Assembly (NCBI GenBank): GCA_963701085.1
Contig: OY969561.1
Coordinates: forward strand, 448,001 to 512,000
Length of the DNA: 64,000 nt
Direction: 5' to 3'
From: an uncultured bacterium
GTDB taxonomy: Bacteria > Babelota > Babeliae > Babelales > Vermiphilaceae
Shown here: piece after piece, positions 1 to 64,000 of the stretch
How the letters are laid out: the number at the start of each line of letters is the position of its first letter
Numbering within the stretch: the stretch's first letter is position 1
Position numbers and translations under genes: made by a program
Notes under the pieces: generated by a model
The model's input: only the letters and a program-made list of their open reading frames with translations
The model's database searches: none
Told to the model about the DNA's origin: nothing

Positions 1-550
1 TTTGAACATGCGTATGGGTACCAACAACGCCACTCACGCGACCATCAAGAAAAAATGACATCGCCATTTTTTCCGAAGTTGCCTCCGCATGAAAATCAAC
101 AAGAATAATATTTGTTTTTTCTCGTAGCGTTTCAACAATTGCATCCGCTTTGTAAAACGGACAATCGATTAACTCTTTCATAAACACACGGCCCTGTAAA
201 TTCACCACACCAATGCGGTGACCTTCCACCATAAATGATGTTACTCCAACGCCGGGGGTTGCTGCGGGAAAGTTTGCAGGACGCAATAGATCACTGTTTT
301 CATCAAGGTAAGGGTAAATTTCTTTGTGTCTCCAAATATGATTACCGCTGGTGATAACATCAACGCCATTGTGTTTAAAAAAGCGCACATTTTTTGTGGT
401 AATACCTCGACCATGTGCGCAATTTTCACCATTAACAATAACCGCATTAATGTTATGCGTTTTTTTTATCTTATCAATATGCTTTTGGAATATTGCGCGC
501 CCAGCTGCACCAACAACATCTCCAATCATAAGTACTCGTAATGTATCCAT
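1..550 (-). CDS. ymdB: YmdB-like metallophosphoesterase (TIGR00282 family), runs off the window edge
   Basis: Not in the ORF track. Manual translation from ATG at 550 gives MDTLRVLMIGDVVG...VNGEN...TSGNHIW...DFHAEATSEK...VVGTHTHVQ. Lies directly downstream of rny, as is typical. Confidence 0.92.
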   Translation of the reverse strand, partial: MDTLRVLMIGDVVGAAGRAIFQKHIDKIKKTHNINAVIVNGENCAHGRGITTKNVRFFKHNGVDVITSGNHIWRHKEIYPYLDENSDLLRPANFPAATPGVGVTSFMVEGHRIGVVNLQGRVFMKELIDCPFYKADAIVETLREKTNIILVDFHAEATSEKMAMSFFLDGRVSGVVGTHTHVQ

Positions 551-552
551 AC

Positions 553-2118
553 TTACCTTGCATACTCAATTGAACGTTTTTCACGAATGACATTAACCTT
601 TATTTGACCAGGGAAGGTCATCTCTTGCTCGATTCTGCGAGCAAGATTATGAGCAAGTAAATTTGCTTGTTCATCATTAAGGCAATCTTCTTGAACAATA
701 ACACGTAATTCTCGGCCAGCTTGAACAGCGTAGGCTTTTTTTACACCGTCAAATGTTGCTGCTATTTCTTCAAGTTTTTCTAATCGCTTGATATACGCGG
801 TTAATGTTTCTCTACGCGCACCAGGACGCGATGCTGAAATAGTATCAGCTATAACAACTATAATTGCATAAATTGATGCGAATGGAACTTCTTCATGATG
901 GGCAGCAATAGCATTAACAACAATAGCATTTTCACCACAACGTTTTGCTATATCACCACCAATTGAAGCATGAGGGCCTTCTACTTCAGCGGTAACCGCT
1001 TTGCCAATATCATGTAATAAACCTGCACGTAAGGCCAATGAGCCATCGAGCCCCATTTCTTCTGCTATCATGCGAGCAAATACGCCTACTTCCTTACAAT
1101 GCACTAAAACATTTTGGGAATAACTGGTTCTAAAATGAAGCTTTCCAAGTAACGTAATAATTTCTGGATGAATGCCCTGTAAATTGAATTCAAGTACCGT
1201 ATTTTTACCATATTCTTGAATAATTTCTTCAATATCTTTTTCGCACTGAACAACAGTTTCTTCAATACGTGTTGGATTAATTCTACCGTCAACAATAAGC
1301 TTTTCCAAGGTACGAACAGCAACTTCACGGCGTATCGGATTAAAGCCAGATACGGTTATATCTGAAGATTCTCCAATAATGAACTCCATTCCGGTAGCCA
1401 TTTCCAAAGATTTAATATTTCTACCTTCTTTTCCAATAATTCTTCCCTTCATCTCTTCATTAGGAAGATGAACTATCCCGGATAAATAAGGAGCAACAAG
1501 ATCTGCTGTATATCGCTGCATAGCACTTACGACGATGCTAGTAGCTTTTTCTTTTGCTGTTTGACGCGCTTCTTCTTCAACTTTTTGTACATATTTCTGA
1601 CTAGCAAGACGAACTTCAGATTCAATGGTGCCAAACAATGCATTTTTTGCATCATCTTTTGACATACCACTAATTTGTTCCAGCTTTATAATAAGATCGC
1701 TGTAAAGTGTCTTTACCTTGGTATCATTTATGCGAACAGCATCTTCAAGACGAGATAAATTGCGCTCTTTTTGCTGCAACTCAATACGTAAATCATCGAG
1801 TTGGACTTCACGTTTTTCTAAATGTTCAGATTTGGTATTTAATTTTGTTTGAAGACGATCAATTTCTATGCGTTCACGCTTGAGTTCTAATTCAAACTCT
1901 TTTCTTTTGTGATACATTTCATCTTTAATTTTTATTAAAGCTGCTTGCTTTTCAGCATCAATATCACGTTTTGAATTTTTCAAACGATCTTTAGAATCAT
2001 TGAGTAAAAGTGAGGCTACTGCACTTTTTTTATATGCAAGCAACAAAAAAACCAGCGCAACAACAAAAGTTGCTACACTAGCACCTATAAAAAGAATAGA
2101 CATGTCTATCATGGGCAT
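553..2118 (-). CDS. rny: Ribonuclease Y
   Basis: N-terminal TM helix, coiled coil, KH motif (KGRIIGKEGRNI), HD motif (LLHDIGKA), and ISASRPGARRE. Confidence 0.97.
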   Translation of the reverse strand: MPMIDMSILFIGASVATFVVALVFLLLAYKKSAVASLLLNDSKDRLKNSKRDIDAEKQAALIKIKDEMYHKRKEFELELKRERIEIDRLQTKLNTKSEHLEKREVQLDDLRIELQQKERNLSRLEDAVRINDTKVKTLYSDLIIKLEQISGMSKDDAKNALFGTIESEVRLASQKYVQKVEEEARQTAKEKATSIVVSAMQRYTADLVAPYLSGIVHLPNEEMKGRIIGKEGRNIKSLEMATGMEFIIGESSDITVSGFNPIRREVAVRTLEKLIVDGRINPTRIEETVVQCEKDIEEIIQEYGKNTVLEFNLQGIHPEIITLLGKLHFRTSYSQNVLVHCKEVGVFARMIAEEMGLDGSLALRAGLLHDIGKAVTAEVEGPHASIGGDIAKRCGENAIVVNAIAAHHEEVPFASIYAIIVVIADTISASRPGARRETLTAYIKRLEKLEEIAATFDGVKKAYAVQAGRELRVIVQEDCLNDEQANLLAHNLARRIEQEMTFPGQIKVNVIREKRSIEYAR

Positions 2119-2129
2119 TCCTAATGCTA

Positions 2130-2276
2130 AACAGGCATAACACCTGTAGCTTAATTAACAATAATAAAATTAGTGTCGCAAGCAGAATATGTTAGCTTAC
2201 ACTAATGGAATGCACACAACAAGGAGATTGGTTCAAACTAACATTGCTACATTCATTACACAAGCAGTTACCTACG
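2130..2276 (-). ncRNA. ssrS: Candidate 6S RNA
   Basis: Lies between zapA and rny, the usual ssrS position. Rod-like pairings: 2169-2176 with 2199-2206, 2145-2150 with 2246-2251, and the ends. TTGAACC on the minus strand at 2230-2236. Confidence 0.5.
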
Positions 2277-2281
2277 TAATA

Positions 2282-2572
2282 TTATAAATTTAACAATGAT
2301 AGTTCTTGTTCAATATAATTTTTGAGAGCGACAACTTTCTGTTCGTTCTTACTATGTTCACGTTCGCAATGTAATAATCTGTCCGCGATACGTAATGCTG
2401 CCAGCACCGCTATCTTTTTTGCATCAGTAAGCGCAAAATGGTGACTAATTTCTTTCATAGAAGCATCTACCATTTCTGCTGCCTTCACTACCAATGCTTC
2501 AGATTGATCACTTGAAAGAACATAGTGCTCTTCAAAAATTTGTACCTTATAACTCTTTTTTTCATTCATCAT
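2282..2572 (-). CDS. zapA: Cell division protein ZapA
   Basis: VQIFEEHY...AAEMVDASMKEI...KIAVLAALRIAD pattern and gene context. Confidence 0.88.
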   Translation of the reverse strand: MMNEKKSYKVQIFEEHYVLSSDQSEALVVKAAEMVDASMKEISHHFALTDAKKIAVLAALRIADRLLHCEREHSKNEQKVVALKNYIEQELSLLNL

Positions 2573-2886
2573 AGTTGATTTTCATTCTCAACAATTGAAT
2601 CAATACTTTTTATTAAATCATCAAGAACTGAACGAGTCATAGAGCGCTCTTCTGTAAGCTCTTGAACATGGCCAGTTTCTTTTTGGATTGATTTTTCTAT
2701 TGCATTTAATTGGAAAGTTAATTGTGCATTACCTTCAAAAAGCGTATCATTTTCTGCTTTCAACCCAGCGAAATCGCTTTTTAATGAATCATACTTTGAT
2801 TGTAAGGTAGCAAGTTGCTCTTTTGCATTTTTAACCGTTACAATCAAAGTTTTTATTTTTTCTTCTAAAACTAACACTGCTTCCAT
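2569..2886 (-). CDS. Coiled-coil protein, ZapB-like
   Basis: Entirely heptad-rich; overlaps the zapA start. Confidence 0.55.
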   Translation of the reverse strand: MEAVLVLEEKIKTLIVTVKNAKEQLATLQSKYDSLKSDFAGLKAENDTLFEGNAQLTFQLNAIEKSIQKETGHVQELTEERSMTRSVLDDLIKSIDSIVENENQL

Positions 2887-2955
2887 AAGTCTCCCCTTTT
2901 AAAACTTCATTCTTGGAAGTAGTCTAATGATTCACGTAAAGCATTGTCAAGAAAA

Positions 2956-3303
2956 CTATTGTTTAGTTATCTCAACAATTTTAGAAAAGGCATTTGGCTC
3001 AAAAATTGATAATTGGCTGAGCATTTTTCTATTAAGCGCAACATTAGCAACTTTTAATCCATGTATAAACTTACTGTATGATGTTCCATGCGGACGTACA
3101 GACGCTGTAATACGAGAAATAAAAAGAGAGCGCATATCACGTTTGTACAGTTTTCTGCTTTTAAAAGCAAAAGCCCATGCACGCAACAGTGTTTCGTGTG
3201 CTCTTTTGAAAATATTTTTACGCTGGCCCCAAAAACCTTTGGCTTGACTAAGTAAGCGTTTGTGTCTTTTTTTCGTCGCCATCCCGCGTTTAACTCGTGA
3301 CAT
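2956..3303 (-). CDS. rplT: 50S ribosomal protein L20
   Basis: MSRVKRG...AKGFWG...LNRKMLSQL. Confidence 0.98.
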   Translation of the reverse strand: MSRVKRGMATKKRHKRLLSQAKGFWGQRKNIFKRAHETLLRAWAFAFKSRKLYKRDMRSLFISRITASVRPHGTSYSKFIHGLKVANVALNRKMLSQLSIFEPNAFSKIVEITKQ

Positions 3304-3337
3304 CGTTAATTCCTAATTTAATTGTTATTTAAATATA

Positions 3338-3553
3338 TTAATTTGGTAATAAAAGTTTAATTCTTGGCAAATCTGCCGCAGAAAAATACGTTGCTTGACG
3401 CAATTGTCTATTTGTTTTTGCACTAGCTCTTGTCATCAAGTGACGTCTATAAGCTTTGCCACGTTTAATTCTAACAACTTTTCCGCCTGTTTTTGAAAAA
3501 CGTTTTTTTGCAGAAGAGTTAGTTTTCATTTTAATTTTGGTCATTTTTGCCAT
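3338..3553 (-). CDS. rpmI: 50S ribosomal protein L35
   Basis: KMKTNSSAKKRF...RRHL; lies between infC and rplT. Confidence 0.95.
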   Translation of the reverse strand: MAKMTKIKMKTNSSAKKRFSKTGGKVVRIKRGKAYRRHLMTRASAKTNRQLRQATYFSAADLPRIKLLLPN

Positions 3554-3573
3554 TGTTCATCCCTATATTGTGC

Positions 3574-4116
3574 TTATTTTAAATAATAAATACGCGACCA
3601 CATTTTACCCATTTTTGAGTCTTGCTCTTGAACCAAATTATTCGCCCAATCATATTCCGCAAAACTGCTTTGTATTTTAGCAAAAAGTTCTGATCCACGC
3701 GTTTCTTTAGTTGTCATTTCCCGACCTCTAAAGGAAAGCGTTATTTTTACTCGCTTACCAGAGGTTAAAAACTGTACAGCTTGCTTGATTTTTGTTTGAT
3801 AATCATGCTCGCCAATCTTGGGACTCATTTTTATTTCTTTTACTTGAATAACCTTTTGATGCTTTTTAGCTTCAATAGTTTTCTTTTTCTTTTCATAAAG
3901 CACTTTGCCAAAATCCATGATTTTAACAACAGGTATACCGTCTTTACCTGTTTGTGCTATTAATACGAGATCAAGTCCCGACTCTTCTGCTTGACGCAAC
4001 GCCTGACTTCTACTTATAGTGCCGATATTTTCGCCATCTTGCGTTATAAGTTGAACATTTTCAGCACGAATTTGCTGATTAATTAACGGAGCGCCTTCTC
4101 TTTTGTCTTTCAACAT
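3574..4116 (-). CDS. infC: Translation initiation factor IF-3
   Basis: INQQIR...GLDLVLI...VVKIMDFGK...KEIKMSPKIGEHDY...FRGRE. Confidence 0.97.
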   Translation of the reverse strand: MLKDKREGAPLINQQIRAENVQLITQDGENIGTISRSQALRQAEESGLDLVLIAQTGKDGIPVVKIMDFGKVLYEKKKKTIEAKKHQKVIQVKEIKMSPKIGEHDYQTKIKQAVQFLTSGKRVKITLSFRGREMTTKETRGSELFAKIQSSFAEYDWANNLVQEQDSKMGKMWSRIYYLK

Positions 4117-4140
4117 ATACCTTTTTTACCAATCAATGAG

Positions 4141-5256
4141 TTACTCAAATTCTGTAGTACTTTCTTTTATTTGAACATCAAATTCTGGAGCAGCAACCAA
4201 AACATGTTTTTCTGCATCAATTGCTTCCATAACTTTTACATAAACCACATCAAAGGCTTGAGGATTTTTCAAATACTGCAATACCTGATCCCTACCTTGA
4301 GCAATTTTTGTATCGTTAAATGCAAACCATGAACCAGACTGAATAATAATTTTAAAGTGTAAAGCTGCATCAAGAAGATCAAGTTCTCGACTAATACCTT
4401 CACTAAACAATAAGTCTAATTCAACTTGCTTAAATGGTGGAGCCACCTTGTTTTTTACAACACGAACTCTCACGCGATTACCAATATTTACATCATTTTT
4501 TTTAAGACTCGCTATTCTGCGAACATCAAGTCGTACTGATGCATAAAATTTTAATGCATTACCACCAGTTGTTGTTTCTTTATTTGCAAACGGCATAGCA
4601 CCAATATTTTGGCGAATTTGATTAATAAAAATAAGTACGGTTTTTGATTTATGAATCACAGGGGTTAATTTACGTAAAGCTTGAGACATAAGTCTTGCTT
4701 GTAAGCCCATATGAGAATCACCCATGTCGCCTTCAAGTTCTGCCTTTGGTACAAGCGCAGCAACTGAATCAATAACAATAACATCAATAGCGCCTGATCG
4801 GATAAGCATTTCTGTAATATCAAGGGCTTGCTCACCATAATCAGGCTGGGAAATAATTAACTCATCGGCATTAATACCCAAGTTTTTTGCATAGGTAACA
4901 TCTAACGCATGCTCAGCATCTATAAATGCACAAATACCGCCACGTTTTTGCGATTGAGCAATAACATGCATAGCCAATGTTGTCTTACCAGATGCTTCCG
5001 GTCCGAATATTTCAATAATTCTACCAACCGGTAATCCGCCTATTCCAATCGCACGATCAATAAGGATAGATCCTGTTGAAATAGCCTCTATATTATTGTT
5101 ATTGGACTCTCCAAGTTTCATAACAGCACCACTACCATACTGCTTATCTATTTGGGAAAAAGTTACTTCAAGCATCTTTTTCTTCATAGACTGTTCGGTC
5201 TGAGTTTTCTCTTTTGCACGCTCTTCTGGAGCTGCAGGTGTTACTTTTATTTTCAT
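4141..5256 (-). CDS. recA: Recombinase RecA
   Basis: [44 protein letters not shown]. Confidence 0.99.
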
Positions 5257-7178
5257 TCTGAATATTCTTCGCCAGCTATAAGTATTGACTCGTTAGTTTC
5301 TATTGTAGCATTTCTATGCAAAGAAGCAACAAAGCTCTCTACTTGTGCCTTCATACGACTAGGCTCAGCATGAGATTTTACCTCTTTTTGTGCGGCAAGA
5401 AGGTCATTTTGACTGTATTCCTCAATAGTATCCACTTTTATCAAAAAGCTCGTTCTATCGCCATTATGAACCAAAATAGTACCTTTTTTATCAAGGCTAA
5501 GCATTGCTCTCGCCGGGAGGCCCTTTTTGTCGAGCTCTTGCATTTTTTTGCTATCACTTGGCTGAATAAGGCCAATATGATGTAATGTAGCATTGTACTT
5601 CTTAGCAATAGCATCAAAAGAAGTTTCAGTTGCAGCCTCTTGCGCTTCTTGCACCATGTTTATCATTGCTGCATGCGCACGCTCTTGGCAAAGATCTTCC
5701 TTAACTACGTCCTTAATAGAGTTAAACTCTGGGAGATTGCGCTCTGCAATATTTGTTAACAAAACAGCTATACCTGTTTCATTTTCTACAAAAAACGCAT
5801 ATTCTCCTTTTTTTAGTCCAAACAGCTCTTGTGAAAGGAGTGTATCATTTTTAATAATACCCAAAGCAATCTCTTTTTTACCTGCTTTTTGGGCAATAAA
5901 TGATTCTACTTGCCTAGAATCACCTTTGAGAGCCACCGCTTTTAAATCTTTCACAAAGTTTTTCTTAAACTGTTTTTCCATCAAAATATCTTTTATCTCA
6001 TTTTTAACGGAAAGCAACGGTTTATAGGTACGCGGAATACGTTTAACAAGCCGTATAATTACTTTTTCACCCTTTGTATCTATCACTGATGAAATATCGC
6101 CAACATTGTGTAACAGGAATGCCTCTTTTTCAAAAGCTCCTTTTCTTTCACCGCGTGTAAAAGGCTCAACCGATTCCCATTTTTTTGCCCAAGGTGAAGA
6201 TGGATTATTTTCTATCTCTTCCTTTACCATTTCAAGCGATAAATCAGGGTAATTGGATAACTGTTTTTCAGTAATTTGTTGTACATGAATTTTGATAGGA
6301 TCAAGCACGTACTTGCTTACTTTATTATCTTCATAATACTGACTAATGTGTTCTTCAGAAATAGGTGCACCATAATTTTTTGCATTAAACTTCCAAACTA
6401 TTCCATCACGCTTTTCTGCTACCCAATAACGACGACGTTGATTATTTTCTTTGGTATAAAAAGCAAGAGCATCTTCATCGCTGACTCCTTTTTTCTTTTC
6501 TGCTGCTAAAAACGAATCTAATGAAAATGCAAGATATGAAAATTCTTTACCAAGATTTTGCGCTATAAATGTTTGTTCAATATCAAACAAAGGAACATAG
6601 CATGAAGATGCAATAAACTGCATAGCCTGCAATTGAGCGAGGCTCTGCTCTACCTTGCTTTCAAAATCGCGAATAGACATACCTTTATGTTTTAAAAACA
6701 TTTTCAGCTTTTCAGAATCTAATGCACCCGAAACATCAAAAAGAAATGGAGGTAAAATTCTTTGCAAATGACGACGTGCAAACTGTGCATCATTAATACT
6801 TTCAGCAATATAATCGGAATGAATTTCTATTCCCAAAGATTCAACAAACTGACGTAATAATGATGTTTTAACCAATACCTCAAATGCTAATGCTTTTGGA
6901 TCGGTTGGCCAATTCATCGCCTGCATCAAAAGATCTGCATATTGACCGTATTGAGCACGAATTTGCGCAATAAACTCACTTTGTTCAGCAATTTCTTGGG
7001 CAAATTCTTTATATGATACCTTTTCACGATTAACTTTCATTGCCCATGTAGAAATTCCTCCTTCATGCCTCAATAACGAAGGTATCGAAACCATACCAAG
7101 AGCCATAACAAGCACGATAAAAATGGCAATATATCGAAATGTTGATTGTTTAAACTGGTTGCGAATAGTGATAATCAT
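5253..7178 (-). CDS. PpiD/SurA-N-domain periplasmic chaperone
   Basis: N-terminal anchor followed by [14 protein letters not shown] (SurA_N-like); PpiD-like length. ATG at 7178 follows an AAAGG RBS. Confidence 0.7.
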
Positions 7179-7223
7179 ACTGTATACCTTTCTTTGAGAT
7201 CTTTTTTTATTGTTCAAAAAAAT

Positions 7224-7874
7224 TTAACAAACGCGAATACAAGCGTCTTTGATATTTTCTTCTTTTGCAAGTCTATCAACCAAAGCAGATAAATCATCTT
7301 TATTAGAATATTGGGCGGTTACCACCTGATACCAATAAGAAGTATTCCCTTTTACTGTTTTACTCATACGTTTTTTCACATCTGTTTCAATACCTTTTGC
7401 TGCAAGCTTTTTTACAAAGAGCTGCGCTGCTTTTTCTGTTCCAAATCCTATAAGCTGGGCATAATAACGTGTGTCCCCTGTACTATTTAATTGAGAACTA
7501 ACCTCTTGCTGAACAAAAGCAGGCTCATTAAAACTTACTAACTGAGATGGCGCATTGGAATCATCCTCACTGGTTACCAACAACATATCTTTTGTTGGCT
7601 GCTGATCTTCTTGAGGCGTACACAGTACCGTTGTATAAATTTTGTCCGCAAAAGCTTCTTGCTGCAACTTTTCGGTAAATTGCTCAACTGACTTTTTCTT
7701 ACCTAAAAAATATCCTGCCATAAAAACAGAAAATCCCAACAGCAAGCATACAGCTACAACAATGCTCAGTTGTCTGTTAGGTACAAAAAGTCCTTCATTA
7801 TCTAAACAATGACACATTTTACTGCCATTATTTTCGACTAATGTTTTTTTAAAAGAATCTTCCCATTTACTCAT
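7224..7874 (-). CDS. Membrane-anchored SPOR-domain protein
   Basis: TM segment ending FMAGYFLGK; C-terminal YYAQLIGF...WYQVVT SPOR-like pattern. Confidence 0.75.
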   Translation of the reverse strand: MSKWEDSFKKTLVENNGSKMCHCLDNEGLFVPNRQLSIVVAVCLLLGFSVFMAGYFLGKKKSVEQFTEKLQQEAFADKIYTTVLCTPQEDQQPTKDMLLVTSEDDSNAPSQLVSFNEPAFVQQEVSSQLNSTGDTRYYAQLIGFGTEKAAQLFVKKLAAKGIETDVKKRMSKTVKGNTSYWYQVVTAQYSNKDDLSALVDRLAKEENIKDACIRVC

Positions 7875-8851
7875 ATTTTTTTACCTATTATAGGTGACAA
7901 TCGTTTTAATAGTTCATTAATATATAAATGAATTTCTACATTCGTCAAGTTCACTGTTTCAAGACACCCAATGCAGCTACCAGTATACTGATTTTCTTTT
8001 TTTATTTCACGTTCTAACTTGCGCCAAAAAGTAAATTGTCTTTTTGCATATTGCCTTGTTTGCCCGCTTATCTTATCGACCATAGCTAAAAACGTTTCGT
8101 CAGTTTTTTCACCTGATAAATAATCAAAAATTTCACTATACCCAATAATGTTTTTATGTTGAATAAATTGTTTCCAGGGAGTGTGCTCAAGAGCTTTTGT
8201 CTCCTCAACCCATCCGCACGCAAACATTTCAAGAACACGCTGATTGATACGCTCTTTTAACTCTTGGCGATCTCGCTCCAAAAACATTATTAAAAAATCT
8301 GCTTCAGGTTTATAAACAGGAACATATGAAGAAGGCAATTTTCCTGTTGCATGCCAAATACTCAATGCACGTTTAATGCGATACTCATCAGCCTTATCAA
8401 TGCGTAACGCTCTTTGAGGATCAAGCTTATAAAGCTCTTGCCACAAATCAGTCTTTGATTTATAAAATGGTGTTATATCAACATCTTTTATAGCAGCTTG
8501 TGGTGGAAATAACAGTGAATGAACATAAAACCCGCTCCCTCCAACCAGAACAGGAAGGCGCCCGCGTTGCGTGATTTCTTCTACTTTTTTATACAATATT
8601 GTTCGATACTCAGCAGCCGTATAATTGACAGGTGTATCAATGATATCAAAAAGATGATGAGGAACAGGACTGTTTTTCCAATCAGGTTTAGCAGTGCCAA
8701 TAGAGAGGGGGGTATAAAATTGACCAATATCCATGTTAATGATTTCAGCAGGAACTATGTCAGCAATAGCAAGCGCTATATCTGTTTTGCCAACACCTGT
8801 TGGGCCGTAGAGAATTAACATAAATGGTTGTTTTTTTAATCTGTTCTTCAT
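7871..8851 (-). CDS. miaA: tRNA dimethylallyltransferase
   Basis: GPTGVGKT, SIGTAKP, VPHHLFD, VGGSGFY, TRQYAKRQFTF. Start placed at ATG 8851. Confidence 0.96.
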   Translation of the reverse strand: MKNRLKKQPFMLILYGPTGVGKTDIALAIADIVPAEIINMDIGQFYTPLSIGTAKPDWKNSPVPHHLFDIIDTPVNYTAAEYRTILYKKVEEITQRGRLPVLVGGSGFYVHSLLFPPQAAIKDVDITPFYKSKTDLWQELYKLDPQRALRIDKADEYRIKRALSIWHATGKLPSSYVPVYKPEADFLIMFLERDRQELKERINQRVLEMFACGWVEETKALEHTPWKQFIQHKNIIGYSEIFDYLSGEKTDETFLAMVDKISGQTRQYAKRQFTFWRKLEREIKKENQYTGSCIGCLETVNLTNVEIHLYINELLKRLSPIIGKKI

Positions 8852-8918
8852 AATACTATAAGCATACACGAAAGTTACTCTCTCGGTAACCTCATATATG
8901 CTTATATACATATTATTT

Positions 8919-9449
8919 CTAACGAACTAAGGCTGATTCGTTGGTTTGTTTTACTTTGTATCCAACTAATTCTTTTAATTGTTGAGCCGCATCGGCAACA
9001 TCTACTTTTGTGACTATTGCAATTTCTTCAATAAGAAGTCTTTCTGTTTGCTGTAATAAGCTTTTTTCACCGAATGAAAGCTCTTTGTTACCTTCGATAT
9101 GCCTAAGATCTCTATAAATTGCACACAATTCCAAGAGATTCCCACTGCGAAGTTTTCCTTGATACTCTTTATTGCGCTTGTTCCAATTACTGACTGCAGC
9201 ATCAAGCTGCTTTGCCATCACCGGTTGCGACAATAATTTAAAAATATCATTTATATATTCAGCGGAACTGAGAGGTCTAATTCCTACAGCGCTTGCATTA
9301 TCTGTCGGAACAAGAATAGTCATGTCTTTATTAAGAAATCGTAACTCAAAAAATTGTAATGATTTGCCTGCGATCTTTTTTTCAATAACACAGCTAATAA
9401 TAGCCACCCCATGACCCGGATAAACAACTTTCTCATTGCGAGCAAACAT
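8919..9449 (-). CDS. carD: CarD family transcriptional regulator
   Basis: EKVVYPGHGVAII...VGIRPL...NWNKR...KLRSG...LSFGEK. Confidence 0.93.
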   Translation of the reverse strand: MFARNEKVVYPGHGVAIISCVIEKKIAGKSLQFFELRFLNKDMTILVPTDNASAVGIRPLSSAEYINDIFKLLSQPVMAKQLDAAVSNWNKRNKEYQGKLRSGNLLELCAIYRDLRHIEGNKELSFGEKSLLQQTERLLIEEIAIVTKVDVADAAQQLKELVGYKVKQTNESALVR

Positions 9450-9571
9450 ATTCTACCCTTTCACAAAAAGGTAAAGCTTCTCGCAAGAACAGCTTTTTTA
9501 CACCGATAATAATCGTAACATAAATTCGTAAAACAATTAAGTCCCAATATTTTTATGTTAAAAATAGGTTC

Positions 9572-10618
9572 TTAAGAAATGGTGCAATCAAACAAACGCC
9601 GCACAACATCGTTCTCTTCTTCTCTTTCATTTTCGATTTCTTTGCCAGACCTCGCGCCATAGTTCTCCAACAACAGGACAACTTTATCATATTCAGGATC
9701 TTCTTGCGCTTTATCTAACATTTTATCCAGCAACCTAATGGGTATTATGTTACCGCAATCATCAGTATAACTACCCAACTCATAATTAAGATTATAATGA
9801 TTAGGATTATCCAACAATGCTTCTAACGCTTTAATACTTTTTTTAACACATGCTCGCTCTAAAAGTTTTTCATTAAGTAAAATATTAGCATCATTAAAAT
9901 GAACAATTATTTCAGTAAAATTGGAATCATCATAAATAGCATCAATTAATACTTTCATACATTTTCCGTGATCACAATCAACTGCTATTTTAAGAGCTTT
10001 TTCTACATTTTTTCTATCCGTCTCTCTAGACTCACTCACTATATCGCTGCTTCCTACAAGACAAGCCATAAGCAGCTCTGTAGGCTTACATTGATCGTGA
10101 ACTGAATTTGTAATAGTATATGATTCCAACAATTGCCATAATTGTTCATCACCAGTATGGTCAGTAACACAACACATATCTAATACTTCATGTTGATCTT
10201 GAGAGCTATCAATAGAATAATAAAGATGATGACTTTTAGTGCAGGGCAAACTATTCTTTAAACAACCAAGAATAGTACTCTTCTTTAAAATATTTTCCAC
10301 TCCTGCATAATTCCCAACATAAGCAGCATTCAAAAGAATACGAATCATGCGTGAATGATCAACATGACAAAAATCATTGCTAAAAATATCCGGTGACTTT
10401 ATCGATCCTTTGATATACCAATTTCTGTTTGTTTTTTGAAAGTTATTTTTATTATCTGAATGTTTAAAAACTATGAACTGCGTTTCAGGTATTAATTCAG
10501 TAAAGTAACTAAACGTTACTCCTGATTTTAGAGACGGAAACCAATTCATACCAAAAGATTGCTGACTAAAGAATAAAATACTTACTACAATGCGTGCCGT
10601 TAAAAATGATATTTTCAT
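9572..10618 (-). CDS. Secreted F-box-like/ankyrin-like protein with C-terminal CaaX (CTIS)
   Basis: Signal peptide ending SFG-M; F-box-like FTELIPETQFIVF...TNRNW; degenerate ankyrin repeats (LLMACLVG, LKIAVDCD, LLENYGA); ends DCTIS-stop. Confidence 0.6.
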   Translation of the reverse strand: MKISFLTARIVVSILFFSQQSFGMNWFPSLKSGVTFSYFTELIPETQFIVFKHSDNKNNFQKTNRNWYIKGSIKSPDIFSNDFCHVDHSRMIRILLNAAYVGNYAGVENILKKSTILGCLKNSLPCTKSHHLYYSIDSSQDQHEVLDMCCVTDHTGDEQLWQLLESYTITNSVHDQCKPTELLMACLVGSSDIVSESRETDRKNVEKALKIAVDCDHGKCMKVLIDAIYDDSNFTEIIVHFNDANILLNEKLLERACVKKSIKALEALLDNPNHYNLNYELGSYTDDCGNIIPIRLLDKMLDKAQEDPEYDKVVLLLENYGARSGKEIENEREEENDVVRRLFDCTIS

Positions 10619-10798
10619 ATTATTCCATGTAATAATTATTGCAATGCACATTATGGCTTTTTATAATACCATTTTTCATAAATAATTCAATAAGACAAAT
10701 AAGCTCATTGTCTTTCATGAATACACTCAAAAAAATAGCACATAAAAACAGCGTGAAACAAGAAGATTTAGTTAACTGTCATGCAACAAGTCAAAAAG

Positions 10799-11974
10799 TT
10801 ATATTTTTAAACCAGCAGGCATTTTGACTGTTATTTCTAAAGCTTTAAAACCAAACAGTTCAATTTGGAGCTCTTTTTTTTCAATTTTTTTCAGAGCTGT
10901 CCAAGTAGCATTTACTGCAATCAGAACGCCATAACTCTCTGCATAAAGACAAGGAGACGATATTCCACAATGTGCTACTTCAAAATCTCTAAGCGCGCGT
11001 GATGTATCAGCGGATATTTCTTGAGCAAGTTTAAATTTTGTATATGCAGGATGCAGTTTTATATTTTCTGATTCAATAGTAGTACAAGCCGTTATTCCAT
11101 TAAGAATAGAAGATTCTATAGTAGCGTGTCCTTTGGCCGCATGGGTCATTTCATGATGCATCATATGTTTTATACAGTCCTGGCTTTGGTGAGCAAGACT
11201 TGGATTAAAACCAATAAAACAAGGTTTGTTTTTTTGATAGTCCCATAATTTTTGTGTTGGATTTTTATCAAGTTTATCCATAATGTCAAAATCTGTTAAT
11301 GATTTATCTACCAAGTTAACAATTGATTTGGGAGCCCTCAATTCAGCACTAGCTATTTCCCAATGTTTTTGATCAAGAAACCCAACATTAAAGGCTGTTG
11401 GATTACATTCATTTTCTTGTATTGCATCTGTTAATGCGTTTGCCAAATTTACTGGCAAATCAGGATTCCACGCTGTGGTATTCCATTGCTCCCTCAGTGT
11501 GGCAGTATCAAATTTATTTCTCGTTTCTAGCTCCAACATAAAGAGACGCCATAGTTTTGAATGAGGATCAATACCATACGCTTGTCGCAACTCATTTTGT
11601 GTATTAACTTCATGCGCAACAAGGAGTGCATTAATTTTATTAAATTGATCATGAATGTAGCATTTTGCTCTACCGATCGGTAAGGAACAAAGAATTTCGA
11701 CTATTTTATTGTGCAATAAATTTCTACTGCTTTGTTGTTGAAGATCGGCTGTTTTCAAAATTGCCAATCTTTCATAAATGGGCAACTTCTGTGCATCGCC
11801 ATTGAGAATGTCAATATTTAAAGATGGCATTAATTCATCATAAAATTGATCCAAATCGTTTAACATGGCGATGATTATATCATTTTTTGATTTTATACGT
11901 TTCATGCCAAACGCTAAAAACTGCCATGATAACAAAAATATAATACTTATACCAAGTACGGATTTATGCACCAA
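10799..11974 (-). CDS. Secreted HExxH zinc metallopeptidase-like protein
   Basis: Signal peptide ending AFG-M; HHEMTH and downstream EISAD. Paralog of 13488..14672. Confidence 0.6.
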   Translation of the reverse strand: MVHKSVLGISIIFLLSWQFLAFGMKRIKSKNDIIIAMLNDLDQFYDELMPSLNIDILNGDAQKLPIYERLAILKTADLQQQSSRNLLHNKIVEILCSLPIGRAKCYIHDQFNKINALLVAHEVNTQNELRQAYGIDPHSKLWRLFMLELETRNKFDTATLREQWNTTAWNPDLPVNLANALTDAIQENECNPTAFNVGFLDQKHWEIASAELRAPKSIVNLVDKSLTDFDIMDKLDKNPTQKLWDYQKNKPCFIGFNPSLAHQSQDCIKHMMHHEMTHAAKGHATIESSILNGITACTTIESENIKLHPAYTKFKLAQEISADTSRALRDFEVAHCGISSPCLYAESYGVLIAVNATWTALKKIEKKELQIELFGFKALEITVKMPAGLKI

Positions 11975-12090
11975 AATCCTAGCAAGTAATAGTTTGAACT
12001 GAAACTAACAAAAGATTTTTTTCATTACAAGTAATTTATTTTTGTTTTTTTTCAATTTTTTTAAGCACATCAATCATCAGCGTTTTACTA

Positions 12091-13194
12091 TCATTGCAAG
12101 TTACAGGCCTCTGTGGATACTGAAAATGGGTGGCTGAAATCATTATAATCTTCATCTTCATCATACCCCATCTCTTGCAAAGTCTTACCACCAAGTTCTT
12201 TGTATAATGCAATATATTCTGCAATGTTAGGAATATCTGTTTGTTTGCATATTTCATCCAAAGTTGTTGTATTGATACCTCCATATGCACGACCCAAATG
12301 AACATTCTTCAAGCAACCATAAACGTTATTTTGTACCAATGCCTTAAATGCTTGTTTTTTTTGCTTCTTCATCGCCATAAATAATAATTCCAGATGAATC
12401 TCTTGATTAGGTTCTTTTTTATTTTTTAGAAACGATAATACTTTGATACAGTGTGGATTATCGTTGTACATTGCTATATAGAAACAATCAAGTATAAGCG
12501 CATATGTTGTACATAAACGATGCATTTCAACATTATCAACTTTTTCGCTCACAGAGTACTTTAATCGATCATTACTGTATTCAACTACCTTGCCATCAAC
12601 AACTACATCAAGCTCTTGTTTGACTTTATCACTATCACCGTCAAAACAGGCCATAAACAAAGGAAAAAAGACAACCCCATTTTTATGTGCATTCGATGCC
12701 AAATCCAACTCTTCAAATTTCTTAGGAGTTCCCTTTTTCCAATTATTGTTACCCAAATGCAATTTTTGAATAACAAACATATCACTAAGGCGAAAGCTCG
12801 TTTCTTCACTAATATCATAATCAAAATTACGTTGATTAGTACGATTAAGAATATTGCTCATCACCTCAATATTCTCATTCCATGCAGCATGCATCATAAC
12901 ATAAGACCAATCATCTTGACTTGGATGGAATGATTCATCATTGATAAGTTGATACATGTTAGGAGCTTGTTTGGTTCCAATTTTATGCCATGATTTACAA
13001 CTATTTTTTAATTGATTTTTTATAGATGGGCACGCAACAACAAAAATGTGGCGTCGAATATCTTCTGAGAACTTTTGTATATTAAACTGTTCTGTATTGT
13101 GAATCGTTAACATACTAAAAGATATAGTGTTACTCAGCAGTACGAGTGATAGAGCACTTATTTTTAACGCAAATGGTTGCATACACATTCCCAA
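12091..13194 (-). CDS. Secreted F-box-like/ankyrin-like protein with C-terminal CaaX (CNLQ)
   Basis: Leader ending SFS-M; F-box-like FSEDIRRHIF...LKNSCKSW; ankyrin-like PLFMACFDGD; ends ACNLQ-stop. Exact start uncertain. Confidence 0.65.
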   Translation of the reverse strand: MGMCMQPFALKISALSLVLLSNTISFSMLTIHNTEQFNIQKFSEDIRRHIFVVACPSIKNQLKNSCKSWHKIGTKQAPNMYQLINDESFHPSQDDWSYVMMHAAWNENIEVMSNILNRTNQRNFDYDISEETSFRLSDMFVIQKLHLGNNNWKKGTPKKFEELDLASNAHKNGVVFFPLFMACFDGDSDKVKQELDVVVDGKVVEYSNDRLKYSVSEKVDNVEMHRLCTTYALILDCFYIAMYNDNPHCIKVLSFLKNKKEPNQEIHLELLFMAMKKQKKQAFKALVQNNVYGCLKNVHLGRAYGGINTTTLDEICKQTDIPNIAEYIALYKELGGKTLQEMGYDEDEDYNDFSHPFSVSTEACNLQ

Positions 13195-13223
13195 CTATTA
13201 ACCGTAGTTATAGATTATTTTCT

Positions 13224-13422
13224 CTTAGAGTCTATTCCTAAACTAATTTTTTCCTGCGCTCGCCCTGACCCTTCGACAAGCTCAGGAGTAAACACCCGCC
13301 TGGCCTCCGAAGCCTCGGCGAAGGACGGCTTGAAGGGTTTTCTTCGAGCGCTCAGGGATATCCTTCGACAGGCTCAGGACGAGCGCGGGAAGGAAATTTA
13401 ATATTAGGGATAGGTTCTTAAG
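13224..13422. repeat. Composite nested palindromic (REP/MITE-like) element
   Basis: Imperfect terminal inverted repeats (cttagagtctattcctaa / ttagggataggttcttaag) enclosing cccttcgacaagctcagg and gcctccgaagcctcggcgaaggacgg modules. Confidence 0.85.
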
Positions 13423-13487
13423 AAGTATGCATTATTTATAAAAGAATTCAATTGGCAAAAGATAGATTAATTGAGAAGCTCTCAGTA

Positions 13488-14672
13488 TTATAACAACAAA
13501 AACGCTTTAGAATTTTGTTGTTCTCTTTTCTCAATCTCTGCAAGCAGTTCGAAATTAGTGTTAATCATACGTAAAGCGCCATAGCTATCGGGATAAAGAC
13601 TATCAACTCCCATTATACACTGAGCTGCTTTTATATCTTTTAAGGCAGGCAATACATCGGCAGCATTTTCATGCGTTTTTACATATTGTGCATAAGCCGG
13701 ATGTAACATTATCTGGTCAATAGTAACGTTCGGGTTATTCCTGATTATACTTCCTACAAGAGACTTTCTTTTCCCATCATCTCCCTCTACAGCATGCCTT
13801 ACTTCGTGCTTTACTGTCTGCAACAAATACGCATCATCTTTATCAGCAAGTATTGGGTGATAACTGAAGCGAGCTGGAGCATCTTTTTTATATCCAAACA
13901 CTGTTTTTGCTGGATTTTTTTTAGATTCTTCAAGACTTATCGATCTATCCACCGAAATACATAGTGATTGAGGAGCACAAAAAGTAGCATCAGCTACATT
14001 TAAATATTTATCCTGAAGAATTTTTACATCAAATGCCGTCGACTCTAGTCCATTTTCTTGCATCTCATCTCTTAACAACTGAGCAAATTTTATGGGCACA
14101 TGAGAACACCATGTTGTATCATTCCTTGGCTGGCGCATTGATTCCAGATCAAACGCAGCTTTATCGTTTATTTGCTTCTCTTGCATGTACCATTGGTTTG
14201 AATAAGGATCAATATTATAAGCTTGTAACAATTGATTTTGTGCATCAATTTTATCCTGACGAAGTTGTGCGCATATTTTGTTATGCTCAGCTTCAATCCA
14301 ACGCTTAGCTTCATCGCTTGTCATCATGTGATTTTTAAGAATTATTGATCTTTTTGCCTGTACTTCATCTATATTTTTTAGTTTTGGCTGAATAATTTTA
14401 TTAAATAGAGCAAATTTACTCAGTACCGGAAGCTGATCAACGGTAACGTTTGGTATTGTTACTTTGTTAAGCATTTCTGTTAAATTTAAGGATGGCATTG
14501 AATATGCGAATGCTTCATCCAAATATTTCTGAGTATAATTTATAGTAGGCCTTACGTTTCTACGTATACTGAATGCCTCAACAGCTTCTCTTGTACGCTT
14601 CATACCAAACAACACAGTATTACTGAACAATACAAGCGATATAACACTTATTTTTACAATTAATTGATACAT
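13488..14672 (-). CDS. Secreted HExxH zinc metallopeptidase-like protein
   Basis: Leader ending LFG-M; KHEVRH and ENAAD. Shares QAYxIDP, TAFxV and LYxxSYG with 10799..11974. ATG 14672 follows AAAGGAG. Confidence 0.6.
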   Translation of the reverse strand: MYQLIVKISVISLVLFSNTVLFGMKRTREAVEAFSIRRNVRPTINYTQKYLDEAFAYSMPSLNLTEMLNKVTIPNVTVDQLPVLSKFALFNKIIQPKLKNIDEVQAKRSIILKNHMMTSDEAKRWIEAEHNKICAQLRQDKIDAQNQLLQAYNIDPYSNQWYMQEKQINDKAAFDLESMRQPRNDTTWCSHVPIKFAQLLRDEMQENGLESTAFDVKILQDKYLNVADATFCAPQSLCISVDRSISLEESKKNPAKTVFGYKKDAPARFSYHPILADKDDAYLLQTVKHEVRHAVEGDDGKRKSLVGSIIRNNPNVTIDQIMLHPAYAQYVKTHENAADVLPALKDIKAAQCIMGVDSLYPDSYGALRMINTNFELLAEIEKREQQNSKAFLLL

Positions 14673-14692
14673 AACATCTCCTTTGTAGTTAC

Positions 14693-16261
14693 TCAAGTCC
14701 TTGAGAAGGATAGATTTGCAAAACGACGCACACGAATTTCTTCATCATCTGTCAATCTAATATCTCGCCGAGGGAGTTTCTTCAAAATATCTCCAATGGA
14801 ATCCATCTTATGTAATTCTTCAGTCGTCATTCCACCATTATCTCTATAAACTCTCATATTATCTTTATCAAAATTTTTATCTTTAATCATTCGATCTAAG
14901 TTGGTGCGGGTCTGAACCTCAGGCTCATGTTGATATTTCCACTTAAGCATATTGCATTTACAAGGATCTATTTGAGATATAAGCTCAAAAGCTTCTTTGT
15001 TATTTGCAGCCAAAGATAATAACTCATAAGAAAGAACAATTACTTCATCCTGAGCAATACCCCCTTGCTGTCGTAATAAATTCAACTTTAGCAATAAACA
15101 TTCAAGAGCATTATTTTTTTTATGGGGAGAACTTATAGAAGCCATAATAGATATACAAACATCTATATGCTCGGAAATAGACATACAAACATCTCTATGT
15201 TCGGAACTATTTTCCAACTCTTTTGATACATCTTCATCATCACCAAACAGCGTTGCATTCATGAGAGGGCTTTTAAAATTGTATATACTAAATTCAGGTA
15301 TAACTCTTAGTTTTAGTCGCATCTTGGGATTTGATTTTAATCGCTTCTGGAAAAATTCATTATGAGCACTATCAAATCTTCTGTTTCCAAGTTCTTCTAT
15401 TTCTTTTTCATTACCAATAAATTGCACATCAGGGTTTGCGTAAAAATATTTCTTATAAGGACTTACGATAAGAAGGTCAATTATTCTATCTTCCTCTATA
15501 AAAACAGGTGACATATCAACCACAATTACTGGTACATAGTGGGAGCGTAAAAAATTCAACACAAATTGTGGATCTTGATTTTTATAAAGAATTTCTAGAT
15601 TACGTCTACCAACTTCTTCAATAGTCATTCCACCATTCTTTTTATAAATTTTAATATTTTCTTGATCAAAAAAGAAATCTTCAGTCATATTATCTAAAAG
15701 AGTAAAGCTTCGACCCAGACCCATTTCCAACACAAGGTCATGAGTAGTAAAAGGATCTACTTGTGATACCAACTCAAAACTGTTTCTATCTTTAGTTGAC
15801 CTAAAATACATCTGATATGATAAGAATGATCGGATATTAGGCGGAACAGTCGAGAATTGTAATGATTGCTTTAGCCCTAACAATGACCGAGAAAGATCAT
15901 TATAATCCTTTTTTGCTATAGCAACCATAAGATTCTCAAATAGGGGTCGTTGCTCAGAATCGAGACCTTCTCTTACCTTTACACAACCAAACAGATCTCT
16001 AAGATATTCTTCATCACTATCTTTTAATGCTGATGACAATTTAGGAACTATTGTCATTTTTGATTTTAACTTTTTATCTTCTTCTACTAACTTTAACACT
16101 TCATCAACAGTCATGGGATAGATGGGTTCTTGCTTAACTGACGCCTGCAACTGCTTTTTATCTTCTTGATTTTTATAACGTACAATCATCCCAAAAGAAA
16201 TAGAGTTGCCAACCAACAACAGCATAACGCTTATTTTTAAAAGAGATCGATACATATTCAT
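14693..16261 (-). CDS. Secreted protein with degenerate ankyrin-like repeats
   Basis: Starts MNMYRSLLKISV like its paralog; PLMNATLFGD; the FEL..Q.DP...LD.M...NGGMT module occurs twice. Confidence 0.6.
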   Translation of the reverse strand: MNMYRSLLKISVMLLLVGNSISFGMIVRYKNQEDKKQLQASVKQEPIYPMTVDEVLKLVEEDKKLKSKMTIVPKLSSALKDSDEEYLRDLFGCVKVREGLDSEQRPLFENLMVAIAKKDYNDLSRSLLGLKQSLQFSTVPPNIRSFLSYQMYFRSTKDRNSFELVSQVDPFTTHDLVLEMGLGRSFTLLDNMTEDFFFDQENIKIYKKNGGMTIEEVGRRNLEILYKNQDPQFVLNFLRSHYVPVIVVDMSPVFIEEDRIIDLLIVSPYKKYFYANPDVQFIGNEKEIEELGNRRFDSAHNEFFQKRLKSNPKMRLKLRVIPEFSIYNFKSPLMNATLFGDDEDVSKELENSSEHRDVCMSISEHIDVCISIMASISSPHKKNNALECLLLKLNLLRQQGGIAQDEVIVLSYELLSLAANNKEAFELISQIDPCKCNMLKWKYQHEPEVQTRTNLDRMIKDKNFDKDNMRVYRDNGGMTTEELHKMDSIGDILKKLPRRDIRLTDDEEIRVRRFANLSFSRT

Positions 16262-16307
16262 AGACGCATCCCTATCAAAAGGAAAACAGTTATTTTTATA
16301 TTTTAGC

Positions 16308-17504
16308 TTAATCAACACCATACTCAGTCACCTCGACAGTATTAAGTTGTTGATTACGTTCCATTTCTCTTTGTCTTAGACCGTTATACACTAGTCTGTC
16401 GAAATAATCGCTCGCCATTCTTTCTTCAGGTGTCATCGAATATCTTCGGTTAGGCAAATGTTGAATAATATTACCAACATATTCCATTCTTTTTAATGTT
16501 TTAGCTGTACATCCACCATTATCTATGAAAGTCTGAATATTTTCTTCTCCAAAATATTTTTTATCTCTGATCATCAAATCTAAGGTGGTATATTGTTTAT
16601 GATCGTCAGGATTATAAACCTTAATCATGTTGGCATTATACGGATCTTTTCGAGCTATAAGCTTAAAAACTTTTTTATTATCAGCAGATGCACCTAAAAA
16701 CTTATAAGATAGACCTACTCTCGTCTCTTCGTCGGATTCACTATTTTCCCCAAAAAATTGCTTACCTCTTTGCTTTATTTTTGCCAAAAGCAATTCAAGG
16801 GCATTATTTTTTTTATTAGGATAATTTATAGAAGCCAAAACCGCATAATGCATATCAACCCCATAATCATCATTAAGATCAACGGGTTCTGCACCATTAG
16901 GATTACTTCTTCTGAGTTCTTTTTGTATATCTTCATCGTTTCCAAAAAGAGATGCCATCACAAGAGGAAAATTTCGATTTTCAGAGTAAGTTATCTTATA
17001 TACACTTGGATTTTTATTAATACAATTAATGCGTTTTTTCTTAAACGCTTTTCGAAATCTTTCTTCACCAATCTTACGAATTTTTTCATTAGAATTTGAG
17101 AAAAACGATTCACAATAAGGAAAGTAAAACGATTCAAGGTAAGGATTAATCTCAAAAAAATCCAGATTAATTTCTTTTTTCGAATCTGTATAAACATTGT
17201 CATGAACCAACATCACTGGCACATAATTATCTTTATCACTTAAAAACTTCTGCACAAATTCTGACTTATGACGATTCCTATAAAGCTTTTCTAGATTATA
17301 CTGACCTTGTTCTTCTAAAGACAAAGTCTTAACTTTCTCTTTTTCTTTTTCATATATAGGTTTTAAGCAAGATGAAATAGATGCTTGTATAGCTTTTTTA
17401 CTTTGTTCATCTTTATATCTTACAATCATCCCAAGGGAAACTGCATTACTTATCATTGCAAGCACTATAACGCTTATTTTTAAAAAAGATCGATACATAT
17501 TCAT
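16308..17504 (-). CDS. Secreted protein with degenerate ankyrin-like repeats, paralog of 14693..16261
   Basis: MNMYRSFLKISV...GMIVRYK, PLVMASLFGN, KKNNALE, TTLDLM...NGG. Confidence 0.6.
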   Translation of the reverse strand: MNMYRSFLKISVIVLAMISNAVSLGMIVRYKDEQSKKAIQASISSCLKPIYEKEKEKVKTLSLEEQGQYNLEKLYRNRHKSEFVQKFLSDKDNYVPVMLVHDNVYTDSKKEINLDFFEINPYLESFYFPYCESFFSNSNEKIRKIGEERFRKAFKKKRINCINKNPSVYKITYSENRNFPLVMASLFGNDEDIQKELRRSNPNGAEPVDLNDDYGVDMHYAVLASINYPNKKNNALELLLAKIKQRGKQFFGENSESDEETRVGLSYKFLGASADNKKVFKLIARKDPYNANMIKVYNPDDHKQYTTLDLMIRDKKYFGEENIQTFIDNGGCTAKTLKRMEYVGNIIQHLPNRRYSMTPEERMASDYFDRLVYNGLRQREMERNQQLNTVEVTEYGVD

Positions 17505-17919
17505 AGATGCATCCCTAAATCATACTAATAGAAACTTATAATATCATTATCCCTAGACACAATAATGATACACTATTTATAAAATAGTTCAAATGGTCAA
17601 AAGAAACGCTGGCTGGGAGCGGGTAATATAGTATAATAAATGCTTGTAAACCTTTGCCTATTCATAAACATAGTACAGAGCACAAAGAGCCGCACCTTCC
17701 CCTTTAAGGAAGTTTTGGTCTTTTGAAAGAAAAAAAAGAGTGATTTTCAAAAACGAATAGTTATAGCTAACTAATTTTTGATTAACTTTTGATTTTTATA
17801 CAGAATTTTTATGTAACTTTAGATCGCAAGAACGTGTATTGGAACTGGTCGCTTTTGCCTAGCTTTACGTTACGTGCGATTGGTAATTGATCTTATGTAC
17901 GCATACGGTTGCCACCTTT

Positions 17920-18350
17920 TACTTACTTCTACTTTTATAATCCTTAGTCTTGATTCCCTTATACTTATATACGTACATAGTAACTGTCTATACCTATACA
18001 CATACATATACACATACATATATAATATAGTCTTTATTCTTATTCTTATTTTCATTCTTATTCTTATTCTCTTACGAAGAATCAACCTTTTTAAGCAACA
18101 AACTTCGTAGCAATCCATTCTATGCCTAATATTCCTACTATACTCCTCTATACCCTTATACTCTTATACTCGTTGTCCCCATACTCTTCTTTATCCTCCT
18201 TCTTTCTTCGCCCTTCTTTCCGACCCCCCTTCTCATCCAACTTCTAATCTGATAATCCGATAATCCGATAATCTGATTAATTCTCCTCTTGATTCCAATT
18301 GGTTCCAATCAATTCTCTTCTTAACTCAAAATCCAATCAATTCCCCTCTT
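17920..18350. repeat. Pyrimidine-rich low-complexity tract with several short tandem repeats
   Basis: (tattct)n at ~18035-18070, tatacacataca x2, atactc-like units at 18140-18190, taatcYga x4 at 18245-18276, tccaatcaattc x2. Confidence 0.85.
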
Positions 18351-18634
18351 ATAACGGAGTCTTCTGCCCCCGCCTCCCATTATGTCCCCAGGGAAAAGGC
18401 GGCGGGCAGGATGACGGAGTTGGGCTCGAACGCGCGCGCATTTTGCCAAAACCTGCGGACGGTAGTGCAAGGAGACTTGAAAAACCCAAGCGGCCAGCCC
18501 CACTCCGTCAATTATCCGACATACATAATAAAAACGTAACATTCGCCGCTGCAGCACGGCATAAACCCGCTTAAAAAACAAGGGGAAATAATTAAAGTCT
18601 TAGCGTAACCCACTAATATTTTATGAGTTAACCG

Positions 18635-18662
18635 TTGACAGGCCATTTTTTTTTGTTATTCT
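18635..18662 (+). promoter_or_regulatory. Sigma70-type promoter for dnaK
   Basis: TTGACA (18635-18640), 16-nt spacer, TGn-TATTCT (-10 box at 18657-18662). Confidence 0.6.
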
Positions 18663-18742
18663 ATAAAAAGAGCTAGAAATTAGCTCAATAACATGGCACT
18701 TGAGTAGCAAGCCGCAGGTTTGGACTACAAAAACCGCCATAA

Positions 18743-18850
18743 CTTGCCCTTCCCTTCGAGCCGTCCTTCGCCGAGGCTTCGGAGGCCAATCGGGCGTTTA
18801 CTACTGAGCCTGACGAAGTATCAGGATAAACTCCGCTTGCGAAGTAGGGG
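18743..18850. repeat. Nested palindromic element in the dnaK leader
   Basis: Its reverse complement closely matches 13264-13337 and shares outer modules with 61267-61321. Confidence 0.85.
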
Positions 18851-18896
18851 ATTAGTAGAAAAAATAGAGCATAAACAATAAACCAAAAGGATCGAG

Positions 18897-20774
18897 ATGG
18901 CAAAAATAATTGGTATCGATTTAGGTACAACAAACTCGGTAGTAGCTTTCATGGAAGGCGGACAACCAAAAGTTATACCTAATAAAGAAGGTGCAAACAC
19001 AACCCCTTCAATCGTTGCGTATACAAAAGATGGCAGCCGTTTAGTGGGTATTCTCGCAAAGCGTCAAGCAGTAACAAACCCAGAAAACACTATAGCATCA
19101 GTAAAACGTTTTATTGGCGCTAAGTATGAAACAGCAATAAAACAAGCTAAAAACGTACCGTACAAGTTAGTACGCGGCGACAATGGCGAAGTTTCTATAG
19201 AAGTACAAAACAAAAAATTCACACCACAAGAAATCTCAGCGGCAGTATTAAGCTACCTCAAGCAAACAGCAGAAGATTACCTTGGACAAAAAGTAACTGA
19301 AGCGGTTATTACCGTTCCTGCATACTTTAACGATGCTCAACGTCAAGCAACAAAAGATGCTGGTCGTATTGCAGGTCTTGATGTTAAACGTATCATCAAC
19401 GAACCTACAGCTGCTGCATTAGCTTATGGCGCTGACAAAAAAGGCAACTCAACTATTGCGGTGTTTGACTTTGGTGGCGGTACATTTGACGTTTCAATCT
19501 TAGAAATCGCTGGCGGTGTTATTGAAGTTAAATCAACCAATGGTGATACCATGCTTGGTGGTGATGACCTTGATCACAAACTTATTGATTACTTAGTTGA
19601 AGAGTTCAAAAAAGAACAAGGCATTGATTTAAGTGCTGACAAAATGGCATTACAACGCCTTAAAGAAGCTGCTGAAAAAGCGAAAATTGAACTTTCATCA
19701 GTATTAGAAACAGAAATCAATTTACCGTATATTACTGCAGATGCTTCTGGGCCTAAACATTTCAACACAAAAATATCACGCGCAAAATTTGAATCACTCT
19801 GTGCTGATGTCTTTAACCGTTTGATTAAACCATGCACACAAGCCCTTTCTGATGCTAAGTTAACAACAAAAGATATCCAAGAAGTTATTCTTGTTGGTGG
19901 TTCAACACGTATCCCTAAAGTACAACAAATTGTAAAAGAAACATTTAACAGAGAACCAAACAAATCAGTTAACCCTGATGAAGTTGTAGCTCTTGGTGCA
20001 GCATTACAAGGTGGTATTTTAGCTGGTGACGTAACTGATGTCTTACTATTAGACGTAACACCACTTTCTCTTGGTATTGAAACACTTGGCGGAATCGCAA
20101 CCAAACTTATTACCAGAAACACCACAATCCCTACGCGTAAGTCTCAAGTCTTTTCAACAGCAGAAGATGGACAAACAGCAGTAGATATCCGTGTAGTACA
20201 AGGTGAACGTGAATTTGCTAAAGACAACAAAATGCTTGGCCAATTCATGCTTGATGGCATTCCAACAGCACCACGTGGCACACCTCAAATTGAAGTAACA
20301 TTTGATATTGATGCTAACGGTATCGTCAGTGTTTCTGCTAAAGATAAAGCGACCGGTAAAGAACAAAAAATTGCTATCACCAACAGCAGTGGCTTATCTA
20401 AAGAAGAAATCGAACGCATGGTTGAAGATGCAAAAGCTCACGAAGATGAAGACAAACAAGCTCGTGAAGCAGTTGAAAAACGTAATCAGCTTGATAGCAC
20501 AATTCTAGAAGTTGAAAAAACTGTCAGAGAAAACAGCGCGAAACTTTCTGCAGAAGAAATCTCTGCAGTGAACACCGCTATTGATAAAGCAAAAGCAGCT
20601 CTTGTTGAACATGCTAATCACGCAGCTGGATTGCAAAGAGCAACTGATGAGTTAACACAAGCTTCATACAAGATTGCTGAAACTCTTTACAAGCAACAAC
20701 CATCTGGTGATAATTCATCTCAAAAAGCTCCTGAACAAGATGAGCCAATTGACGCTGAAATCAATCAGCAATAA
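18897..20774 (+). CDS. dnaK: Chaperone DnaK (Hsp70)
   Basis: [35 protein letters not shown]. Confidence 0.99.
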
Positions 20775-20785
20775 AAACAATATAA

Positions 20786-20819
20786 CCTGCCCTTCGAAGC
20801 TCGGCAGAGCGTAGTAGGG
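20786..20819. repeat. Short palindromic repeat unit (type A)
   Basis: cctgcccttcgaagctcggcagagcgtagtaggg; same family as 54207-54240 and 44748-44780. Confidence 0.7.
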
Positions 20820-20836
20820 TTCAACACGAATGACTC

Positions 20837-20870
20837 AAAAATCCCCCGGACCAAACTGGGGGATTTTTTA
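20837..20870 (+). terminator. Intrinsic terminator after dnaK
   Basis: aaaaatcccccgg-accaaa-ctgggggatttttt. Confidence 0.8.
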
Positions 20871-20936
20871 TGGCGTTAAAAACATTGGCGTGATATTCTA
20901 GATGAATAACAATCAACAAGAAAGGCCTACAACACA

Positions 20937-21656
20937 ATGATTTATGCACGTCTTTTCATCTGTACTATTTTAATGACAAGCTCATTAAATTCTATGGAGA
21001 TTGTTAAAAAACATACCCAACACAGTCAGAGTTTTAAAAGATATCTCCTTACTCAAAAGATATGTAAAAAGGAGAGCTTTCCTAAAGAAATTGGTTATTA
21101 CATAATACACTACTACTTAGCTCTCAAAAATAATCATTTATTAGGCTTATTAAAAAAGGAAGATCTTTTTATGGTCGCATGGGATAATGTTCATATCCCA
21201 ATCAACTACTATCACCTACTCACCTACATACAAATCGAGTTAATAAAAGAACTTCTTTCCTATCGACCACCTTGCGTACAATACTGCCATAAATGTGACA
21301 AATACAAATTAGACAAGCGAGATTATCGTCTCTGCGAAAAAGATTATTTTCTAGAATCAAAAAAAGATTACCAACTTTTTTTAACACTACCAATAGAACT
21401 AAGAAAATGCTTGGCACAAGCACCAAAATCATTGATAAGTTGGGCAATTGAACTACAAGAAGATCCTAGCTACAACTACAAAAACATCATCATTCCCAAA
21501 GCAATTAATGCTTTCCAAGTGATACAGGTAAAAAGTAAATCCACCGTAATCAAACACGATCTACTACAAAAACTCGGTGCACCTATCAAAGCACACTATC
21601 CTGGCTATACACCACGATTAATTGTTCCAGAAGAAAAGCAACTCTCACTGAAATAA
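20937..21656 (+). CDS. Secreted hypothetical protein, paralog 1 of 3
   Basis: MIYARLFICTILMTSSLNS-MEI leader; FPKEI; FLTLPIELRKCL; IVPEE. Confidence 0.75.
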   Translation: MIYARLFICTILMTSSLNSMEIVKKHTQHSQSFKRYLLTQKICKKESFPKEIGYYIIHYYLALKNNHLLGLLKKEDLFMVAWDNVHIPINYYHLLTYIQIELIKELLSYRPPCVQYCHKCDKYKLDKRDYRLCEKDYFLESKKDYQLFLTLPIELRKCLAQAPKSLISWAIELQEDPSYNYKNIIIPKAINAFQVIQVKSKSTVIKHDLLQKLGAPIKAHYPGYTPRLIVPEEKQLSLK

Positions 21657-21758
21657 CTCTCCCCCGGGCTTGATAAACCGGGGGATTTTTTATGGCATTA
21701 AAAATAGTCTGATGATATCTTAAGTGGCAAACAACATTAAAAAAAAAGGTTTAAAAAA

Positions 21759-22409
21759 ATGCTTTATGCACGTCTTTTCATCTGTACTATTTTTATTACC
21801 AGCTCATTAAGCTCTATGGAAATTATTAAAAACAACAAAAACAAAAAAGTTCATACGGAAAAAAACTGTTGGGGCAATGATATCGTAACACAATTAATTC
21901 TCACCCAAAGAGTATGCGACAAAAACAAACTTCCTCAAGAGATTATCACTCAAATACACGCATACAACTTATTACTAAAGCACAAACATTTCGAAAATAA
22001 TTTTACTTGCATAAATCAATGGAATGATTTTCTTATTCCAATAAAATATCACTATCTTCTATCACCACAACAAATAAATATCCTAGAGACTTTATTCAAA
22101 ACCAAACCTTGCATATTTGATAGCTGGGACGGGTACGGGGTATCAGGGTATATGTATTTTTTACCATCAAAAAAAGATTATAAAAAGTTTTTAACACTAC
22201 CAATAGAACTGAGAAAATGCTTAGTCAAATTACCACAATCAAAAATAAAAAATAAACTCACTGATCACTATATCAATACTAACAAAGCTATAGGTATTAT
22301 AACCTGGCGAACCAGAGGACTCTCTATGTATGCCACACAACAAAGCATCGAGCAAAAATTGATTGTTCCAGAAGACAAAGAGGATAAAATCTACCACAAA
22401 AGACTCTAA
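21759..22409 (+). CDS. Secreted hypothetical protein, paralog 2 of 3
   Basis: Same leader; LPQEII; FLTLPIELRKCL; IVPED. Confidence 0.75.
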   Translation: MLYARLFICTIFITSSLSSMEIIKNNKNKKVHTEKNCWGNDIVTQLILTQRVCDKNKLPQEIITQIHAYNLLLKHKHFENNFTCINQWNDFLIPIKYHYLLSPQQINILETLFKTKPCIFDSWDGYGVSGYMYFLPSKKDYKKFLTLPIELRKCLVKLPQSKIKNKLTDHYINTNKAIGIITWRTRGLSMYATQQSIEQKLIVPEDKEDKIYHKRL

Positions 22410-22511
22410 TACGCCTTCTCTCGCTCCAATAAGTCGAGGGATTTTTTATGGCGTTAAAAACATTGATATGATATTTTATGGTGAATAACAATCAACAAAA
22501 AAGGATAAAAA

Positions 22512-23150
22512 ATGTTTTATGTATTTCTTTTAATAAGCACTATTTTGATGACAAATTCATTAAACTCTATGGAAATTATTAAAAAGAATAAAGCTCAAAA
22601 AAAACATACCCTTGATGATTCAATCAATAAAGAATTACTTTTTGTTCACGCAATAACCAATAAAGAAGTTCTACCGAGTGAAATTACTAAAAAAATTATA
22701 TTACCTTACTGCGCAGCATTAAAAAATAAAGAATTTGAAAACAATTCTAACACATTCAAAGAAACTTGGTTTAAAAACAGCCTTATCACCCGCGATTATT
22801 ATTTTTTGACATCGCAACAAAAAGAATTAATGTACAAAATAATTACAACAAAATTTGAAGGCTTAACTCGAATAGAGTATTGTTTAGATTCCACCAAAGA
22901 ATACAAATTATTTTTAAAATTACCAATCGAGCTCAGGAAAAACTTAACATTAGTACCCAACAGTATAAAATTCCGCCAAATCTTACTACCAGGATCTTCT
23001 CTCTATATTAATCCAGACAAAACAATACAAGTCAGAACAACAGGCCAAAAAATCATGGTCATGGTCACCGTAAATCATCATTATTGTGATAACAGCATTC
23101 CAAAACCAATTATTCCTGAAGAAAACGAGAAAAAGAATCATAAAAAATAA
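22512..23150 (+). CDS. Secreted hypothetical protein, paralog 3 of 3
   Basis: Same leader; LPSEIT; FLKLPIELRKNL; IIPEE. Confidence 0.75.
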   Translation: MFYVFLLISTILMTNSLNSMEIIKKNKAQKKHTLDDSINKELLFVHAITNKEVLPSEITKKIILPYCAALKNKEFENNSNTFKETWFKNSLITRDYYFLTSQQKELMYKIITTKFEGLTRIEYCLDSTKEYKLFLKLPIELRKNLTLVPNSIKFRQILLPGSSLYINPDKTIQVRTTGQKIMVMVTVNHHYCDNSIPKPIIPEENEKKNHKK

Positions 23151-23219
23151 CTGTTGAAAACATTATCCACTCCTGCAGTATGCTAGATACCAACAAAAGT
23201 ATCTGTTCAAAAGAAGGAG

Positions 23220-24851
23220 ATGGATATGAAACATATATCATTGCGAATAACAATCGTTGCTGCATGCTGCAGCATTGCACTCATGTCACAAACAGCACAA
23301 AGTATGGAAAATTTTTTCCATGAACACAAAAATATCGGAGAAATCGCGGGAGCATTTTCACCAACACTCGGGCGATTGATGAATGGTGAGCAACCGGCAA
23401 TAGCTAATAATCCTCACAAAAATGAAACCGCTTTCACGCGACACACCTATACCATAAGTGAAGGTGAAAAAGTCTATCGCAAAAACCGCTTACCAATCAT
23501 AAAAGCTGCCCTAGAAAAAATGCTTAATCGTTCAATAAATGAACATCAAATTCCAAAAATCGCTCTCATTTGCAGTGGCGGTGGATACCGTGCAATGTTC
23601 TGCACCACCGGATCATTATGCGGTGCGCAAGAAATAGGTCTTTTGGATGCAACCACCTATATAACAGCGTTATCTGGATCAACATGGGCGGTTGCACCAT
23701 GGATTTCCACCGGATTACCGCTCAGAAAATTTAAAGATTATCTCCAGGAGTGCGCTGCAAAACCATTCCGTGATCTTACACATGAAGAAAAAATGTTGAT
23801 AGCAAACGCAATCGCCGTAAAAAAAACATACAAGCAACCTCGTACATTGGTCGACCCTTATGGCGATCTTTTAGCAAACAGGTTACTTGCATACTTTGGC
23901 GACATGAAACAGATGATCTATTTATCAGACCAATCTCAATCAATTGAATCCGGCACGTATCCTTACCCCATTTATACCGCAATAGATGGTCGCGAAAGCA
24001 TAGCACATGGACAAACATGGTATGAATTCACTCCTCATACAATCGGCGAACGGACCAATAACATACACATACCAACATGGGCATATGGAAGAAAATTCAA
24101 AAAAGGTGAATCTACCAACCATGCTCCAGAAAAAAATCTGGGCTATATGATGGGCACCTGGGGCTCCGCTTTTGCTGCAAATATTGATGATATAATCGAG
24201 GAAATAGACAAAGACAAAGACCATGAAAATCTTCTTGAAAAACTTGCTCAACCAATAGATGGAAAAAGAATTCTGCCTTTTGAGGCAAAAGTATCTAATT
24301 ACATGTACAGAATGCACTACCTTTCAGATGCAAAACTATCATCAAAGAAACATCTGAAATTTGTTGATTCCGGTCTTGAAATTAACTTACCTTACCCTCC
24401 TGTCAGCAGCACATGTCCAGAACGCACCCCCGATATTCTCATTTTTTTGGATGCATCAGCAGGACACATAGGCGATGAATTAAAAAAAGTAGCTGAATAT
24501 GCAAAAAGCAAGAACATCCCATTTCCTTCTATTAATAACGAGCTTCTTGGCAAGCAAACAATAAGCATTTTTAAAGATGAAGACAATACAGCAACGCCGA
24601 TTGTTATTTATATGCCACGCATCAGTGATAAACAATTATGGGAGGCAAACAGATCAAAACCAGAATTTGCACACTACAACCTTTCAGGTTTTGACCTAGA
24701 TCATGAGACCAATAACGGCTACTGTAAAACACAAAACTTTCAATACAAGCCAGAACACTCTGAACTTGTGATGAACCAGACCGAATTCAATATGTGCATT
24801 AATAAAGATATCATTTTAAAGGAAATCAATTGGTGCATAGATAGGAAATAA
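23220..24851 (+). CDS. Secreted cPLA2/phospholipase B-type lysophospholipase
   Basis: SGGGYRAM oxyanion motif, ALSGSTW serine, YPYPIY, WYEFTP, GTWGSAFA, FVDSG aspartate. Confidence 0.88.
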   Translation: MDMKHISLRITIVAACCSIALMSQTAQSMENFFHEHKNIGEIAGAFSPTLGRLMNGEQPAIANNPHKNETAFTRHTYTISEGEKVYRKNRLPIIKAALEKMLNRSINEHQIPKIALICSGGGYRAMFCTTGSLCGAQEIGLLDATTYITALSGSTWAVAPWISTGLPLRKFKDYLQECAAKPFRDLTHEEKMLIANAIAVKKTYKQPRTLVDPYGDLLANRLLAYFGDMKQMIYLSDQSQSIESGTYPYPIYTAIDGRESIAHGQTWYEFTPHTIGERTNNIHIPTWAYGRKFKKGESTNHAPEKNLGYMMGTWGSAFAANIDDIIEEIDKDKDHENLLEKLAQPIDGKRILPFEAKVSNYMYRMHYLSDAKLSSKKHLKFVDSGLEINLPYPPVSSTCPERTPDILIFLDASAGHIGDELKKVAEYAKSKNIPFPSINNELLGKQTISIFKDEDNTATPIVIYMPRISDKQLWEANRSKPEFAHYNLSGFDLDHETNNGYCKTQNFQYKPEHSELVMNQTEFNMCINKDIILKEINWCIDRK

Positions 24852-25053
24852 TTTCCCAAATGAAATTATATAACAATAAAGTACAAAAACCGTAGACTTT
24901 CATTACAATTTTTATATAGCTTATTAAAAAAATATAAAAAAAAGGAGACTCAAAGACATAGACTAATAATCCATATCACAAAAATACCCATCTGAAGAAT
25001 GCGCCTAAAAAAAAGATAAAAAACAATACAACATATTGTACAAAGGAATTGTA

Positions 25054-27051
25054 ATGATAAACGGAACGTATCGTTCAGTACTTGTCAGCCTTATCGCCAT
25101 CGGCGGTTTGATTACTACGTCTCAAGTCGCGGCAAAAACAAAAATAAAAAAACATAATATTCAATTACAGCTTGCTGATTCCCTTGGATTTCCTATTGTA
25201 GGAAGTGAATTCTGGGTTACTCTTGAGGTCATCCGAGAGTCGCTCGAGGAGAATAAATCATTGGTAACATTACAACTACCTCTCATTAACTTTCAAACTC
25301 AAGCAGCACCTTCCCCCGATAATCCGATTGGCCCTGGATTAGTTCCTGGAGGATATCTTTACACCTCTGATGGTTTTTTATCAAGAAAAAATCGGCCGTT
25401 CGTTTTAGTTCCGCCTTCAATTGTAGCAGCATCTGATAATGGATTGTCTCCTGTGTTCTCATTCACGCAAGATCCAGAAACATTACCCAATCCTCCAGCT
25501 GGTTACATTGTACAAGTAACTAATGCCGGCGAATTGCAAGTACAAGCAGCGGGAACCTTTGGAAACGTAATTGCACCAGGACCACAAATTTTAATGCCTT
25601 GTTCTATCTCCTACTTATCAAAAGGTAGTACCAAAAAGCTCTCCAACAACACCAAAATCAGCACTGGTGCCACAAATATTACCCAATTTACCGGTAGAGC
25701 AGCGAATGATGGCATTAGAGATTCTCACGTCAACGATGCATTCAATGGCATTGTTGCATTCGACTGGACTGATAATTCTATGATTGCAGATCAATCCAAC
25801 AATACTGTGAATACAATGGTTGCCATTGGCACAGTGAAACATGGCAAACTCAACATTGGCACACCGGTACAACTGACTAATTTGCCTGCTGGAGTAATGG
25901 CATGGGATACTGCAGTTGCCATTAATAGAGCTAATCCAAATAATATTGTAGTTTCATGGGAGCAACTTGACCATACAGTGAGCCCAACCATCGGCCTCCC
26001 TTATCGTGCCGTTTCATTTGATGGCGGTAAAACATGGCCGGTAAATGGCCTAATGAATGTAGGGCCAACAGGAAATCCTAGTTCAGCTGGTGACTGCCTC
26101 GGAGTAGCATCGGATAAATTTGGTAATATCTGGTATTCTGCAACAAATCTTTTTGACAATGCAGGCAACTTAATCAACCAACCATACTTTGCAGTAAGTA
26201 CCGATGGTGGTGTTACCTTTACCCTTGCATATACAGTTCCAGCATTTGATTTTAATCTAGGAGTAACCGATTACCCACAGTATTGTTTTGGTGGTGATGG
26301 ATTTGGCAACTATGGCTTATGGTTCCAAACTACTATTTTCCTCAATGATGGCGATGCATATCCAAATGTTGGATTCATACAAATACCAGGCCCACTCAGT
26401 CCTTCCGATTTCCCATTAACCAGCAATTTCACCGATCTGTTTGGACTTAATAATAGCATCACTGAAGGGGATCTTGCAGCATCATCAGATGGACGAGTTT
26501 GGTTTGCCGGATATCCAAATGCATTTGGATCATCTACCTATATTCATCCACAATCAATTTCATTCAAATCACCTGGCGCAATCGATGAAAATTGGAGTGG
26601 CTCTTGGAATTACTTAATTGGCAATGATAGCAGCGATATATATGAGATTACTACTGCCATATCATATCCAGCAGTTGGCTTTTTTGCTAATACTACATTA
26701 AGCATTGTTTATGATGAACAACGGCAAGCTCTCTATGCCATTGCTGTTGAGCCAAACCCCGATTATTCTCAAAATTACGATATACCCCTTATTATCTCAC
26801 GTGATAATGGCATGACATGGTCTAATCCAATTAGAATCAATACAAGTCATTCTGGCAATCGCGGTTATTATTCAATGGCACTTGATACAGTTACTGGTGA
26901 TTTAGTATTTGGTTTTTATGATGGACGTAATGATTCAACATTCCAAACATTAGAATATTTTGGTGCCGTATTATCAGCCAAAAAATTGGATAAATTGGTA
27001 AATAAAATACCACTATCAAATCCAACCTTTGTGGTGCCTTCGGCAGCATAA
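25054..27051 (+). CDS. Secreted Asp-box (BNR) beta-propeller, sialidase-like protein, copy 1
   Basis: SFDGGKTW, STDGGVTF, SRDNGMTW; signal peptide; ATG follows AAAGGA. Confidence 0.8.
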   Translation: MINGTYRSVLVSLIAIGGLITTSQVAAKTKIKKHNIQLQLADSLGFPIVGSEFWVTLEVIRESLEENKSLVTLQLPLINFQTQAAPSPDNPIGPGLVPGGYLYTSDGFLSRKNRPFVLVPPSIVAASDNGLSPVFSFTQDPETLPNPPAGYIVQVTNAGELQVQAAGTFGNVIAPGPQILMPCSISYLSKGSTKKLSNNTKISTGATNITQFTGRAANDGIRDSHVNDAFNGIVAFDWTDNSMIADQSNNTVNTMVAIGTVKHGKLNIGTPVQLTNLPAGVMAWDTAVAINRANPNNIVVSWEQLDHTVSPTIGLPYRAVSFDGGKTWPVNGLMNVGPTGNPSSAGDCLGVASDKFGNIWYSATNLFDNAGNLINQPYFAVSTDGGVTFTLAYTVPAFDFNLGVTDYPQYCFGGDGFGNYGLWFQTTIFLNDGDAYPNVGFIQIPGPLSPSDFPLTSNFTDLFGLNNSITEGDLAASSDGRVWFAGYPNAFGSSTYIHPQSISFKSPGAIDENWSGSWNYLIGNDSSDIYEITTAISYPAVGFFANTTLSIVYDEQRQALYAIAVEPNPDYSQNYDIPLIISRDNGMTWSNPIRINTSHSGNRGYYSMALDTVTGDLVFGFYDGRNDSTFQTLEYFGAVLSAKKLDKLVNKIPLSNPTFVVPSAA

Positions 27052-27082
27052 TACCAAAAGATATTAAACAAAGATGCTCAAC

Positions 27083-27116
27083 AAAAGCCCCCGGATCACA
27101 CCGGGGGATTTTTATT
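27083..27116 (+). terminator. Intrinsic terminator
   Basis: aaaagcccccgg-atcaca-ccgggggattttt. Confidence 0.75.
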
Positions 27117-27414
27117 CAACACGTAAACATATACTCTTTAAGACTTATATCCTATGTGCATTAATAAAGATATCATTTTAAAGGAAATCAATTGGTGCAT
27201 AGATAGGAAATAATTTCCCAAATGAAATTATATAACAATAAAGTACAAAAACCGTAGACTTTCATTACAATTTTTATATAGCTTATTAAAAAAATATAAA
27301 AAAAAGGAGACTCAAAGACATAGACTAATAATCCATATCACAAAAATACCCATCTGAAGAATGCGCCTAAAAAAAGATAAAAAACAATACAACATATTGT
27401 ACAAAGGAATTGTA

Positions 27415-29451
27415 ATGATAAACGGAACGTATCGTTCAGTACTTGTCAGCCTTATCGCCATCGGCGGTTTGATTACTACGTCTCAAGTCGCGGCAAAAAC
27501 AAAAATAAAAAAACATAATATTCAATTACAGCTTGCTGATTCCCTTGGATTTCCTATTGTAGGAAGTGAATTCTGGGTTACCCTTGAGGTCATCCGAGAG
27601 TCGCTCGAAGAGAATAAATCATTGGTAACATTACAACTGCCACTCATTAACTTTCAAACTCAAGCAGCACCTTCTCCCGATAATCCGATTGGCCCTGGAT
27701 TAGTTCCTGGAGGATATCTTTACACCTCTGATGGTTTTTTATCAAGAAAAAATCGACCGTTCGTTTTAGTTCCGCCTTCAATTGTAGCAGCATCTGATAA
27801 TGGATTGTCTCCTGTGTTCTCATTCACGCAAGATCCAGAAACATTACCCAATCCTCCAGCTGGTTACATTGTACAAGTAACTAATGCCGGCGAATTGCAA
27901 GTACAAGCAGCGGGAACCTTTGGAAACGTAATTGCACCAGGACCACAAATTTTAATGCCTTGTTCTATCTCCTACTTATCAAAAGGTAGTACCAAAAAGC
28001 TCTCCAACAACACCAAAATCAGCTCTGGTGTCACAAATATTACCCAATTTACTGGTGGAGCGGCGAATGATGGTATTAGAGACACACACGTCAATGATGC
28101 ATTTGATGGCGTTGTTGCATTCAGCTGGACTTCTAATTCTGGGAACGTAAATCTTAATAATGGAACTCTGAATACATTTGTCGCAATAGGAACAGTCAAA
28201 AACGGTGAACTGAAAATGCATTCGCAAATTAATTTAACCAACTATCCAGACAACGTGTTAACGCCTACCAATCTAGGTATTCAGGCATGGGATACTTCAG
28301 TTGCAATTAATAGAGCAAATCCAGATAATATTGTAGTCTCATGGGGCAAAATCGATCGATCAAATGAACCAAGCTTAACCGTCCTCCCTTATCGTGCCGT
28401 TTCATTTGATGGTGGTAAAACATGGCCTATAAACGGACTAATGGACGTACCACCAACAGGAAATCCTGCTCGATTTGGCGACTGTCTTGGAGTATCCTCA
28501 GATAAATTTGGTAATATCTGGTATTCTGCAACAAATAGATTTGATGGTTCAGGTAATCAGATCAACCAACCATATTTTGCCGTGAGCACTGATGGTGGGA
28601 TTACCTTTACCCTTGCATATACAGTTCCAGCATTTGATTTTAATCTAGGATTCACCGATTACCCACAATATTGTTTTGGTGGTGATGGATTTGGCAACTA
28701 TGGTTTATGGTTCCAAACTACTATTTACCTCAATGATGGCGATGCGTATCCAAACGTTGGGTTCATACAAATACCAGGCCCACTCACACCTTCCGATTTT
28801 CCATTAACCAGCAATTTCACCGATTTGTTCGGACTGAATAATAGCATCATCGAGGGAGATCTTGCAGCATCATCAGACGGACGAGTGTGGTTTCAAGGAT
28901 ATCCGAATGCATTTGGATCATTTAGCTACATTCAGCCACAATCAATTTCATTCAAATCACCTGGCGCCATCGATGAAAACTGGAGTGGCTCTTGGAATTA
29001 CTTAATTGGCAATGATCTAAGCGATACATACTTTGGATCGATCCCTACTCCAATTGCTATATCATATCCACTTGTTGGCTTTTTTACTAATACTACATTA
29101 GGCATTGTTTATGATGAACAACGGCAAGCTCTCTATGCCATTGCTGTTGAGCCAAACCCGGATTATTCTCAAAATTACGATATACCCCTTATTATCTCAC
29201 GTGATAATGGCATGACGTGGTCTAATCCAATTCGAGTCAATACGAGTCATTCCGGCAATCGTGGTTATCAGTCAATGGCACTTGATACAGTAACTGGTGA
29301 TTTAGTATTTGGTTTTTATGATGGGCGTAATGATCCGACACTTCAGACATTAGAATATTTTGGTGCCGTATTATCAGCCAAAAAATTGGATAAATTGGTA
29401 AATAAAATACCACTATCAAATCCAACCTTTGTGGTGCCTTCGGCAGCATAA
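27415..29451 (+). CDS. Secreted Asp-box (BNR) beta-propeller, sialidase-like protein, copy 2
   Basis: N-terminal ~200 aa match copy 1; same three Asp boxes; diverged middle. Confidence 0.8.
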   Translation: MINGTYRSVLVSLIAIGGLITTSQVAAKTKIKKHNIQLQLADSLGFPIVGSEFWVTLEVIRESLEENKSLVTLQLPLINFQTQAAPSPDNPIGPGLVPGGYLYTSDGFLSRKNRPFVLVPPSIVAASDNGLSPVFSFTQDPETLPNPPAGYIVQVTNAGELQVQAAGTFGNVIAPGPQILMPCSISYLSKGSTKKLSNNTKISSGVTNITQFTGGAANDGIRDTHVNDAFDGVVAFSWTSNSGNVNLNNGTLNTFVAIGTVKNGELKMHSQINLTNYPDNVLTPTNLGIQAWDTSVAINRANPDNIVVSWGKIDRSNEPSLTVLPYRAVSFDGGKTWPINGLMDVPPTGNPARFGDCLGVSSDKFGNIWYSATNRFDGSGNQINQPYFAVSTDGGITFTLAYTVPAFDFNLGFTDYPQYCFGGDGFGNYGLWFQTTIYLNDGDAYPNVGFIQIPGPLTPSDFPLTSNFTDLFGLNNSIIEGDLAASSDGRVWFQGYPNAFGSFSYIQPQSISFKSPGAIDENWSGSWNYLIGNDLSDTYFGSIPTPIAISYPLVGFFTNTTLGIVYDEQRQALYAIAVEPNPDYSQNYDIPLIISRDNGMTWSNPIRVNTSHSGNRGYQSMALDTVTGDLVFGFYDGRNDPTLQTLEYFGAVLSAKKLDKLVNKIPLSNPTFVVPSAA

Positions 29452-29482
29452 TACCAAAAAATATTAAACAAAGATGCTCAAC

Positions 29483-29515
29483 AAAAGCCCCCGGTTTGAT
29501 CCGGGGGCTTTTTAT
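29483..29515 (+). terminator. Intrinsic terminator
   Basis: aaaagcccccgg-tttgat-ccgggggcttttt. Confidence 0.8.
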
Positions 29516-29537
29516 TCAACACGTAAACATATACTCT

Positions 29538-29575
29538 TTAAGACTTATATCCACTGACAATCATATAACAACTTC
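29538..29575 (-). repeat. Duplicate of the 3' end of the 30429..31184 gene
   Basis: tttaagacttatatccact(g/a)acaatcatata matches 30428-30458 at 30 of 31 nt. Confidence 0.85.
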
Positions 29576-29673
29576 AAGCTATATCAAACATAAGTACGCC
29601 AAGATAAAATTGCTTTTTTCTGCTATACTATGAAAAACATCACCAACTTTTTGAAAAAAATTAAAGGTATTTA

Positions 29674-30015
29674 ATGCTTATTATAAACAATACAATATCC
29701 CTTCAAGAACTAAAAATGATGTCGGAGAAGATGTTTGGTAGCATAGTAAAAGCTGTAGTTGATATCGAAAAAGGCATTATGGTCGTTGACGCAGATCTTC
29801 ATGCCGATGAAGAAGAACTATTATTAAAACAAGGGTCAGAACAACAAAATCTATGGGGCATCAACATCCATCCAGATAAAACAGGTCTAGATTTTATAGA
29901 GTTTGATTCTATGATCAATCTACGACCATCTTGGGGAAATAAGAGCCGAGGGGTTGATAACGCAAAAATACAAGAAAAAATAAGAACTATAGTTAATCAT
30001 CTGGTGACACAATGA
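29674..30015 (+). CDS. DUF5674-like protein
   Basis: VKAVVDIEK...LHADEE...LWGINI...IEFDSMINLRPS. Confidence 0.75.
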   Translation: MLIINNTISLQELKMMSEKMFGSIVKAVVDIEKGIMVVDADLHADEEELLLKQGSEQQNLWGINIHPDKTGLDFIEFDSMINLRPSWGNKSRGVDNAKIQEKIRTIVNHLVTQ

Positions 30016-30347
30016 TTATTCATAAAAATCTTGCCGCTGGAGGCTGGCTTAAATTCTCTCTCATAGAACAACTTGCAAATATCGGGTGTGATATTGAACG
30101 AACAATTCAATGGAAAAAACGTGGCAATCTTGATTATAGTCAAAAAGCTTTTGAAAGAGCGCTAGAACTTATAGATTTAACGGTTGCTGATCAAAAAAAT
30201 AAGGGAAGATTACGCGAGATTTTACGCACACGAGAAGCACTTGTAGATTTTTTTGTTTATAATAATGAATACAACACTAGCGAAACAATATGGCAAAATT
30301 ATTTTTTTGCTTTTAACTACGCCGCTGCTATGCAAAAAGGACGATAA
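30012..30347 (+). CDS. Small helical protein coupled to the DUF5674-like gene
   Basis: ATGA overlap; HKNLAAGGW...EQLANIG...ERALELIDLT...LREILRTRE. Confidence 0.75.
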   Translation: MIIHKNLAAGGWLKFSLIEQLANIGCDIERTIQWKKRGNLDYSQKAFERALELIDLTVADQKNKGRLREILRTREALVDFFVYNNEYNTSETIWQNYFFAFNYAAAMQKGR

Positions 30348-30375
30348 TTAAGAACGATACTTATTGGTATGTTTA

Positions 30376-30408
30376 AAAAAAACCTGGCGTTGTGTCAGGT
30401 TTTTTTTA
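30376..30408. terminator. Bidirectional terminator
   Basis: aaaaaaacctggc-gttgt-gtcaggttttttt between convergent genes. Confidence 0.7.
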
Positions 30409-30428
30409 AACATACCAATGTAATTTTT

Positions 30429-31184
30429 TTAAGACTTATATCCACTAACAATCATATATGGCAGATACAACTTTATAGATTTATCTTCTGCCACAGGATA
30501 TTTTTCAAGGTAATTGTTTATAACATCATTCATAAACTCTACCTGACGCTCCTGAGGGATGATTCCATTCAATTCTGATGAATATGATGCAATCCATGCC
30601 ATAAATTTTTCTTTTGTCTTAAAAATAAATGGTTTTTTGATAATTTCACACGCAATACGATCTCCAATCCCTGCTCCTTCAAACAATTTTTTCATTGCTC
30701 TACTGCCACAAAGTTTTACTTCCTTATCGTTATCATAAAACTCTTTCCATGTATCATTCATGAAAGTTTGATAATATATATTTATATAGGGAGATTTATC
30801 ATAAGGCAACACCGCACAAAATTGACCATGTCTTTTTAATAAACGAGCGCCATTATCGAATGATTCTTGAGGTTTCTTAACAACATCCCAACACGCAAAC
30901 GTTAACACCTTATCATAACCTACTGCAGGCTTCTCCATCATATTCAGTGTATGTGTATCAATACAATAAATCTGCGCATCATAGGCCTTTTGCTGAATTA
31001 TTTTTTCACAATGAACACCAATATGCAAAATTTTCTCTTTATCAGCAAACAATAATTTTGAGACTGCGCACGTGGTCACCTTACGCTCGATCATTGATAA
31101 CTGCTTCTCATTCTCCATTCCACGCATACCACAAAACGAGAAACCAAATACTATTATTAAAAACTGTACTTTGTACGCATTCAT
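30429..31184 (-). CDS. Secreted degenerate class I SAM methyltransferase-like protein
   Basis: EKILHIG, IYCID, YDKVLT, LLKRHGQF pattern; glycine-rich SAM motif eroded; leader ending G-ME. Confidence 0.55.
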   Translation of the reverse strand: MNAYKVQFLIIVFGFSFCGMRGMENEKQLSMIERKVTTCAVSKLLFADKEKILHIGVHCEKIIQQKAYDAQIYCIDTHTLNMMEKPAVGYDKVLTFACWDVVKKPQESFDNGARLLKRHGQFCAVLPYDKSPYINIYYQTFMNDTWKEFYDNDKEVKLCGSRAMKKLFEGAGIGDRIACEIIKKPFIFKTKEKFMAWIASYSSELNGIIPQERQVEFMNDVINNYLEKYPVAEDKSIKLYLPYMIVSGYKS

Positions 31185-31248
31185 ACAAACTCCTCTTCAT
31201 TTAAAAAAGAACAATTATCTTATGTCATCTTACAACGATATTATCAAG

Positions 31249-31281
31249 AAAAAAAGCCCCGTTTAAAGCGGGGCTTTTTTA
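31249..31281 (-). terminator. Intrinsic terminator
   Basis: aaaaaagccccg-tttaaag-cggggctttttt. Confidence 0.75.
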
Positions 31282-31313
31282 ATATATTATCTAATCCCAA
31301 AAAGCAGCTATTG

Positions 31314-31565
31314 TTATTTGTTGCAGTTGCAAGGGCATGAGCCGCATCCAGGGCAACACATAAAGCCTTTAACAAACATAGCCAAGCTGATCATGCCAGA
31401 AAGACCAATAATCCACACCATTGGCATGAGCATCCCTGGCATCATATTCATCATCGATGCAAAGAAATCGTATCCGTACATAGCTGTCAACATATTAATT
31501 GAAACGAGCGCAGTAATTATCCAGGTTGCCATTCCGATCATCTTCATCATTGGTGAATGCATCAT
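31314..31565 (-). CDS. Small two-TM membrane protein (DUF378-like) with Cys-rich tail
   Basis: WIITALVSIN...GYDFF...IIGLSG; ends CCPGCGSCPCNCNK. ATG 31565 follows AGGAG. Confidence 0.6.
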   Translation of the reverse strand: MMHSPMMKMIGMATWIITALVSINMLTAMYGYDFFASMMNMMPGMLMPMVWIIGLSGMISLAMFVKGFMCCPGCGSCPCNCNK

Positions 31566-31764
31566 AATAAAACCACTCCTTTTTAGAAAAACATATAAAA
31601 ACAACTCTTATTTCATTATTAGCACACCACGGTTTTTTGTGCAATAAAAAATATAAACCATTAAAAAAATTGCTTAAAAAGCCTTTTTAACGCACACTAA
31701 ATAATACAAGAAACTTCTTATATTTTTAAAAATAACTTAAAAAATTAATGCTGAAAGCACATCT

Positions 31765-32871
31765 ATGAGTATCAAAGCCGGACTCGTCGGACTTCCTAAT
31801 GTCGGAAAATCAACACTCTTTAACGCACTGACCAAATCAAGCATTCCCATGGAAAATTATCCATTTTGCACGATTGATCCGCACGTTGCAATAACTGAAG
31901 TTCCTGACACCCGTCTTGAACAGCTCAAAAAACTGTACAATTCTGGCAAAATTATTCCTGCAACCGTGACCTTTGTCGATATTGCTGGCCTTGTTAAAGG
32001 AGCCGCAACCGGAGAAGGTCTCGGCAACCAATTTTTAAGCAACATTCGTGAAGTTGATCTTATTTTACACGTTCTACGTTGCTTTGAAGACCCAAGCATT
32101 ATCAGATCAACAGAGGTTGATCCTATCAGCGATTTTGATATTATCATGGCAGAATTAATGCTCAAGGATATTGAATCAATTGATAAACGTATCCCAAAGG
32201 TAGAAAAGCTCCAAAAAGGCAAACTCACCGGCGCGGAAGAAAAAAGTCTTAATGATGAAATGGATCTTCTGAAAAATGCGCGCGCAAGCCTTGAACAAGG
32301 GGATGCTGCTAAAACAAAAGAGTTCGTCAAAAAATCACCCGTTCAAACCGTGCCCCTCCTGAGTACAAAAAACTTTCTTGTTATTGCAAACATTGCTGAA
32401 GGGGAACTAGAAGATAAGCAGTATCAAAATAATAAACATTACCAAGCACTTGTTAAACATTTTGGCACAGAATACGTTATCCCTGTCAGCGCACGCGTTG
32501 AATACGAACTCACGCAAATGGACGTGGCAGAAGCACAAGAATTTATGGATATGATGGGTCTCACGCAAACCAGTTTGGATATCATCATTAAAAAAACATA
32601 TGATAATCTTGGACTTATTACCTTCTTTACTTGCGGACCCAAAGAAATTCATGCATGGCCGGTACGCAAAGGCACCACCATTCGTCAAGCAGGTGGCGAA
32701 ATACATTCTGATATAGAACGCGGATTTATTTGCTCAGAAACATTCAGCTACAATGATCTTGTTACACACAAAACCGAACCTGCTATCAAAATTGCCGGCA
32801 AACTACGCCTTGAAGGTCAAAATTACCTCGTTCAGGATGGCGATATTGTCCATATACGCTTTAATGTTTAA
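31765..32871 (+). CDS. ychF: Redox-regulated ATPase YchF
   Basis: GLPNVGKST, NYPFCTIDP, DIAGLVKGA, GLGNQFL, C-terminal TGS domain. Confidence 0.98.
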   Translation: MSIKAGLVGLPNVGKSTLFNALTKSSIPMENYPFCTIDPHVAITEVPDTRLEQLKKLYNSGKIIPATVTFVDIAGLVKGAATGEGLGNQFLSNIREVDLILHVLRCFEDPSIIRSTEVDPISDFDIIMAELMLKDIESIDKRIPKVEKLQKGKLTGAEEKSLNDEMDLLKNARASLEQGDAAKTKEFVKKSPVQTVPLLSTKNFLVIANIAEGELEDKQYQNNKHYQALVKHFGTEYVIPVSARVEYELTQMDVAEAQEFMDMMGLTQTSLDIIIKKTYDNLGLITFFTCGPKEIHAWPVRKGTTIRQAGGEIHSDIERGFICSETFSYNDLVTHKTEPAIKIAGKLRLEGQNYLVQDGDIVHIRFNV

Positions 32872-32938
32872 AAATTTTCATTTTAATACAACTCAGAATG
32901 AAATTTTTTATTTTTTTTAACAAACTAAAAAAATGATC

Positions 32939-32990
32939 CATGGTTAAAATTGACGGTTGTTTTTAAGTGTTCATGGTTAAAATTGACGGT
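32939..32990. repeat. 19-nt direct repeat, 33-nt period
   Basis: catggttaaaattgacggt at 32939 and 32972. Confidence 0.85.
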
Positions 32991-33146
32991 AGATTTCCAA
33001 TGCACGGGTAAAAAAACTGGCGTACACGCTACTCAAAAAAATGTAATCTTATCGATTACATGGACCTTTTGACAACATTGCAAGCCCATGATAAGCTGAT
33101 AATGCAGTTAGAAATAGAGTTTTTGCCTAAAAAAGGATCCATTTTC

Positions 33147-34847
33147 ATGATTAAAAAGAATAATTATTCATTTATAGCCCTTCTCATGCTTAGTTTAATG
33201 CCTACAACAAGCAGATCTATTGCATTATCTGAAGCACTACAGAATACTTCTATAGCTGCACGTCAACAGGCTCAATTTGCAAAAGTCATAATGGCAGCTC
33301 TTTGGAAACATGCACGCGGTCAAACAAATGAACATCTTGCCATTGAAAAAACATTAGCCCAACTATATAGTGCAGAATGCACACCTGATAACAGCGCTCA
33401 AAATCTTATTGCTGCCATACAAAACAATAAAACAGTTGCAGATTTTAACCAATTCTATCTTGGTGCATCATCTTCCGCTTATCAGATTGAGGGTGGTCTT
33501 GATGATAGTTCTGCCGCAGCTCGTTTTTATCGTGATGTGGCACAGTTACCAACAGCGGGCGATGCCATCGATTTTTATAACCGCTACCCAGAAATTATCA
33601 AGCAAATGAAAGAAGAGCTTAATATTAATGCATTCCGTATATCATTTGCATGGGATAGAATTCAACCACAACAAGATGTATTTGATCAAAATGCGATAGC
33701 ATTTTATAAAGATGTTATCCATACACTCCGTGCACATAACATTAAACCATTAGTTGTATTCCATCACTATGATGCACCAACGTGGTTTGAAGATCTGGGT
33801 GGTTTTGAAAAAGAAGAAAACGGTAAACTATTTCAGCAATTCTGCTTAAGAATGTACACAGAACTGGCTGAAGAACTTGGTGATTGTCTTATATCCATGT
33901 GTTGCGCACCAGAGGGCCCTGCATTTAAAGGCTACTACACCGGTGATGGCACACCTGGTGAAAAGAATAACTTACAAAAAACACATACTGTTATCGCGAA
34001 CATGTATTATGAACTTGTTGATACTGCATTAGAAATTCAAAAACTTTACACACAACTTAAACACACAAATCCAAACATAAAAAAGCCATTCATTGGAACA
34101 CAAATCAACATTCTGCCTCTTGATCCTCATCACAGCACCCAAACGGATTGGAAAAGTAAACTTAAAACATCATTAGGTTGTGCAATGGCATCATATATAC
34201 AATCCGGTGGAACATTTAACTTTTTAGTTAATGGACATTATTGCGTATACACACCCAATGCTAATTTTATGAAAGCTGCAAAAGGGATTAATGTCTATCG
34301 CTATCACCCACAAGCACATCAAGCTTTTGATTGGATCGGTGTAAATATTTATTCAAACAGATATCTCAATGGTTTTGAGCAAATAACGGGTGATAAACTC
34401 ATAGAAGAAGATACAGAACGATACACTGATAATCCCAATTACCGCAACTATCCTGAAGGTATTTACCGCGCGGTGCAAATGATCGCGGACAATATAGCAA
34501 TACCTCTCGGTAAACTAAAAAACAAAGATGGCAAACCACTTCCGATAATTGTTACAGAAAATGGCATCGCAACAAAAGATGATGCAAAACGCACCCGTTA
34601 TTACCAACGCGCAATCATGAGTATTACTGCATTAATCAACGACGGATACCCTGTTATTGGTTATTTACCATGGACTTCACATGATAATTATGAATGGCCA
34701 ACACATGATAAACCTGAAGGATTTGGCGCAAAATGTTATGGATTTTTTGCCGTAAATTTTGATAAAAATTCACCTGACTACTTAAGCTGTACACTCAAAG
34801 AAGGCTCGCGCTACTATGCCAATTTTGCTCAATTATTTTTTGCATAA
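33147..34847 (+). CDS. Secreted glycoside hydrolase family 1 protein
   Basis: SSAYQIEG, AFRISFAWDRIQP, YPEG, VTENG, DNYEW. ATG 33147 follows AAAGGA. Confidence 0.88.
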   Translation: MIKKNNYSFIALLMLSLMPTTSRSIALSEALQNTSIAARQQAQFAKVIMAALWKHARGQTNEHLAIEKTLAQLYSAECTPDNSAQNLIAAIQNNKTVADFNQFYLGASSSAYQIEGGLDDSSAAARFYRDVAQLPTAGDAIDFYNRYPEIIKQMKEELNINAFRISFAWDRIQPQQDVFDQNAIAFYKDVIHTLRAHNIKPLVVFHHYDAPTWFEDLGGFEKEENGKLFQQFCLRMYTELAEELGDCLISMCCAPEGPAFKGYYTGDGTPGEKNNLQKTHTVIANMYYELVDTALEIQKLYTQLKHTNPNIKKPFIGTQINILPLDPHHSTQTDWKSKLKTSLGCAMASYIQSGGTFNFLVNGHYCVYTPNANFMKAAKGINVYRYHPQAHQAFDWIGVNIYSNRYLNGFEQITGDKLIEEDTERYTDNPNYRNYPEGIYRAVQMIADNIAIPLGKLKNKDGKPLPIIVTENGIATKDDAKRTRYYQRAIMSITALINDGYPVIGYLPWTSHDNYEWPTHDKPEGFGAKCYGFFAVNFDKNSPDYLSCTLKEGSRYYANFAQLFFA

Positions 34848-34944
34848 GATCCTATCCCTAAATTAAATTCCCTCCCCGCGCTCGCCCTGAACCTGTTGAA
34901 GGGTTTTCTTCGAGCGCTCGGAAAAAACCCTTCAAGCCGTCCTT
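34845..34944. repeat. Palindromic element, simpler relative of 13224-13422
   Basis: cctatccctaaattaaattcc...cgcgctcgccctgaacctgttgaagggttttcttcgagcgctc. Confidence 0.8.
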
Positions 34945-35057
34945 ATAGCCCTGGTAAACCCAGGGCTATATTTCTTAAAAAACACGTACCTCTTGCTCTA
35001 TCCCTCTTTTTTGTGCTAATCTGGTAATCAATGACCAATTTAGCACAAAGGAGTCTA

Positions 35058-36242
35058 ATGAAACTATTCAATCGCGATATTGAATCAACAATTCTACGGT
35101 TTGCCAAATTTCCTGTTGTTGGTCTTTTTGGCCCGCGACAATCAGGCAAAACAACTTTGATGAAAAAAATCTTCAAAAACTACGTCTATCTTAATCTCGA
35201 AAACCCTGAAACACTTGAATTCGCAACCCAAGACCCAAAAGCCTTCTTGCAAAAATATGAAAACGCACATGGCATCATTCTGGATGAATTCCAACACTTT
35301 CCACAGCTACTTTCATACATTCAGATTGAAGTTGATACAAAAAATCGTCCTGGCTATTTTGCACTCACGGGATCGCAAAACTTTCTTATGAATGAAGCAA
35401 TCACGCAATCACTTGCCGGCAGAATTGGCATTCTAACACTCTTACCGCTCTCCATTAATGAATGTACTGAAAATAATATATTGTTAAACACAAACTCCAA
35501 TGAAATGATCGTCAAAGGAAGTTATCCACGTCTTTACACCGATAATTTTACACCGGATGAAATTTATCCTTCATACATTCAAACATATGTTGAACGTGAT
35601 GTACGACAACTCACCAATGTTGAAAACTTAAGTACATTCAAAAAATTTATGAAGCTGTGCGCTGGTAGAATTGGACAATTACTCAACATTTCTGATATTG
35701 CGACCAATTGTGGCATTACACAAAAAACTGCTAATCATTGGCTATCCATCCTTGAAGCAAGTTATATTGTTTTTCAATTACAACCATATCACGGCAACTT
35801 TAATAAACGTATTACTAAAACAGCAAAATTATACTTTTATGATACCGGCATTGCATGTTCATTGCTTGGTATCAAAGAACCAAAAGATCTTGAATTAAGT
35901 CCATTCCGTGGACATTTGTTTGAATGTTTTATTATTAATGATCTCTTTAAACAATATTTTAATAAAGGCACCACGGCACCACTCTATTTTTGGCGCGACA
36001 AAAATGGATTAATAGAAGTTGACTGTTTAATTGATGATGGCGGCACCTTGACCCCCATTGAAATTAAATCAGGAACAACAGTTGTTGCCGATTTTTTTAC
36101 CGCATTAGATAAATGGAATGAACTTGCTCAAGCAGACCCGAAACATGGTTATATTATTTATGGAGGACAAGAGGAACAAAAAAGAAACAAGGGAACAGTA
36201 ATTGGTTGGCAAGCAGCACGAAATATAATCGAAACAATATAA
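35058..36242 (+). CDS. AAA+ ATPase, AAA_14/DUF4143 type
   Basis: GPRQSGKTT, ILDEFQ, LTGSQ, SLAGR, KLYFYDTG, FWRD...EVD...PIEIKS. Confidence 0.92.
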   Translation: MKLFNRDIESTILRFAKFPVVGLFGPRQSGKTTLMKKIFKNYVYLNLENPETLEFATQDPKAFLQKYENAHGIILDEFQHFPQLLSYIQIEVDTKNRPGYFALTGSQNFLMNEAITQSLAGRIGILTLLPLSINECTENNILLNTNSNEMIVKGSYPRLYTDNFTPDEIYPSYIQTYVERDVRQLTNVENLSTFKKFMKLCAGRIGQLLNISDIATNCGITQKTANHWLSILEASYIVFQLQPYHGNFNKRITKTAKLYFYDTGIACSLLGIKEPKDLELSPFRGHLFECFIINDLFKQYFNKGTTAPLYFWRDKNGLIEVDCLIDDGGTLTPIEIKSGTTVVADFFTALDKWNELAQADPKHGYIIYGGQEEQKRNKGTVIGWQAARNIIETI

Positions 36243-36259
36243 ATCACTAGAGACATCAC

Positions 36260-37642
36260 ATGAAGCAAACAAAAAAAACAACTTTACTTTACATTCTCGT
36301 AATAACATTAATCCATGCAACCCTGCTACCAAAAACAACATACTGGAAGTGGCAAAATATCAACACACACGCGGTAAAATTCCCTGCATCATTTGAATGG
36401 GGACTCACAACACTGGCATATGAAACTGATGGCTATGCAAAATCAAGCACCTGGTACGCATGGGAAAATCATACTGGCAATAACACCAGTACACCATTCA
36501 CTAAAACACGCTCAGGAAATGCTGCTGCTCATACACAAAATTACCAAGAAGATGTGCAACTCATGAAAGAAATGGGCATTACAACCTATTGTTTTTCACT
36601 TGACTGGAGCAGAATTGAACCAGAACAGGGATACTTTGATGAAGCTATGCTCCAATATTATGGAGATCTTTGTGATGAACTGAAAAAAAACAATATCGGC
36701 ATCACCGCAATTCTTAAAGATTATTGCGATCCTTTATGGTGGGGTTATTTAGGTGGTTTTGAATATGAAAAAAACATTCACCTCTTTGAACGCTATTGCC
36801 TGAAAATGTATGAACTGCTTGGTACAAAAGTTGATCGTTGGATTACCTTCTGGGCGCCTGAAAATTATGCGGTACTCAGTTATCTTATTGGCACCACTCC
36901 TCCCGGAATACGCAATCTGCATTGTGCGGCAACGGTATTAAAAAATGAATTTGAAGCGCATGTGCGCGTGTATAAAAGCATCAAAAACGCACCTCATGGC
37001 AACAGTTCCTGCATTGGCATTATCAAGCATATGCATTTGCTAGAACCATGGCATATCTGGGACCGTCCAAGTTGCTATATTGCAAACATGCTCACCAACC
37101 AGTCATTTTATAATTTTTTCACTACCGGAAATTTCACGCTTAAAATTCCACTTCCTGGCAAAGCCGGTGCATGGATAAAACATGTTAATGCCTACGCTCC
37201 AAAATCACTCGATTTTATTGGCATTAATTATCACAGTCATGGATACCTCAAAAATATTGTTAACCATATCAGCAATCCTGGCGAAACATCAACTGATGTT
37301 GCAGGCATGACGGTATACCCTGAAGGATTATATTTTGCAATCAAAGAGGTATCAGACAATCTCGCTAAAAAATTAAACATCCCGATGGTTATCACGCAAA
37401 ATGGCATCGCCACGCATGATGAAAGCATCAGGGACTTATTTATTAAGCGCCATATTTATGCTGTGTCCAAAGCTATGTCTGATGGCTACAATATAGAAGG
37501 TTATTATTACTACAGCTTTTTAGACGGATTTTCATGGGGCAGCTATGATACGCAGTTTGGTCTTTTCTCTGTTGACCGTACAACTATGGACCGTACACTC
37601 AAAAAGGGTGCGCACTATTTTTGTGATGTGATTAAAAAGTAA
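36260..37642 (+). CDS. Secreted GH1-family protein with substituted catalytic residues
   Basis: FPASFEWG, FSLDWSRIEP, YPEGL; TFWAP replaces TFNEP and ITQNG replaces ITENG. Confidence 0.85.
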   Translation: MKQTKKTTLLYILVITLIHATLLPKTTYWKWQNINTHAVKFPASFEWGLTTLAYETDGYAKSSTWYAWENHTGNNTSTPFTKTRSGNAAAHTQNYQEDVQLMKEMGITTYCFSLDWSRIEPEQGYFDEAMLQYYGDLCDELKKNNIGITAILKDYCDPLWWGYLGGFEYEKNIHLFERYCLKMYELLGTKVDRWITFWAPENYAVLSYLIGTTPPGIRNLHCAATVLKNEFEAHVRVYKSIKNAPHGNSSCIGIIKHMHLLEPWHIWDRPSCYIANMLTNQSFYNFFTTGNFTLKIPLPGKAGAWIKHVNAYAPKSLDFIGINYHSHGYLKNIVNHISNPGETSTDVAGMTVYPEGLYFAIKEVSDNLAKKLNIPMVITQNGIATHDESIRDLFIKRHIYAVSKAMSDGYNIEGYYYYSFLDGFSWGSYDTQFGLFSVDRTTMDRTLKKGAHYFCDVIKK

Positions 37643-37659
37643 AAATCATTATGAATATT

Positions 37660-37696
37660 ACGCGCTTATTCTCTGTAAAAAATAAGCGCGTGTTTT
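37660..37696. terminator. Hairpin terminator between convergent genes
   Basis: acgcgcttatt...aataagcgcgt followed by T-rich sequence. Confidence 0.65.
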
Positions 37697-37700
37697 ATTA

Positions 37701-38638
37701 TCAAATTTCTTCGCCCACAGAAATATTTTCAATAGCTGTAATTAGATTGCTTACTCGTTCATCCTGTATTCGTAATACATTCTTTAAATCTGTCAAAAAA
37801 TATTCCCTATTACCATTATTATCTTGATATAACACAAGAGCAAACCAATGCTGCTCTACTTGATTATAATGATCCCCAATTCCAAATATATGAAAATAGG
37901 ACTTTTTTTGAGATTAGCCATTAACTGTAATTTTTGCTGAATACCCCATATCATTTTATCAAGACCCATTTCTCCTTCTTTTAATTCTTTAAGGCTTTCA
38001 AAAGAATATACCCCATATGGGTCAATTCGACTAAAATCATCAATTGCTGTAAAGTCACAATATACATCTTTAGAAATAATACCTTGACCTTGTTCTCCTA
38101 ATTTTTCTTGCTCATTCCATAAATACTCTAATTCATCAGCTTGTAACCAATCACCATGACGTTTATTGTTTTGTCTTCTCTGTATAATTGCTTGTCGCCA
38201 GCTACCGTTTTCACCAAAATATTTTGCTATAAAATTAGAACTCTTTAATGTCTTTTGTAAATCATCATCACTTTTGTTATGAGCCTTGGCTTCAACTATT
38301 TGCATACCTCTCAAAAGAGTATGATATCCACAACTTGCATTGCCCCCAACATTTGACCAAAATTGAGAATAAACTGGAAATTGTGTAACCTGCTGTCCTG
38401 CAATTTCAAATCTTATAGGCTCTGTAACTCCCCTGCTCTTCCACCAATAATACAACCCACCTGCAAGACCAAGTACTATAAGTGCTCCTGGAATGTTTTT
38501 TTGTAAAGTTTCTGTATCAACAAGTTTTGATGCTCTCTTTTTAATCTCTTTCCATGAAATTGCATAATAAGATGTGACCGGTAATAATAGCAATGCCCCT
38601 GCGAATAAAAAAAAGAGATACTGTTTACAATGCTTCAT
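37701..38638 (-). pseudogene. Secreted papain-fold cysteine protease-like gene, frameshifted at an A7 run
   Basis: SQF...ASCGYH in ORF 37856..38638. Adding one A at 37903-37909 continues it into QHWFALVL...YFLTDLKN...EEI-stop at 37701. May be a sequencing error. Confidence 0.65.
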
Positions 38639-38696
38639 AAAGCCCCCTATATTAAAATTAAATTTTACAAAAGCAAGCTTACCAAAAGGGATTACA

Positions 38697-39794
38697 ATGA
38701 AACAATATCTTATATCTGCAGCTTTTATATTATTACCATTGCAAACTCAGCCAATGAACATATCCATTAATCAACTCACGTTAGATCAAAAAATTGGCCA
38801 ACTTTTTATGGTGGCTGCGGTTGCAGATGAAGAAATTGCCAAAGATTTTTTATCAAAAAAGTCATATCGCATGGATAAAGAGTATATTGAACAGCTCATC
38901 ACACAGTATCACATTGGTGGTATCATTTATTTAGGAAAAAGTGATACAAAAAAACAGATAGAAAGAACTCAGTATTTTCAAAACATATCTGCTATTCCAT
39001 TATTAGTTGGTCAAGATTTGGAACCAGGCAGAGTTGGTGTATCACGCTTGCAAACAATGCAAAAATTTCACAACAATCAAAAACTGGGACAGATAAATAG
39101 CGAAGAAGAAACATATCAAACAGCGTTAGAAATTGGCAAATTTTGTAAACAATTAGGCGTACATATTAATTTTGCACCGGTTGCTGATGTTAACAATAAT
39201 CCCAACAATCCCGTGATTAATGACCGTTCATTTGGTGATGATCCAGAACTTGTTACACAACATGCAATTGCATTTGCGCAAGGGTTACGTGATGCGGGAA
39301 TTATCGCATGCGCAAAACATTTTCCTGGCCATGGTGACACTAATGTTGATTCACATTTTGATTTACCACTCATCCCTCACAATAAAAAGAGGTTACATGC
39401 AATTGAACTTGCTCCGTTTAAACAACTCATTGCAAACAACATTCCCGCAATTATGATTGGACATCTTGAAGTTCCTGCATTTGAAGAACAAATAAAATTA
39501 CCATCAAGTTTATCTAAAAAAATAGTCACTGATTTGCTACGCAAAGAACTTGGCTTTGAAGGTCTTATTATTACCGATGGACTTGATATGGGTGGCATTA
39601 CCCACTATTATTCTGACGGCCAAGCAGAACTACACGCATTACTTGCTGGCAATGATATCTTGCTCAGTCCTGTTGATGTTCCAGCGGCCGTTGCTGCAAT
39701 CAAAAAAGCTCTATCAGAAAATCGCATAAGCGAACAAGAAATAAACACGCATGTTGAAAAAATTTTACACATCAAAAATGCATTAACATTTTAG
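38697..39794 (+). CDS. GH3 beta-N-acetylglucosaminidase (NagZ-like)
   Basis: KIGQLFMV, NFAPVADV, RSFG, KHFPGHGDTNVDSH, ITDGLDM. Confidence 0.9.
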   Translation: MKQYLISAAFILLPLQTQPMNISINQLTLDQKIGQLFMVAAVADEEIAKDFLSKKSYRMDKEYIEQLITQYHIGGIIYLGKSDTKKQIERTQYFQNISAIPLLVGQDLEPGRVGVSRLQTMQKFHNNQKLGQINSEEETYQTALEIGKFCKQLGVHINFAPVADVNNNPNNPVINDRSFGDDPELVTQHAIAFAQGLRDAGIIACAKHFPGHGDTNVDSHFDLPLIPHNKKRLHAIELAPFKQLIANNIPAIMIGHLEVPAFEEQIKLPSSLSKKIVTDLLRKELGFEGLIITDGLDMGGITHYYSDGQAELHALLAGNDILLSPVDVPAAVAAIKKALSENRISEQEINTHVEKILHIKNALTF

Positions 39795-41491
39795 TATGCA
39801 ATACCACCCTTAACCCAAATAGCCCATTGAGAACACGTTGCATTGTTGCAGGGATTGGTGTCAGCAAACTCACCAGAAAGACCAACACCCAAATACGGAT
39901 CAAGATCATCTCTGTTATCCCACAAGCAGCCAATGTAACCAAACACTTTATGTGATAATGCGCGTGGCAAAATACCTGATTCATTATTAATATCACTATC
40001 GCTGAGTAAAATTGCAGGATTAGAACCGTTCACTTGTACTTGTGGAATAGTAAGTGCAGCTGAATCAGCTGCATTTAATTGATTTAATACTCCTGCTGCT
40101 GTTGATGCTGCCGCTGGCAAATTATCTGCATTTAAATTCTGAAAATTACCATTACCTGCGCCCTGCCCTGCTAAAATAGTTGCCATGCTTTGTGTAGCGT
40201 TTAATGCAATTGGATTATCACCCATAGCGGTAAATCCATAAATCTGCGCATCGCCTTTAATTGCATACCTATTTTCTATAAATGTCTCACGGCAATGTAA
40301 TTTTTCCTTACTATTTGCCCAAAAATTATAACCAAAATCAATCTCAAAACCATCTCTTTGATATGCCAACTTCAGCACAACATCAGCTTGCACACCAATA
40401 CTTATTTTTGTATCAAACGTAGTATAGTTGATTGCAGGAACCAAATTACCTATATATTGGTTGGCAGGAGCATTACCATTAATAAGTAAGTTTTCTGAAG
40501 AATTTATAATCTCTTCCAATAAAATATATCTACTACCATTACCATTTTTGGTAAAATCAAAAGAACGTTTTTGTTGTGATGTAAATAGATGTGATACATG
40601 CGCATCAAGATACAGTGCCACACGCTTACCTGTTTCTTTATTTTCCCACATATTCACGTGCGCAGACACACCGCCACCAATATCCCAGTGATGACGATTT
40701 CCTATAATTTCCTCAAACAGAAATTCTGCGGTAGTCGCGTTACCCGTTGGTGCTCCTATGCGAAAACTGATACCCACATGATACCATGGTTGATTATAAT
40801 TCCATCCCAATGTTGTTTGCAGCTCCGCAATTCTACTGCGCGTTTGTCGACCAAAAATTTTACCATATTGCAGCGGTGCATCCATATCACCAAATGTCGT
40901 CTTACCCTGCATTGCTTGAGTAACGCTCTGTGGCAAGCTTGATGCAGGAATATTTGTAGTACTCATATAACCTGCAGGATAAAAATCTGTTCCGGGATTA
41001 ATACCAACTTCACACATATACAGATTCCACTTTGTTTGCACAACCGGCATATGCACCATAATAAAAAGACCAGGCAGATATGCATCAAATGCCTGGAACC
41101 AATCAAAATCAATAATGGTATTGCTGATATGCGGTGAAAAATTAACCGTACTAGAAAAATCAGCGGGCAAACCAAAATAATCTGCTAAAATATCACCTGC
41201 TTGCCGCTCTGCCCGACTACCAGAAAAACGCAGCTTATTCGCACCAAATAAAAAATCAGCAATCTGTTGTGGTCTAAAAGATCTTGTATATTTAGCTGCT
41301 ACTGCAATGGTTCCATAATTACTATCTTGATCGTATTTATAAATATTTTGTTGCCACCCGGTGAGCTCAAGAACACTATCTAACCCTTGAGAACGAATAC
41401 CAAATATAGTTTTTTTTCCAAAACAATATACGTCCATAAAATTAACCAGAACAATACCAACTGCCACATACATAAAAAATTTTTTCATCAC
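39791..41491 (-). CDS. Putative outer-membrane beta-barrel family protein, paralog 1
   Basis: RSQG, ADYFGLPADF, GNRHHW, IKGDA, ends QWAIWVKGGIAY. Confidence 0.65.
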   Translation of the reverse strand: MMKKFFMYVAVGIVLVNFMDVYCFGKKTIFGIRSQGLDSVLELTGWQQNIYKYDQDSNYGTIAVAAKYTRSFRPQQIADFLFGANKLRFSGSRAERQAGDILADYFGLPADFSSTVNFSPHISNTIIDFDWFQAFDAYLPGLFIMVHMPVVQTKWNLYMCEVGINPGTDFYPAGYMSTTNIPASSLPQSVTQAMQGKTTFGDMDAPLQYGKIFGRQTRSRIAELQTTLGWNYNQPWYHVGISFRIGAPTGNATTAEFLFEEIIGNRHHWDIGGGVSAHVNMWENKETGKRVALYLDAHVSHLFTSQQKRSFDFTKNGNGSRYILLEEIINSSENLLINGNAPANQYIGNLVPAINYTTFDTKISIGVQADVVLKLAYQRDGFEIDFGYNFWANSKEKLHCRETFIENRYAIKGDAQIYGFTAMGDNPIALNATQSMATILAGQGAGNGNFQNLNADNLPAAASTAAGVLNQLNAADSAALTIPQVQVNGSNPAILLSDSDINNESGILPRALSHKVFGYIGCLWDNRDDLDPYLGVGLSGEFADTNPCNNATCSQWAIWVKGGIAY

Positions 41492-41583
41492 ATCCCCTTA
41501 AGCTGAGTGTGCTAACGCTGACAATGTTATATGTCACACTACAGCTTAAACCAAGCGATTAACGGGACGCAATATATTTAACA

Positions 41584-42624
41584 CTACTTCCGTTTCACCG
41601 CATTCAACTCATTCACGTAATCAAAAACCGTCTTTTTATTATCTCGCACCAAAGCATTTGCCATATTTATAATATGATCAGCCCAATATCCGTTGAATAA
41701 TTTACCCTGCGCAAAGTTTTTCTTCTGACATGCACCGGTTAAATTTTTCACCGAATTATAATCAAAACAATTTCTTGCATTAGGAGTAACCGATGGATTA
41801 CCATAACAACCAAAACAGACTAATGAACGATTTGGCTGAGGCGTCCCTGGAGCAGCATGTTGTTCTTCATGACATGCAATATTTTCATTCATAGTGCCAT
41901 ACATATTCTTCCAAAAATAACTCTCTACTGGCCAAGTATACTCAGTAGACTCCTCATAATTTTGTGTAAACATCAATAAACGCTTATTATTCTTACGCAT
42001 CCACCCCAATGTTGGCCATTCACCTTTTTGCCGCGCTGCTTGCCAATCTGCTGGCTTTAATATCGGGTTGTAACCATTCTTCATGATAACCTCCCTCATA
42101 TCACGCTCCATTTTTGCAGGGTCAGCATAATCATCAAAAAAAATCGTAATCACTGCTTTTGGGTGACTTTTTAAAAAATTAAAAATACGATTCATCTCAT
42201 AATGAAGCGTTTGATACAATGGCTTACCATTTTTCCGGAACACAATTGATTCTTTTGCGGGATGAGAACAAACAACACTTATCCCTTCTTTAAGAAGCGA
42301 CGACCAACTCAAATCCCAATCATACGTACTGAGCATCACACCACGCACACCTGCTGCCAACAGCCCCGGTATGGGCTGATCTTGCAACGCATATTGAGGA
42401 AAAAATCGCGGATACTTTTCTGCCGCGTGAGCTCCTACATAATGATACTGAACATAGTTCAAACCATCTGCTGGTTCTTTAAAATAATCTTTGTTACCCT
42501 CCGCTTGCCGTATGTCTTCTTGATAACGCTCATCATATGAAGGAATATAAGGAGCCGACACAGCCACCAACCACATATTTGCCACCAAAAGAACAATAAA
42601 AACGCTTTGTTTAATATAATGCAT
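41584..42624 (-). CDS. Secreted PI-PLC X-domain-like phosphodiesterase, degenerate
   Basis: GAHAA, GVRGVML, CSH, FLKSHPKAVITIFFDDY, WPTLGWMRKNNKRLLMF. Confidence 0.7.
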   Translation of the reverse strand: MHYIKQSVFIVLLVANMWLVAVSAPYIPSYDERYQEDIRQAEGNKDYFKEPADGLNYVQYHYVGAHAAEKYPRFFPQYALQDQPIPGLLAAGVRGVMLSTYDWDLSWSSLLKEGISVVCSHPAKESIVFRKNGKPLYQTLHYEMNRIFNFLKSHPKAVITIFFDDYADPAKMERDMREVIMKNGYNPILKPADWQAARQKGEWPTLGWMRKNNKRLLMFTQNYEESTEYTWPVESYFWKNMYGTMNENIACHEEQHAAPGTPQPNRSLVCFGCYGNPSVTPNARNCFDYNSVKNLTGACQKKNFAQGKLFNGYWADHIINMANALVRDNKKTVFDYVNELNAVKRK

Positions 42625-42719
42625 AACATTACCCCCTTTTTTAACAACATTGCTAACTGTAATTTTACAACAATGTCATGAGAAAAAGCTAGATTTAGCA
42701 TAATTTTCAAAAAAACACC

Positions 42720-42785
42720 CCCGCTCGCCCTGAGCCTGTCGAAGGGAAAAGCGCTCTAATATTTCAACAAGTTCAATATGAGCGC
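42720..42785. repeat. Palindromic repeat pair (type B)
   Basis: ccgctcgccctgagcctgtcgaaggg followed by a degenerate inverted copy. Confidence 0.8.
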
Positions 42786-42889
42786 AAATTCAACATGATT
42801 TGCAAAAAAATGTGTGGTATACTAAAGTATCTGCAAGTAATAATGATGCATAAGCACTCTCTGCTACCAATAGTTTTTTAGGTAATATA

Positions 42890-43369
42890 ATGAAAATTCG
42901 AAGAAAAAAAGGTTTCTTTTCTATTTCAGCCGTTGCCAAAATGTTTTCCGTTCATCAACAAACAGTACGCTTGTATGAAAAACAGGGCCTTATCAGCCCC
43001 AAACGATCATCAGGTAATACCCGCCTTTTTTCTGAAGAAGATATTGATCAATTAGAAGAGGTTATCTACCTGACACATGAAATGGGAATCAATTTAGCCG
43101 GTGTTGAGATGATCTTACGCCTCAAGAAGCAGATCAAAAAGATGCAAAATGAGATGAACAAAATATTTGATTCTACGCAGCAAGAGCTTGATCAGGAGAA
43201 TGAGAAATCAAAAGATATCGTACAAAGCAGCTATCAACGCCTTTTACGACTTAAAAATAAAAGTAATGCACCAGCAACACCAGATGCTCCAGTAAAAAAG
43301 GATGCTGATAATGACTCACAAGATGGCACCGTGGATGTTGACAACTGGGAAATTGAGTACGAGGATTAA
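42890..43369 (+). CDS. hspR: MerR-family heat-shock repressor, HspR-like
   Basis: SISAVAKMFSVHQQTVRLYEKQGLISPKRSSGNTRLFS...GINLAGVEMIL. Confidence 0.8.
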   Translation: MKIRRKKGFFSISAVAKMFSVHQQTVRLYEKQGLISPKRSSGNTRLFSEEDIDQLEEVIYLTHEMGINLAGVEMILRLKKQIKKMQNEMNKIFDSTQQELDQENEKSKDIVQSSYQRLLRLKNKSNAPATPDAPVKKDADNDSQDGTVDVDNWEIEYED

Positions 43370-43500
43370 AAATCACATAAAACTTCACGTAATAGCACAA
43401 TTACACCAACTTTCTCAAAAATGTTTTCATAAGGGCACACAATAGTGCAAGGTTAAAAAAGAGTAGGGTGTATAAATTCCTCAATCACGAAAGGCTTAGT

Positions 43501-43968
43501 ATGAATAACGATTCATTTTCACACGACAGCAACTCACAATTCGCACTTTCGTATGAACTACTTCATTTATTACAATGGCTTGGACAAAACGATGTTGACA
43601 AACTGAAAAAAATTATCTCCAAAGCCGTTGCTCACGGATTGCACAACAACATACAAAAATCTACAACGCTACCTGACCCTAACATTCTCGAAGATATGCA
43701 TCACAGCATTATCGATTTTTTTGAACTTCTTGATACACTTCTAGCTGATGCAATTAGTGATCATGTAGAACAAAAAGCACGCGAGAAAAACCTTCTTCCT
43801 ACCATTGATCATTTTGATTCATCATTATTGGATGACAACACGCTGCGTTCGAGCGTTGAAAACACAACAAAAAAATTGGATCTCAACCCACACATGAATC
43901 CAAAAGAACAGCTTTGCAAAGAGTTTCTTAAAAAATGGAAGCCCGTCAATAAAGAAAGTATACATTAA
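43501..43968 (+). CDS. Hypothetical protein
   Basis: Clean ORF co-oriented with hspR; no recognised motif. Confidence 0.7.
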   Translation: MNNDSFSHDSNSQFALSYELLHLLQWLGQNDVDKLKKIISKAVAHGLHNNIQKSTTLPDPNILEDMHHSIIDFFELLDTLLADAISDHVEQKAREKNLLPTIDHFDSSLLDDNTLRSSVENTTKKLDLNPHMNPKEQLCKEFLKKWKPVNKESIH

Positions 43969-43983
43969 ACCGATATTTTAATG

Positions 43984-44058
43984 CCGTTCGTGCTGAGCCT
44001 GTCGAAGCATATGAACTAAATTATGTTCGCTCACTTCGACAAGCTCAGTGCGAACGGG
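43984..44058. repeat. Inverted pair of type B palindromic repeats
   Basis: ccgttcgtgctgagcctgtcgaagc ... cacttcgacaagctcagtgcgaacgg. Confidence 0.88.
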
Positions 44059-44114
44059 ATTGGAAAATACCTGCACAAACAAAGTTTTTTTACGTTCGCA
44101 CGAACGTAAAGGGA

Positions 44115-44726
44115 CTAAAAAAATCCTAATTTCTCCAACGCCTCACGCACCTCAAAAAGAGGCAAACCAATAATTGTTGAATACGATCCTTGGACCATTT
44201 TTAAAAACTGATTACCAAACTTTTCAACCGCAATACCACCAGACACATCCAAAAAAGGTGTTTTTTCAAGGTAAATATCAAGCCAATTATCTGGTACCAC
44301 AAACATAAATTCAGCCGAAACAACATCAGCTATTCTTTCTTCTATTACCCATGCATCATTTTTCCACACTTTTCTATCCAAACAAAAACCTGTGCATAAA
44401 AAAGAGCCTGCTGCAGTTGCCTTTATCTTGGCAATGGCATCAGCTCTATCAACTGGCTTTCCATGAACCACGCCCATTTTATCATGCGACATAGTATCAG
44501 CGGTCAGCACAAAGCATCTATCTCCTTCATGTTTACCATCGGGCAAGATAACGTGCTGCATTTTATACAGCGCAATGCTTAAAACGAGCTGTGGTAATGG
44601 AAGACCCCAATCACACAGAGATTCGTCAGCATCCTGATTTACTGTAATAAATGGAATCTGAGACTCTTCTAATAACATCCGCCGCGATTGCGATTTGGAA
44701 CCGAAATATAAAACATTTTTAACCAT
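44115..44726 (-). CDS. maf: Maf family nucleotide pyrophosphatase
   Basis: LYFGSKSQSRRMLL, LTADT, GKP, GSYSTIIGLP. Confidence 0.9.
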   Translation of the reverse strand: MVKNVLYFGSKSQSRRMLLEESQIPFITVNQDADESLCDWGLPLPQLVLSIALYKMQHVILPDGKHEGDRCFVLTADTMSHDKMGVVHGKPVDRADAIAKIKATAAGSFLCTGFCLDRKVWKNDAWVIEERIADVVSAEFMFVVPDNWLDIYLEKTPFLDVSGGIAVEKFGNQFLKMVQGSYSTIIGLPLFEVREALEKLGFF

Positions 44727-44747
44727 ATAGATAAACTTTTTTCTTTA

Positions 44748-44780
44748 GTCCTTCGAAGCTTTTAAAAAAGCGGAGTAGGA
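44748..44780. repeat. Degenerate type A palindromic unit
   Basis: gtccttcgaagc...agcggagtagga resembles 20786-20819. Confidence 0.55.
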
Positions 44781-44815
44781 TTGAATTTTTTTAATCTCAA
44801 GAGTACACTTAAAAC

Positions 44816-45280
44816 ATGAATTATCAATACTATACTAAGACCAAAAACATTTTTGTACCTCAAAATCAACAGATCGTCCTTGTTGGTGGCTGCTTTGATA
44901 TCATTCATTTTGGACACATACAATTTTTGGAAAAAGCAAAGCAAGCTGGTGATTATCTTGTTGTAGCACTTGAACCAGATGAGCGTATTATCAACCACAA
45001 ACACCGCACTCCAATTCATACACAAGCAGAACGTGCTCATAATCTATTAGCACTACGCCATGTTGATCACATAATTATGTTACCAATGTTATATGGATTT
45101 CAAGATTATCTTGATCTTGTACAAACAATCAAACCACACGTTATTGCAATAACCAATGATGATCCACAACTACCCAACAAACAAAAACAAGCTGACGCGG
45201 TTGGCGCACAACTTGTTACGGTAACTGATATGATTGGAAATTTTTCAAGCTCAGCGATATTTCAAGATTTAATGATTTAA
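44816..45280 (+). CDS. Cytidylyltransferase-family nucleotidyltransferase (RibL/TagD-like)
   Basis: GGCFDIIHFGHIQFLEKAK HxGH motif; LVVALEPD; SSS near the C-terminus. Confidence 0.88.
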   Translation: MNYQYYTKTKNIFVPQNQQIVLVGGCFDIIHFGHIQFLEKAKQAGDYLVVALEPDERIINHKHRTPIHTQAERAHNLLALRHVDHIIMLPMLYGFQDYLDLVQTIKPHVIAITNDDPQLPNKQKQADAVGAQLVTVTDMIGNFSSSAIFQDLMI

Positions 45281-45292
45281 AAATTAAAGCTA

Positions 45293-46084
45293 TTATTCTC
45301 TGCCATTTTTTATTTTATTGAAATCTTCACCACTCATAATTGTAAGTAATTTTCGACATATTTCTAATCCAGTAATATATTCTTGTTGTTGCCGTTGGGA
45401 CATGCGATCCGAATGCGATGCATATTCCTTCTCCAAATTATTCATTCTACTTTGCACACGCTCAATTGCACTTACTCCATAACAATTTTTATGATGTGGA
45501 TCAACATTTAATGAATGCAATAATTTCGCTCGGCGTAACACATGATTTCCTTCTAGATAAAAGTCAAAAGGTCTTCCCAGCAACTTATGCCAAAGATTCT
45601 CACCAGAATTATCTACTGCATATGGATTAACTTTTCTACGAATAGCGTACTTTATAAAGGAATCTTTTGTAACTTTCGTATTATTTGTACCTTCATCCCT
45701 AATTACGTTGTGCAAATAATTTCCACCGTGACCGTCATCTATTTTACGGATATTACAACCATGTTTTTCAAGAAGTCGTATCATATTAAGAGATTGAGCG
45801 TCCTCTATCAAAGAATCATCACCTTTAAGTATCTTATAATTTTTAAGTAACCAATCTGCCGTTTTAACATCATCTATTTCAATAGCATCCACAAGTAGAA
45901 ATCCTCGACGAAATTGCAAATCCTTTATCTTCTTTTGACCAGTCGTCTTATTAGCACAAGAATGTCGCTGCTGAAACATTTTTGGTGTCGATTGTTTTGA
46001 TGTTTTTACCAACATAGCAGTAGCATTGGGTACAACAGTAAAACTGATCACTGCCGACAACACTATACTCTTTTTCATACGCAT
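45293..46084 (-). CDS. Secreted ankyrin-repeat protein
   Basis: Leader ending ATA-M; LLEKHGCNI, GGNYLH, VNPYAVDNSGENLWH, GVSAIE. Confidence 0.7.
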   Translation of the reverse strand: MRMKKSIVLSAVISFTVVPNATAMLVKTSKQSTPKMFQQRHSCANKTTGQKKIKDLQFRRGFLLVDAIEIDDVKTADWLLKNYKILKGDDSLIEDAQSLNMIRLLEKHGCNIRKIDDGHGGNYLHNVIRDEGTNNTKVTKDSFIKYAIRRKVNPYAVDNSGENLWHKLLGRPFDFYLEGNHVLRRAKLLHSLNVDPHHKNCYGVSAIERVQSRMNNLEKEYASHSDRMSQRQQQEYITGLEICRKLLTIMSGEDFNKIKNGRE

Positions 46085-46244
46085 CCTTTTGTTGTAATAT
46101 ATAATTTAAAAATTCACCCATTATTGTACGCATCATCAGATATTTAGCAACAATAAATGTTCTTTTTAAAAACAAAAAAAGCCACGTGCAAAACACATGG
46201 CTTTTTTTAATAGCAATCATTTAAAGAAAATGGCACGCCAGCTG

Positions 46245-46270
46245 TCCTTCGACAAGCTCAGGATGAGCGG
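46245..46270. repeat. Type B palindromic unit just downstream of the tRNA
   Basis: tccttcgacaagctcaggatgagcgg. Confidence 0.85.
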
Positions 46271-46280
46271 TAGTGAAAGC

Positions 46281-46354
46281 TGGCTGGGGCGGAAGGATTC
46301 GAACCTCCGATCGTAGGACCAAAACCTACTGCCTTACCGCTTGGCCACGCCCCA
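46281..46354 (-). tRNA. tRNA-Gln (TTG)
   Basis: TGGGGCGTGGCCAAGCGGTAAGGCAGTAGGTT-TTG-GTCCTAC...GGTTCGAATCC...CCCCAGCCA cloverleaf with encoded CCA. Confidence 0.97.
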
Positions 46355-46380
46355 AATAAGAATGTAAAAATTTATTACTA

Positions 46381-46668
46381 CTACTCTTCGTCAGATGAAG
46401 GTTGGCCCCCAAGATCCATATTGGTCTTGTATTCTTGAACCACGCGCTCTTCAATCATGCTACGTGTTTCAGGGTTTAAGGGATGCACAACATCGCGAAA
46501 TGTTCCGTCTTTACGTTTACGTGATGGCATTGAAACAAATAATCCTTTGACACCTTCGATCACTTTGAGATCTCGAATAATAAATGCATTGTCAAAGACG
46601 ATGGTTGCATATGCTTTCAATTTTTCGCCATCCGTCACCGGAAATACTTTAACTTCCGTTATTTCCAT
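46381..46668 (-). CDS. spoVG: SpoVG family protein
   Basis: MEITEVKV...LKAYATIVFD...GLFVSMPSRK...FRDVVHP. Confidence 0.95.
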   Translation of the reverse strand: MEITEVKVFPVTDGEKLKAYATIVFDNAFIIRDLKVIEGVKGLFVSMPSRKRKDGTFRDVVHPLNPETRSMIEERVVQEYKTNMDLGGQPSSDEE

Positions 46669-46788
46669 TGCTGTAACCTTTAAAGATAAGTATCGTTTTT
46701 TTGCTTCTTTACTGCTCGTATTTTAATGTATATCATTGGATGTTTTTGTCAAATACAAACATACTTCTTTTATACATTTTTTATAAAT

Positions 46789-47703
46789 TTACCCAATAAA
46801 TCGTGCAACTCTCAATTTTGCTGAACGAGATGATGGATTTTTTGCGATTTCTTCTGCTGTTGGGATCACTACACGCTTAGTGATGATCTCCAGTTTCCCC
46901 TCATCCTCTTTTTCTTTAAAGAACTGTTTAACAATCCGATCTTCCAAAGAATGAAACGAGATACATAACAATAATCCGTTAGGTTTTAACACTTGCATTG
47001 CACCTGACAAAAATCCGGTGATATTATTCAACTCTTGGTTAACAAAAATACGTAATGCCTGAAACACTTTAGTTGCAGGATGAATCTTTGAAGAACGTCG
47101 AGGAATAACTTTTTCAATGAGTGCTGCCAATTCTCGTGTGGTGTGAATCGATTTTTTTTGTCGCGCTTCAACAATCGCTGCTACTATTTTTTTTGCATGT
47201 GGCTCTTGCCCCAATTGCCAAAACATTTCACATAATTTTTCTGGTGAAGACTTATTGATCACTTGTTCTGCCGTCACCTGCTGATGAGCAGGTGACATTC
47301 TCATATCAAGTTCAGAATCTCTCTGAAAAGAAAACCCAGCGCGCTCTTTTATATGCATCTGAGATGTACCAAAATCGGCTAAAATACCATCTACTTTGCC
47401 CTCTTTTGCTTTTTGCAGCAACCGGTACACGTTAGAAAAATTCCCCCATATTATATGGAGGCGTTCTTGGTATTGTGCTTCTAATGCAGGTGCATACGTT
47501 TCAATTGAAGTAGCATCCCAATCGATTGCTACCACATGACATTTTTGCTGCTTATCTAAAATTGCTTTGGTATGACCACCTGACCCAAAAGTAACATCAC
47601 AGTAAAGACCTTGTGGCTGTGGATTAAGATAATGCAAAACCTCATCAACCATGACCGTTTTGTGATAAAAGAGCTCGGCGTTTTCTTTATTTGGGTTTAC
47701 CAT
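46789..47703 (-). CDS. rsmH: 16S rRNA m4C1402 methyltransferase
   Basis: HKTVMVDE, DVTFGSGGH, DFGTS, HPATKVFQALRIFVN, ISFHSLED, SRSAKLR. Confidence 0.97.
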   Translation of the reverse strand: MVNPNKENAELFYHKTVMVDEVLHYLNPQPQGLYCDVTFGSGGHTKAILDKQQKCHVVAIDWDATSIETYAPALEAQYQERLHIIWGNFSNVYRLLQKAKEGKVDGILADFGTSQMHIKERAGFSFQRDSELDMRMSPAHQQVTAEQVINKSSPEKLCEMFWQLGQEPHAKKIVAAIVEARQKKSIHTTRELAALIEKVIPRRSSKIHPATKVFQALRIFVNQELNNITGFLSGAMQVLKPNGLLLCISFHSLEDRIVKQFFKEKEDEGKLEIITKRVVIPTAEEIAKNPSSRSAKLRVARFIG

Positions 47704-47714
47704 AGTGATTTATA

Positions 47715-49129
47715 CTATTCTATTTGCGATGCTTTAACACCATTCTTTGTTGTCAACATTGAAACTAAATTTTCAAGACCAATTGCATGCGATCCTTTAA
47801 CCAAAATAGCTGGTTTTGCATCGAGCTCACTTTCAATTTTTTGTGCAGCTTCTTGCCATGATCCAACTACTTCAACACGTAGTCCCACTGGTGCTGTTTT
47901 TTTAACCCAAGCAACCAAGTTGCCCACTAAAATAACTTTATTTAATGAAGGAACTTTACGCAGGAAGCGCCCTACTTGTCTATGCCAAAAAGGACTATTA
48001 ACACCTAATCCAAGCATATCACCAAGAATAGCAATTTTTGGTGACTTTGTCTCTATTTGTTGAAACGCCAACAATGCCGCCTTCATACTCTCTGGATTAG
48101 CATTATAACAATCATTAATTAAGGTGCCACGATCACCATTCACCAAGCGCTCTTCAAAGCGACCTTCAACAACGCATGGCTTTTGAATCGCTTTAATAAT
48201 AATGTCATCAGAAACACCCAACCAATGAGCCGCAGCTGTTGCAGCAAGAGCATTAAAAACTGCTCCAATATGCGGGTGATCCAAAACAATGGAATGTTTA
48301 TTTTTATATATTTTAAGCATAAAGCTAATATGGGCTCCGGATACTCTCATTTTTCGTGCTTGAATCTGATTTGTCGTCTTTGATCCAAACTTAATCACCG
48401 GATGCTGATAAGAAACACTGGCAAGAATTGGCTGATCACCATTAATAATACCAATGCTATTTTCAGTGAAGTATTTAAAAACATCACGTTTTTCAAGCGC
48501 AATATCATTGAGTGACCCAAGACCATCCATATGCTGATGACCAATATTGGTAATTACCGCAGACGTTGGACGTAATAAATGAGAAAGCTCAGCCATTTCC
48601 CCACGTTTACTAATACCAAGTTCAAAAATAGCCAATTCGTGATCCGTTCTCATGCGAAGCATATTTAATGCAAGGCCAATTTTTGTATTTTGATTTCCAT
48701 GAGAAACAAGATATTTTTTGCCTGCATGCGTCATAATTTGAGCAAGCATTTCTTTGGTAGAAGTTTTTCCAACTGATCCAGTAATAGCAATAACTGGATA
48801 ATCAAACTGTGAACGCCAATGTGGCAGCAAGTTGAACAAGCGCCTCAAGAGGATCTTTAACCAACAAGAACTAACTTAGATTCAAGCCCTTTAATTGTGC
48901 TGAGAACATCTTTTTTTGATTCAGCAATAATCACTCCTGCTGCACCCTTTGCAAATGCTTGCGCAACAAAATCATGCCCATCACAATCAGCGCCTTTTAG
49001 AGCAACAAAAATATCTCCCGCTTGCATCCCACGTGAATCAATAGAGAATGTTGCATTCTCTGGAAAGTGCCCGAATGCAATCGACACTTCAGGCAATGTT
49101 TTAGTTATAAAAGAGCTGTCAAATCGCAT
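47715..49129 (-). pseudogene. murF: MurF ligase, frame broken near 48820-48865
   Basis: SIDSR...IFVALKG...DGHDF in 48857..49252; ITGSVGKTSTKE, NDCYNANPESM, ILGDML, LVKGS in 47715..48848. Two single-base insertions; probably consensus errors. Confidence 0.85.
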
Positions 49130-49283
49130 TGATAATCTCCGTTGAAAATAAAAAATACTACTACACCCAAATCTATATAAAAAAACTATTATATGTGCTG
49201 CTAAACGTTCGTCTAATGGCACTAAGATCTCTTTTTTTTTAACATTTGTCAAGGAACGCAGGATAAAGTAATAAGATAATATG

Positions 49284-51716
49284 TTAACGAATTACTTTTC
49301 TTGTCTTTCCCCCATCCTGCGGCATAATGAGTCCTTGAGACTCAAGCATATCAATAATACGCGCTGATCTATTATAACCAATGCGAAACTTTCTTTGCAG
49401 TAGGGAAATAGAGATTTCATCAATCTCATTTAAAAAATTACGAATATCATCATATAAAACATCATCTAGTGTTGCTCCATCTTGCCCTTGCAATGATGTC
49501 ATCTGATGCATATCAAGATATTCAACTTTTCTTTGCTGCCTAATATGATCCGCAACCTGCTCAATTTCTTGATCAGAAACATATGCTCCATGTACTCGTC
49601 TTAATTGTGATGTTGCCGCATCAAGAAACAGCATATCGCCCCTACCTAATAAACGATCAGCTCCCATTGTATCTAAAATAGTACGGGAATCAATACGTGA
49701 TGCAACTCTGAATGATATTCTACTCGGAAAGTTTGCTTTAATTAAACCGGTAATCACATCAACCGAAGGCCGCTGTGTTGCAACAATCATATGAATTCCC
49801 GCTGCACGTGCCATTTGCGTAATACGAGTAATAAGATCTTCAATATCACGCCCGGCGGTAATCATCAAATCCGCCAACTCATCAATCACCACCACAATAA
49901 ATGGCAACATACTTGTTTTCTTAGTTCATCATCCGCGCTCATTCTGAATCTGTTGCAAAATCGCGTATTATAATCCCCAATATTACGCGCGCCACATTTT
50001 GCCATTTTTTCATAACGTTCTTCCATTTCTTGCACCACCCAACGCAACACGGGAGCTGCATGTGCGGGACTCGTGACAATAGGAAACAACAAATGTGCAA
50101 TATCGGTAAATGCGGCAAACTCTAATCGTTTAGGATCTATCAAAATAAGTTTAAGTTCATCGGGGCTTAATTTACATAACAAACTTATCAAAATGGCATT
50201 AATGCTACCGATTTTCCTGATCCTGTTGAACCTGCAATCAAAAGATGTGGCATACGTGCTAAATCAACAACCACAGCCTCTCCAATGGTGCCCTTACCAA
50301 GAACAAGCGGCAAACTACCAGAAAACTGTTGCGTATACTGGAGATGTTGCCACTTGTGAAAACAGTACATCATTACGCGTTGTATTTGCAACTTCAAACC
50401 CAACAACTGATCTTCCAGGAATTGGCGCAATAATACGAATACTCATCGCTTGCAACGCCATAGCAAGATCATCTTCCAGCGCAATAATTTTACTCAATTT
50501 TGTATCAATATCCGGTTGATATTCAAACAACGTCACAACAGGCCCACGCTTAATGGCAACCACTTCACCATGTAACCCCAAACCGTTTTAATTTATCTTG
50601 CAAAACTTGTGCACGCTCTTGTAACTCTTTTTCAACATTACGATCTTCTTTAATGTCTTTCTCAGCAATAAAAATATCCATGTGCGGCAATGCGTATCGT
50701 GAAGTTTTTTTAGATATGGTTGGCAATTGCTTTTCATGCTTTGCTTTTTGCACACGCACGGAAGCTGTATATTCACTCATATCATTATTCACTTTCTTAT
50801 CCACTGCATGCCTCAATGATATTAATGGAGGCACAAGATTTAGCTTCAATCTACTGACTTTGTTCTTTCGCGCTCGTCCTGAACTTGTTGAAGGATATCC
50901 TCGAGCGCCAGAATATAAAACCACGTAATTTATTGATACTTCATCAAACTGAATCTCATCCGACCGGTCAGCGTCCCATTGCTGCCCAAAGTCATAATCA
51001 TCGTCAGGATGTAACAAACCTGTCTCATCAAATGCCTCACCATCAAGTAACGATTGAACAAAATGTACAAAAAACCTTGGCATCTTCAAAAAAACAGCAT
51101 ACATACATACGCCAACAGCATGCACCGTTTTGCTGACAACATGATATTTGCACATCAATGCATACGCGGCCAAAACCGCCCACATGGCATACTGAAACAA
51201 AAACATAAATGACCAACGGAATAATAAAATAAAACTCGCGCAGAGGCTACTATATAAAAATAACATGCGTCCAATGGGGTCAAAATAATAAACAAGTGCG
51301 TTTGCAAAGCGTAAGCCTACCATCCCACCCGGATAAGGACTTACGGCAACATCCATAGAATAAGCAGCCAGCAATGCAGCACCAACAAATACTAAATATA
51401 CAGAAGCAAACAAGCGTTCCCATTCATTTTTCATTGATTTTTGGGTAAAAAAAATGAATCCCCCACATAATAATGGAATCAATAGTAAAAAAGATGCCCC
51501 TCCAAAAAGGTAAAAAAGTATTGCTGCGAATTGCGCACCAAGAAAACCACCTGTGTTGGTGATAGCTTCCGGATCACTTGAAATATATAACCATGAACTA
51601 TCAGTCACGTTATATGAAACAAGAGACACTACCAAAAAAATAATGGTTGCCGTATAAAAAATAGCACCACCATACCAAAACGTCCTATTTTTTTCATGAA
51701 AAAACCTGTTCATCAA
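49284..51716 (-). pseudogene. ftsK: DNA translocase FtsK, split over five ORFs
   Basis: 4TM N-terminus; [60 protein letters not shown]. Probably consensus errors. Confidence 0.9.
50869..50908. repeat. Type B palindromic unit inside the ftsK linker
   Basis: cgcgctcgtcctgaacttgttgaaggatatcctcgagcgc approximates the reverse complement of 13347-13387; read as GARGYPSTSSGRAR. Confidence 0.85.
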
Positions 51717-52097
51717 AAATCTCCCATAAATTTTTTAGAAATTTTCCATTTTTTCCACCATCTTGAAAGCTCCACCCCATGATGAAATATAAAATAATTT
51801 TACAAAACAACCTAGCAACAAAGGGATATTAGTGCGTTCAATAAACGTAAAACTCCTTCCACAGCATAATTACTTATAATTTTTCTTTACAATTTGGATC
51901 TGACAATACTATATTGTACAGTGATACGAAAATATGTTTGAATAAAAAAATAAATAACATAATTCAATGAAAGGAGATATCGCGCATAAAAAAAGTAGTG
52001 TACGTTAAAAAATTTCACTTGCCTTAATAAAAAAAGGGCGTGAAATTAATGGATCAGAAATATCTAAGATTGAGTAATGAGTAAAAGGAGTTTAATT

Positions 52098-54098
52098 ATG
52101 AAACAATATTCAAAAAAATTGTTTTCATTAGTTGTGCTTTGTAGCACAGCAACAATCGCACTCGCTGACTGCTGCGATAACGACGACAATGGTAACCACG
52201 TTGTACCATTTATCCAATGGCGTTCACAAGGTAGAAACATGGCTCGTAAGTTAGAAGGAACAACGAGCTTTGCTGTTTACCAAGGCGACATGGATAACAA
52301 CTATGGTACATTCAATATGACCGTAGAATACGACCAATCTTTCAGAGGCAAAAACATTGCTGAATGTCTTTTTGGTAACAGCTTAGTAACTGCACCAGCA
52401 GCACCAACAAATAACAGCTGCAACAATGACTGCGACAATAGTTGCAACAGCACTCTCATAATTTCTGGTAAAAATACTGCAACAAGAGCAGCAACAGATT
52501 GGTTGGCAGAAAACTTCCTGCTTCCACGTGATTTCAAAAGTGCCATTTCCTTCAGTCCAAAAGTTCAAAGCGTAATAGTTGATTTTAACTTATTCGTTGG
52601 ACTTGATAGATGGGTAAATGGTCTTTATTTCAGATTATACGGACCAGTTGTTTGGAACAAATCAAGCTTACGTGCTAATGAAACTATAATCAACCAAGGA
52701 ACTGTTGCCGGTGGATCATATTCACAAGGTTACTTTGATGCTGATGCTCCTGTAGCAAGCACATCACTTTTCCAAAGCGCACTCAATTTCTTTGGTGGAT
52801 GCCAACTTCCAAAATATACTGACCAAAATGTTGTAGTCCAACCATTGAATTTTGCAAAATTCTCTGATTGCAATTTCAATGCAAACAACAACAATAACAG
52901 CTGTGATAATGATTGCAACGGAACATCACATCACAAAACAGGATTTGCTGAATTACGTGGTGAATTTGGATGGAACTACATTCAAGAAAAATACCGCTTA
53001 ATGTTGAACATCCAAGCAGCAGCTCCAACAGGAACTCGTCCAAATGCTGAATTCCTATTGCCAGCATACGTTGGTAACGGTAAGCATTGGGAACTTGGTG
53101 GTGGATTTGGTGGAAGTTGGAAAATGTGGGGCAGTGAAGATGGTGAAAAATCATTCAACTTTATCGTTGAAGCTGATATAACTCACTTATTCAAAGCAAA
53201 ACAAAAAATGACCTTTGATCTCAAAGGCAAACCAAACAGCCGTTACATGCTTGCAGAACAACTAGTAACTCCTGCAGCTGACGACCAACTTGTTCCTAAT
53301 ACTCCAACGTTTGATGTAAACGGCAAAGGGCTTTACATGCCAGTTGCAAACTTCAGTACACGTGATGTAAAAGTTGGCTTTGGTGTACAAGGTGATGTTG
53401 TTGCAATGTTCAACTACACACACCGCAACTTCTCATGGGATATTGGATATAACTTCTGGGGCATGTCATGTTCAGAAGTCAGCCTTTCTTGCGATGACAA
53501 CTGCAACGACTCAGATGATTGCAACCCTATAATAATTCCATTCCCTGCAAACATGGCGCTTAAAGGCGATGCGAGCATAGCTGGTTACAATGAAAATGCT
53601 CTTCTACCACCTACCGAATTTACCTTTGGTCTTGGTGCAACAGAAAGCAAAGCAACAATCTTTACTGGTACTAATGTTGGATTCGCAGCACCAGCAGGAC
53701 TTTCTAACCCTGGCATAGACAATCCAATTCCTGCAGTAGCTGCAGTTGGATCAGCAAACCCTGGTCCTTTATTTGTATTTGGTAATATTGGCACTGAAGT
53801 AATCAACACATCTAACCCGCCAGTGTTCATATCTATCGATGATCTTGATGTAGAAGGTGCTGAACAACGTGGACTTTCCAACAAAGTGTTCACTCACTTC
53901 AACTACACTTGGACAGATCGCGATAAATGGGTTCCTTATGTAGGTGTTGGTTTTAGTGCTGAATTTGGTAAGCATAGCGGTAATGATGATTGCTCAACAA
54001 CACCAGTTACAACATCATCAAATGATTGCTCTAGCTGTCACAGCTGTGCATTATCTCAATGGGGTGTTGAAGTTAAAGGTGGCGTATCATTCCACTAA
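52098..54098 (+). CDS. Cys/Asp/Asn-rich putative outer-membrane beta-barrel protein, paralog 2
   Basis: Signal peptide; WRSQGR, AENFLLPRDF, GNGKHWELG, LKGDA; ends QWGVEVKGGVSFH. Strong RBS AAGGAG. Confidence 0.7.
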   Translation: MKQYSKKLFSLVVLCSTATIALADCCDNDDNGNHVVPFIQWRSQGRNMARKLEGTTSFAVYQGDMDNNYGTFNMTVEYDQSFRGKNIAECLFGNSLVTAPAAPTNNSCNNDCDNSCNSTLIISGKNTATRAATDWLAENFLLPRDFKSAISFSPKVQSVIVDFNLFVGLDRWVNGLYFRLYGPVVWNKSSLRANETIINQGTVAGGSYSQGYFDADAPVASTSLFQSALNFFGGCQLPKYTDQNVVVQPLNFAKFSDCNFNANNNNNSCDNDCNGTSHHKTGFAELRGEFGWNYIQEKYRLMLNIQAAAPTGTRPNAEFLLPAYVGNGKHWELGGGFGGSWKMWGSEDGEKSFNFIVEADITHLFKAKQKMTFDLKGKPNSRYMLAEQLVTPAADDQLVPNTPTFDVNGKGLYMPVANFSTRDVKVGFGVQGDVVAMFNYTHRNFSWDIGYNFWGMSCSEVSLSCDDNCNDSDDCNPIIIPFPANMALKGDASIAGYNENALLPPTEFTFGLGATESKATIFTGTNVGFAAPAGLSNPGIDNPIPAVAAVGSANPGPLFVFGNIGTEVINTSNPPVFISIDDLDVEGAEQRGLSNKVFTHFNYTWTDRDKWVPYVGVGFSAEFGKHSGNDDCSTTPVTTSSNDCSSCHSCALSQWGVEVKGGVSFH

Positions 54099-54168
54099 TA
54101 ACGGATGCTCATTATTGTTGTAGCGTTAGGTAAATTACCTTAACAAAGCAAACAAAAAACGAATACTC

Positions 54169-54198
54169 AAAAAGGCTTAGCTCATGCTAGGCCTTTTT
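54169..54198 (+). terminator. Intrinsic terminator
   Basis: aaaaaggcttagc-tcat-gctaggccttttt. Confidence 0.75.
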
Positions 54199-54206
54199 GC
54201 TTTTGA

Positions 54207-54382
54207 CCCTCCTCCTACGCCAAGGCTTCGGCGGACAGGCAATTTTCATTACGCTTCAGTCGGGGACCCCATTATCCTTCGATACATTTTTGAAGACAAA
54301 AACACTCAGGATGAGCGGAAGAAAAAATAATTTGTACCTTACGCCGCTCGCCCTGAGTGCCCCGTAGGGGCGTATCAAAGGG
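54207..54382. repeat. Cluster of palindromic repeats: type A unit plus an inverted type B pair
   Basis: ccctcctcctacgccaaggcttcggcggacaggc; tccttcgatac...actcaggatgagcgg ... ccgctcgccctgagt...gtatcaaaggg. Confidence 0.85.
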
Positions 54383-54459
54383 TTTACAAAGATGATGCAA
54401 TCGTACTATATTAGGCCATAAGAAATATATGTATCACACACTTAAGGAGTAGAGAGAGT

Positions 54460-56283
54460 ATGAAGAAACAATCACACAAGTTATTATTATTAACCGCAAT
54501 TGCGTATACTGCTGGAATCCATGCATGTGCCGCTCCAACAGAATTCCGCGTAGCACCATTTGTGCAATGGCGTTCACAAGGCAGAGACACCGCACGTAAA
54601 TTAGTAGGCACCACCAGCCACCATGTCTACTTACATGATATGGAATCATTTTATGGCACCTTCAACATAACCCCACAATACGATCAAACGTTCAGAGGAA
54701 AAGAACTTGCTGAATGTTATTTTGGATCAAGTTTAATTAATGATGAAACACTCACTATCACCGGTACTGCAGCTACCCCAACTAACATAACCAGAGATTG
54801 GATGGCAGAAAATTTCTACCTTCCACGTGATTTTAAAAGCACCATCACCTTTGCACCAAAAGTCCAAGACTTTTTAGTTGATTTTAATCTCTATGTCGGC
54901 CTTGATGAATGGGTTAAAGGTATGTACTTCAGACTTTATGGCCCAGTCGTCAACAACAGAGTAAGCCTCCACCCATGTGAGAATATAGAACAAGAAGGAA
55001 CCATTGGATATGCCGCAGGATTTTTTAGTCAAAATACCGTTCCGGCAAACACATTACTCCCATCAGCACTTGCATTTTTCAGTGGAAACACAACCATTGT
55101 TGTTCCAACAATTATCGCTGATCCTTTATTAAAATCAAAAATAGCTGATCACAAAAAAAGTACTACAGGCTTTGCTGAATTGCGCGGTGAATTTGGATGG
55201 AACTATCTCGATGAAGATTACCACGTTGGATTTAACGTACAAGCAGCTGCACCTACCGGCACGCGCCCACACGGCGAATTTCTTTTTGAATCACAAGTTG
55301 GTAACGGTAAACATTGGGAGCTTGGCGTGGGCTTAAGCGCGCACTGGACAATGTGGCGCAGTGAAGATGATGAACGTCATCTTGATTTTGTTTTTGAAGC
55401 GGACGTCACTCACTTATTTAACGCATCACAACAACGCACTTTTGATCTTATTGGTAGACCAGACAGCCGCTACATGCTCGCTTCTAAAATGAATCTTAAA
55501 CCTACCACTAATCTTTTTGGTAATACAGAACCAGATCTTGGTATTACTGGCACCATAACACAAGCATCATCACAATTTAACGCTGAATATTCTCCGGTGG
55601 CAAACTTCAGCACCCGTGATGTTGACGTCAGCATTGGTGTACAGGGTGATATTGTTGCCATGCTCAATTACACTCATCATGGTTTTTCATGGGATCTTGG
55701 CTACAACTACTGGGGTATGTCACATGAACATATTGAACTGCGTGATTCAGACTGCGCACCAGTATTCCCTGCAAATACCTGGGCACTCAAAGGTGATGCG
55801 CAAACATATGGTTTTATAGCAAATGCCGCAACTGCCGTTCCATTATCTGGCACAGAAAGCCTTGCAACTATTCATCAAGGAACCAATGTTCTCAAGGCAC
55901 CTACTGCTGCCAACACAAATCCTGGCGTTGATAACAATCAATTTGCACAAGATATGGCCAACGGAGGCGATATACTGACTGTTTCTCCAAATACCGCTAC
56001 TCCTCAGATTCAAACTTCTATTCAACCAATATTCATTACAGCAGATGATCTTAATATAAGCGGCGCGGAAACTCGTGGATCATCAAACAAACTGTTTACC
56101 CACTTCAGTTATACATGGGTAGACCGTGAAGATTGGATTCCATATCTTGGCATTGGTGGCGAGGCTGAATTTGGCAATACCAGTCAAGATGATAATAATG
56201 ATAGCGGTTCTTGCGATAATGGTATCAGCTGCGCATTATCTAAATGGGCCATTCTTGTTAAAGGCGGCGTATCATTTGATTAA
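54460..56283 (+). CDS. Putative outer-membrane beta-barrel protein, paralog 3
   Basis: Same motifs; ends KWAILVKGGVSFD. Confidence 0.7.
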   Translation: MKKQSHKLLLLTAIAYTAGIHACAAPTEFRVAPFVQWRSQGRDTARKLVGTTSHHVYLHDMESFYGTFNITPQYDQTFRGKELAECYFGSSLINDETLTITGTAATPTNITRDWMAENFYLPRDFKSTITFAPKVQDFLVDFNLYVGLDEWVKGMYFRLYGPVVNNRVSLHPCENIEQEGTIGYAAGFFSQNTVPANTLLPSALAFFSGNTTIVVPTIIADPLLKSKIADHKKSTTGFAELRGEFGWNYLDEDYHVGFNVQAAAPTGTRPHGEFLFESQVGNGKHWELGVGLSAHWTMWRSEDDERHLDFVFEADVTHLFNASQQRTFDLIGRPDSRYMLASKMNLKPTTNLFGNTEPDLGITGTITQASSQFNAEYSPVANFSTRDVDVSIGVQGDIVAMLNYTHHGFSWDLGYNYWGMSHEHIELRDSDCAPVFPANTWALKGDAQTYGFIANAATAVPLSGTESLATIHQGTNVLKAPTAANTNPGVDNNQFAQDMANGGDILTVSPNTATPQIQTSIQPIFITADDLNISGAETRGSSNKLFTHFSYTWVDREDWIPYLGIGGEAEFGNTSQDDNNDSGSCDNGISCALSKWAILVKGGVSFD

Positions 56284-56307
56284 TACTTGCACAACATGCA
56301 ATGAGAT

Positions 56308-56336
56308 AAGGCTGAGCTTATGGCTCAGCCTTTTTA
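56308..56336. terminator. Terminator between convergent genes
   Basis: aaggctgagc-ttatg-gctcagccttttt. Confidence 0.8.
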
Positions 56337-56343
56337 ACGATTA

Positions 56344-57231
56344 TTATTTTGTACATTCATAGACAACAGTATCATCATACATAGATGGCGTACCCGTACG
56401 ATCATAAGCTTTTATTTTTTTTATCTGCTTAAAACCAACCTCTCCAAGCAAAGCATCCATCTCTCCCGGTTGATAAAGTTTAATAGGATAATACTCCATT
56501 TCCGTTTTAAGTATTTCGGTTCTACTCATAAGCTCATAGCGTAATATTAATGGTGCTACTGAATTTTCTATGGGAAGAGGAAGTACGCTCTCAATAATAA
56601 TATTTCCATCAGGTCTTTTATACGCTTTTCCACTCCATAAACCAATATGTTCTGCTCGTGAATGATTTGTCTGAAGATCAAGAACAAAAATACCTCCCTT
56701 CTGCAATAATGCATATATTCTTTGTAAACACTTTTTGATATGCACTCGATCCTGAAAAATGCAAAATGAGGTATCAGGAATAAAAATAAGATTATACTTT
56801 TTTGCCTGTCCGACGAAGCCTTGCCTGCGCTTTGAAGCCTTGGCGAAAGAGGGGCGAAGTAGGGGAGCAGGGGCTACTTCCAAAAACTGCTCCCACACAT
56901 GAGGAGAAAGTTTTTTTTGCGCGCATTTGCTACGTAGCGCATGCAACATATGCGATGAAGCATCAAATCCTTCTACGTTAAATCCTTCTTCCAACAATGG
57001 AATCAAATAACGTCCCGTTCCACACATTGGTTCTAAAATTGGCCCCGATGATTGCGCAACATATTCCCGAAAAAAAGCATATTCTTTGACTGGCGGCTTT
57101 GGTTTATCAAGGTCCCAAAATTCAGTACACAATCCTTTATACTGTGGCAAACTTAACTCATTCTTAGCATAGCAATGCATAACTAAAAAAAAGACCATCA
57201 ATAAACTTATACGGTGCTTTTTCATAACCAT
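56344..57231 (-). CDS. Class I SAM-dependent methyltransferase with signal peptide and in-frame repeat insertion
   Basis: ILEPMCGTGR, VEGFDAS, YNLIFIP, LQKGGIFVLD. Confidence 0.88.
   Translation of the reverse strand: MVMKKHRISLLMVFFLVMHCYAKNELSLPQYKGLCTEFWDLDKPKPPVKEYAFFREYVAQSSGPILEPMCGTGRYLIPLLEEGFNVEGFDASSHMLHALRSKCAQKKLSPHVWEQFLEVAPAPLLRPSFAKASKRRQGFVGQAKKYNLIFIPDTSFCIFQDRVHIKKCLQRIYALLQKGGIFVLDLQTNHSRAEHIGLWSGKAYKRPDGNIIIESVLPLPIENSVAPLILRYELMSRTEILKTEMEYYPIKLYQPGEMDALLGEVGFKQIKKIKAYDRTGTPSMYDDTVVYECTK
56804..56865. repeat. Type A unit nested inside another type A unit, in coding sequence
   Basis: Removing 56824-56853 (30 nt) leaves gcctgtccgacgaagccttggcgaagtagggg, a clean unit. Confidence 0.88.
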
Positions 57232-57410
57232 CTCCCATTATTAAATTTTAAATAATAGCAATATGTCATCATATTCAATTATGCAATAATCTAAAGGGGT
57301 GAGTCAAGACAAACAACTTTTTTCATCTTTTTTATCGACCATTGCCTTTTTTTAGCCAACCTGCTAATGCTAATACTGTACCAATGAGCGCTTTAAAAAA
57401 AGGAAAACAC

Positions 57411-59192
57411 ATGAAAACAAAGTATCTCTCCCCCCTCGCGCTTACGATTATTTCCATTTCATCAATAAATGCAGAACAACACGTAGCAACATCTTTTAAC
57501 ACACGCTCAATATCCCGTAACGCTGCACGCGATCTTGCCGGTTGGACAAATTATATTAATAAAGACAGTTCTCGCGACACGGTCTATGGTGCCATCAGCG
57601 TAACACCAGAATACAACCATACTTTTAACAGCAGCGCCATTACGCGAACACTTTTTGGTGATAATTTAAGTGGTAATAAAAAGTGCCAGCATCTCACAAT
57701 TTCTGGTTCTCAAGTAAATAATCGTGGACCACAAGATTTACTTGCAGATTACTTCTACTTACCAACTGATTTTGAAAGTACCGTACAATTTAAACCAGTT
57801 ATTGATAACGTGATTATTGATTTTGGTTTTTACCTTGGTCTTGATGCATGGACAAAAGGACTTTATTTTTGGCTTCATGCACCATTTGCACATACACGCT
57901 GGGATCTTAATATTGATGAAACCGTTAGTAACCCTGGCATAAATAACGCAGAACAAGGTTATTACACACCAGATACATTACCACGCAATCTCCTTCTTGA
58001 TAGATTTACCGAATTTGCAAATGGTCTTTCTGTACCAAACACAGAAAATATAGGGTTTGAAGAACTCAACTTTGGTAAAATGAGCAATAAACGGCTTATT
58101 AAATCACGCCTTGCTGAAATCCGTACCGGTATTGGATGGAATTTTTTTGCGGAGCAGAACTATCACTGCGGATTTAATGGTCAACTTGCTGCACCAACCG
58201 GGCTACGACCAGATGCAGAATTTTTATTTGAACCACTTGTGGGTAACGGACATTTCTGGGAACTTGGTTTTGGCCTCAACGGACACTACAACTTTTGGCA
58301 TAACCAAGATGAAACTGCTCACTGCTCATTCTATGGAGACATCAATATTACACATCTTTTTAAAACGCGCCAAGCACGCTCATTTGATCTTACAACCGGT
58401 GGCACACTGAGTAGATACATGCTTGCAATGGAAATGATATCACCAGCAGTTAATCTCCAGGGACCCACCGGTGATATTCCGTCAGCACAATTTGATAATA
58501 ATTTTATACCACTCGCCAACATTACCACACTTGATGTTGAAGTAAGTATTGCGGTACAAGCAGATATTGTTTTAATGTTCAACGTAACAAGAAATAACTT
58601 CAGCTTTGATCTTGGCTATAATTACTGGGGACGCTCTGCCGATCACATCACATTACGAAGCAATGAATCATTTGCGGAAAAAACATTTGCACTAAAAGGT
58701 GATGCGCATGTCTTTGGATTTACCCCAAACTCAACTGGGTTTACCGCACTTTCTGCAACAGAAGACAAAGCAACCATCCATGCAGGTACAAATTTTACCT
58801 CACCAACTCCTGCAACGAACCCTAATATTGATTTTCCACAACAAGCAATTAATAAACCGGAAATAGGTCCCGGTATTAATTTACTGTATGCACAAAATCT
58901 GCCTAACGTTCCTGCCAATTTTATTAACACATCAATACCTCCAATATTTATTACCCGCAATGATCTTAATCTTGAAGGTGCACAAACAGCGGGATCATCC
59001 AACAAACTATTTAGCCATATTTCTTACACCTGGAATGATAAAACAGAATGGCAACCATATCTTGGTGTTGGTGGTGAAGTTGAATGGGGCAGCAAAACTA
59101 AAAGCAGTTGCAAGCCCTGTAACGACCATGTTCCACAATGCAGCACATCGCAATGGGGTGTATGGGTTAAAACTGGCGCAACTTTTAATTAA
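57411..59192 (+). CDS. Putative outer-membrane beta-barrel protein, paralog 4
   Basis: ADYFYLPTDF, GNGHFWELG, LKGDA; ends QWGVWVKTGATFN. Confidence 0.7.
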   Translation: MKTKYLSPLALTIISISSINAEQHVATSFNTRSISRNAARDLAGWTNYINKDSSRDTVYGAISVTPEYNHTFNSSAITRTLFGDNLSGNKKCQHLTISGSQVNNRGPQDLLADYFYLPTDFESTVQFKPVIDNVIIDFGFYLGLDAWTKGLYFWLHAPFAHTRWDLNIDETVSNPGINNAEQGYYTPDTLPRNLLLDRFTEFANGLSVPNTENIGFEELNFGKMSNKRLIKSRLAEIRTGIGWNFFAEQNYHCGFNGQLAAPTGLRPDAEFLFEPLVGNGHFWELGFGLNGHYNFWHNQDETAHCSFYGDINITHLFKTRQARSFDLTTGGTLSRYMLAMEMISPAVNLQGPTGDIPSAQFDNNFIPLANITTLDVEVSIAVQADIVLMFNVTRNNFSFDLGYNYWGRSADHITLRSNESFAEKTFALKGDAHVFGFTPNSTGFTALSATEDKATIHAGTNFTSPTPATNPNIDFPQQAINKPEIGPGINLLYAQNLPNVPANFINTSIPPIFITRNDLNLEGAQTAGSSNKLFSHISYTWNDKTEWQPYLGVGGEVEWGSKTKSSCKPCNDHVPQCSTSQWGVWVKTGATFN

Positions 59193-59198
59193 TATGTT

Positions 59199-61034
59199 AT
59201 GAAAAAAAAAATTATAGTTATTTTAATTTTATTTTCATTTCTCACGCACGCACAAAACACGCAGGTTATTACCTTCATCTCACCACGCTCACAAGGCTTT
59301 AATACACCACGCGTGATATCAGGGTGGGATACCATTACCCATTGCCCTGAACAAAACAAAATGTATAGCACCTATGGATTTGCTCTAGAAACAACAACCA
59401 CATTCCGTCCAGAACGGATCAACCAATGCTTATTCGGACAAAACATTGTCAGGCGGGGTAAAGATGATACGGAATGGAAAGATTTTATTATAGTATCAGG
59501 TAGCCAAACAGAAGATCGCGCTCCCCAAAAAGATTGGTTAGCTGATTATTTTGGCCTTCCAACAGATTTTAAAAGTAGAGTGCACTTTCGGCCACGAGTA
59601 AACAACGTGATTGTAGAAGCACAATCTTTTTTTGGTTTTAACAACATCAAAAAAGGATTATATGCGGAAGTTTTTTTACCAATCGTCTACACCAACTGGG
59701 AACTTAACCTCAATGAAATCGTCATAGACCGTGGCACCAATGGCTACGCTCCCGGATACTTTAATCCAGATGGCGTTGAAAGAAAAAATCTTGTCTCTTT
59801 CTTCAGTCACTATATTTCTGGATGTGTCGTTCCCAACATCACTGACCTTACATTCCAACCACTTACCCATGGCAAAATGGCACTTCATTCACGCCGAACA
59901 GTGCACTGTGCTGAATTACGAGCAAATCTTGGCTATGATCATTTTATTCATGATGAACATCATGTTGGCGTAAAAATGCAACTCGCGCTCCCTTTGGGTA
60001 ATCGTCCAAAAGGCGAATATCTTTTTGAACCAATTGTCGGCAACCAACATCACTATGAACTTGGCCTGGGGATCACCGCGCATGCCCTTGCATGGGAAAA
60101 TGAAAGAACGAATGAAAAAGTTGATTTATTTCTCGACGTAACCGCTAACCATATGTTCAAATCTCATCAGCGCCGCGCATTTGATTTAAAAGAAAAACCA
60201 AATAGCCGTTACATGCTTGCAGAAAAAATGACACCGAATATCATCAATAATCTAACAGGAAATAATGTAATCCCAATTGCGCAATTTGATCGTGAAGTTA
60301 CTTCAATCGTCAATTTTACCACGCGTGATATTGCAGTAAGTGTTAACGTACAAGCCGACGTTGCATTAAGTTGTTCATATACCAAAAAAAGTAACTATTG
60401 GACGTTCGGTTACAATGCATGGAAGCGTGGGTGTGAAAACATAACACTCAAACATTGTAACAGTTTTCCTGAAAATATCTGGGCTATCAAAGGTGATGCA
60501 CATGTATATGGTTTTGTTGCCCAGCAACCTAATCCAGCTGATTTACCTGTTGGTACCGCCGTAGCATTATCTGCAACAGAATCAGATGCAACAATTAATT
60601 ATGGTACTAACTTACCAAAACAAGGAGTGAGCGCTGATCCAGCGCAACGGGCAATACAGATAACCAATGCACAAAGAAACCCTAAAATTGATAATCCTCA
60701 ACCAGCATTTGCCGGCAACAACCAATACCTTGTTGCATCAACTAGTGATCTTTCTACTACAAACCAAATCAATACATCAATTCAACCAGTTCTGATTAAT
60801 CAAGCAGATCTTGATATTAACAGCGCCGCAACAAGTGGCTTTTCTCATAAAATATTTACTCATTTTAATCACACCATTGCCACGTTAGGACGCGCCGCAG
60901 CACATATTGGTTTTGGTTCTGAAATTGAATTTGGTAGACAAGCAGGCCCTCCTCCCGCTATTGGCGATGACAAGTGTATTAACTGTGCATTCTCAAATTG
61001 GGGTTTTTGGATAAAAGGTAGTGTTTGTTGGTAA
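59199..61034 (+). CDS. Putative outer-membrane beta-barrel protein, paralog 5
   Basis: RSQG, ADYFGLPTDF, GNQHHYELG, IKGDA; ends NWGFWIKGSVCW. Confidence 0.7.
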   Translation: MKKKIIVILILFSFLTHAQNTQVITFISPRSQGFNTPRVISGWDTITHCPEQNKMYSTYGFALETTTTFRPERINQCLFGQNIVRRGKDDTEWKDFIIVSGSQTEDRAPQKDWLADYFGLPTDFKSRVHFRPRVNNVIVEAQSFFGFNNIKKGLYAEVFLPIVYTNWELNLNEIVIDRGTNGYAPGYFNPDGVERKNLVSFFSHYISGCVVPNITDLTFQPLTHGKMALHSRRTVHCAELRANLGYDHFIHDEHHVGVKMQLALPLGNRPKGEYLFEPIVGNQHHYELGLGITAHALAWENERTNEKVDLFLDVTANHMFKSHQRRAFDLKEKPNSRYMLAEKMTPNIINNLTGNNVIPIAQFDREVTSIVNFTTRDIAVSVNVQADVALSCSYTKKSNYWTFGYNAWKRGCENITLKHCNSFPENIWAIKGDAHVYGFVAQQPNPADLPVGTAVALSATESDATINYGTNLPKQGVSADPAQRAIQITNAQRNPKIDNPQPAFAGNNQYLVASTSDLSTTNQINTSIQPVLINQADLDINSAATSGFSHKIFTHFNHTIATLGRAAAHIGFGSEIEFGRQAGPPPAIGDDKCINCAFSNWGFWIKGSVCW

Positions 61035-61074
61035 AGGCATTTAAAAATGAAATGCATTAAAAAAAGGAATTTAC

Positions 61075-63246
61075 ATGCAATTTTTTAAAAATACGTTGAT
61101 AATCATGGCGTTGTTTACCATAAATTTTGCGAATGCAAAAGTAATGAAAAAACCGGTGGCTAGTACACAGACTACGATACCAACACAACCACCTGTGCCT
61201 CAAACAAGACAACCTGTAGTCCAAAAACCAATAACAGAAAAAAAAGCAATACAACCTATAGTGCAACCCTCCTTCACCAAAAGCAAAGTTTATCCTGAGC
61301 CTGTCGAAGGAGAGGGCAGGCAAAAAAAAGCAGTTGAACCTAAAACTAAACCAATAGAATCTACAAAAATTTCATTAATAAAAGAATTTCCTCCAACACA
61401 CAATCTTATTCTCCTTCTTGATCCAAAAAAGGTAGAAACAATAAACCGCTATGGCAATGCTATGGTGAATAATGCGCTGATGGGATTCTATGAACAAGCA
61501 GCACCAATTATCATGAGCAGCAATATTTTAGAAATTATTAACATTATTAAACAAAAAGTAGGTGAGCAAAATTTTCAACAGTTACGCAATAGCCCCTATA
61601 ATATAGTACAACAATTTGCTCAACAACTCGTGCAAAAATACGATATTCATGAATCATCATTGACGCTTATTTTAATGAGTCTTATTAATTTTGATGATAA
61701 AAGCTTGCATTATTATTTCCATAAATCTGACCATTTAGTATTGGTAATTCCGGAAAACTATATGAAGACCAGTTTTTCTCCATCATTCAATTCCGAAGAT
61801 GAAGTAAAAGCGTGTGGTTTCAATCCCAATCTTCTTACTAAAGTTACTGATGCAACCACTGAAAATCTTCTGCAGCAACTCAAAGCGCAACAATCAAAAC
61901 CTGTTAACAAAGATCGTTTCATTGAAAATTTAACTGCATTATTTATACCTCAAAAAAAATATGGGAAATTAATTGCTCCAGAACAAGACACAGAATGGGA
62001 CCCGTATATCTCCGGGCATGGAGGGCCAACATATCTTATTGTTGGTAATACTTATCAAGTTGTACCAGAAAAAGGCAACGTTGTAGGGGTATCACTGCAA
62101 GAATTTTCACAATTAATGCACTTTTTTGATGAAAATCTTAATGTTGCTTATCTCCATTATACAACCTGTTTTTCTGGCGGATATAGTCAAGTCTTTGTTA
62201 ATGACATACTTTCATCATTAGATGTTGATTTTATCGTATCATCGGAAGGATTAGGCGAAAAAGAAACAACAGGAATACCATTAGCTATGCGCTTTAGTTC
62301 TGTAAAACCTTATATACAATTACAATTTTATCCATTTACTGAATTCTTTAAATTGCTCCGATTTTACATTGGTCAACCAAAAGAATTTATAAAAATAAAA
62401 GAAGGAAAAAAAGAGCCAATTGCACAAATTATACGCGCTCTTAATCCTAATGAAACTGAAAATACACAACCATTTGTACGTTTTCCTGGAAAAGGTGTGT
62501 TTGGCGCCCTTTCTATAAGTAAAAATACCAAAGTCTTAACGGAAAGAATGGTAAAAGAGCATGAAGCTAAACACCGCCCCATAGACATGAGCGATAAAGA
62601 TATTGGTATTATTATGGTAAATCCATCACGAATTAATAGTTCAATGAACATTGGTGATAACACCGATTGTGCAATAGCAACACCCACGGTGATGACAAAA
62701 TCACAACAAACAGCTCATGTATTTAAAGAAATTAATTGGAAAATTCAATTACAAGAATTTATTTTTAACTTTGTACGTCTTAATCCAAAAATGCACACAC
62801 AATTCTTTGTTGTTAAAAAAGTAACTGATATTCTCTATCAACAATCAAATTTACCGTCATCTTCAGCAACCATTAATAATCTGATTATTAAAATAGATGG
62901 TATGATGGGAACCGGCACTCAAGCTTCACCTAAACCATCAGTGCAAACTAAACCTTTACTATCAAATGACATACCTATTGCAAAATTAGGTGCAAATGTA
63001 AACGTTATTTTTGAATTGAATAACAACCTCTATCAATACAACGTTGCTTTAAAAACTTTTGATGACCTTAATGAAATAGTTAAAAAGATGAAACAAATTT
63101 CGTTTTCATCTCAACCTTTAACCACCAATGATATACAAAATGTTGCAACCAAATTTTTAACGCCACAAGAAATCAATAAACTCAAAAAGCCCATTACTTT
63201 AGAAAATATAGCTGATTTTATTGGTGATAAAATTAATATGCAATAG
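61075..63246 (+). CDS. Secreted protein with possible clan CD (caspase/legumain-like) His-Cys dyad
   Basis: Signal peptide; Pro/Gln/Lys-rich linker; YISGHGG and LHYTTCFSGG. Confidence 0.55.
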   Translation: MQFFKNTLIIMALFTINFANAKVMKKPVASTQTTIPTQPPVPQTRQPVVQKPITEKKAIQPIVQPSFTKSKVYPEPVEGEGRQKKAVEPKTKPIESTKISLIKEFPPTHNLILLLDPKKVETINRYGNAMVNNALMGFYEQAAPIIMSSNILEIINIIKQKVGEQNFQQLRNSPYNIVQQFAQQLVQKYDIHESSLTLILMSLINFDDKSLHYYFHKSDHLVLVIPENYMKTSFSPSFNSEDEVKACGFNPNLLTKVTDATTENLLQQLKAQQSKPVNKDRFIENLTALFIPQKKYGKLIAPEQDTEWDPYISGHGGPTYLIVGNTYQVVPEKGNVVGVSLQEFSQLMHFFDENLNVAYLHYTTCFSGGYSQVFVNDILSSLDVDFIVSSEGLGEKETTGIPLAMRFSSVKPYIQLQFYPFTEFFKLLRFYIGQPKEFIKIKEGKKEPIAQIIRALNPNETENTQPFVRFPGKGVFGALSISKNTKVLTERMVKEHEAKHRPIDMSDKDIGIIMVNPSRINSSMNIGDNTDCAIATPTVMTKSQQTAHVFKEINWKIQLQEFIFNFVRLNPKMHTQFFVVKKVTDILYQQSNLPSSSATINNLIIKIDGMMGTGTQASPKPSVQTKPLLSNDIPIAKLGANVNVIFELNNNLYQYNVALKTFDDLNEIVKKMKQISFSSQPLTTNDIQNVATKFLTPQEINKLKKPITLENIADFIGDKINMQ
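61267..61321. repeat. Type B unit nested in a type A unit, in coding sequence
   Basis: ccctccttcaccaaaagc-aaagtttatcctgagcctgtcgaagga-gagggcaggc; read as PSFTKSKVYPEPVEGEGR. Confidence 0.85.
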
Positions 63247-63251
63247 CATCA

Positions 63252-63383
63252 TTAAAAAAAACGAAAGTGAAAAATAGGATTTGTCAAAGCAATATAGTTC
63301 AATTCTTTTTGAACCACAATTACATTACCCAATGCCTCATAGCATTTTTTAAAATTATCATATTTATGATTTAAAGCTTCCAT
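63252..63383 (-). pseudogene. Probable truncated HEPN (HI0074-like) partner
   Basis: Overlaps the MNT stop. MEALNHKYDNFKKCYEALGNVI resembles the HI0074-type N-terminus but the ORF ends at 43 aa. Confidence 0.5.
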
Positions 63384-63670
63384 TCAATTCCTTCTTTAAT
63401 AATAGACTCACGCATAGCCTCAGGAATTCTATTCATATCAACCAGGTCAATTTTTTGAACTGTTGGTAAAGCATCAAGAAGATTCCACAAAAATTGCCAT
63501 TCGTGTAAATTTAAACGCTTGCCGGTATCAATTGCAATATCAATATCTGATCCCTGTTTTGCTGTTCCACGTGCATTCGAACCAAAAAGATATATTTTAG
63601 CAGTTGGATAAAAAGCTGTTATTATTTTTATAATACTTAATTTATGCTCAAGTTCTATCATAGCACCCAC
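63371..63670 (-). CDS. Minimal nucleotidyltransferase (MNT antitoxin-like)
   Basis: IYLFGSNARG...SDIDIAID...KIDLVD...IIKEGI. Confidence 0.9.
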   Translation of the reverse strand: MGAMIELEHKLSIIKIITAFYPTAKIYLFGSNARGTAKQGSDIDIAIDTGKRLNLHEWQFLWNLLDALPTVQKIDLVDMNRIPEAMRESIIKEGIEWKL

Positions 63671-63900
63671 ATCTTATTTTTTATTTTCATCTGTTAACAA
63701 TTTTATTCTCTCATCAAGCCTGACATACTTTACATACCCTGTAAATTGCAATCTATTTTGCCCCATCTTCTGACCCATCTTTCGATGGGGGCCCCAATTT
63801 GAATAATGGGCACCCAATCTCCACTTCTTTTCGATCGGGTTAAATCTATTGTGTTTAGCTCTCAATCAGTTTTACAGTAATAACAACATAAGGAGCTGCC

Positions 63901-64000
63901 ATGATGAAAAAAAATATAATAAATGTATTGTTGATAGCATTGCTCATAAATGCACTGTTGATAGCATTACTCACACCATCATTTCTTTATTCATCAGAAC
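63901..64000 (+). CDS. 5' part of a secreted protein, truncated by the window
   Basis: AAGGAG RBS, then MMKKNIINVLLIALLINALLIALLTPSFLYSSE. Confidence 0.65.
   Translation, partial: MMKKNIINVLLIALLINALLIALLTPSFLYSSE

Follow-up and report, generated by a model that had tools for sequence, protein, structure and literature searches.

Exported proteins in this small, parasite-type bacterial genome fall into two classes, one of which carries a translated Sec-type leader followed directly by a conserved methionine and then usually by glutamate or aspartate. The pattern very probably represents a class-specific Met-first rule at signal peptidase I sites, with cleavage predicted immediately before the methionine. 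This Met class accounts for over half of the genome's exported proteins (about 175, versus about 141 in the non-Met class).

Genome and class definition

The genome (1.2 Mb, 37% G+C) yields 1132 ORF-called proteins with a longest-frame caller, and about half of them have a hydrophobic N-terminus, in keeping with what has been published on Dependentiae (TM6). A strict rule, which demands a small residue at −1 and has the hydrophobic core as part of the selection, finds a Sec-type leader followed by Met in 175 of the 1132. The strict set includes a few false members, e.g. two prepilin-like proteins and one membrane protein. Cleavage sites were assigned by a crude rule of our own together with reading by eye and are predicted bonds throughout.

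Genes in the window

The window, the whole 64,000-nucleotide stretch of DNA analysed, contains twelve genes with a small residue/Met leader junction (Table 1). All twelve junctions read as described in the first-pass annotation, and the five leader junctions without Met that it had named as controls are likewise present. The tandem controls at 25036 and 27361 carry a BNR/Asp-box repeat; those at 52077 and 54460 belong to one family and have no Pfam match.

Table 1. Leader-bearing genes of the window (slash, predicted cleavage site)
Gene	Coordinates	Strand	Junction	+1 Met codon	Leader start
Met class	9572..10651	−	SFG/MNWF	from 10549	ATG at 10618 (MKISFL...), likely
Met class, HExxH motif	10799..11974	−	AFG/MKRI	from 11905	TTG/GTG
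Met class, paralog of 9572	12091..13194	−	SFS/MLTI	from 13113	
Met class, HExxH motif	13488..14696	−	LFG/MKRT	from 14603	ATG at 14672, AAGGAG ahead
Met class	14693..16321	−	SFG/MIVR	from 16189	ATG at 16261, likely
Met class, paralog of 14693	16308..17504	−	SLG/MIVR	from 17429	
Met class, first of three tandem paralogs	20937..21656	+	LNS/MEIV	20994	
Met class, second tandem paralog	21759..22409	+	LSS/MEII	21816	
Met class, third tandem paralog	22512..23150	+	LNS/MEII	22569	ATG, AAGGA 6 nt upstream
Met class, cPLA2/lysophospholipase-like	23220..24851	+	AQS/MENF	23304	ATG at 23226, AAGGAG ahead
Met class	30429..31184	−	MRG/MENE	from 31118	ATG, GAGGAG before it
Met class	45293..46084	−	ATA/MLVK	from 46015	
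Control, first of two near-identical tandem genes	25036-27051	+	VAA/K		
Control, second of two near-identical tandem genes	27361-29451	+	VAA/K		
Control, large leader-bearing protein	52077-54098	+	ALA/D		
Control, large leader-bearing protein	54460-56283	+	ACA/A		
Control	57342-59192 (ATG at 57411)	+	INA/E		
Control	59199-61034	+	THA/Q		

The eukaryote-like bodies first proposed for the window genes are borne out in part by a Pfam scan of ten of the twelve (the paralogs 21759 and 22512 were left out). The cPLA2 assignment stands, with a clear PLA2_B match in 23220 (E 3.8e-28). Ankyrin matches (Ank_2) in 9572 (E 0.0075) and 12091 (E 0.0024) fall below cut-off, and no F-box family matches at E<=0.01 among the ten. 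The HExxH motif is visible in 10799 and 13488 but is unaccompanied by any Pfam family match; no family matched in 10799, 14693 or 45293.

Within the genus, the leader/Met junction of 23220 is kept by the best match in 9 of 11 genomes. Homologs of 30429 read YG/ME, NG/ME, NG/ME and NA/ME, and two others lack the Met (QS/AE and RG/IE). For 10799, a search of the 11 genus genomes at E<=1e-8 brings up no match other than its paralog 13488.

The junction motif

Methionine is concentrated at one distance from the hydrophobic core. Across the 509 proteins with a single hydrophobic segment at the N-terminus, Met occurs 14, 15 and 16 residues past the start of the core in 54, 68 and 45 cases, and at other offsets in 5-27. 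A small residue followed by Met lies in this zone in 193 of these proteins, and in three displaced zones of 15-20. A genome-wide tabulation of +1 residues, suggested in the first-pass annotation with SignalP and carried out here with the crude rule, has Met in the lead: when cleavage is guessed blind to Met, by the −3/−1 rule only, +1 is Met in 126/408 proteins, the runner-up is Leu (32/408), and the background frequency of Met is 2.0%. The same script applied to 150 kb of Escherichia coli K-12 gives +1 Met in 1/37, the one being a lipoprotein.

The Met class (n=175) has G (59), A (59), S (35), C (14) or T (8) at −1, and L (45), I (33), T (23), A (23), V (17) or S (17) at −3 in 158 leaders; part of the −1/−3 contrast between the classes stems from our own scoring of the non-Met class. 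F, H or Y occupies −2 in 43% of the Met class; the commonest −2 residues of the non-Met class are S, N and T. Position +2 is predominantly acidic (E 89, D 20, followed by K 10), with D or E in 109/175 versus 26/141 in the non-Met class. The consensus of the cleavage region is thus [L/I/T/A/V]-[F/H/Y/x]-[G/A/S], then Met, usually followed by Glu or Asp.

N-termini of the NatB type are frequent, being found in 123/175 (ME 89, MD 20, MN 7, MQ 7), in line with the first-pass annotation. Small +2 residues that permit methionine aminopeptidase action occur in 15/175 (background 0.377). Apart from E and D, hydrophobic +2 residues are not depleted (18 of the 66 remaining proteins versus a background of about 0.30). 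The context of true starts differs: among the 821 ORFs with ATG as the first start, 213 have K as residue 2 and just 31 have E.

The leader

The leader of the Met class is real and translated. A Shine-Dalgarno-like 4-mer is found ahead of the leader start in 111/175 genes, and such a motif ahead of the +1 Met codon in 0/175; elsewhere the 4-mer precedes 357/691 other genes with an ATG first start and 459/5658 random inner Met codons. Leaders remain open and hold their form in sequence-drifted orthologs, and public gene calls begin at the leader start for four of five genes looked up. Public collections call the leader-bearing form of 16308 and carry a form of 23220 that starts at 23226; both the long form and the inner-Met form of 20937 are among the public calls.

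The leaders have the features of signal peptidase I signal peptides: a charged n-region (K or R within the first 10 residues in 156/175), an uncharged hydrophobic core (median uncharged run of 17 ahead of the site), a median length of 21 aa (IQR 19-23, n=175), a small −1 and an allowed −3 residue. The genome has one LepB gene (G000:C1:661033-662004, minus strand; TIGR02227 match above cut-off), and some relatives have two copies. Other leader types fit poorly. A lipobox-like pattern, as for signal peptidase II, lies near the site in just 2/175, and a twin-arginine (Tat) motif in 0/175. Type IV prepilin leaders have the hydrophobic stretch after the cleavage site; here it lies before Met, residues +2 to +21 have a mean hydropathy of −0.63, and 15/175 carry E at +5.

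Contents of the two classes

The Met class comprises 118 sequence-unrelated families (BLAST-unlinked components with a Met-class member), and the classes are mixed in only 4/225 BLAST components. The division into two exported classes, with eukaryote-like proteins in the Met class, agrees with the original proposal. The Met class takes in almost every ankyrin and WD40 protein that has a leader: Ank_2 matches occur in 25/150 Met-class versus 3/120 non-Met proteins (Fisher p 9e-5), two of the latter three being leader/ME by eye, and the strict set contains 9 of the 13 WD40 genes. The class also holds macro-domain, C2H2 zinc-finger and cPLA2-like proteins, a GDP-fucose synthase (leader/MQKDAKIYVAGHRG) and a second dTMP kinase. 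The dTMP kinase at 723590 starts MPQLTKGILIAIEG, without a leader, and its neighbour at 725039 reads leader/MENHKQLNRGILIAIEG; the two Met are at different distances from the fold.

Housekeeping envelope proteins do not share the +1 Met, in line with the first-pass annotation. BamA, TolB, Prc/CtpA, a penicillin-binding protein and the alkaline phosphatase PafA are all in the non-Met class. The Met class consists of fast-evolving, mostly orphan or eukaryote-like proteins, which look host-directed.

Conservation and spread

Orthologs were compared with those of a genus-mate (G007) of which 800 kb of 1367 kb was sampled, giving 59 pairs. The two members agree on the +1 Met in 46/59 pairs and on the +2 residue in 34/59, and at any other position between −10 and +16 they agree in 17-32/59. 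Because it is kept so much more often than these flanks, the Met is, as judged from these pairs, under selection. Met-class proteins have a median identity of 44% to those of the genus-mate, non-Met exported proteins one of 66% and other genes one of 77%.

A repeat in related genomes, also suggested at the outset, shows that several families of the order have the rule and that three of the sampled relatives lack it. Two of these (G050 and G054) have ordinary +1 residues. The third (G064) has 22 ankyrin proteins with leaders followed by A/AQE, A/FQE or S/QQ, and Met in one only. All three export proteins with leaders despite lacking the rule, and Met is therefore no general export requirement in this group.

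Possible meanings of the Met-acid start

In the mechanism proposed, the single LepB would cut directly before Met in Met-class precursors, and the exported protein would then begin Met-Glu or Met-Asp. The preferred reading, a tentative one, is that this start may give host-bound proteins a native-looking, protected N-terminus. A Met preceding an acidic residue is not removed by methionine aminopeptidase, a Met-acid start is no classical destabilising N-terminal residue, and host NatB acetylates this type of start; a protected, host-compatible N-terminus is plausible on these grounds. It also matches the logic of the Bacteroidetes Q-rule, whereby a lineage fixes +1 to shield exported proteins. 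The classical N-end rule, however, has equal room for Ala, Ser, Thr, Gly or Val in the first position, so stability alone cannot account for the near-exclusive Met. NatB works on nascent chains, and proteins delivered after synthesis may thus never get acetylated. The class difference at −2, on the leader side, is not predicted by a purely post-cleavage purpose, and the three relatives without the rule and the undepleted hydrophobic +2 residues outside E/D also count against this reading.

The host-compatible N-terminus is favoured over a sorting mark, the other of the two leading readings, although the computed data do not separate them. Here the Met-Glu/Asp end, or the uncleaved junction, would select periplasmic proteins for passage through the outer membrane, which could proceed by type II-like machinery or vesicles, with unmarked residents staying periplasmic. 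Such sorting, also in the form of a linear address code by which a type II-like or other outer-membrane route picks out some 170 unrelated, host-directed proteins, is rather unlikely, but several observations are consistent with it: the clean split between about 175 and about 141 proteins, with few mixed families (4/225); the non-Met state of all the named envelope residents; the −2/−3 difference on the leader side, which fits reading of the precursor; and the patchy spread, expected from gain and loss of a reading factor. Type II parts are present, as genes alone: two secretins, two T2SSE ATPases and prepilin-like proteins; among the secretion parts searched in the genome, a TolC-type OEP had no match. 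We know of no linear N-terminal signal for type II secretion, which weakens this reading, and each of five genomes, some of which have the rule and some of which lack it, has two secretins. Frameshifts break up both secretin genes here, yet the 175 Met-class genes are intact; these frameshifts may be assembly errors. The closest precedent, the Q-rule, is reported to play no part in sorting (PMC5837995).

Three further explanations are less likely. The Met could be an old cytoplasmic start to which a leader was added upstream later, and in a double-start version the inner Met may still initiate a cytoplasmic copy. Cytoplasmic-type enzymes with a fold that begins directly after Met, e.g. GDP-fucose synthase and dTMP kinase, and the call of 20937 from the inner Met in one public assembly agree with such an origin. 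It is nonetheless improbable: the Shine-Dalgarno-like motif before Met is found in 0/175 versus 8% at random inner Met codons, −10-like hexamers, as for a leaderless transcript, are not in excess (25/175 versus 18/141), and residue 2 is E in 89/175, whereas real starts favour K (213/821; E 31/821). A relic should also decay, yet Met is kept in 46/59 pairs versus 17-32/59 for neighbours other than +2, and the dTMP kinase pair has Met at unequal distances from the fold. An equally small chance is given to a tuning of processing, in which +1 Met with the special −3/−2/−1 residues sets the rate or timing of release by signal peptidase; proteins could, for example, be held at the membrane until needed, with no later role for the free N-terminus. 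A motif on both sides of the cut, and a single LepB here with two copies in some relatives, speak for tuning. Against this, signal peptidase I is known as tolerant at +1 except towards Pro, the −1/−3 contrast is in part due to our scoring of the non-Met class, and the acidic +2 is left unexplained. That the leaders are untranslated in-frame upstream DNA, with proteins starting at Met, is close to refuted. In an A+T-rich genome, T-rich sequence ahead of a gene can mimic a hydrophobic peptide, and the ORF caller takes the longest frame, but Shine-Dalgarno-like motifs stand before the leader and never before Met, the leaders have a charged start, a hydrophobic core and a small −1 (the last two being selected for), their form is conserved in drifted orthologs, and independent public gene calls take them in.

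Significance

A leader that runs directly into Met plus an acidic residue offers a one-line test for likely host-directed proteins in a large, almost uncultured parasite phylum. Most Met-class proteins have no recognisable domain, and a sequence test would be useful as an effector finder. The rule also matters for the choice of start codons, since the leader goes unseen in any gene model begun at the inner Met. If the bacterium reads the Met-acid start, the rule has a bearing on substrate choice by type II-like systems, still an open question: an address code would supply the outer-membrane selection step with its first simple sequence signal, and its reading factor should be present in rule-bearing lineages and lost in others. 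If the start matters in the host, the parasite would fit its mature N-termini to eukaryotic protein-end rules.

Comparison with known systems

No published description of a Met-first rule was found in the literature. The closest known case is the Q-rule of Bacteroidetes, in which signal peptidase I substrates have Gln at +1 that is cyclised to pyroglutamate, as given in the accessible parts of two papers (PMC5837995, PMC10653852). The former argues there for protection against aminopeptidases and against a sorting role, and the same parts contain no occurrence of methionine, TM6 or Dependentiae (PMC5837995). Under both rules, a lineage holds the +1 position at signal peptidase I sites to one residue across a large part of its exported proteins, with protection of the new N-terminus as the likely meaning. 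The rules differ in the residue, Met here (126/408) and Gln there (here 10/408), and in the constraint on +2 (Glu/Asp). The Q-rule applies whatever the destination and has glutaminyl cyclase as partner enzyme, whereas the Met-first rule is limited to one exported class, spares envelope housekeeping proteins, is patchy within the group and has no known modifying enzyme. It would be the second lineage-wide +1 rule, after that of Bacteroidetes, and the first to separate two exported classes inside one cell.

The leaders resemble classical Sec signal peptides in the charged start, hydrophobic core, −3/−1 residues, length of about 21 aa and the presence of one LepB gene, but differ in +1 Met (126/408, versus 1/37 in the E. 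coli sample). In the Bacteroidetes lipoprotein export signal and the Plasmodium PEXEL, a short, often acidic post-cleavage motif decides onward export. These differ in residues, enzymes and organisms, and the likeness to the Met-first rule is in logic only; the Met-acid start is not known to have a reader.

Among Dependentiae, signal peptides are reported for 44% of coding sequences in Chromulinavorax destructans (PMC6561590) and for 79/126 ankyrin proteins in Babela massiliensis, for which type II is the only secretion system reported (PMC4378268), in the accessible parts of both sources. These parts contain no occurrence of methionine and do not discuss the post-leader residue (PMC4378268, PMC6561590). 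The present genome is like those of Babela and Chromulinavorax in its small size and in encoding signal-peptide-bearing ankyrin proteins.

Extent of the rule

The studied genome (G000) is a single contig of 1,198,634 bp with 37% G+C, in which a greedy longest-ORF rule called 1132 genes; the window corresponds to C1:448001-512000 on this contig. An uncharged hydrophobic N-terminal stretch is found in 626 of these, and 509 of the 626 display no further membrane-like segment. Among the 509, Met occurs 54, 68 and 45 times at offsets 14, 15 and 16 from the start of the hydrophobic core, and 5-27 times elsewhere. A strict rule (Met at offset 12-18, a small residue at -1 and the preceding 12 residues uncharged) selects 175 proteins, termed here the Met class; this set omits some true cases (some ankyrin genes and two of the twelve in the window) and includes a few false members (two prepilin-like proteins and one membrane protein). 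A looser list holds 233. Displaced control zones gave 15-20 of 509, compared with 193 of 509 in the true zone, and the same rule applied by residue yields Met 178 times and Ala 93 times, though Ala is four times commoner. Another 141 or so proteins bear a good leader that is not followed by Met (the non-Met class), and some of these leaders are false, as in dehydrogenases that open with a hydrophobic Rossmann segment. At 175 proteins against about 141, the rule thus applies to the majority of exported proteins.

The first-pass annotation had proposed, from twelve proteins in the window, that leader cleavage exposes Met at +1. The translations agree exactly with all twelve junctions, and the five envelope-like proteins that served as its control were all found. 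An excess of Met at +1 was also seen genome-wide, with a rule of our own: a Met-blind guess from residues -3 and -1 places Met at +1 in 126 of 408 proteins (ME in 64, MD in 14). For comparison, 150 kb of E. coli K-12 gave 1 of 37, a lipoprotein.

Leader features

The leaders of the Met class have a median length of 21 aa, and K or R lies close to the leader start in 156 of the 175. None of the 175 carries a twin-arginine motif and two have a lipobox-like pattern; a single signal peptidase I gene is present in the genome. Residue -3 is mostly L (45), I (33), T (23), A (23), V (17) or S (17), and residue -1 is G (59), A (59), S (35), C (14) or T (8). At -2, F, H or Y make up 43% of the Met class, whereas the commonest residues there in the non-Met class are S, N and T. 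At -1, the proportions of G, A and S are 34, 34 and 20% in the Met class versus 80% A in the non-Met class, a contrast that comes partly from the scoring scheme. After the predicted cut, +2 is E in 89, D in 20 and K in 10, such that acidic residues account for 109 of 175 versus 26 of 141 in the non-Met class; from +3 onward no strong preference was seen in the 175.

The window leaders are not random open frame. AAGGAG precedes the ATG at 23226 and that at codon 9 of gene 13488 (genes are named by window position), and GAGGAG precedes the start of gene 30429; the inner Met codons of window genes have no such motif upstream.

Positions of features (window coordinates, or those of contig C1 of the studied genome where C1 is given; a slash marks the predicted cut, SP the leader)
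Position	Feature	Observation
10799-11974; 13488-14696	HExxH pair	Unmatched at E<=1e-8 across the genus's 10 other genomes
20994-21653	Leader-bearing gene	Started at an inner Met in another public assembly, hiding the leader; long form called elsewhere
25036-27051; 27361-29451	BNR/Asp-box (sialidase-like) genes	Tandem, near-identical; non-Met leaders
52077-54098; 54460-56283; 59199-61034; 63901 onward	Large leader-bearing family (about 600-670 aa)	Common RSQG/RSQD near the mature N-terminus
57342-59192	Control protein INA/E	ATG at 57411
C1:131400; 740214; 790927; 792048	Ankyrin units outside the strict set	Among those reading SP/ME by eye
C1:351700; 827190; 910062; 910742	Four-gene leader group	MKKYNV[GS]LA[SG]LLLFFATGAAI[AG], then Met; pairwise 15-17 of last 18 leader residues identical
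C1:513502-520810	Ankyrin array	Just beyond the window; about ten short ORFs (90-310 aa), one strand, no leader
C1:723590-725773	Neighbouring dTMP kinase pair	Leaderless copy begins MPQLTK; other has leader, then MENHKQLNR
C1:993226-1000473	Two secretin genes	Outside the window; each broken by frame changes into a pair of ORFs (524+241 aa; 318+400 aa)

Independence of families and conservation

BLAST at E<=1e-5 separates the 175 mature parts into 118 unlinked components. Recent duplication is rejected as the cause, since the rule is carried by 118 unlinked families. Both classes occur together in only four components out of 225, where two of the non-Met members are SP/ME proteins that the scoring misplaced. 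A mobile leader cassette is likewise rejected as a general cause: the likeness of leaders between families is 2.21 of 18, versus 2.27 of 18 between Met and non-Met leaders. The exceptions are the window's LKIS...SN..FGM group and a group of four near-identical leaders, whose mature parts are unlinked at the same threshold.

Orthologs were sought in 800 kb of the 1367 kb of a relative, G007, which gave 469 reciprocal best hits. They were found for 59 of 175 Met-class proteins (median identity 44%), 67 of 141 non-Met exported proteins (66%) and 343 of 816 other genes (77%). The +1 Met is identical in 46 of the 59 Met-class pairs and +2 in 34, compared with 17-32 at other positions from -10 to +16; several of the 13 remaining pairs represent alignment shifts of one or two residues, or gaps. 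In G007, 128 of 764 genes satisfy the strict rule, and 73 of those carry E at +2. For the cPLA2-like gene (23220), leader and Met are kept in the best match of nine of 11 genus genomes with flanks that cannot be aligned (ME, MD, ME, ME, MD, ME, MH, ME and ME). G008 and G009 yield best matches of paralog-level identity, which read SA/D and SA/V, and a match in another genus reads FA/D. In the family of gene 30429, four homologs have /ME and two have /AE and /IE.

Contents of the two classes

The Pfam scan covered 150 of the 175 Met-class proteins (153 lay within the 40 tiles covered, and the three longest were left out) and 120 of the 141 non-Met proteins. As had been suggested for the window, eukaryote-like domains concentrate in the Met class: Ank_2 was found in 25 of 150 versus 3 of 120, and WD40-type propellers in about 11 of 150, whereas no propeller appears in the 25 families listed on the non-Met side. 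Nine of the genome's 13 WD40 genes are strict and one more fits by eye. Of 45 ankyrin units, 21 are strict and two loose, and 13 have no hydrophobic N-terminus, mostly short ORFs in the array at 513.5-520.8 kb, which resembles a large ankyrin gene, or a few of them, in pieces. Apart from Ank_2 and WD40 matches, the Met class holds weak ankyrin and WD40 matches, a C2H2 zinc-finger protein, an epimerase, a dTMP kinase, short-chain dehydrogenases and a methyltransferase; NCBIfam adds macro-domain hydrolases (6), GDP-fucose synthase and again dTMP kinase. The two neighbouring dTMP kinase genes form a natural contrast, and point to export of one copy of this nucleotide enzyme.

The non-Met set displays Peptidase_S74 (7), collagen (3), glycosidases and others by Pfam, and by NCBIfam BamA, TolB, Prc/CtpA, a penicillin-binding protein, alkaline phosphatase PafA and collagen-like adhesins. 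The presence here of BamA, TolB and the penicillin-binding protein is in keeping with the earlier claim that envelope proteins do not expose Met. Met-class proteins are lower in Gly and higher in Lys, Cys and Glu, and their genes form 50 neighbouring pairs, against a shuffle mean of 26.8 and maximum of 42.

Domain labels assigned earlier within the window stand only in part. PLA2_B in gene 23220 is the sole firm domain call; the ankyrin matches in genes 9572 and 12091 lie under the Pfam cut-off, and no F-box family was matched among the scanned window Met-class proteins. Window non-Met proteins include BNR, two GH1, one GH3 and a methyltransferase. On the genus comparison, the HExxH pair is a strain-specific Met-class family. 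The large RSQG/RSQD family, unmatched by Pfam in the two members scanned, may represent outer-membrane proteins.

Spread among relatives and secretion machinery

Relatives were sampled from one order, with 100 kb from each of 12 genomes.

Strict cases among proteins with a single N-terminal hydrophobic segment
Genome	Relation to the studied genome	Strict cases
G006	Same genus	16/46
G009	Same genus	12/43
G019	Same family	11/40
G022	Same family	9/27
G023	Same family	7/43
G012	Same family	9/36
G034	Other family	9/41
G039	Other family	13/47
G063	Other family	8/32
G050	Same family	3/36
G054	Same family	3/50
G064	Other family	3/52

Related genomes share the rule in several families of the order, but not in G050, G054 and G064; it is thus ancient and broadly distributed without being universal. 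The +1 residues of G050 and G054 are mixed and ordinary. Among the 22 distinct ankyrin N-termini of G064, the leader junctions read A/AQE, A/FQE, S/QQ and the like, and Met appears in one. Cross-genus homologs in the 100-kb samples show SP/M in seven of 25 matches, which are few and distant.

The studied genome has two secretin matches, two T2SSE ATPases and prepilin-like proteins, and no match to a TolC-type OEP. Its split secretins represent either an assembly error or decay of the outer-membrane channel. Secretins that track the rule were considered, and proved uninformative: five relatives each have two intact secretins of 760-981 aa, with the rule present or absent.

Purpose of the rule

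The descriptive part (motif, classes and conservation) is firm; the purpose is not. An artefact is highly improbable, and over-extension of ORFs is rejected given the Shine-Dalgarno-like motifs at leader starts, the conservation in orthologs and the public gene calls, which have the leader-bearing form for four of five genes looked up. A Shine-Dalgarno-like 4-mer precedes the leader start in 111 of 175 genes and the start in 357 of 691 other ATG-first genes, compared with 459 of 5658 random inner Met codons and 0 of 175 +1 Met codons. With this last count, an inner start with its own ribosome site has no support, and an inner start from a leaderless promoter has none either, as -10-like hexamers upstream of the Met codon are not enriched (25 of 175 versus 18 of 141). 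Across all 821 ORFs with ATG as the first start codon, the residue that follows a real start is K in 213 and E in 31, a count that takes in hydrophobic N-termini too. That the Met is a start-codon relic or part of a double start is unlikely, and a tuning of processing by this residue is given the same small chance. Two leader-bearing GNAT acetyltransferases exist, and the idea that they act as a periplasmic acetylase was dropped because, to our knowledge, acetyl-CoA is not expected in the periplasm.

Ranked first, if tentatively and at somewhat less than an even chance, is that the rule provides a protected, host-compatible N-terminus. It is favoured because the class content points to proteins that would work in the eukaryotic cytosol, because +2 avoids the small residues that permit Met removal (15 of 175, against a background of 0.377), because 123 of 175 are of the ME, MD, MN or MQ type, and because the Bacteroidetes rule of Gln at +1 (the Q-rule) offers a precedent. 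However, by the classical N-end rule other small residues at +1 are as stable as Met, NatB acts on nascent chains, and three relatives manage without Met. A Met-first sorting mark, possible but the less probable of the two, ranks second; the clean split into two classes, the leader-side differences before the cut and the patchy spread among relatives all speak for it.

Comparison with known systems

Many leader-bearing and ankyrin proteins are reported in Chromulinavorax (PMC6561590) and Babela (PMC4378268), and a type II system in the latter (PMC4378268); the word "methionine" is absent from both papers. Judging by its likeness to these genomes, the studied genome probably belongs to the Dependentiae. 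No description of a Met-after-leader rule was found in the literature searched; the Babela and Chromulinavorax supplements, which lie outside that search, could hold cleavage-site tables. The Q-rule paper does not mention methionine, TM6 or Dependentiae (PMC5837995). As a precedent, the Q-rule favours protection of the exported N-terminus, not sorting (PMC5837995).

Follow-up and report, generated by a model that had tools for sequence, protein, structure and literature searches.

Among the T3SS and T4SS effectors of well-studied pathogens, a few are on record as prenylated by the host, Salmonella SifA among them. In the ankyrin/F-box-like (PRANC) proteins, reportedly the subject of a 2008 paper by Sonnberg, the F-box-like motif is at the C terminus. 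Other host-prenylated bacterial effectors are PelC/PelE of Legionella (PMC13081727) and GtgE of Salmonella (PMC13423502), and PRANC proteins are described from poxviruses and from Orientia tsutsugamushi (PMC4148323). Closest in architecture to the proteins described here is AnkB of Legionella pneumophila, which has an F-box, ankyrin repeats, and a CaaX box (169-CVLC) and which needs host FTase, RCE-1, and ICMT (PMC2916131). According to the two reports on Babela massiliensis and Chromulinavorax destructans, 79 of the 126 ankyrin-repeat proteins of the former have a signal peptide (PMC4378268), and the latter has 98 Ank proteins, 78% of them with a signal peptide (PMC6561590). In these reports, the T2SS is the sole secretion system found in Babela, and one F-box protein is mentioned for that organism (PMC4378268, PMC6561590).

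Here we analyze two genes, ORF A and ORF B, from a 1.2-Mb single-contig chromosome of a member of the Babeliales (Dependentiae/TM6). Positions are those of the window, i.e., the whole stretch of 64,000 nucleotides that was analyzed. A sequence-only reading of this DNA had noted that both predicted proteins combine a leader, an F-box-like segment, ankyrin repeats, and a CaaX terminus. This observation is confirmed at the level of sequence, and we consider it probable that ORF A and ORF B encode Sec/T2SS-exported, host-prenylated SCF adaptor effectors of obligate intracellular Babeliales.

Architecture of ORF A and ORF B

The two genes and their parts are located as follows.

9572..10651, minus strand: ORF A, 359 aa as the longest ORF, with a leader, a degenerate F-box, ankyrin repeats, an acidic tail, and CTIS
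10550..10618, minus strand: ORF A leader, residues 12-34 (MKISFLTARIVVSILFFSQQSFG), from sequence; predicted cut between G34 and M35 (...SQQSFG/M)
10400..10504, minus strand: ORF A F-box-like segment, residues ~50-84, from alignment with relatives in which Pfam calls an F-box
9626..10354, minus strand: ORF A ankyrin-repeat region, residues ~100-342, from VIA-align, Foldseek, and the family profile against the PDB
9575..9586, minus strand: ORF A CaaX box CTIS; stop codon at 9572-9574
12091..13194, minus strand: ORF B, 367 aa from TTG, with a leader, an F-box, ankyrin repeats, an acidic tail, and CNLQ
13114..13182, minus strand: ORF B leader, residues 5-27 (MQPFALKISALSLVLLSNTISFS), from sequence; predicted cut between S27 and M28 (...NTISFS/M)
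12970..13080, minus strand: ORF B F-box segment, residues ~39-75 (FSEDIRRHIF...LKNSCKSWHKIG), from the family alignment
12190..12918, minus strand: ORF B ankyrin-like helical-repeat region, residues ~93-335, from Ank_2 in homologs and AF2
12094..12105, minus strand: ORF B CaaX box CNLQ; stop codon at 12091-12093

The likely true start of ORF A is internal, at Met12 (MKISF..., position 10618), based on the leaders of its homologs, and that of ORF B is Met5 (MQPF..., position 13182), which gives a protein of 363 aa and is where the database copy, P0003, begins. Leaders were judged by our own heuristic, read from the sequence (n-, h-, and c-regions and small residues at -3/-1). Both have a K/R-containing n-region, a hydrophobic core of 8 to 9 residues, and small residues at -3/-1, which is the predicted form of a Sec signal peptide of the SPase I type, and an SPase I gene (PF10502) is found in the genome. 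The leader of ORF B is conserved among its homologs, and the leader type of ORF A ([small]-Met) recurs in ~167 ORFs of the genome. Sec leaders had at first been taken for an oddity of these two proteins; they are instead the published norm for ankyrin effectors of Dependentiae (PMC4378268, PMC6561590).

Kinship between ORF A and ORF B is only distant (BLASTP E of 0.003 over 79 residues), and P0002, the closest homolog of ORF A (40% identity), matches the ORF B profile at an E of 3e-4. The homologs of ORF B (n = 10) are 46 to 63% identical to it, and the names of homologs point to Candidatus Babeliales. The family is restricted to a single genus, occurring in 5 of its 10 other genomes and in 0 of 250 other Dependentiae genomes scanned. 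A pattern search of genome contigs for related loci, based on the alignment of ORF B homologs (A1, 11 members), gave 94 pattern matches, none of which was confirmed. In a search of sequencing runs, none of RNA was listed, and the best DNA runs had at most 0.23 of the words in common.

HExxH genes are interleaved with the F-box genes. For the HExxH neighbor, the best Protein Atlas score was 0.84, to Peptidase_M13, which is a lead only. A functional pairing of the two kinds of gene was rejected because the HExxH genes are missing from the same island in the sister genomes G253 and G257.

By themselves, ORF A and ORF B are below threshold for Ank_2 (E of 0.012 and 0.0031, respectively). Ank_2 is detected at E≤1 in 10 of the 11 members of A1 (best E, 4.4e-6), and it is above the cut-off in P0023, P0058, P0006, P0020, and the G257 ortholog of ORF A. 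Searched against the PDB, the profile of the family alignment A3 (49 sequences) finds 33 distinct sequences at E≤1e-3, the best being Ankyrin-1/2 at 7.7e-16; the only match of the 11-sequence profile is a designed binder, at an E of 0.3. In whole-model fold searches the ankyrin domain dominates, and their results bear on that part of the proteins and not on the F-box. In this sense, the best 50 rows of a VIA-align search with the AF2 model of ORF A (pLDDT of 83.8) are all ankyrin-repeat chains, with a best Z of 9.8, which is in the range (Z of 7 to 10) where, by the tool's own warning, repeats may share a common arrangement. In Foldseek searches, neither model found a match at E≤1e-3; for ORF A the best E was 5e-3 and all rows were ankyrin, and the weak rows for ORF B (pLDDT of 65 overall, confident for residues 80-200 and 222-295) were mostly ankyrin, armadillo, and TRPC. 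Profile and modeled fold together indicate that the family belongs to the ankyrin repeat proteins (Pfam clan, PF12796). The degenerate repeats first read from the sequence, for which a fold check had been proposed, are thus borne out by the A3 profile and by the ORF A model, which matches ankyrin chains only.

Neither ORF A nor ORF B itself has a match to the Pfam F-box profiles PF00646 and PF12937 at E≤1, and so their predicted F-box membership is a matter of family transitivity. Their F-box-like segments share columns of A3 with the Pfam-called F-box stretches of relatives, all of which are placed just after the leader. Two of these relatives score above the cut-off of 20.5 bits (P0058, 26.4 bits, and the paralog P0030, 21.8), and five more are near the threshold, including P0022 (20.3), P0038 (18.1), and P0009 (F-box-like, E of 0.0012); the CAIL paralog scores 20.4 to 21.1. 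Matches above the cut-off occur at 3 places in this genome versus 0 in 14 control genomes. The claim that an F-box-like segment directly follows the leader therefore stands at the family level, in the columns of P0058 and P0030, but not on the Pfam scores of the two proteins themselves.

These scores leave room for a reading in which ORF A and ORF B are prenylated by the host and anchored to membranes as ankyrin binders rather than SCF adaptors, with a decayed F-box and with host targets that are sequestered or relocated on endomembranes. Besides the missing Pfam matches, this would fit the degenerate segment of ORF A, in which the LP and CKxW signature residues are lost (IP for LP, NRNW for CKxW), the low AF2 confidence of residues 1-75 of ORF B, including the F-box region (pLDDT of <50), and the presence of CaaX on scaffolds other than F-box proteins (WD40, small ORFans). 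However, the F-box segment is the most conserved part of the ORF B family, with I50, F51, V52, N60, Q61, L62, K63, W69, and H70 near-invariant, and these residues match the F-box consensus and sit in the columns of true Pfam matches. In ORF A, the segment is modeled by AF2 as three short helices (residues 55-64, 68-74, and 76-82) with a pLDDT of ~85. We consider it unlikely that the proteins are ankyrin binders only, and we continue to favor SCF adaptors.

Conservation and distribution of the CaaX termini

Both predicted proteins end in the tetrapeptides originally read from the sequence, CTIS-stop and CNLQ-stop, behind acidic tails. The caveat attached to that reading, the lack of a polybasic second signal, also applies, since neither acidic tail has a second membrane signal. 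CTIS and CNLQ are predicted prenylation substrates by the CaaX rule (Cys at -4, aliphatic a2, and an X accepted by FTase/GGTase-I) as set out in PMC11152559. The same paper reports prenylation of CIIS, CTIL, CIIL, and CVLS in a yeast reporter (PMC11152559), and these four tetrapeptides occur in the leader-bearing CaaX families described here.

Conservation of the terminal Cys in homologs had been proposed as a check. In close homologs of ORF B, the CaaX Cys is invariant (11/11) behind linkers that are variable in both length and sequence, the termini being CNLQ, CSLQ, CNIQ, CVIS, CIIF, CSLQ, CVVQ, CSVQ, CSIQ, CSVQ, and CSVQ. Across the family, Cys is at -4 in 23 of 51 representatives, against 0 to 2 for any other position among the last 15, although the members are mutually related and these counts are non-independent events. 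Among the 23 CaaX members, a2 is I in 11, L in 7, V in 4, and T in 1 (I/L/V in 22/23), and X is Q in 13, S in 7, and F in 3, with no others. The other 28 of the 51 have no Cys at -4, and in three (P0002, P0020, and P0052) a hydrophobic helix (tail anchor) replaces the box. With Cys so strictly tied to one position, the family shows strong positional selection on its CaaX box. A second F-box/ankyrin leader family (CAIL and CTIL in G000) has Cys at -4 in 6 of 8 assessable genes, and a leader-plus-WD40 family has it in 12 of 24, compared with 0 to 1 at other positions.

Of the five closest homologs of ORF A, two have CaaX (P0046, CTIS; P0051, CIIS), one has a TM tail, and two have neither. Because the box is absent from P0002 and from the positional orthologs of ORF A in G253 and G257, the ORF A CaaX is either dispensable or recent. 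The argument that CaaX in two divergent paralogs exceeds chance is borne out by the ORF B homologs and by the family-wide counts; the box in ORF A is evolutionarily labile.

A canonical CaaX is found at the true C terminus of 8 ORFs genome-wide versus 0 to 3 in seven shifted registers, and in G183, from another genus, there are 7 at the true C terminus versus 0 to 1 in shifted registers. A comparison of CaaX termini in leader-bearing and other proteins, which had also been suggested, gives 5/167 in the [small]-Met leader set versus 3/1006 elsewhere (Fisher p of 0.002), and two of the three ORFs outside the set have leaders after all. For the first [small]-Met set, a simple tally of Cys at -4 (8/199 versus 1 to 7 at other positions) is weak alone. 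With a loose leader detector, 460 of 1173 ORFs were called positive, neither target gene was among them, and no clear Cys excess emerged, and a generic detector flagged 500 of 1173, with a p for the CaaX contrast of 0.07 in G000 and 0.5 in G183. Given these weak p values, the contrast between leader and non-leader proteins varies with how a leader is defined, whereas the register-shift control does not.

Proposed export and host modification, and rival readings

The genome, which is 92.6% complete, has secretins and T2SSE ATPases. It has no match to the T3SS marker FHIPEP and zero matches to the VirB4 family (PF03135), the sole T4SS marker looked for. Judged from these genes, the export parts of the genome are only Sec/SPase I and a secretin/T2SS-type apparatus. 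There is also no match in the genome to protein prenyltransferase (PF00432) or to ICMT, which agrees with the premise that bacteria lack CaaX prenylation of their own. Skp1 likewise had no match in the genome, nor any match anywhere in the control search. One Rce1-like/CPBP domain gene is present; the same family is matched in 11 of 14 control genomes.

A Sec leader alone delivers a protein just to the periplasm. Together with the Rce1-like/CPBP gene, widespread as that family is, this would be consistent with a Cys motif that serves the bacterium, as a disulfide, a metal ligand, or an envelope retention/sorting tag, on proteins that stay periplasmic or surface-bound, out of reach of host prenyltransferases. 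However, F-box, ankyrin, and WD40 domains mediate interactions in the eukaryotic cytosol and have no partner in the periplasm, the eukaryotic CaaX rules for a2 and X are closely obeyed (with L as a further X elsewhere), the motif is exactly four residues from the end, and some members swap it for a tail-anchor helix, which is another eukaryotic membrane tag. To our knowledge, there is no bacterial C-terminal sorting system of such a form, and we regard a use of the motif by the bacterium as quite improbable. It is very improbable that the CaaX ends are nonfunctional leftovers or chance endings of fast-evolving ORFans with no defined role, a view that the box-less positional orthologs of ORF A and the restriction to one genus would fit but against which both the invariant Cys behind a variable linker and the register-shift controls speak.

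If ORF A and ORF B encode host-prenylated SCF adaptors, the reading that we prefer, the precursor would cross the inner membrane via Sec and be cut by SPase I just before the conserved Met. It would then exit via the secretin/T2SS-type apparatus (or vesicles) and reach the host cytosol, where host farnesyltransferase would put a lipid on the CaaX Cys (X = S or Q). Lacking a second signal of the polybasic or palmitoyl kind, the farnesylated proteins would be expected to come to rest on endomembranes, and there the F-box would bring in host Skp1/Cullin-1 while the ankyrin repeats would pick host substrates for ubiquitination. CaaX would be one of several swappable C-terminal address tags, the others being a tail-anchor helix, a polybasic tail, or none. 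The sequence-level tests named for this interpretation all came out in its favor, and it is to that extent supported.

A broader and more tentative possibility is that this lineage equips the effectors that it exports by Sec/T2SS with a eukaryotic address label at each end, namely, a C-terminal CaaX, tail-anchor, or polybasic tag on F-box/ankyrin, WD40, and ORFan scaffolds, and an N-terminal Met neo-terminus. Leader cleavage would leave Met-Glu/Asp/Asn/Gln, resembling a normal host protein start, and the swappable membrane tags on F-box/ankyrin scaffolds imply that ubiquitin-ligase adaptors might be planted on chosen host organelles. If true, such a set of host-lipidated effectors would be without precedent outside T3SS/T4SS pathogens, with an origin separate from that of Legionella AnkB.

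Comparison with known systems

The ankyrin proteins of Babela and Chromulinavorax, from the same phylum, share the Sec leader and ankyrin design and a proposed release into the host cytoplasm, but C-terminal CaaX and tail-anchor tags are not described in the accessible text of those papers (PMC4378268, PMC6561590), where the words prenyl and farnesyl are absent from both and CaaX is absent from PMC4378268. Our search, which covered literature other than subscription journals and supplements, found no paper tying Dependentiae, Babela, Babeliales, Vermiphilus, or Chromulinavorax to CaaX, prenylation, or farnesylation. PRANC proteins are likewise pathogen-encoded ankyrin/F-box adaptors for host SCF1; in contrast, they have no CaaX, and ORF A and ORF B resemble cellular F-box proteins in having the F-box at the N terminus. 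PelC/PelE, GtgE, and SifA also use a C-terminal CaaX to borrow host prenylation for membrane targeting, but they are single T3SS or T4SS substrates without Sec leaders, whereas here CaaX recurs within a single lineage, in three or more families with Sec leaders.

Compared with AnkB, the module order (N-terminal F-box, ankyrin repeats, C-terminal CaaX) is the same, as is the inferred logic of a bacterial SCF adaptor that is lipid-anchored by the host, and both come from parasites of amoebae or protists. However, no sequence kinship is detectable (the A3 profile matches the AnkB chain 5k35_A at an E of 0.14), and the structural match of AnkB to the ORF A model is to generic ankyrin repeats only (VIA Z of 7.2, 10% identity). 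ORF A and ORF B are ~2 times as long and have a Sec leader; AnkB is Dot/Icm injected, and the genome of ORF A and ORF B is without a VirB4-type match (PF03135). X is C in AnkB and S, Q, F, or L in the Babeliales families, and the phylum differs. The proposed likeness to AnkB therefore holds for architecture but not for homology, and the best reading of the sequences is that ORF A and ORF B are convergent with AnkB rather than homologous to it.

On this reading, the same host-prenylation trick would operate in another phylum of protist parasites, one that has hardly been studied, on proteins that leave by the general Sec route and as a swappable tail in at least three protein families. It would offer a concrete handle on where Dependentiae effectors go inside the host cell and, in the combination of leader and CaaX, an easy sequence criterion for effector candidates in such genomes. 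It would also provide, alongside Legionella AnkB, a clean case of convergent evolution of the combination of F-box, ankyrin repeats, and CaaX.

Domain content of ORF A and ORF B

The two genes considered here lie on the minus strand and encode the following proteins.

9572-10651, minus strand: ORF A, 359 aa; C-terminus ...EEENDVVRRLFDCTIS-stop
12091-13194, minus strand: ORF B, 367 aa; C-terminus ...DEDEDYNDFSHPFSVSTEACNLQ-stop

Translation confirms that they end in CTIS and CNLQ, respectively, after acidic tails, and bears out the sequence-only reading in that there is no polybasic second signal. The true start of ORF A is likely the internal Met12, based on comparison of homolog leaders, and that of ORF B is likely Met5, based on the database copy P0003. 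Both leaders have a charged n-region, a hydrophobic core of 8 to 9 residues, and small residues at -3 and -1 followed by Met; as read from the sequence, the predicted cuts before this Met fall after SFG in ORF A, between G34 and M35, and after SFS in ORF B, between S27 and M28.

Taken alone, ORF A and ORF B give sub-threshold Pfam matches to Ank_2 (E values of 0.012 and 0.0031). Five relatives, including the ortholog of ORF A in the sister genome G257, exceed the Ank_2 cut-off. A profile of 49 sequences from the wider family, which includes ORF A, matches 33 distinct PDB sequences at E ≤ 1e-3, all of which are by name ankyrin-repeat or designed repeat proteins (best, Ankyrin-1/2, 7.7e-16). The AlphaFold2 model of ORF A built on the 49-sequence alignment has a mean pLDDT of 83.8, with three short helices within residues 55 to 82. 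Among the Foldseek matches listed for this model, all are ankyrin-repeat proteins (best E value, 5e-3), and the best 50 VIA-align matches are ankyrin-repeat chains throughout, the first being Legionella AnkC with a Z of 9.8, a value at which, by the tool's own warning, matches between repeat proteins do not settle the fold. For ORF B, the model rests on 11 sequences (ORF B and 10 homologs) and has a pLDDT of 65.4, with residues 1 to 75 below 50, and a fold search with it gave no significant match. Based on the profile search, the relatives, and the ORF A model, we conclude that the ankyrin repeats proposed earlier are present.

The proposed F-box is supported at the family level, by the relatives and alignment columns, but not by the two proteins' own matches, since neither ORF A nor ORF B alone matches Pfam F-box at E ≤ 1. 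The two proteins are 23% identical over 79 residues (E value of 0.003), and this span is exactly the F-box-like stretch. P0030, a paralog in the same genome (G000, 290753-292174) that matches the ORF B profile at 4e-16, exceeds the Pfam F-box cut-off (21.8 versus 20.5; 25.6 in the genome scan), P0058 scores 26.4, and P0022, P0038, P0009, P0041, and P0023 are just under threshold. All of the relatives' matches lie directly behind the leader, in columns that correspond in the 49-sequence alignment to residues ~50 to 84 of ORF A and ~39 to 75 of ORF B. The F-box model is over cut-off at 3 places in G000 and in none of 14 control genomes. In the PDB search, just two rows cover the N-terminal part of the profile, F-box only protein 4 (E value of 0.12) and Legionella AnkB (E value of 0.14), neither of which is significant.

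Conservation and distribution of the CaaX ending

ORF B has 10 homologs of 46 to 63% identity, and the CaaX Cys, at position -4 from the C-terminus, is kept in 11/11 sequences (CNLQ, CSLQ, CNIQ, CVIS, CIIF, CSLQ, CVVQ, CSVQ, CSIQ, CSVQ, and CSVQ), although the linkers ahead of the box vary in both length and sequence. The 11-sequence profile has 51 matches at E ≤ 1e-3 among 1.84 billion representative proteins. Cys is at -4 in 23 of these 51, compared with 0 to 2 at every other one of the last 15 positions. In the 23 endings, the third residue of the box is I (11), L (7), V (4), or T (1), and the last is Q (13), S (7), or F (3). The box therefore exceeds chance, as had been argued, and these sequence counts demonstrate selection on the CaaX register in the family. 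Other members have a hydrophobic C-terminal helix instead of CaaX (P0002, P0020, and P0052) or a polybasic run at the C-terminus (P0057); some terminate shortly past a conserved 'GGKT..EL' helix, several have long coiled-coil-like tails, and a few are fragments. The net charge of the 12 residues preceding Cys ranges from -3 to +4 across the family; a minority (P0043, P0044, and P0055) have a polybasic stretch before Cys, and in some members another Cys lies close by.

ORF A belongs to this family only distantly; its homolog P0002 matches the profile at 3e-4. The box is present in P0046 (CTIS) and P0051 (CIIS) of its subfamily. P0002, which is closest to ORF A (40% identity), has a tail-anchor-like helix rather than CaaX, and the positional orthologs beside carD in the sister genomes lack CaaX, ending in ...FSWQ (G253) and ...WYLFY (G257). 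The terminal Cys is thus firmly conserved for ORF B but mixed in the ORF A subfamily, where the C-terminal tag is labile and the box of ORF A is one of its states.

Further leader-bearing proteins in G000 end in CaaX.

216484-217683: ends CAIL, tandem with the next
217665-218558: ends CTIL
C1:321879-322415, minus strand: small ORFan, ends CIIS
C1:322631-323542, minus strand: adjacent paralog, ends KKCILF
C1:790044-790844, plus strand: WD40 protein, ends CIIL; 23 homologs (family P0059-P0082)

The CAIL and CTIL proteins both have Ank_2 and a clearer F-box, HPDIRQHIFKNLPEKDLSVRLVCKNW. Their genus-level homologs end in CVIQ, CTIQ, CTIQ, and CPIQ, with two lacking Cys, and Cys is at -4 in 6 of 8 assessable genes of this family, a count that includes the G000 pair and omits one further open-ended fragment. 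In the WD40 family, Cys is at -4 in 12/24, versus 0 to 1 at other positions; the remaining members end at a conserved 'IQKYGK', and the tail behaves, from these sequences, like a detachable module. The CIIS protein, the one scanned of its pair, matches no Pfam family.

Across G000, the pattern C-[not DEKRPG]-[ILVM]-[SQFLMAC] occurs at the true C-terminus in 8 ORFs, compared with 1, 2, 0, 1, 2, 2, and 3 in seven shifted registers. By visual inspection, seven of the eight carry a leader (CTIS, CNLQ, CAIL, CTIL, CIIS, CILF, and CIIL), and the eighth, of 83 aa, is probably spurious. The expected enrichment among leader proteins is obtained with a strict definition, in which the leader ends in a small residue and Met (5/167 versus 3/1006 elsewhere; Fisher P = 0.002), but weakens under looser definitions. 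In the whole genome of G183, from another genus of the same taxonomic family, the pattern is at the true end of 7 ORFs versus 0 to 1 in shifted registers. One of these, a transposase-like HTH protein, probably has the ending by chance. Of the remaining six, the five that were scanned match no Pfam family, and the sixth spans a locus boundary and lay outside the scan.

Genomic interval and export

The window corresponds to C1:448001-512000 of G000, a single contig of 1,198,634 bases with a G+C content of 37%. One ORF B homolog has the source name 'Candidatus Babeliales bacterium', on which basis G000 is assigned to Dependentiae/TM6. Every member of the minus-strand gene run containing ORF A and ORF B has a short hydrophobic leader. 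The run is flanked by a housekeeping block (PpiD-like, SPOR-like, MiaA-like, and CarD) on one side and dnaK on the other; domain search confirmed the CarD and SurA/PpiD-type domains, and the MiaA, SPOR, and DnaK identities are read from translations. Three sister genomes carry differing sets of leader-bearing genes in the same interval, which therefore behaves, by gene content, as a variable effector island. Leader-bearing genes nearby are as follows.

10799-11974 and 13488-14696, both minus strand: HExxH paralogs (29% identity, E value of 6e-54)
14693-16321 and 16308-17504, both minus strand: paralogs of 542 and 398 aa, overlapping by 14 bases
20937-23150, plus strand: three tandem paralogs of 212 to 239 aa, leaders ending SLNSME or SLSSME
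23220-24851, plus strand: eukaryote-type lysophospholipase/cytosolic PLA2 catalytic domain (PLA2_B, E value of 4e-28)
25036-27051 and 27361-29451, both plus strand: BNR/Asp-box repeat genes, 671 and 696 aa (domain scan of the first copy only)

Neither the HExxH pair, the 542- and 398-aa pair, nor the one tandem paralog scanned matches a Pfam family; for the HExxH neighbor, Protein Atlas gives a weak lead to Peptidase_M13 (score of 0.84). The HExxH genes alternate with ORF A and ORF B, an arrangement that resembles the duplication of a two-gene unit, and the corresponding islands of G253 and G257 contain no HExxH ORF. Relatives of the 542- and 398-aa paralogs, whose leaders are near identical (MNMYRS.LKISV...), are in place in both of those islands, and a gene similar to the PLA2_B protein adjoins that of G253. 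The near-identical 671- and 696-aa genes look like a recent tandem duplication.

The leaders had been regarded as an oddity, a view that we abandon. In the available parts of two reports, the type II system is the sole secretion system found in Babela (PMC4378268), and signal peptides occur on 44% of coding sequences and 78% of ankyrin proteins in Chromulinavorax (PMC6561590). Because Dependentiae ankyrin proteins mostly have signal peptides, a Sec leader is the rule in the phylum. G000 has signal peptidase I, two secretin loci, and two T2SSE ATPases, and domain searches of it found no VirB4-family protein and no FHIPEP.

The hydrophobic leader ending in a small residue and Met is present in 167 of 1,173 G000 ORFs; with His, which has the same 2.5% background, in place of Met, the count is 28. 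Window examples are at

10550-10618
11903-11974
13114-13182
the leaders of ORFs 14693-16321 and 16308-17504

Immediately after this Met, 79 of the 167 have Glu, 18 have Asp, 14 have Asn, and 7 have Gln. Cleavage before Met would create Met-Glu-type neo-N-termini resembling eukaryotic protein starts. Met-Glu-type N-termini are NatB substrates.

Proposed route in the host and comparison with Legionella AnkB

The view that CaaX prenylation is not bacterial is upheld in G000, where domain searches found neither a PF00432 protein prenyltransferase nor ICMT. Skp1 was not found in a weak search whose control matched nowhere either. Completeness is only 92.6%, so these gene absences, like those of VirB4 and FHIPEP, are not absolute. 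The one related feature is the following.

C1:90167-90466, minus strand: Rce1-like/CPBP protease domain, contained in an open frame of 1146 aa

Since many bacteria have members of this family, the domain probably has nothing to do with CaaX processing in the host.

The sequences show how the domains are ordered, that the CaaX register is under selection, and that the bacterium lacks a protein prenyltransferase. In the route that we propose, ORF A and ORF B precursors would be exported by Sec, cleaved before Met, and released via the secretin system or vesicles, and host farnesyltransferase (FTase) would then modify the CaaX Cys. Farnesyl-only proteins without a second signal settle on endomembranes. 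Because the tails are acidic and have no such signal, the products would be expected to reside there, where the putative F-box would recruit Skp1/Cullin. In the available part of a yeast reporter study, CIIS is modified by FTase only, and modification of CTIL and CIIL persists without FTase (PMC11152559). Within the limits of sequence analysis, the reading of these proteins as host-lipidated SCF adaptors is supported, and we judge the full route, from export to Skp1/Cullin, to be somewhat favored.

A literature search outside subscription journals never joined Dependentiae with CaaX, found no mention of prenylation or farnesylation for Babela, Babeliales, Vermiphilus, or Chromulinavorax, and found nothing related for CaaX combined with signal peptide, type II secretion, and effector. 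The closest comparison is with Legionella AnkB, which, in the available part of its report, combines an F-box with ankyrin repeats and 169-CVLC and needs host FTase, RCE-1, and ICMT (PMC2916131). The description "AnkB-like" fits in module order and inferred logic, which ORF A and ORF B share with AnkB. In contrast, homology with AnkB is not detectable, the proposed route of delivery is different, and so is the phylum. On sequence grounds, the resemblance is one of convergence, not membership.
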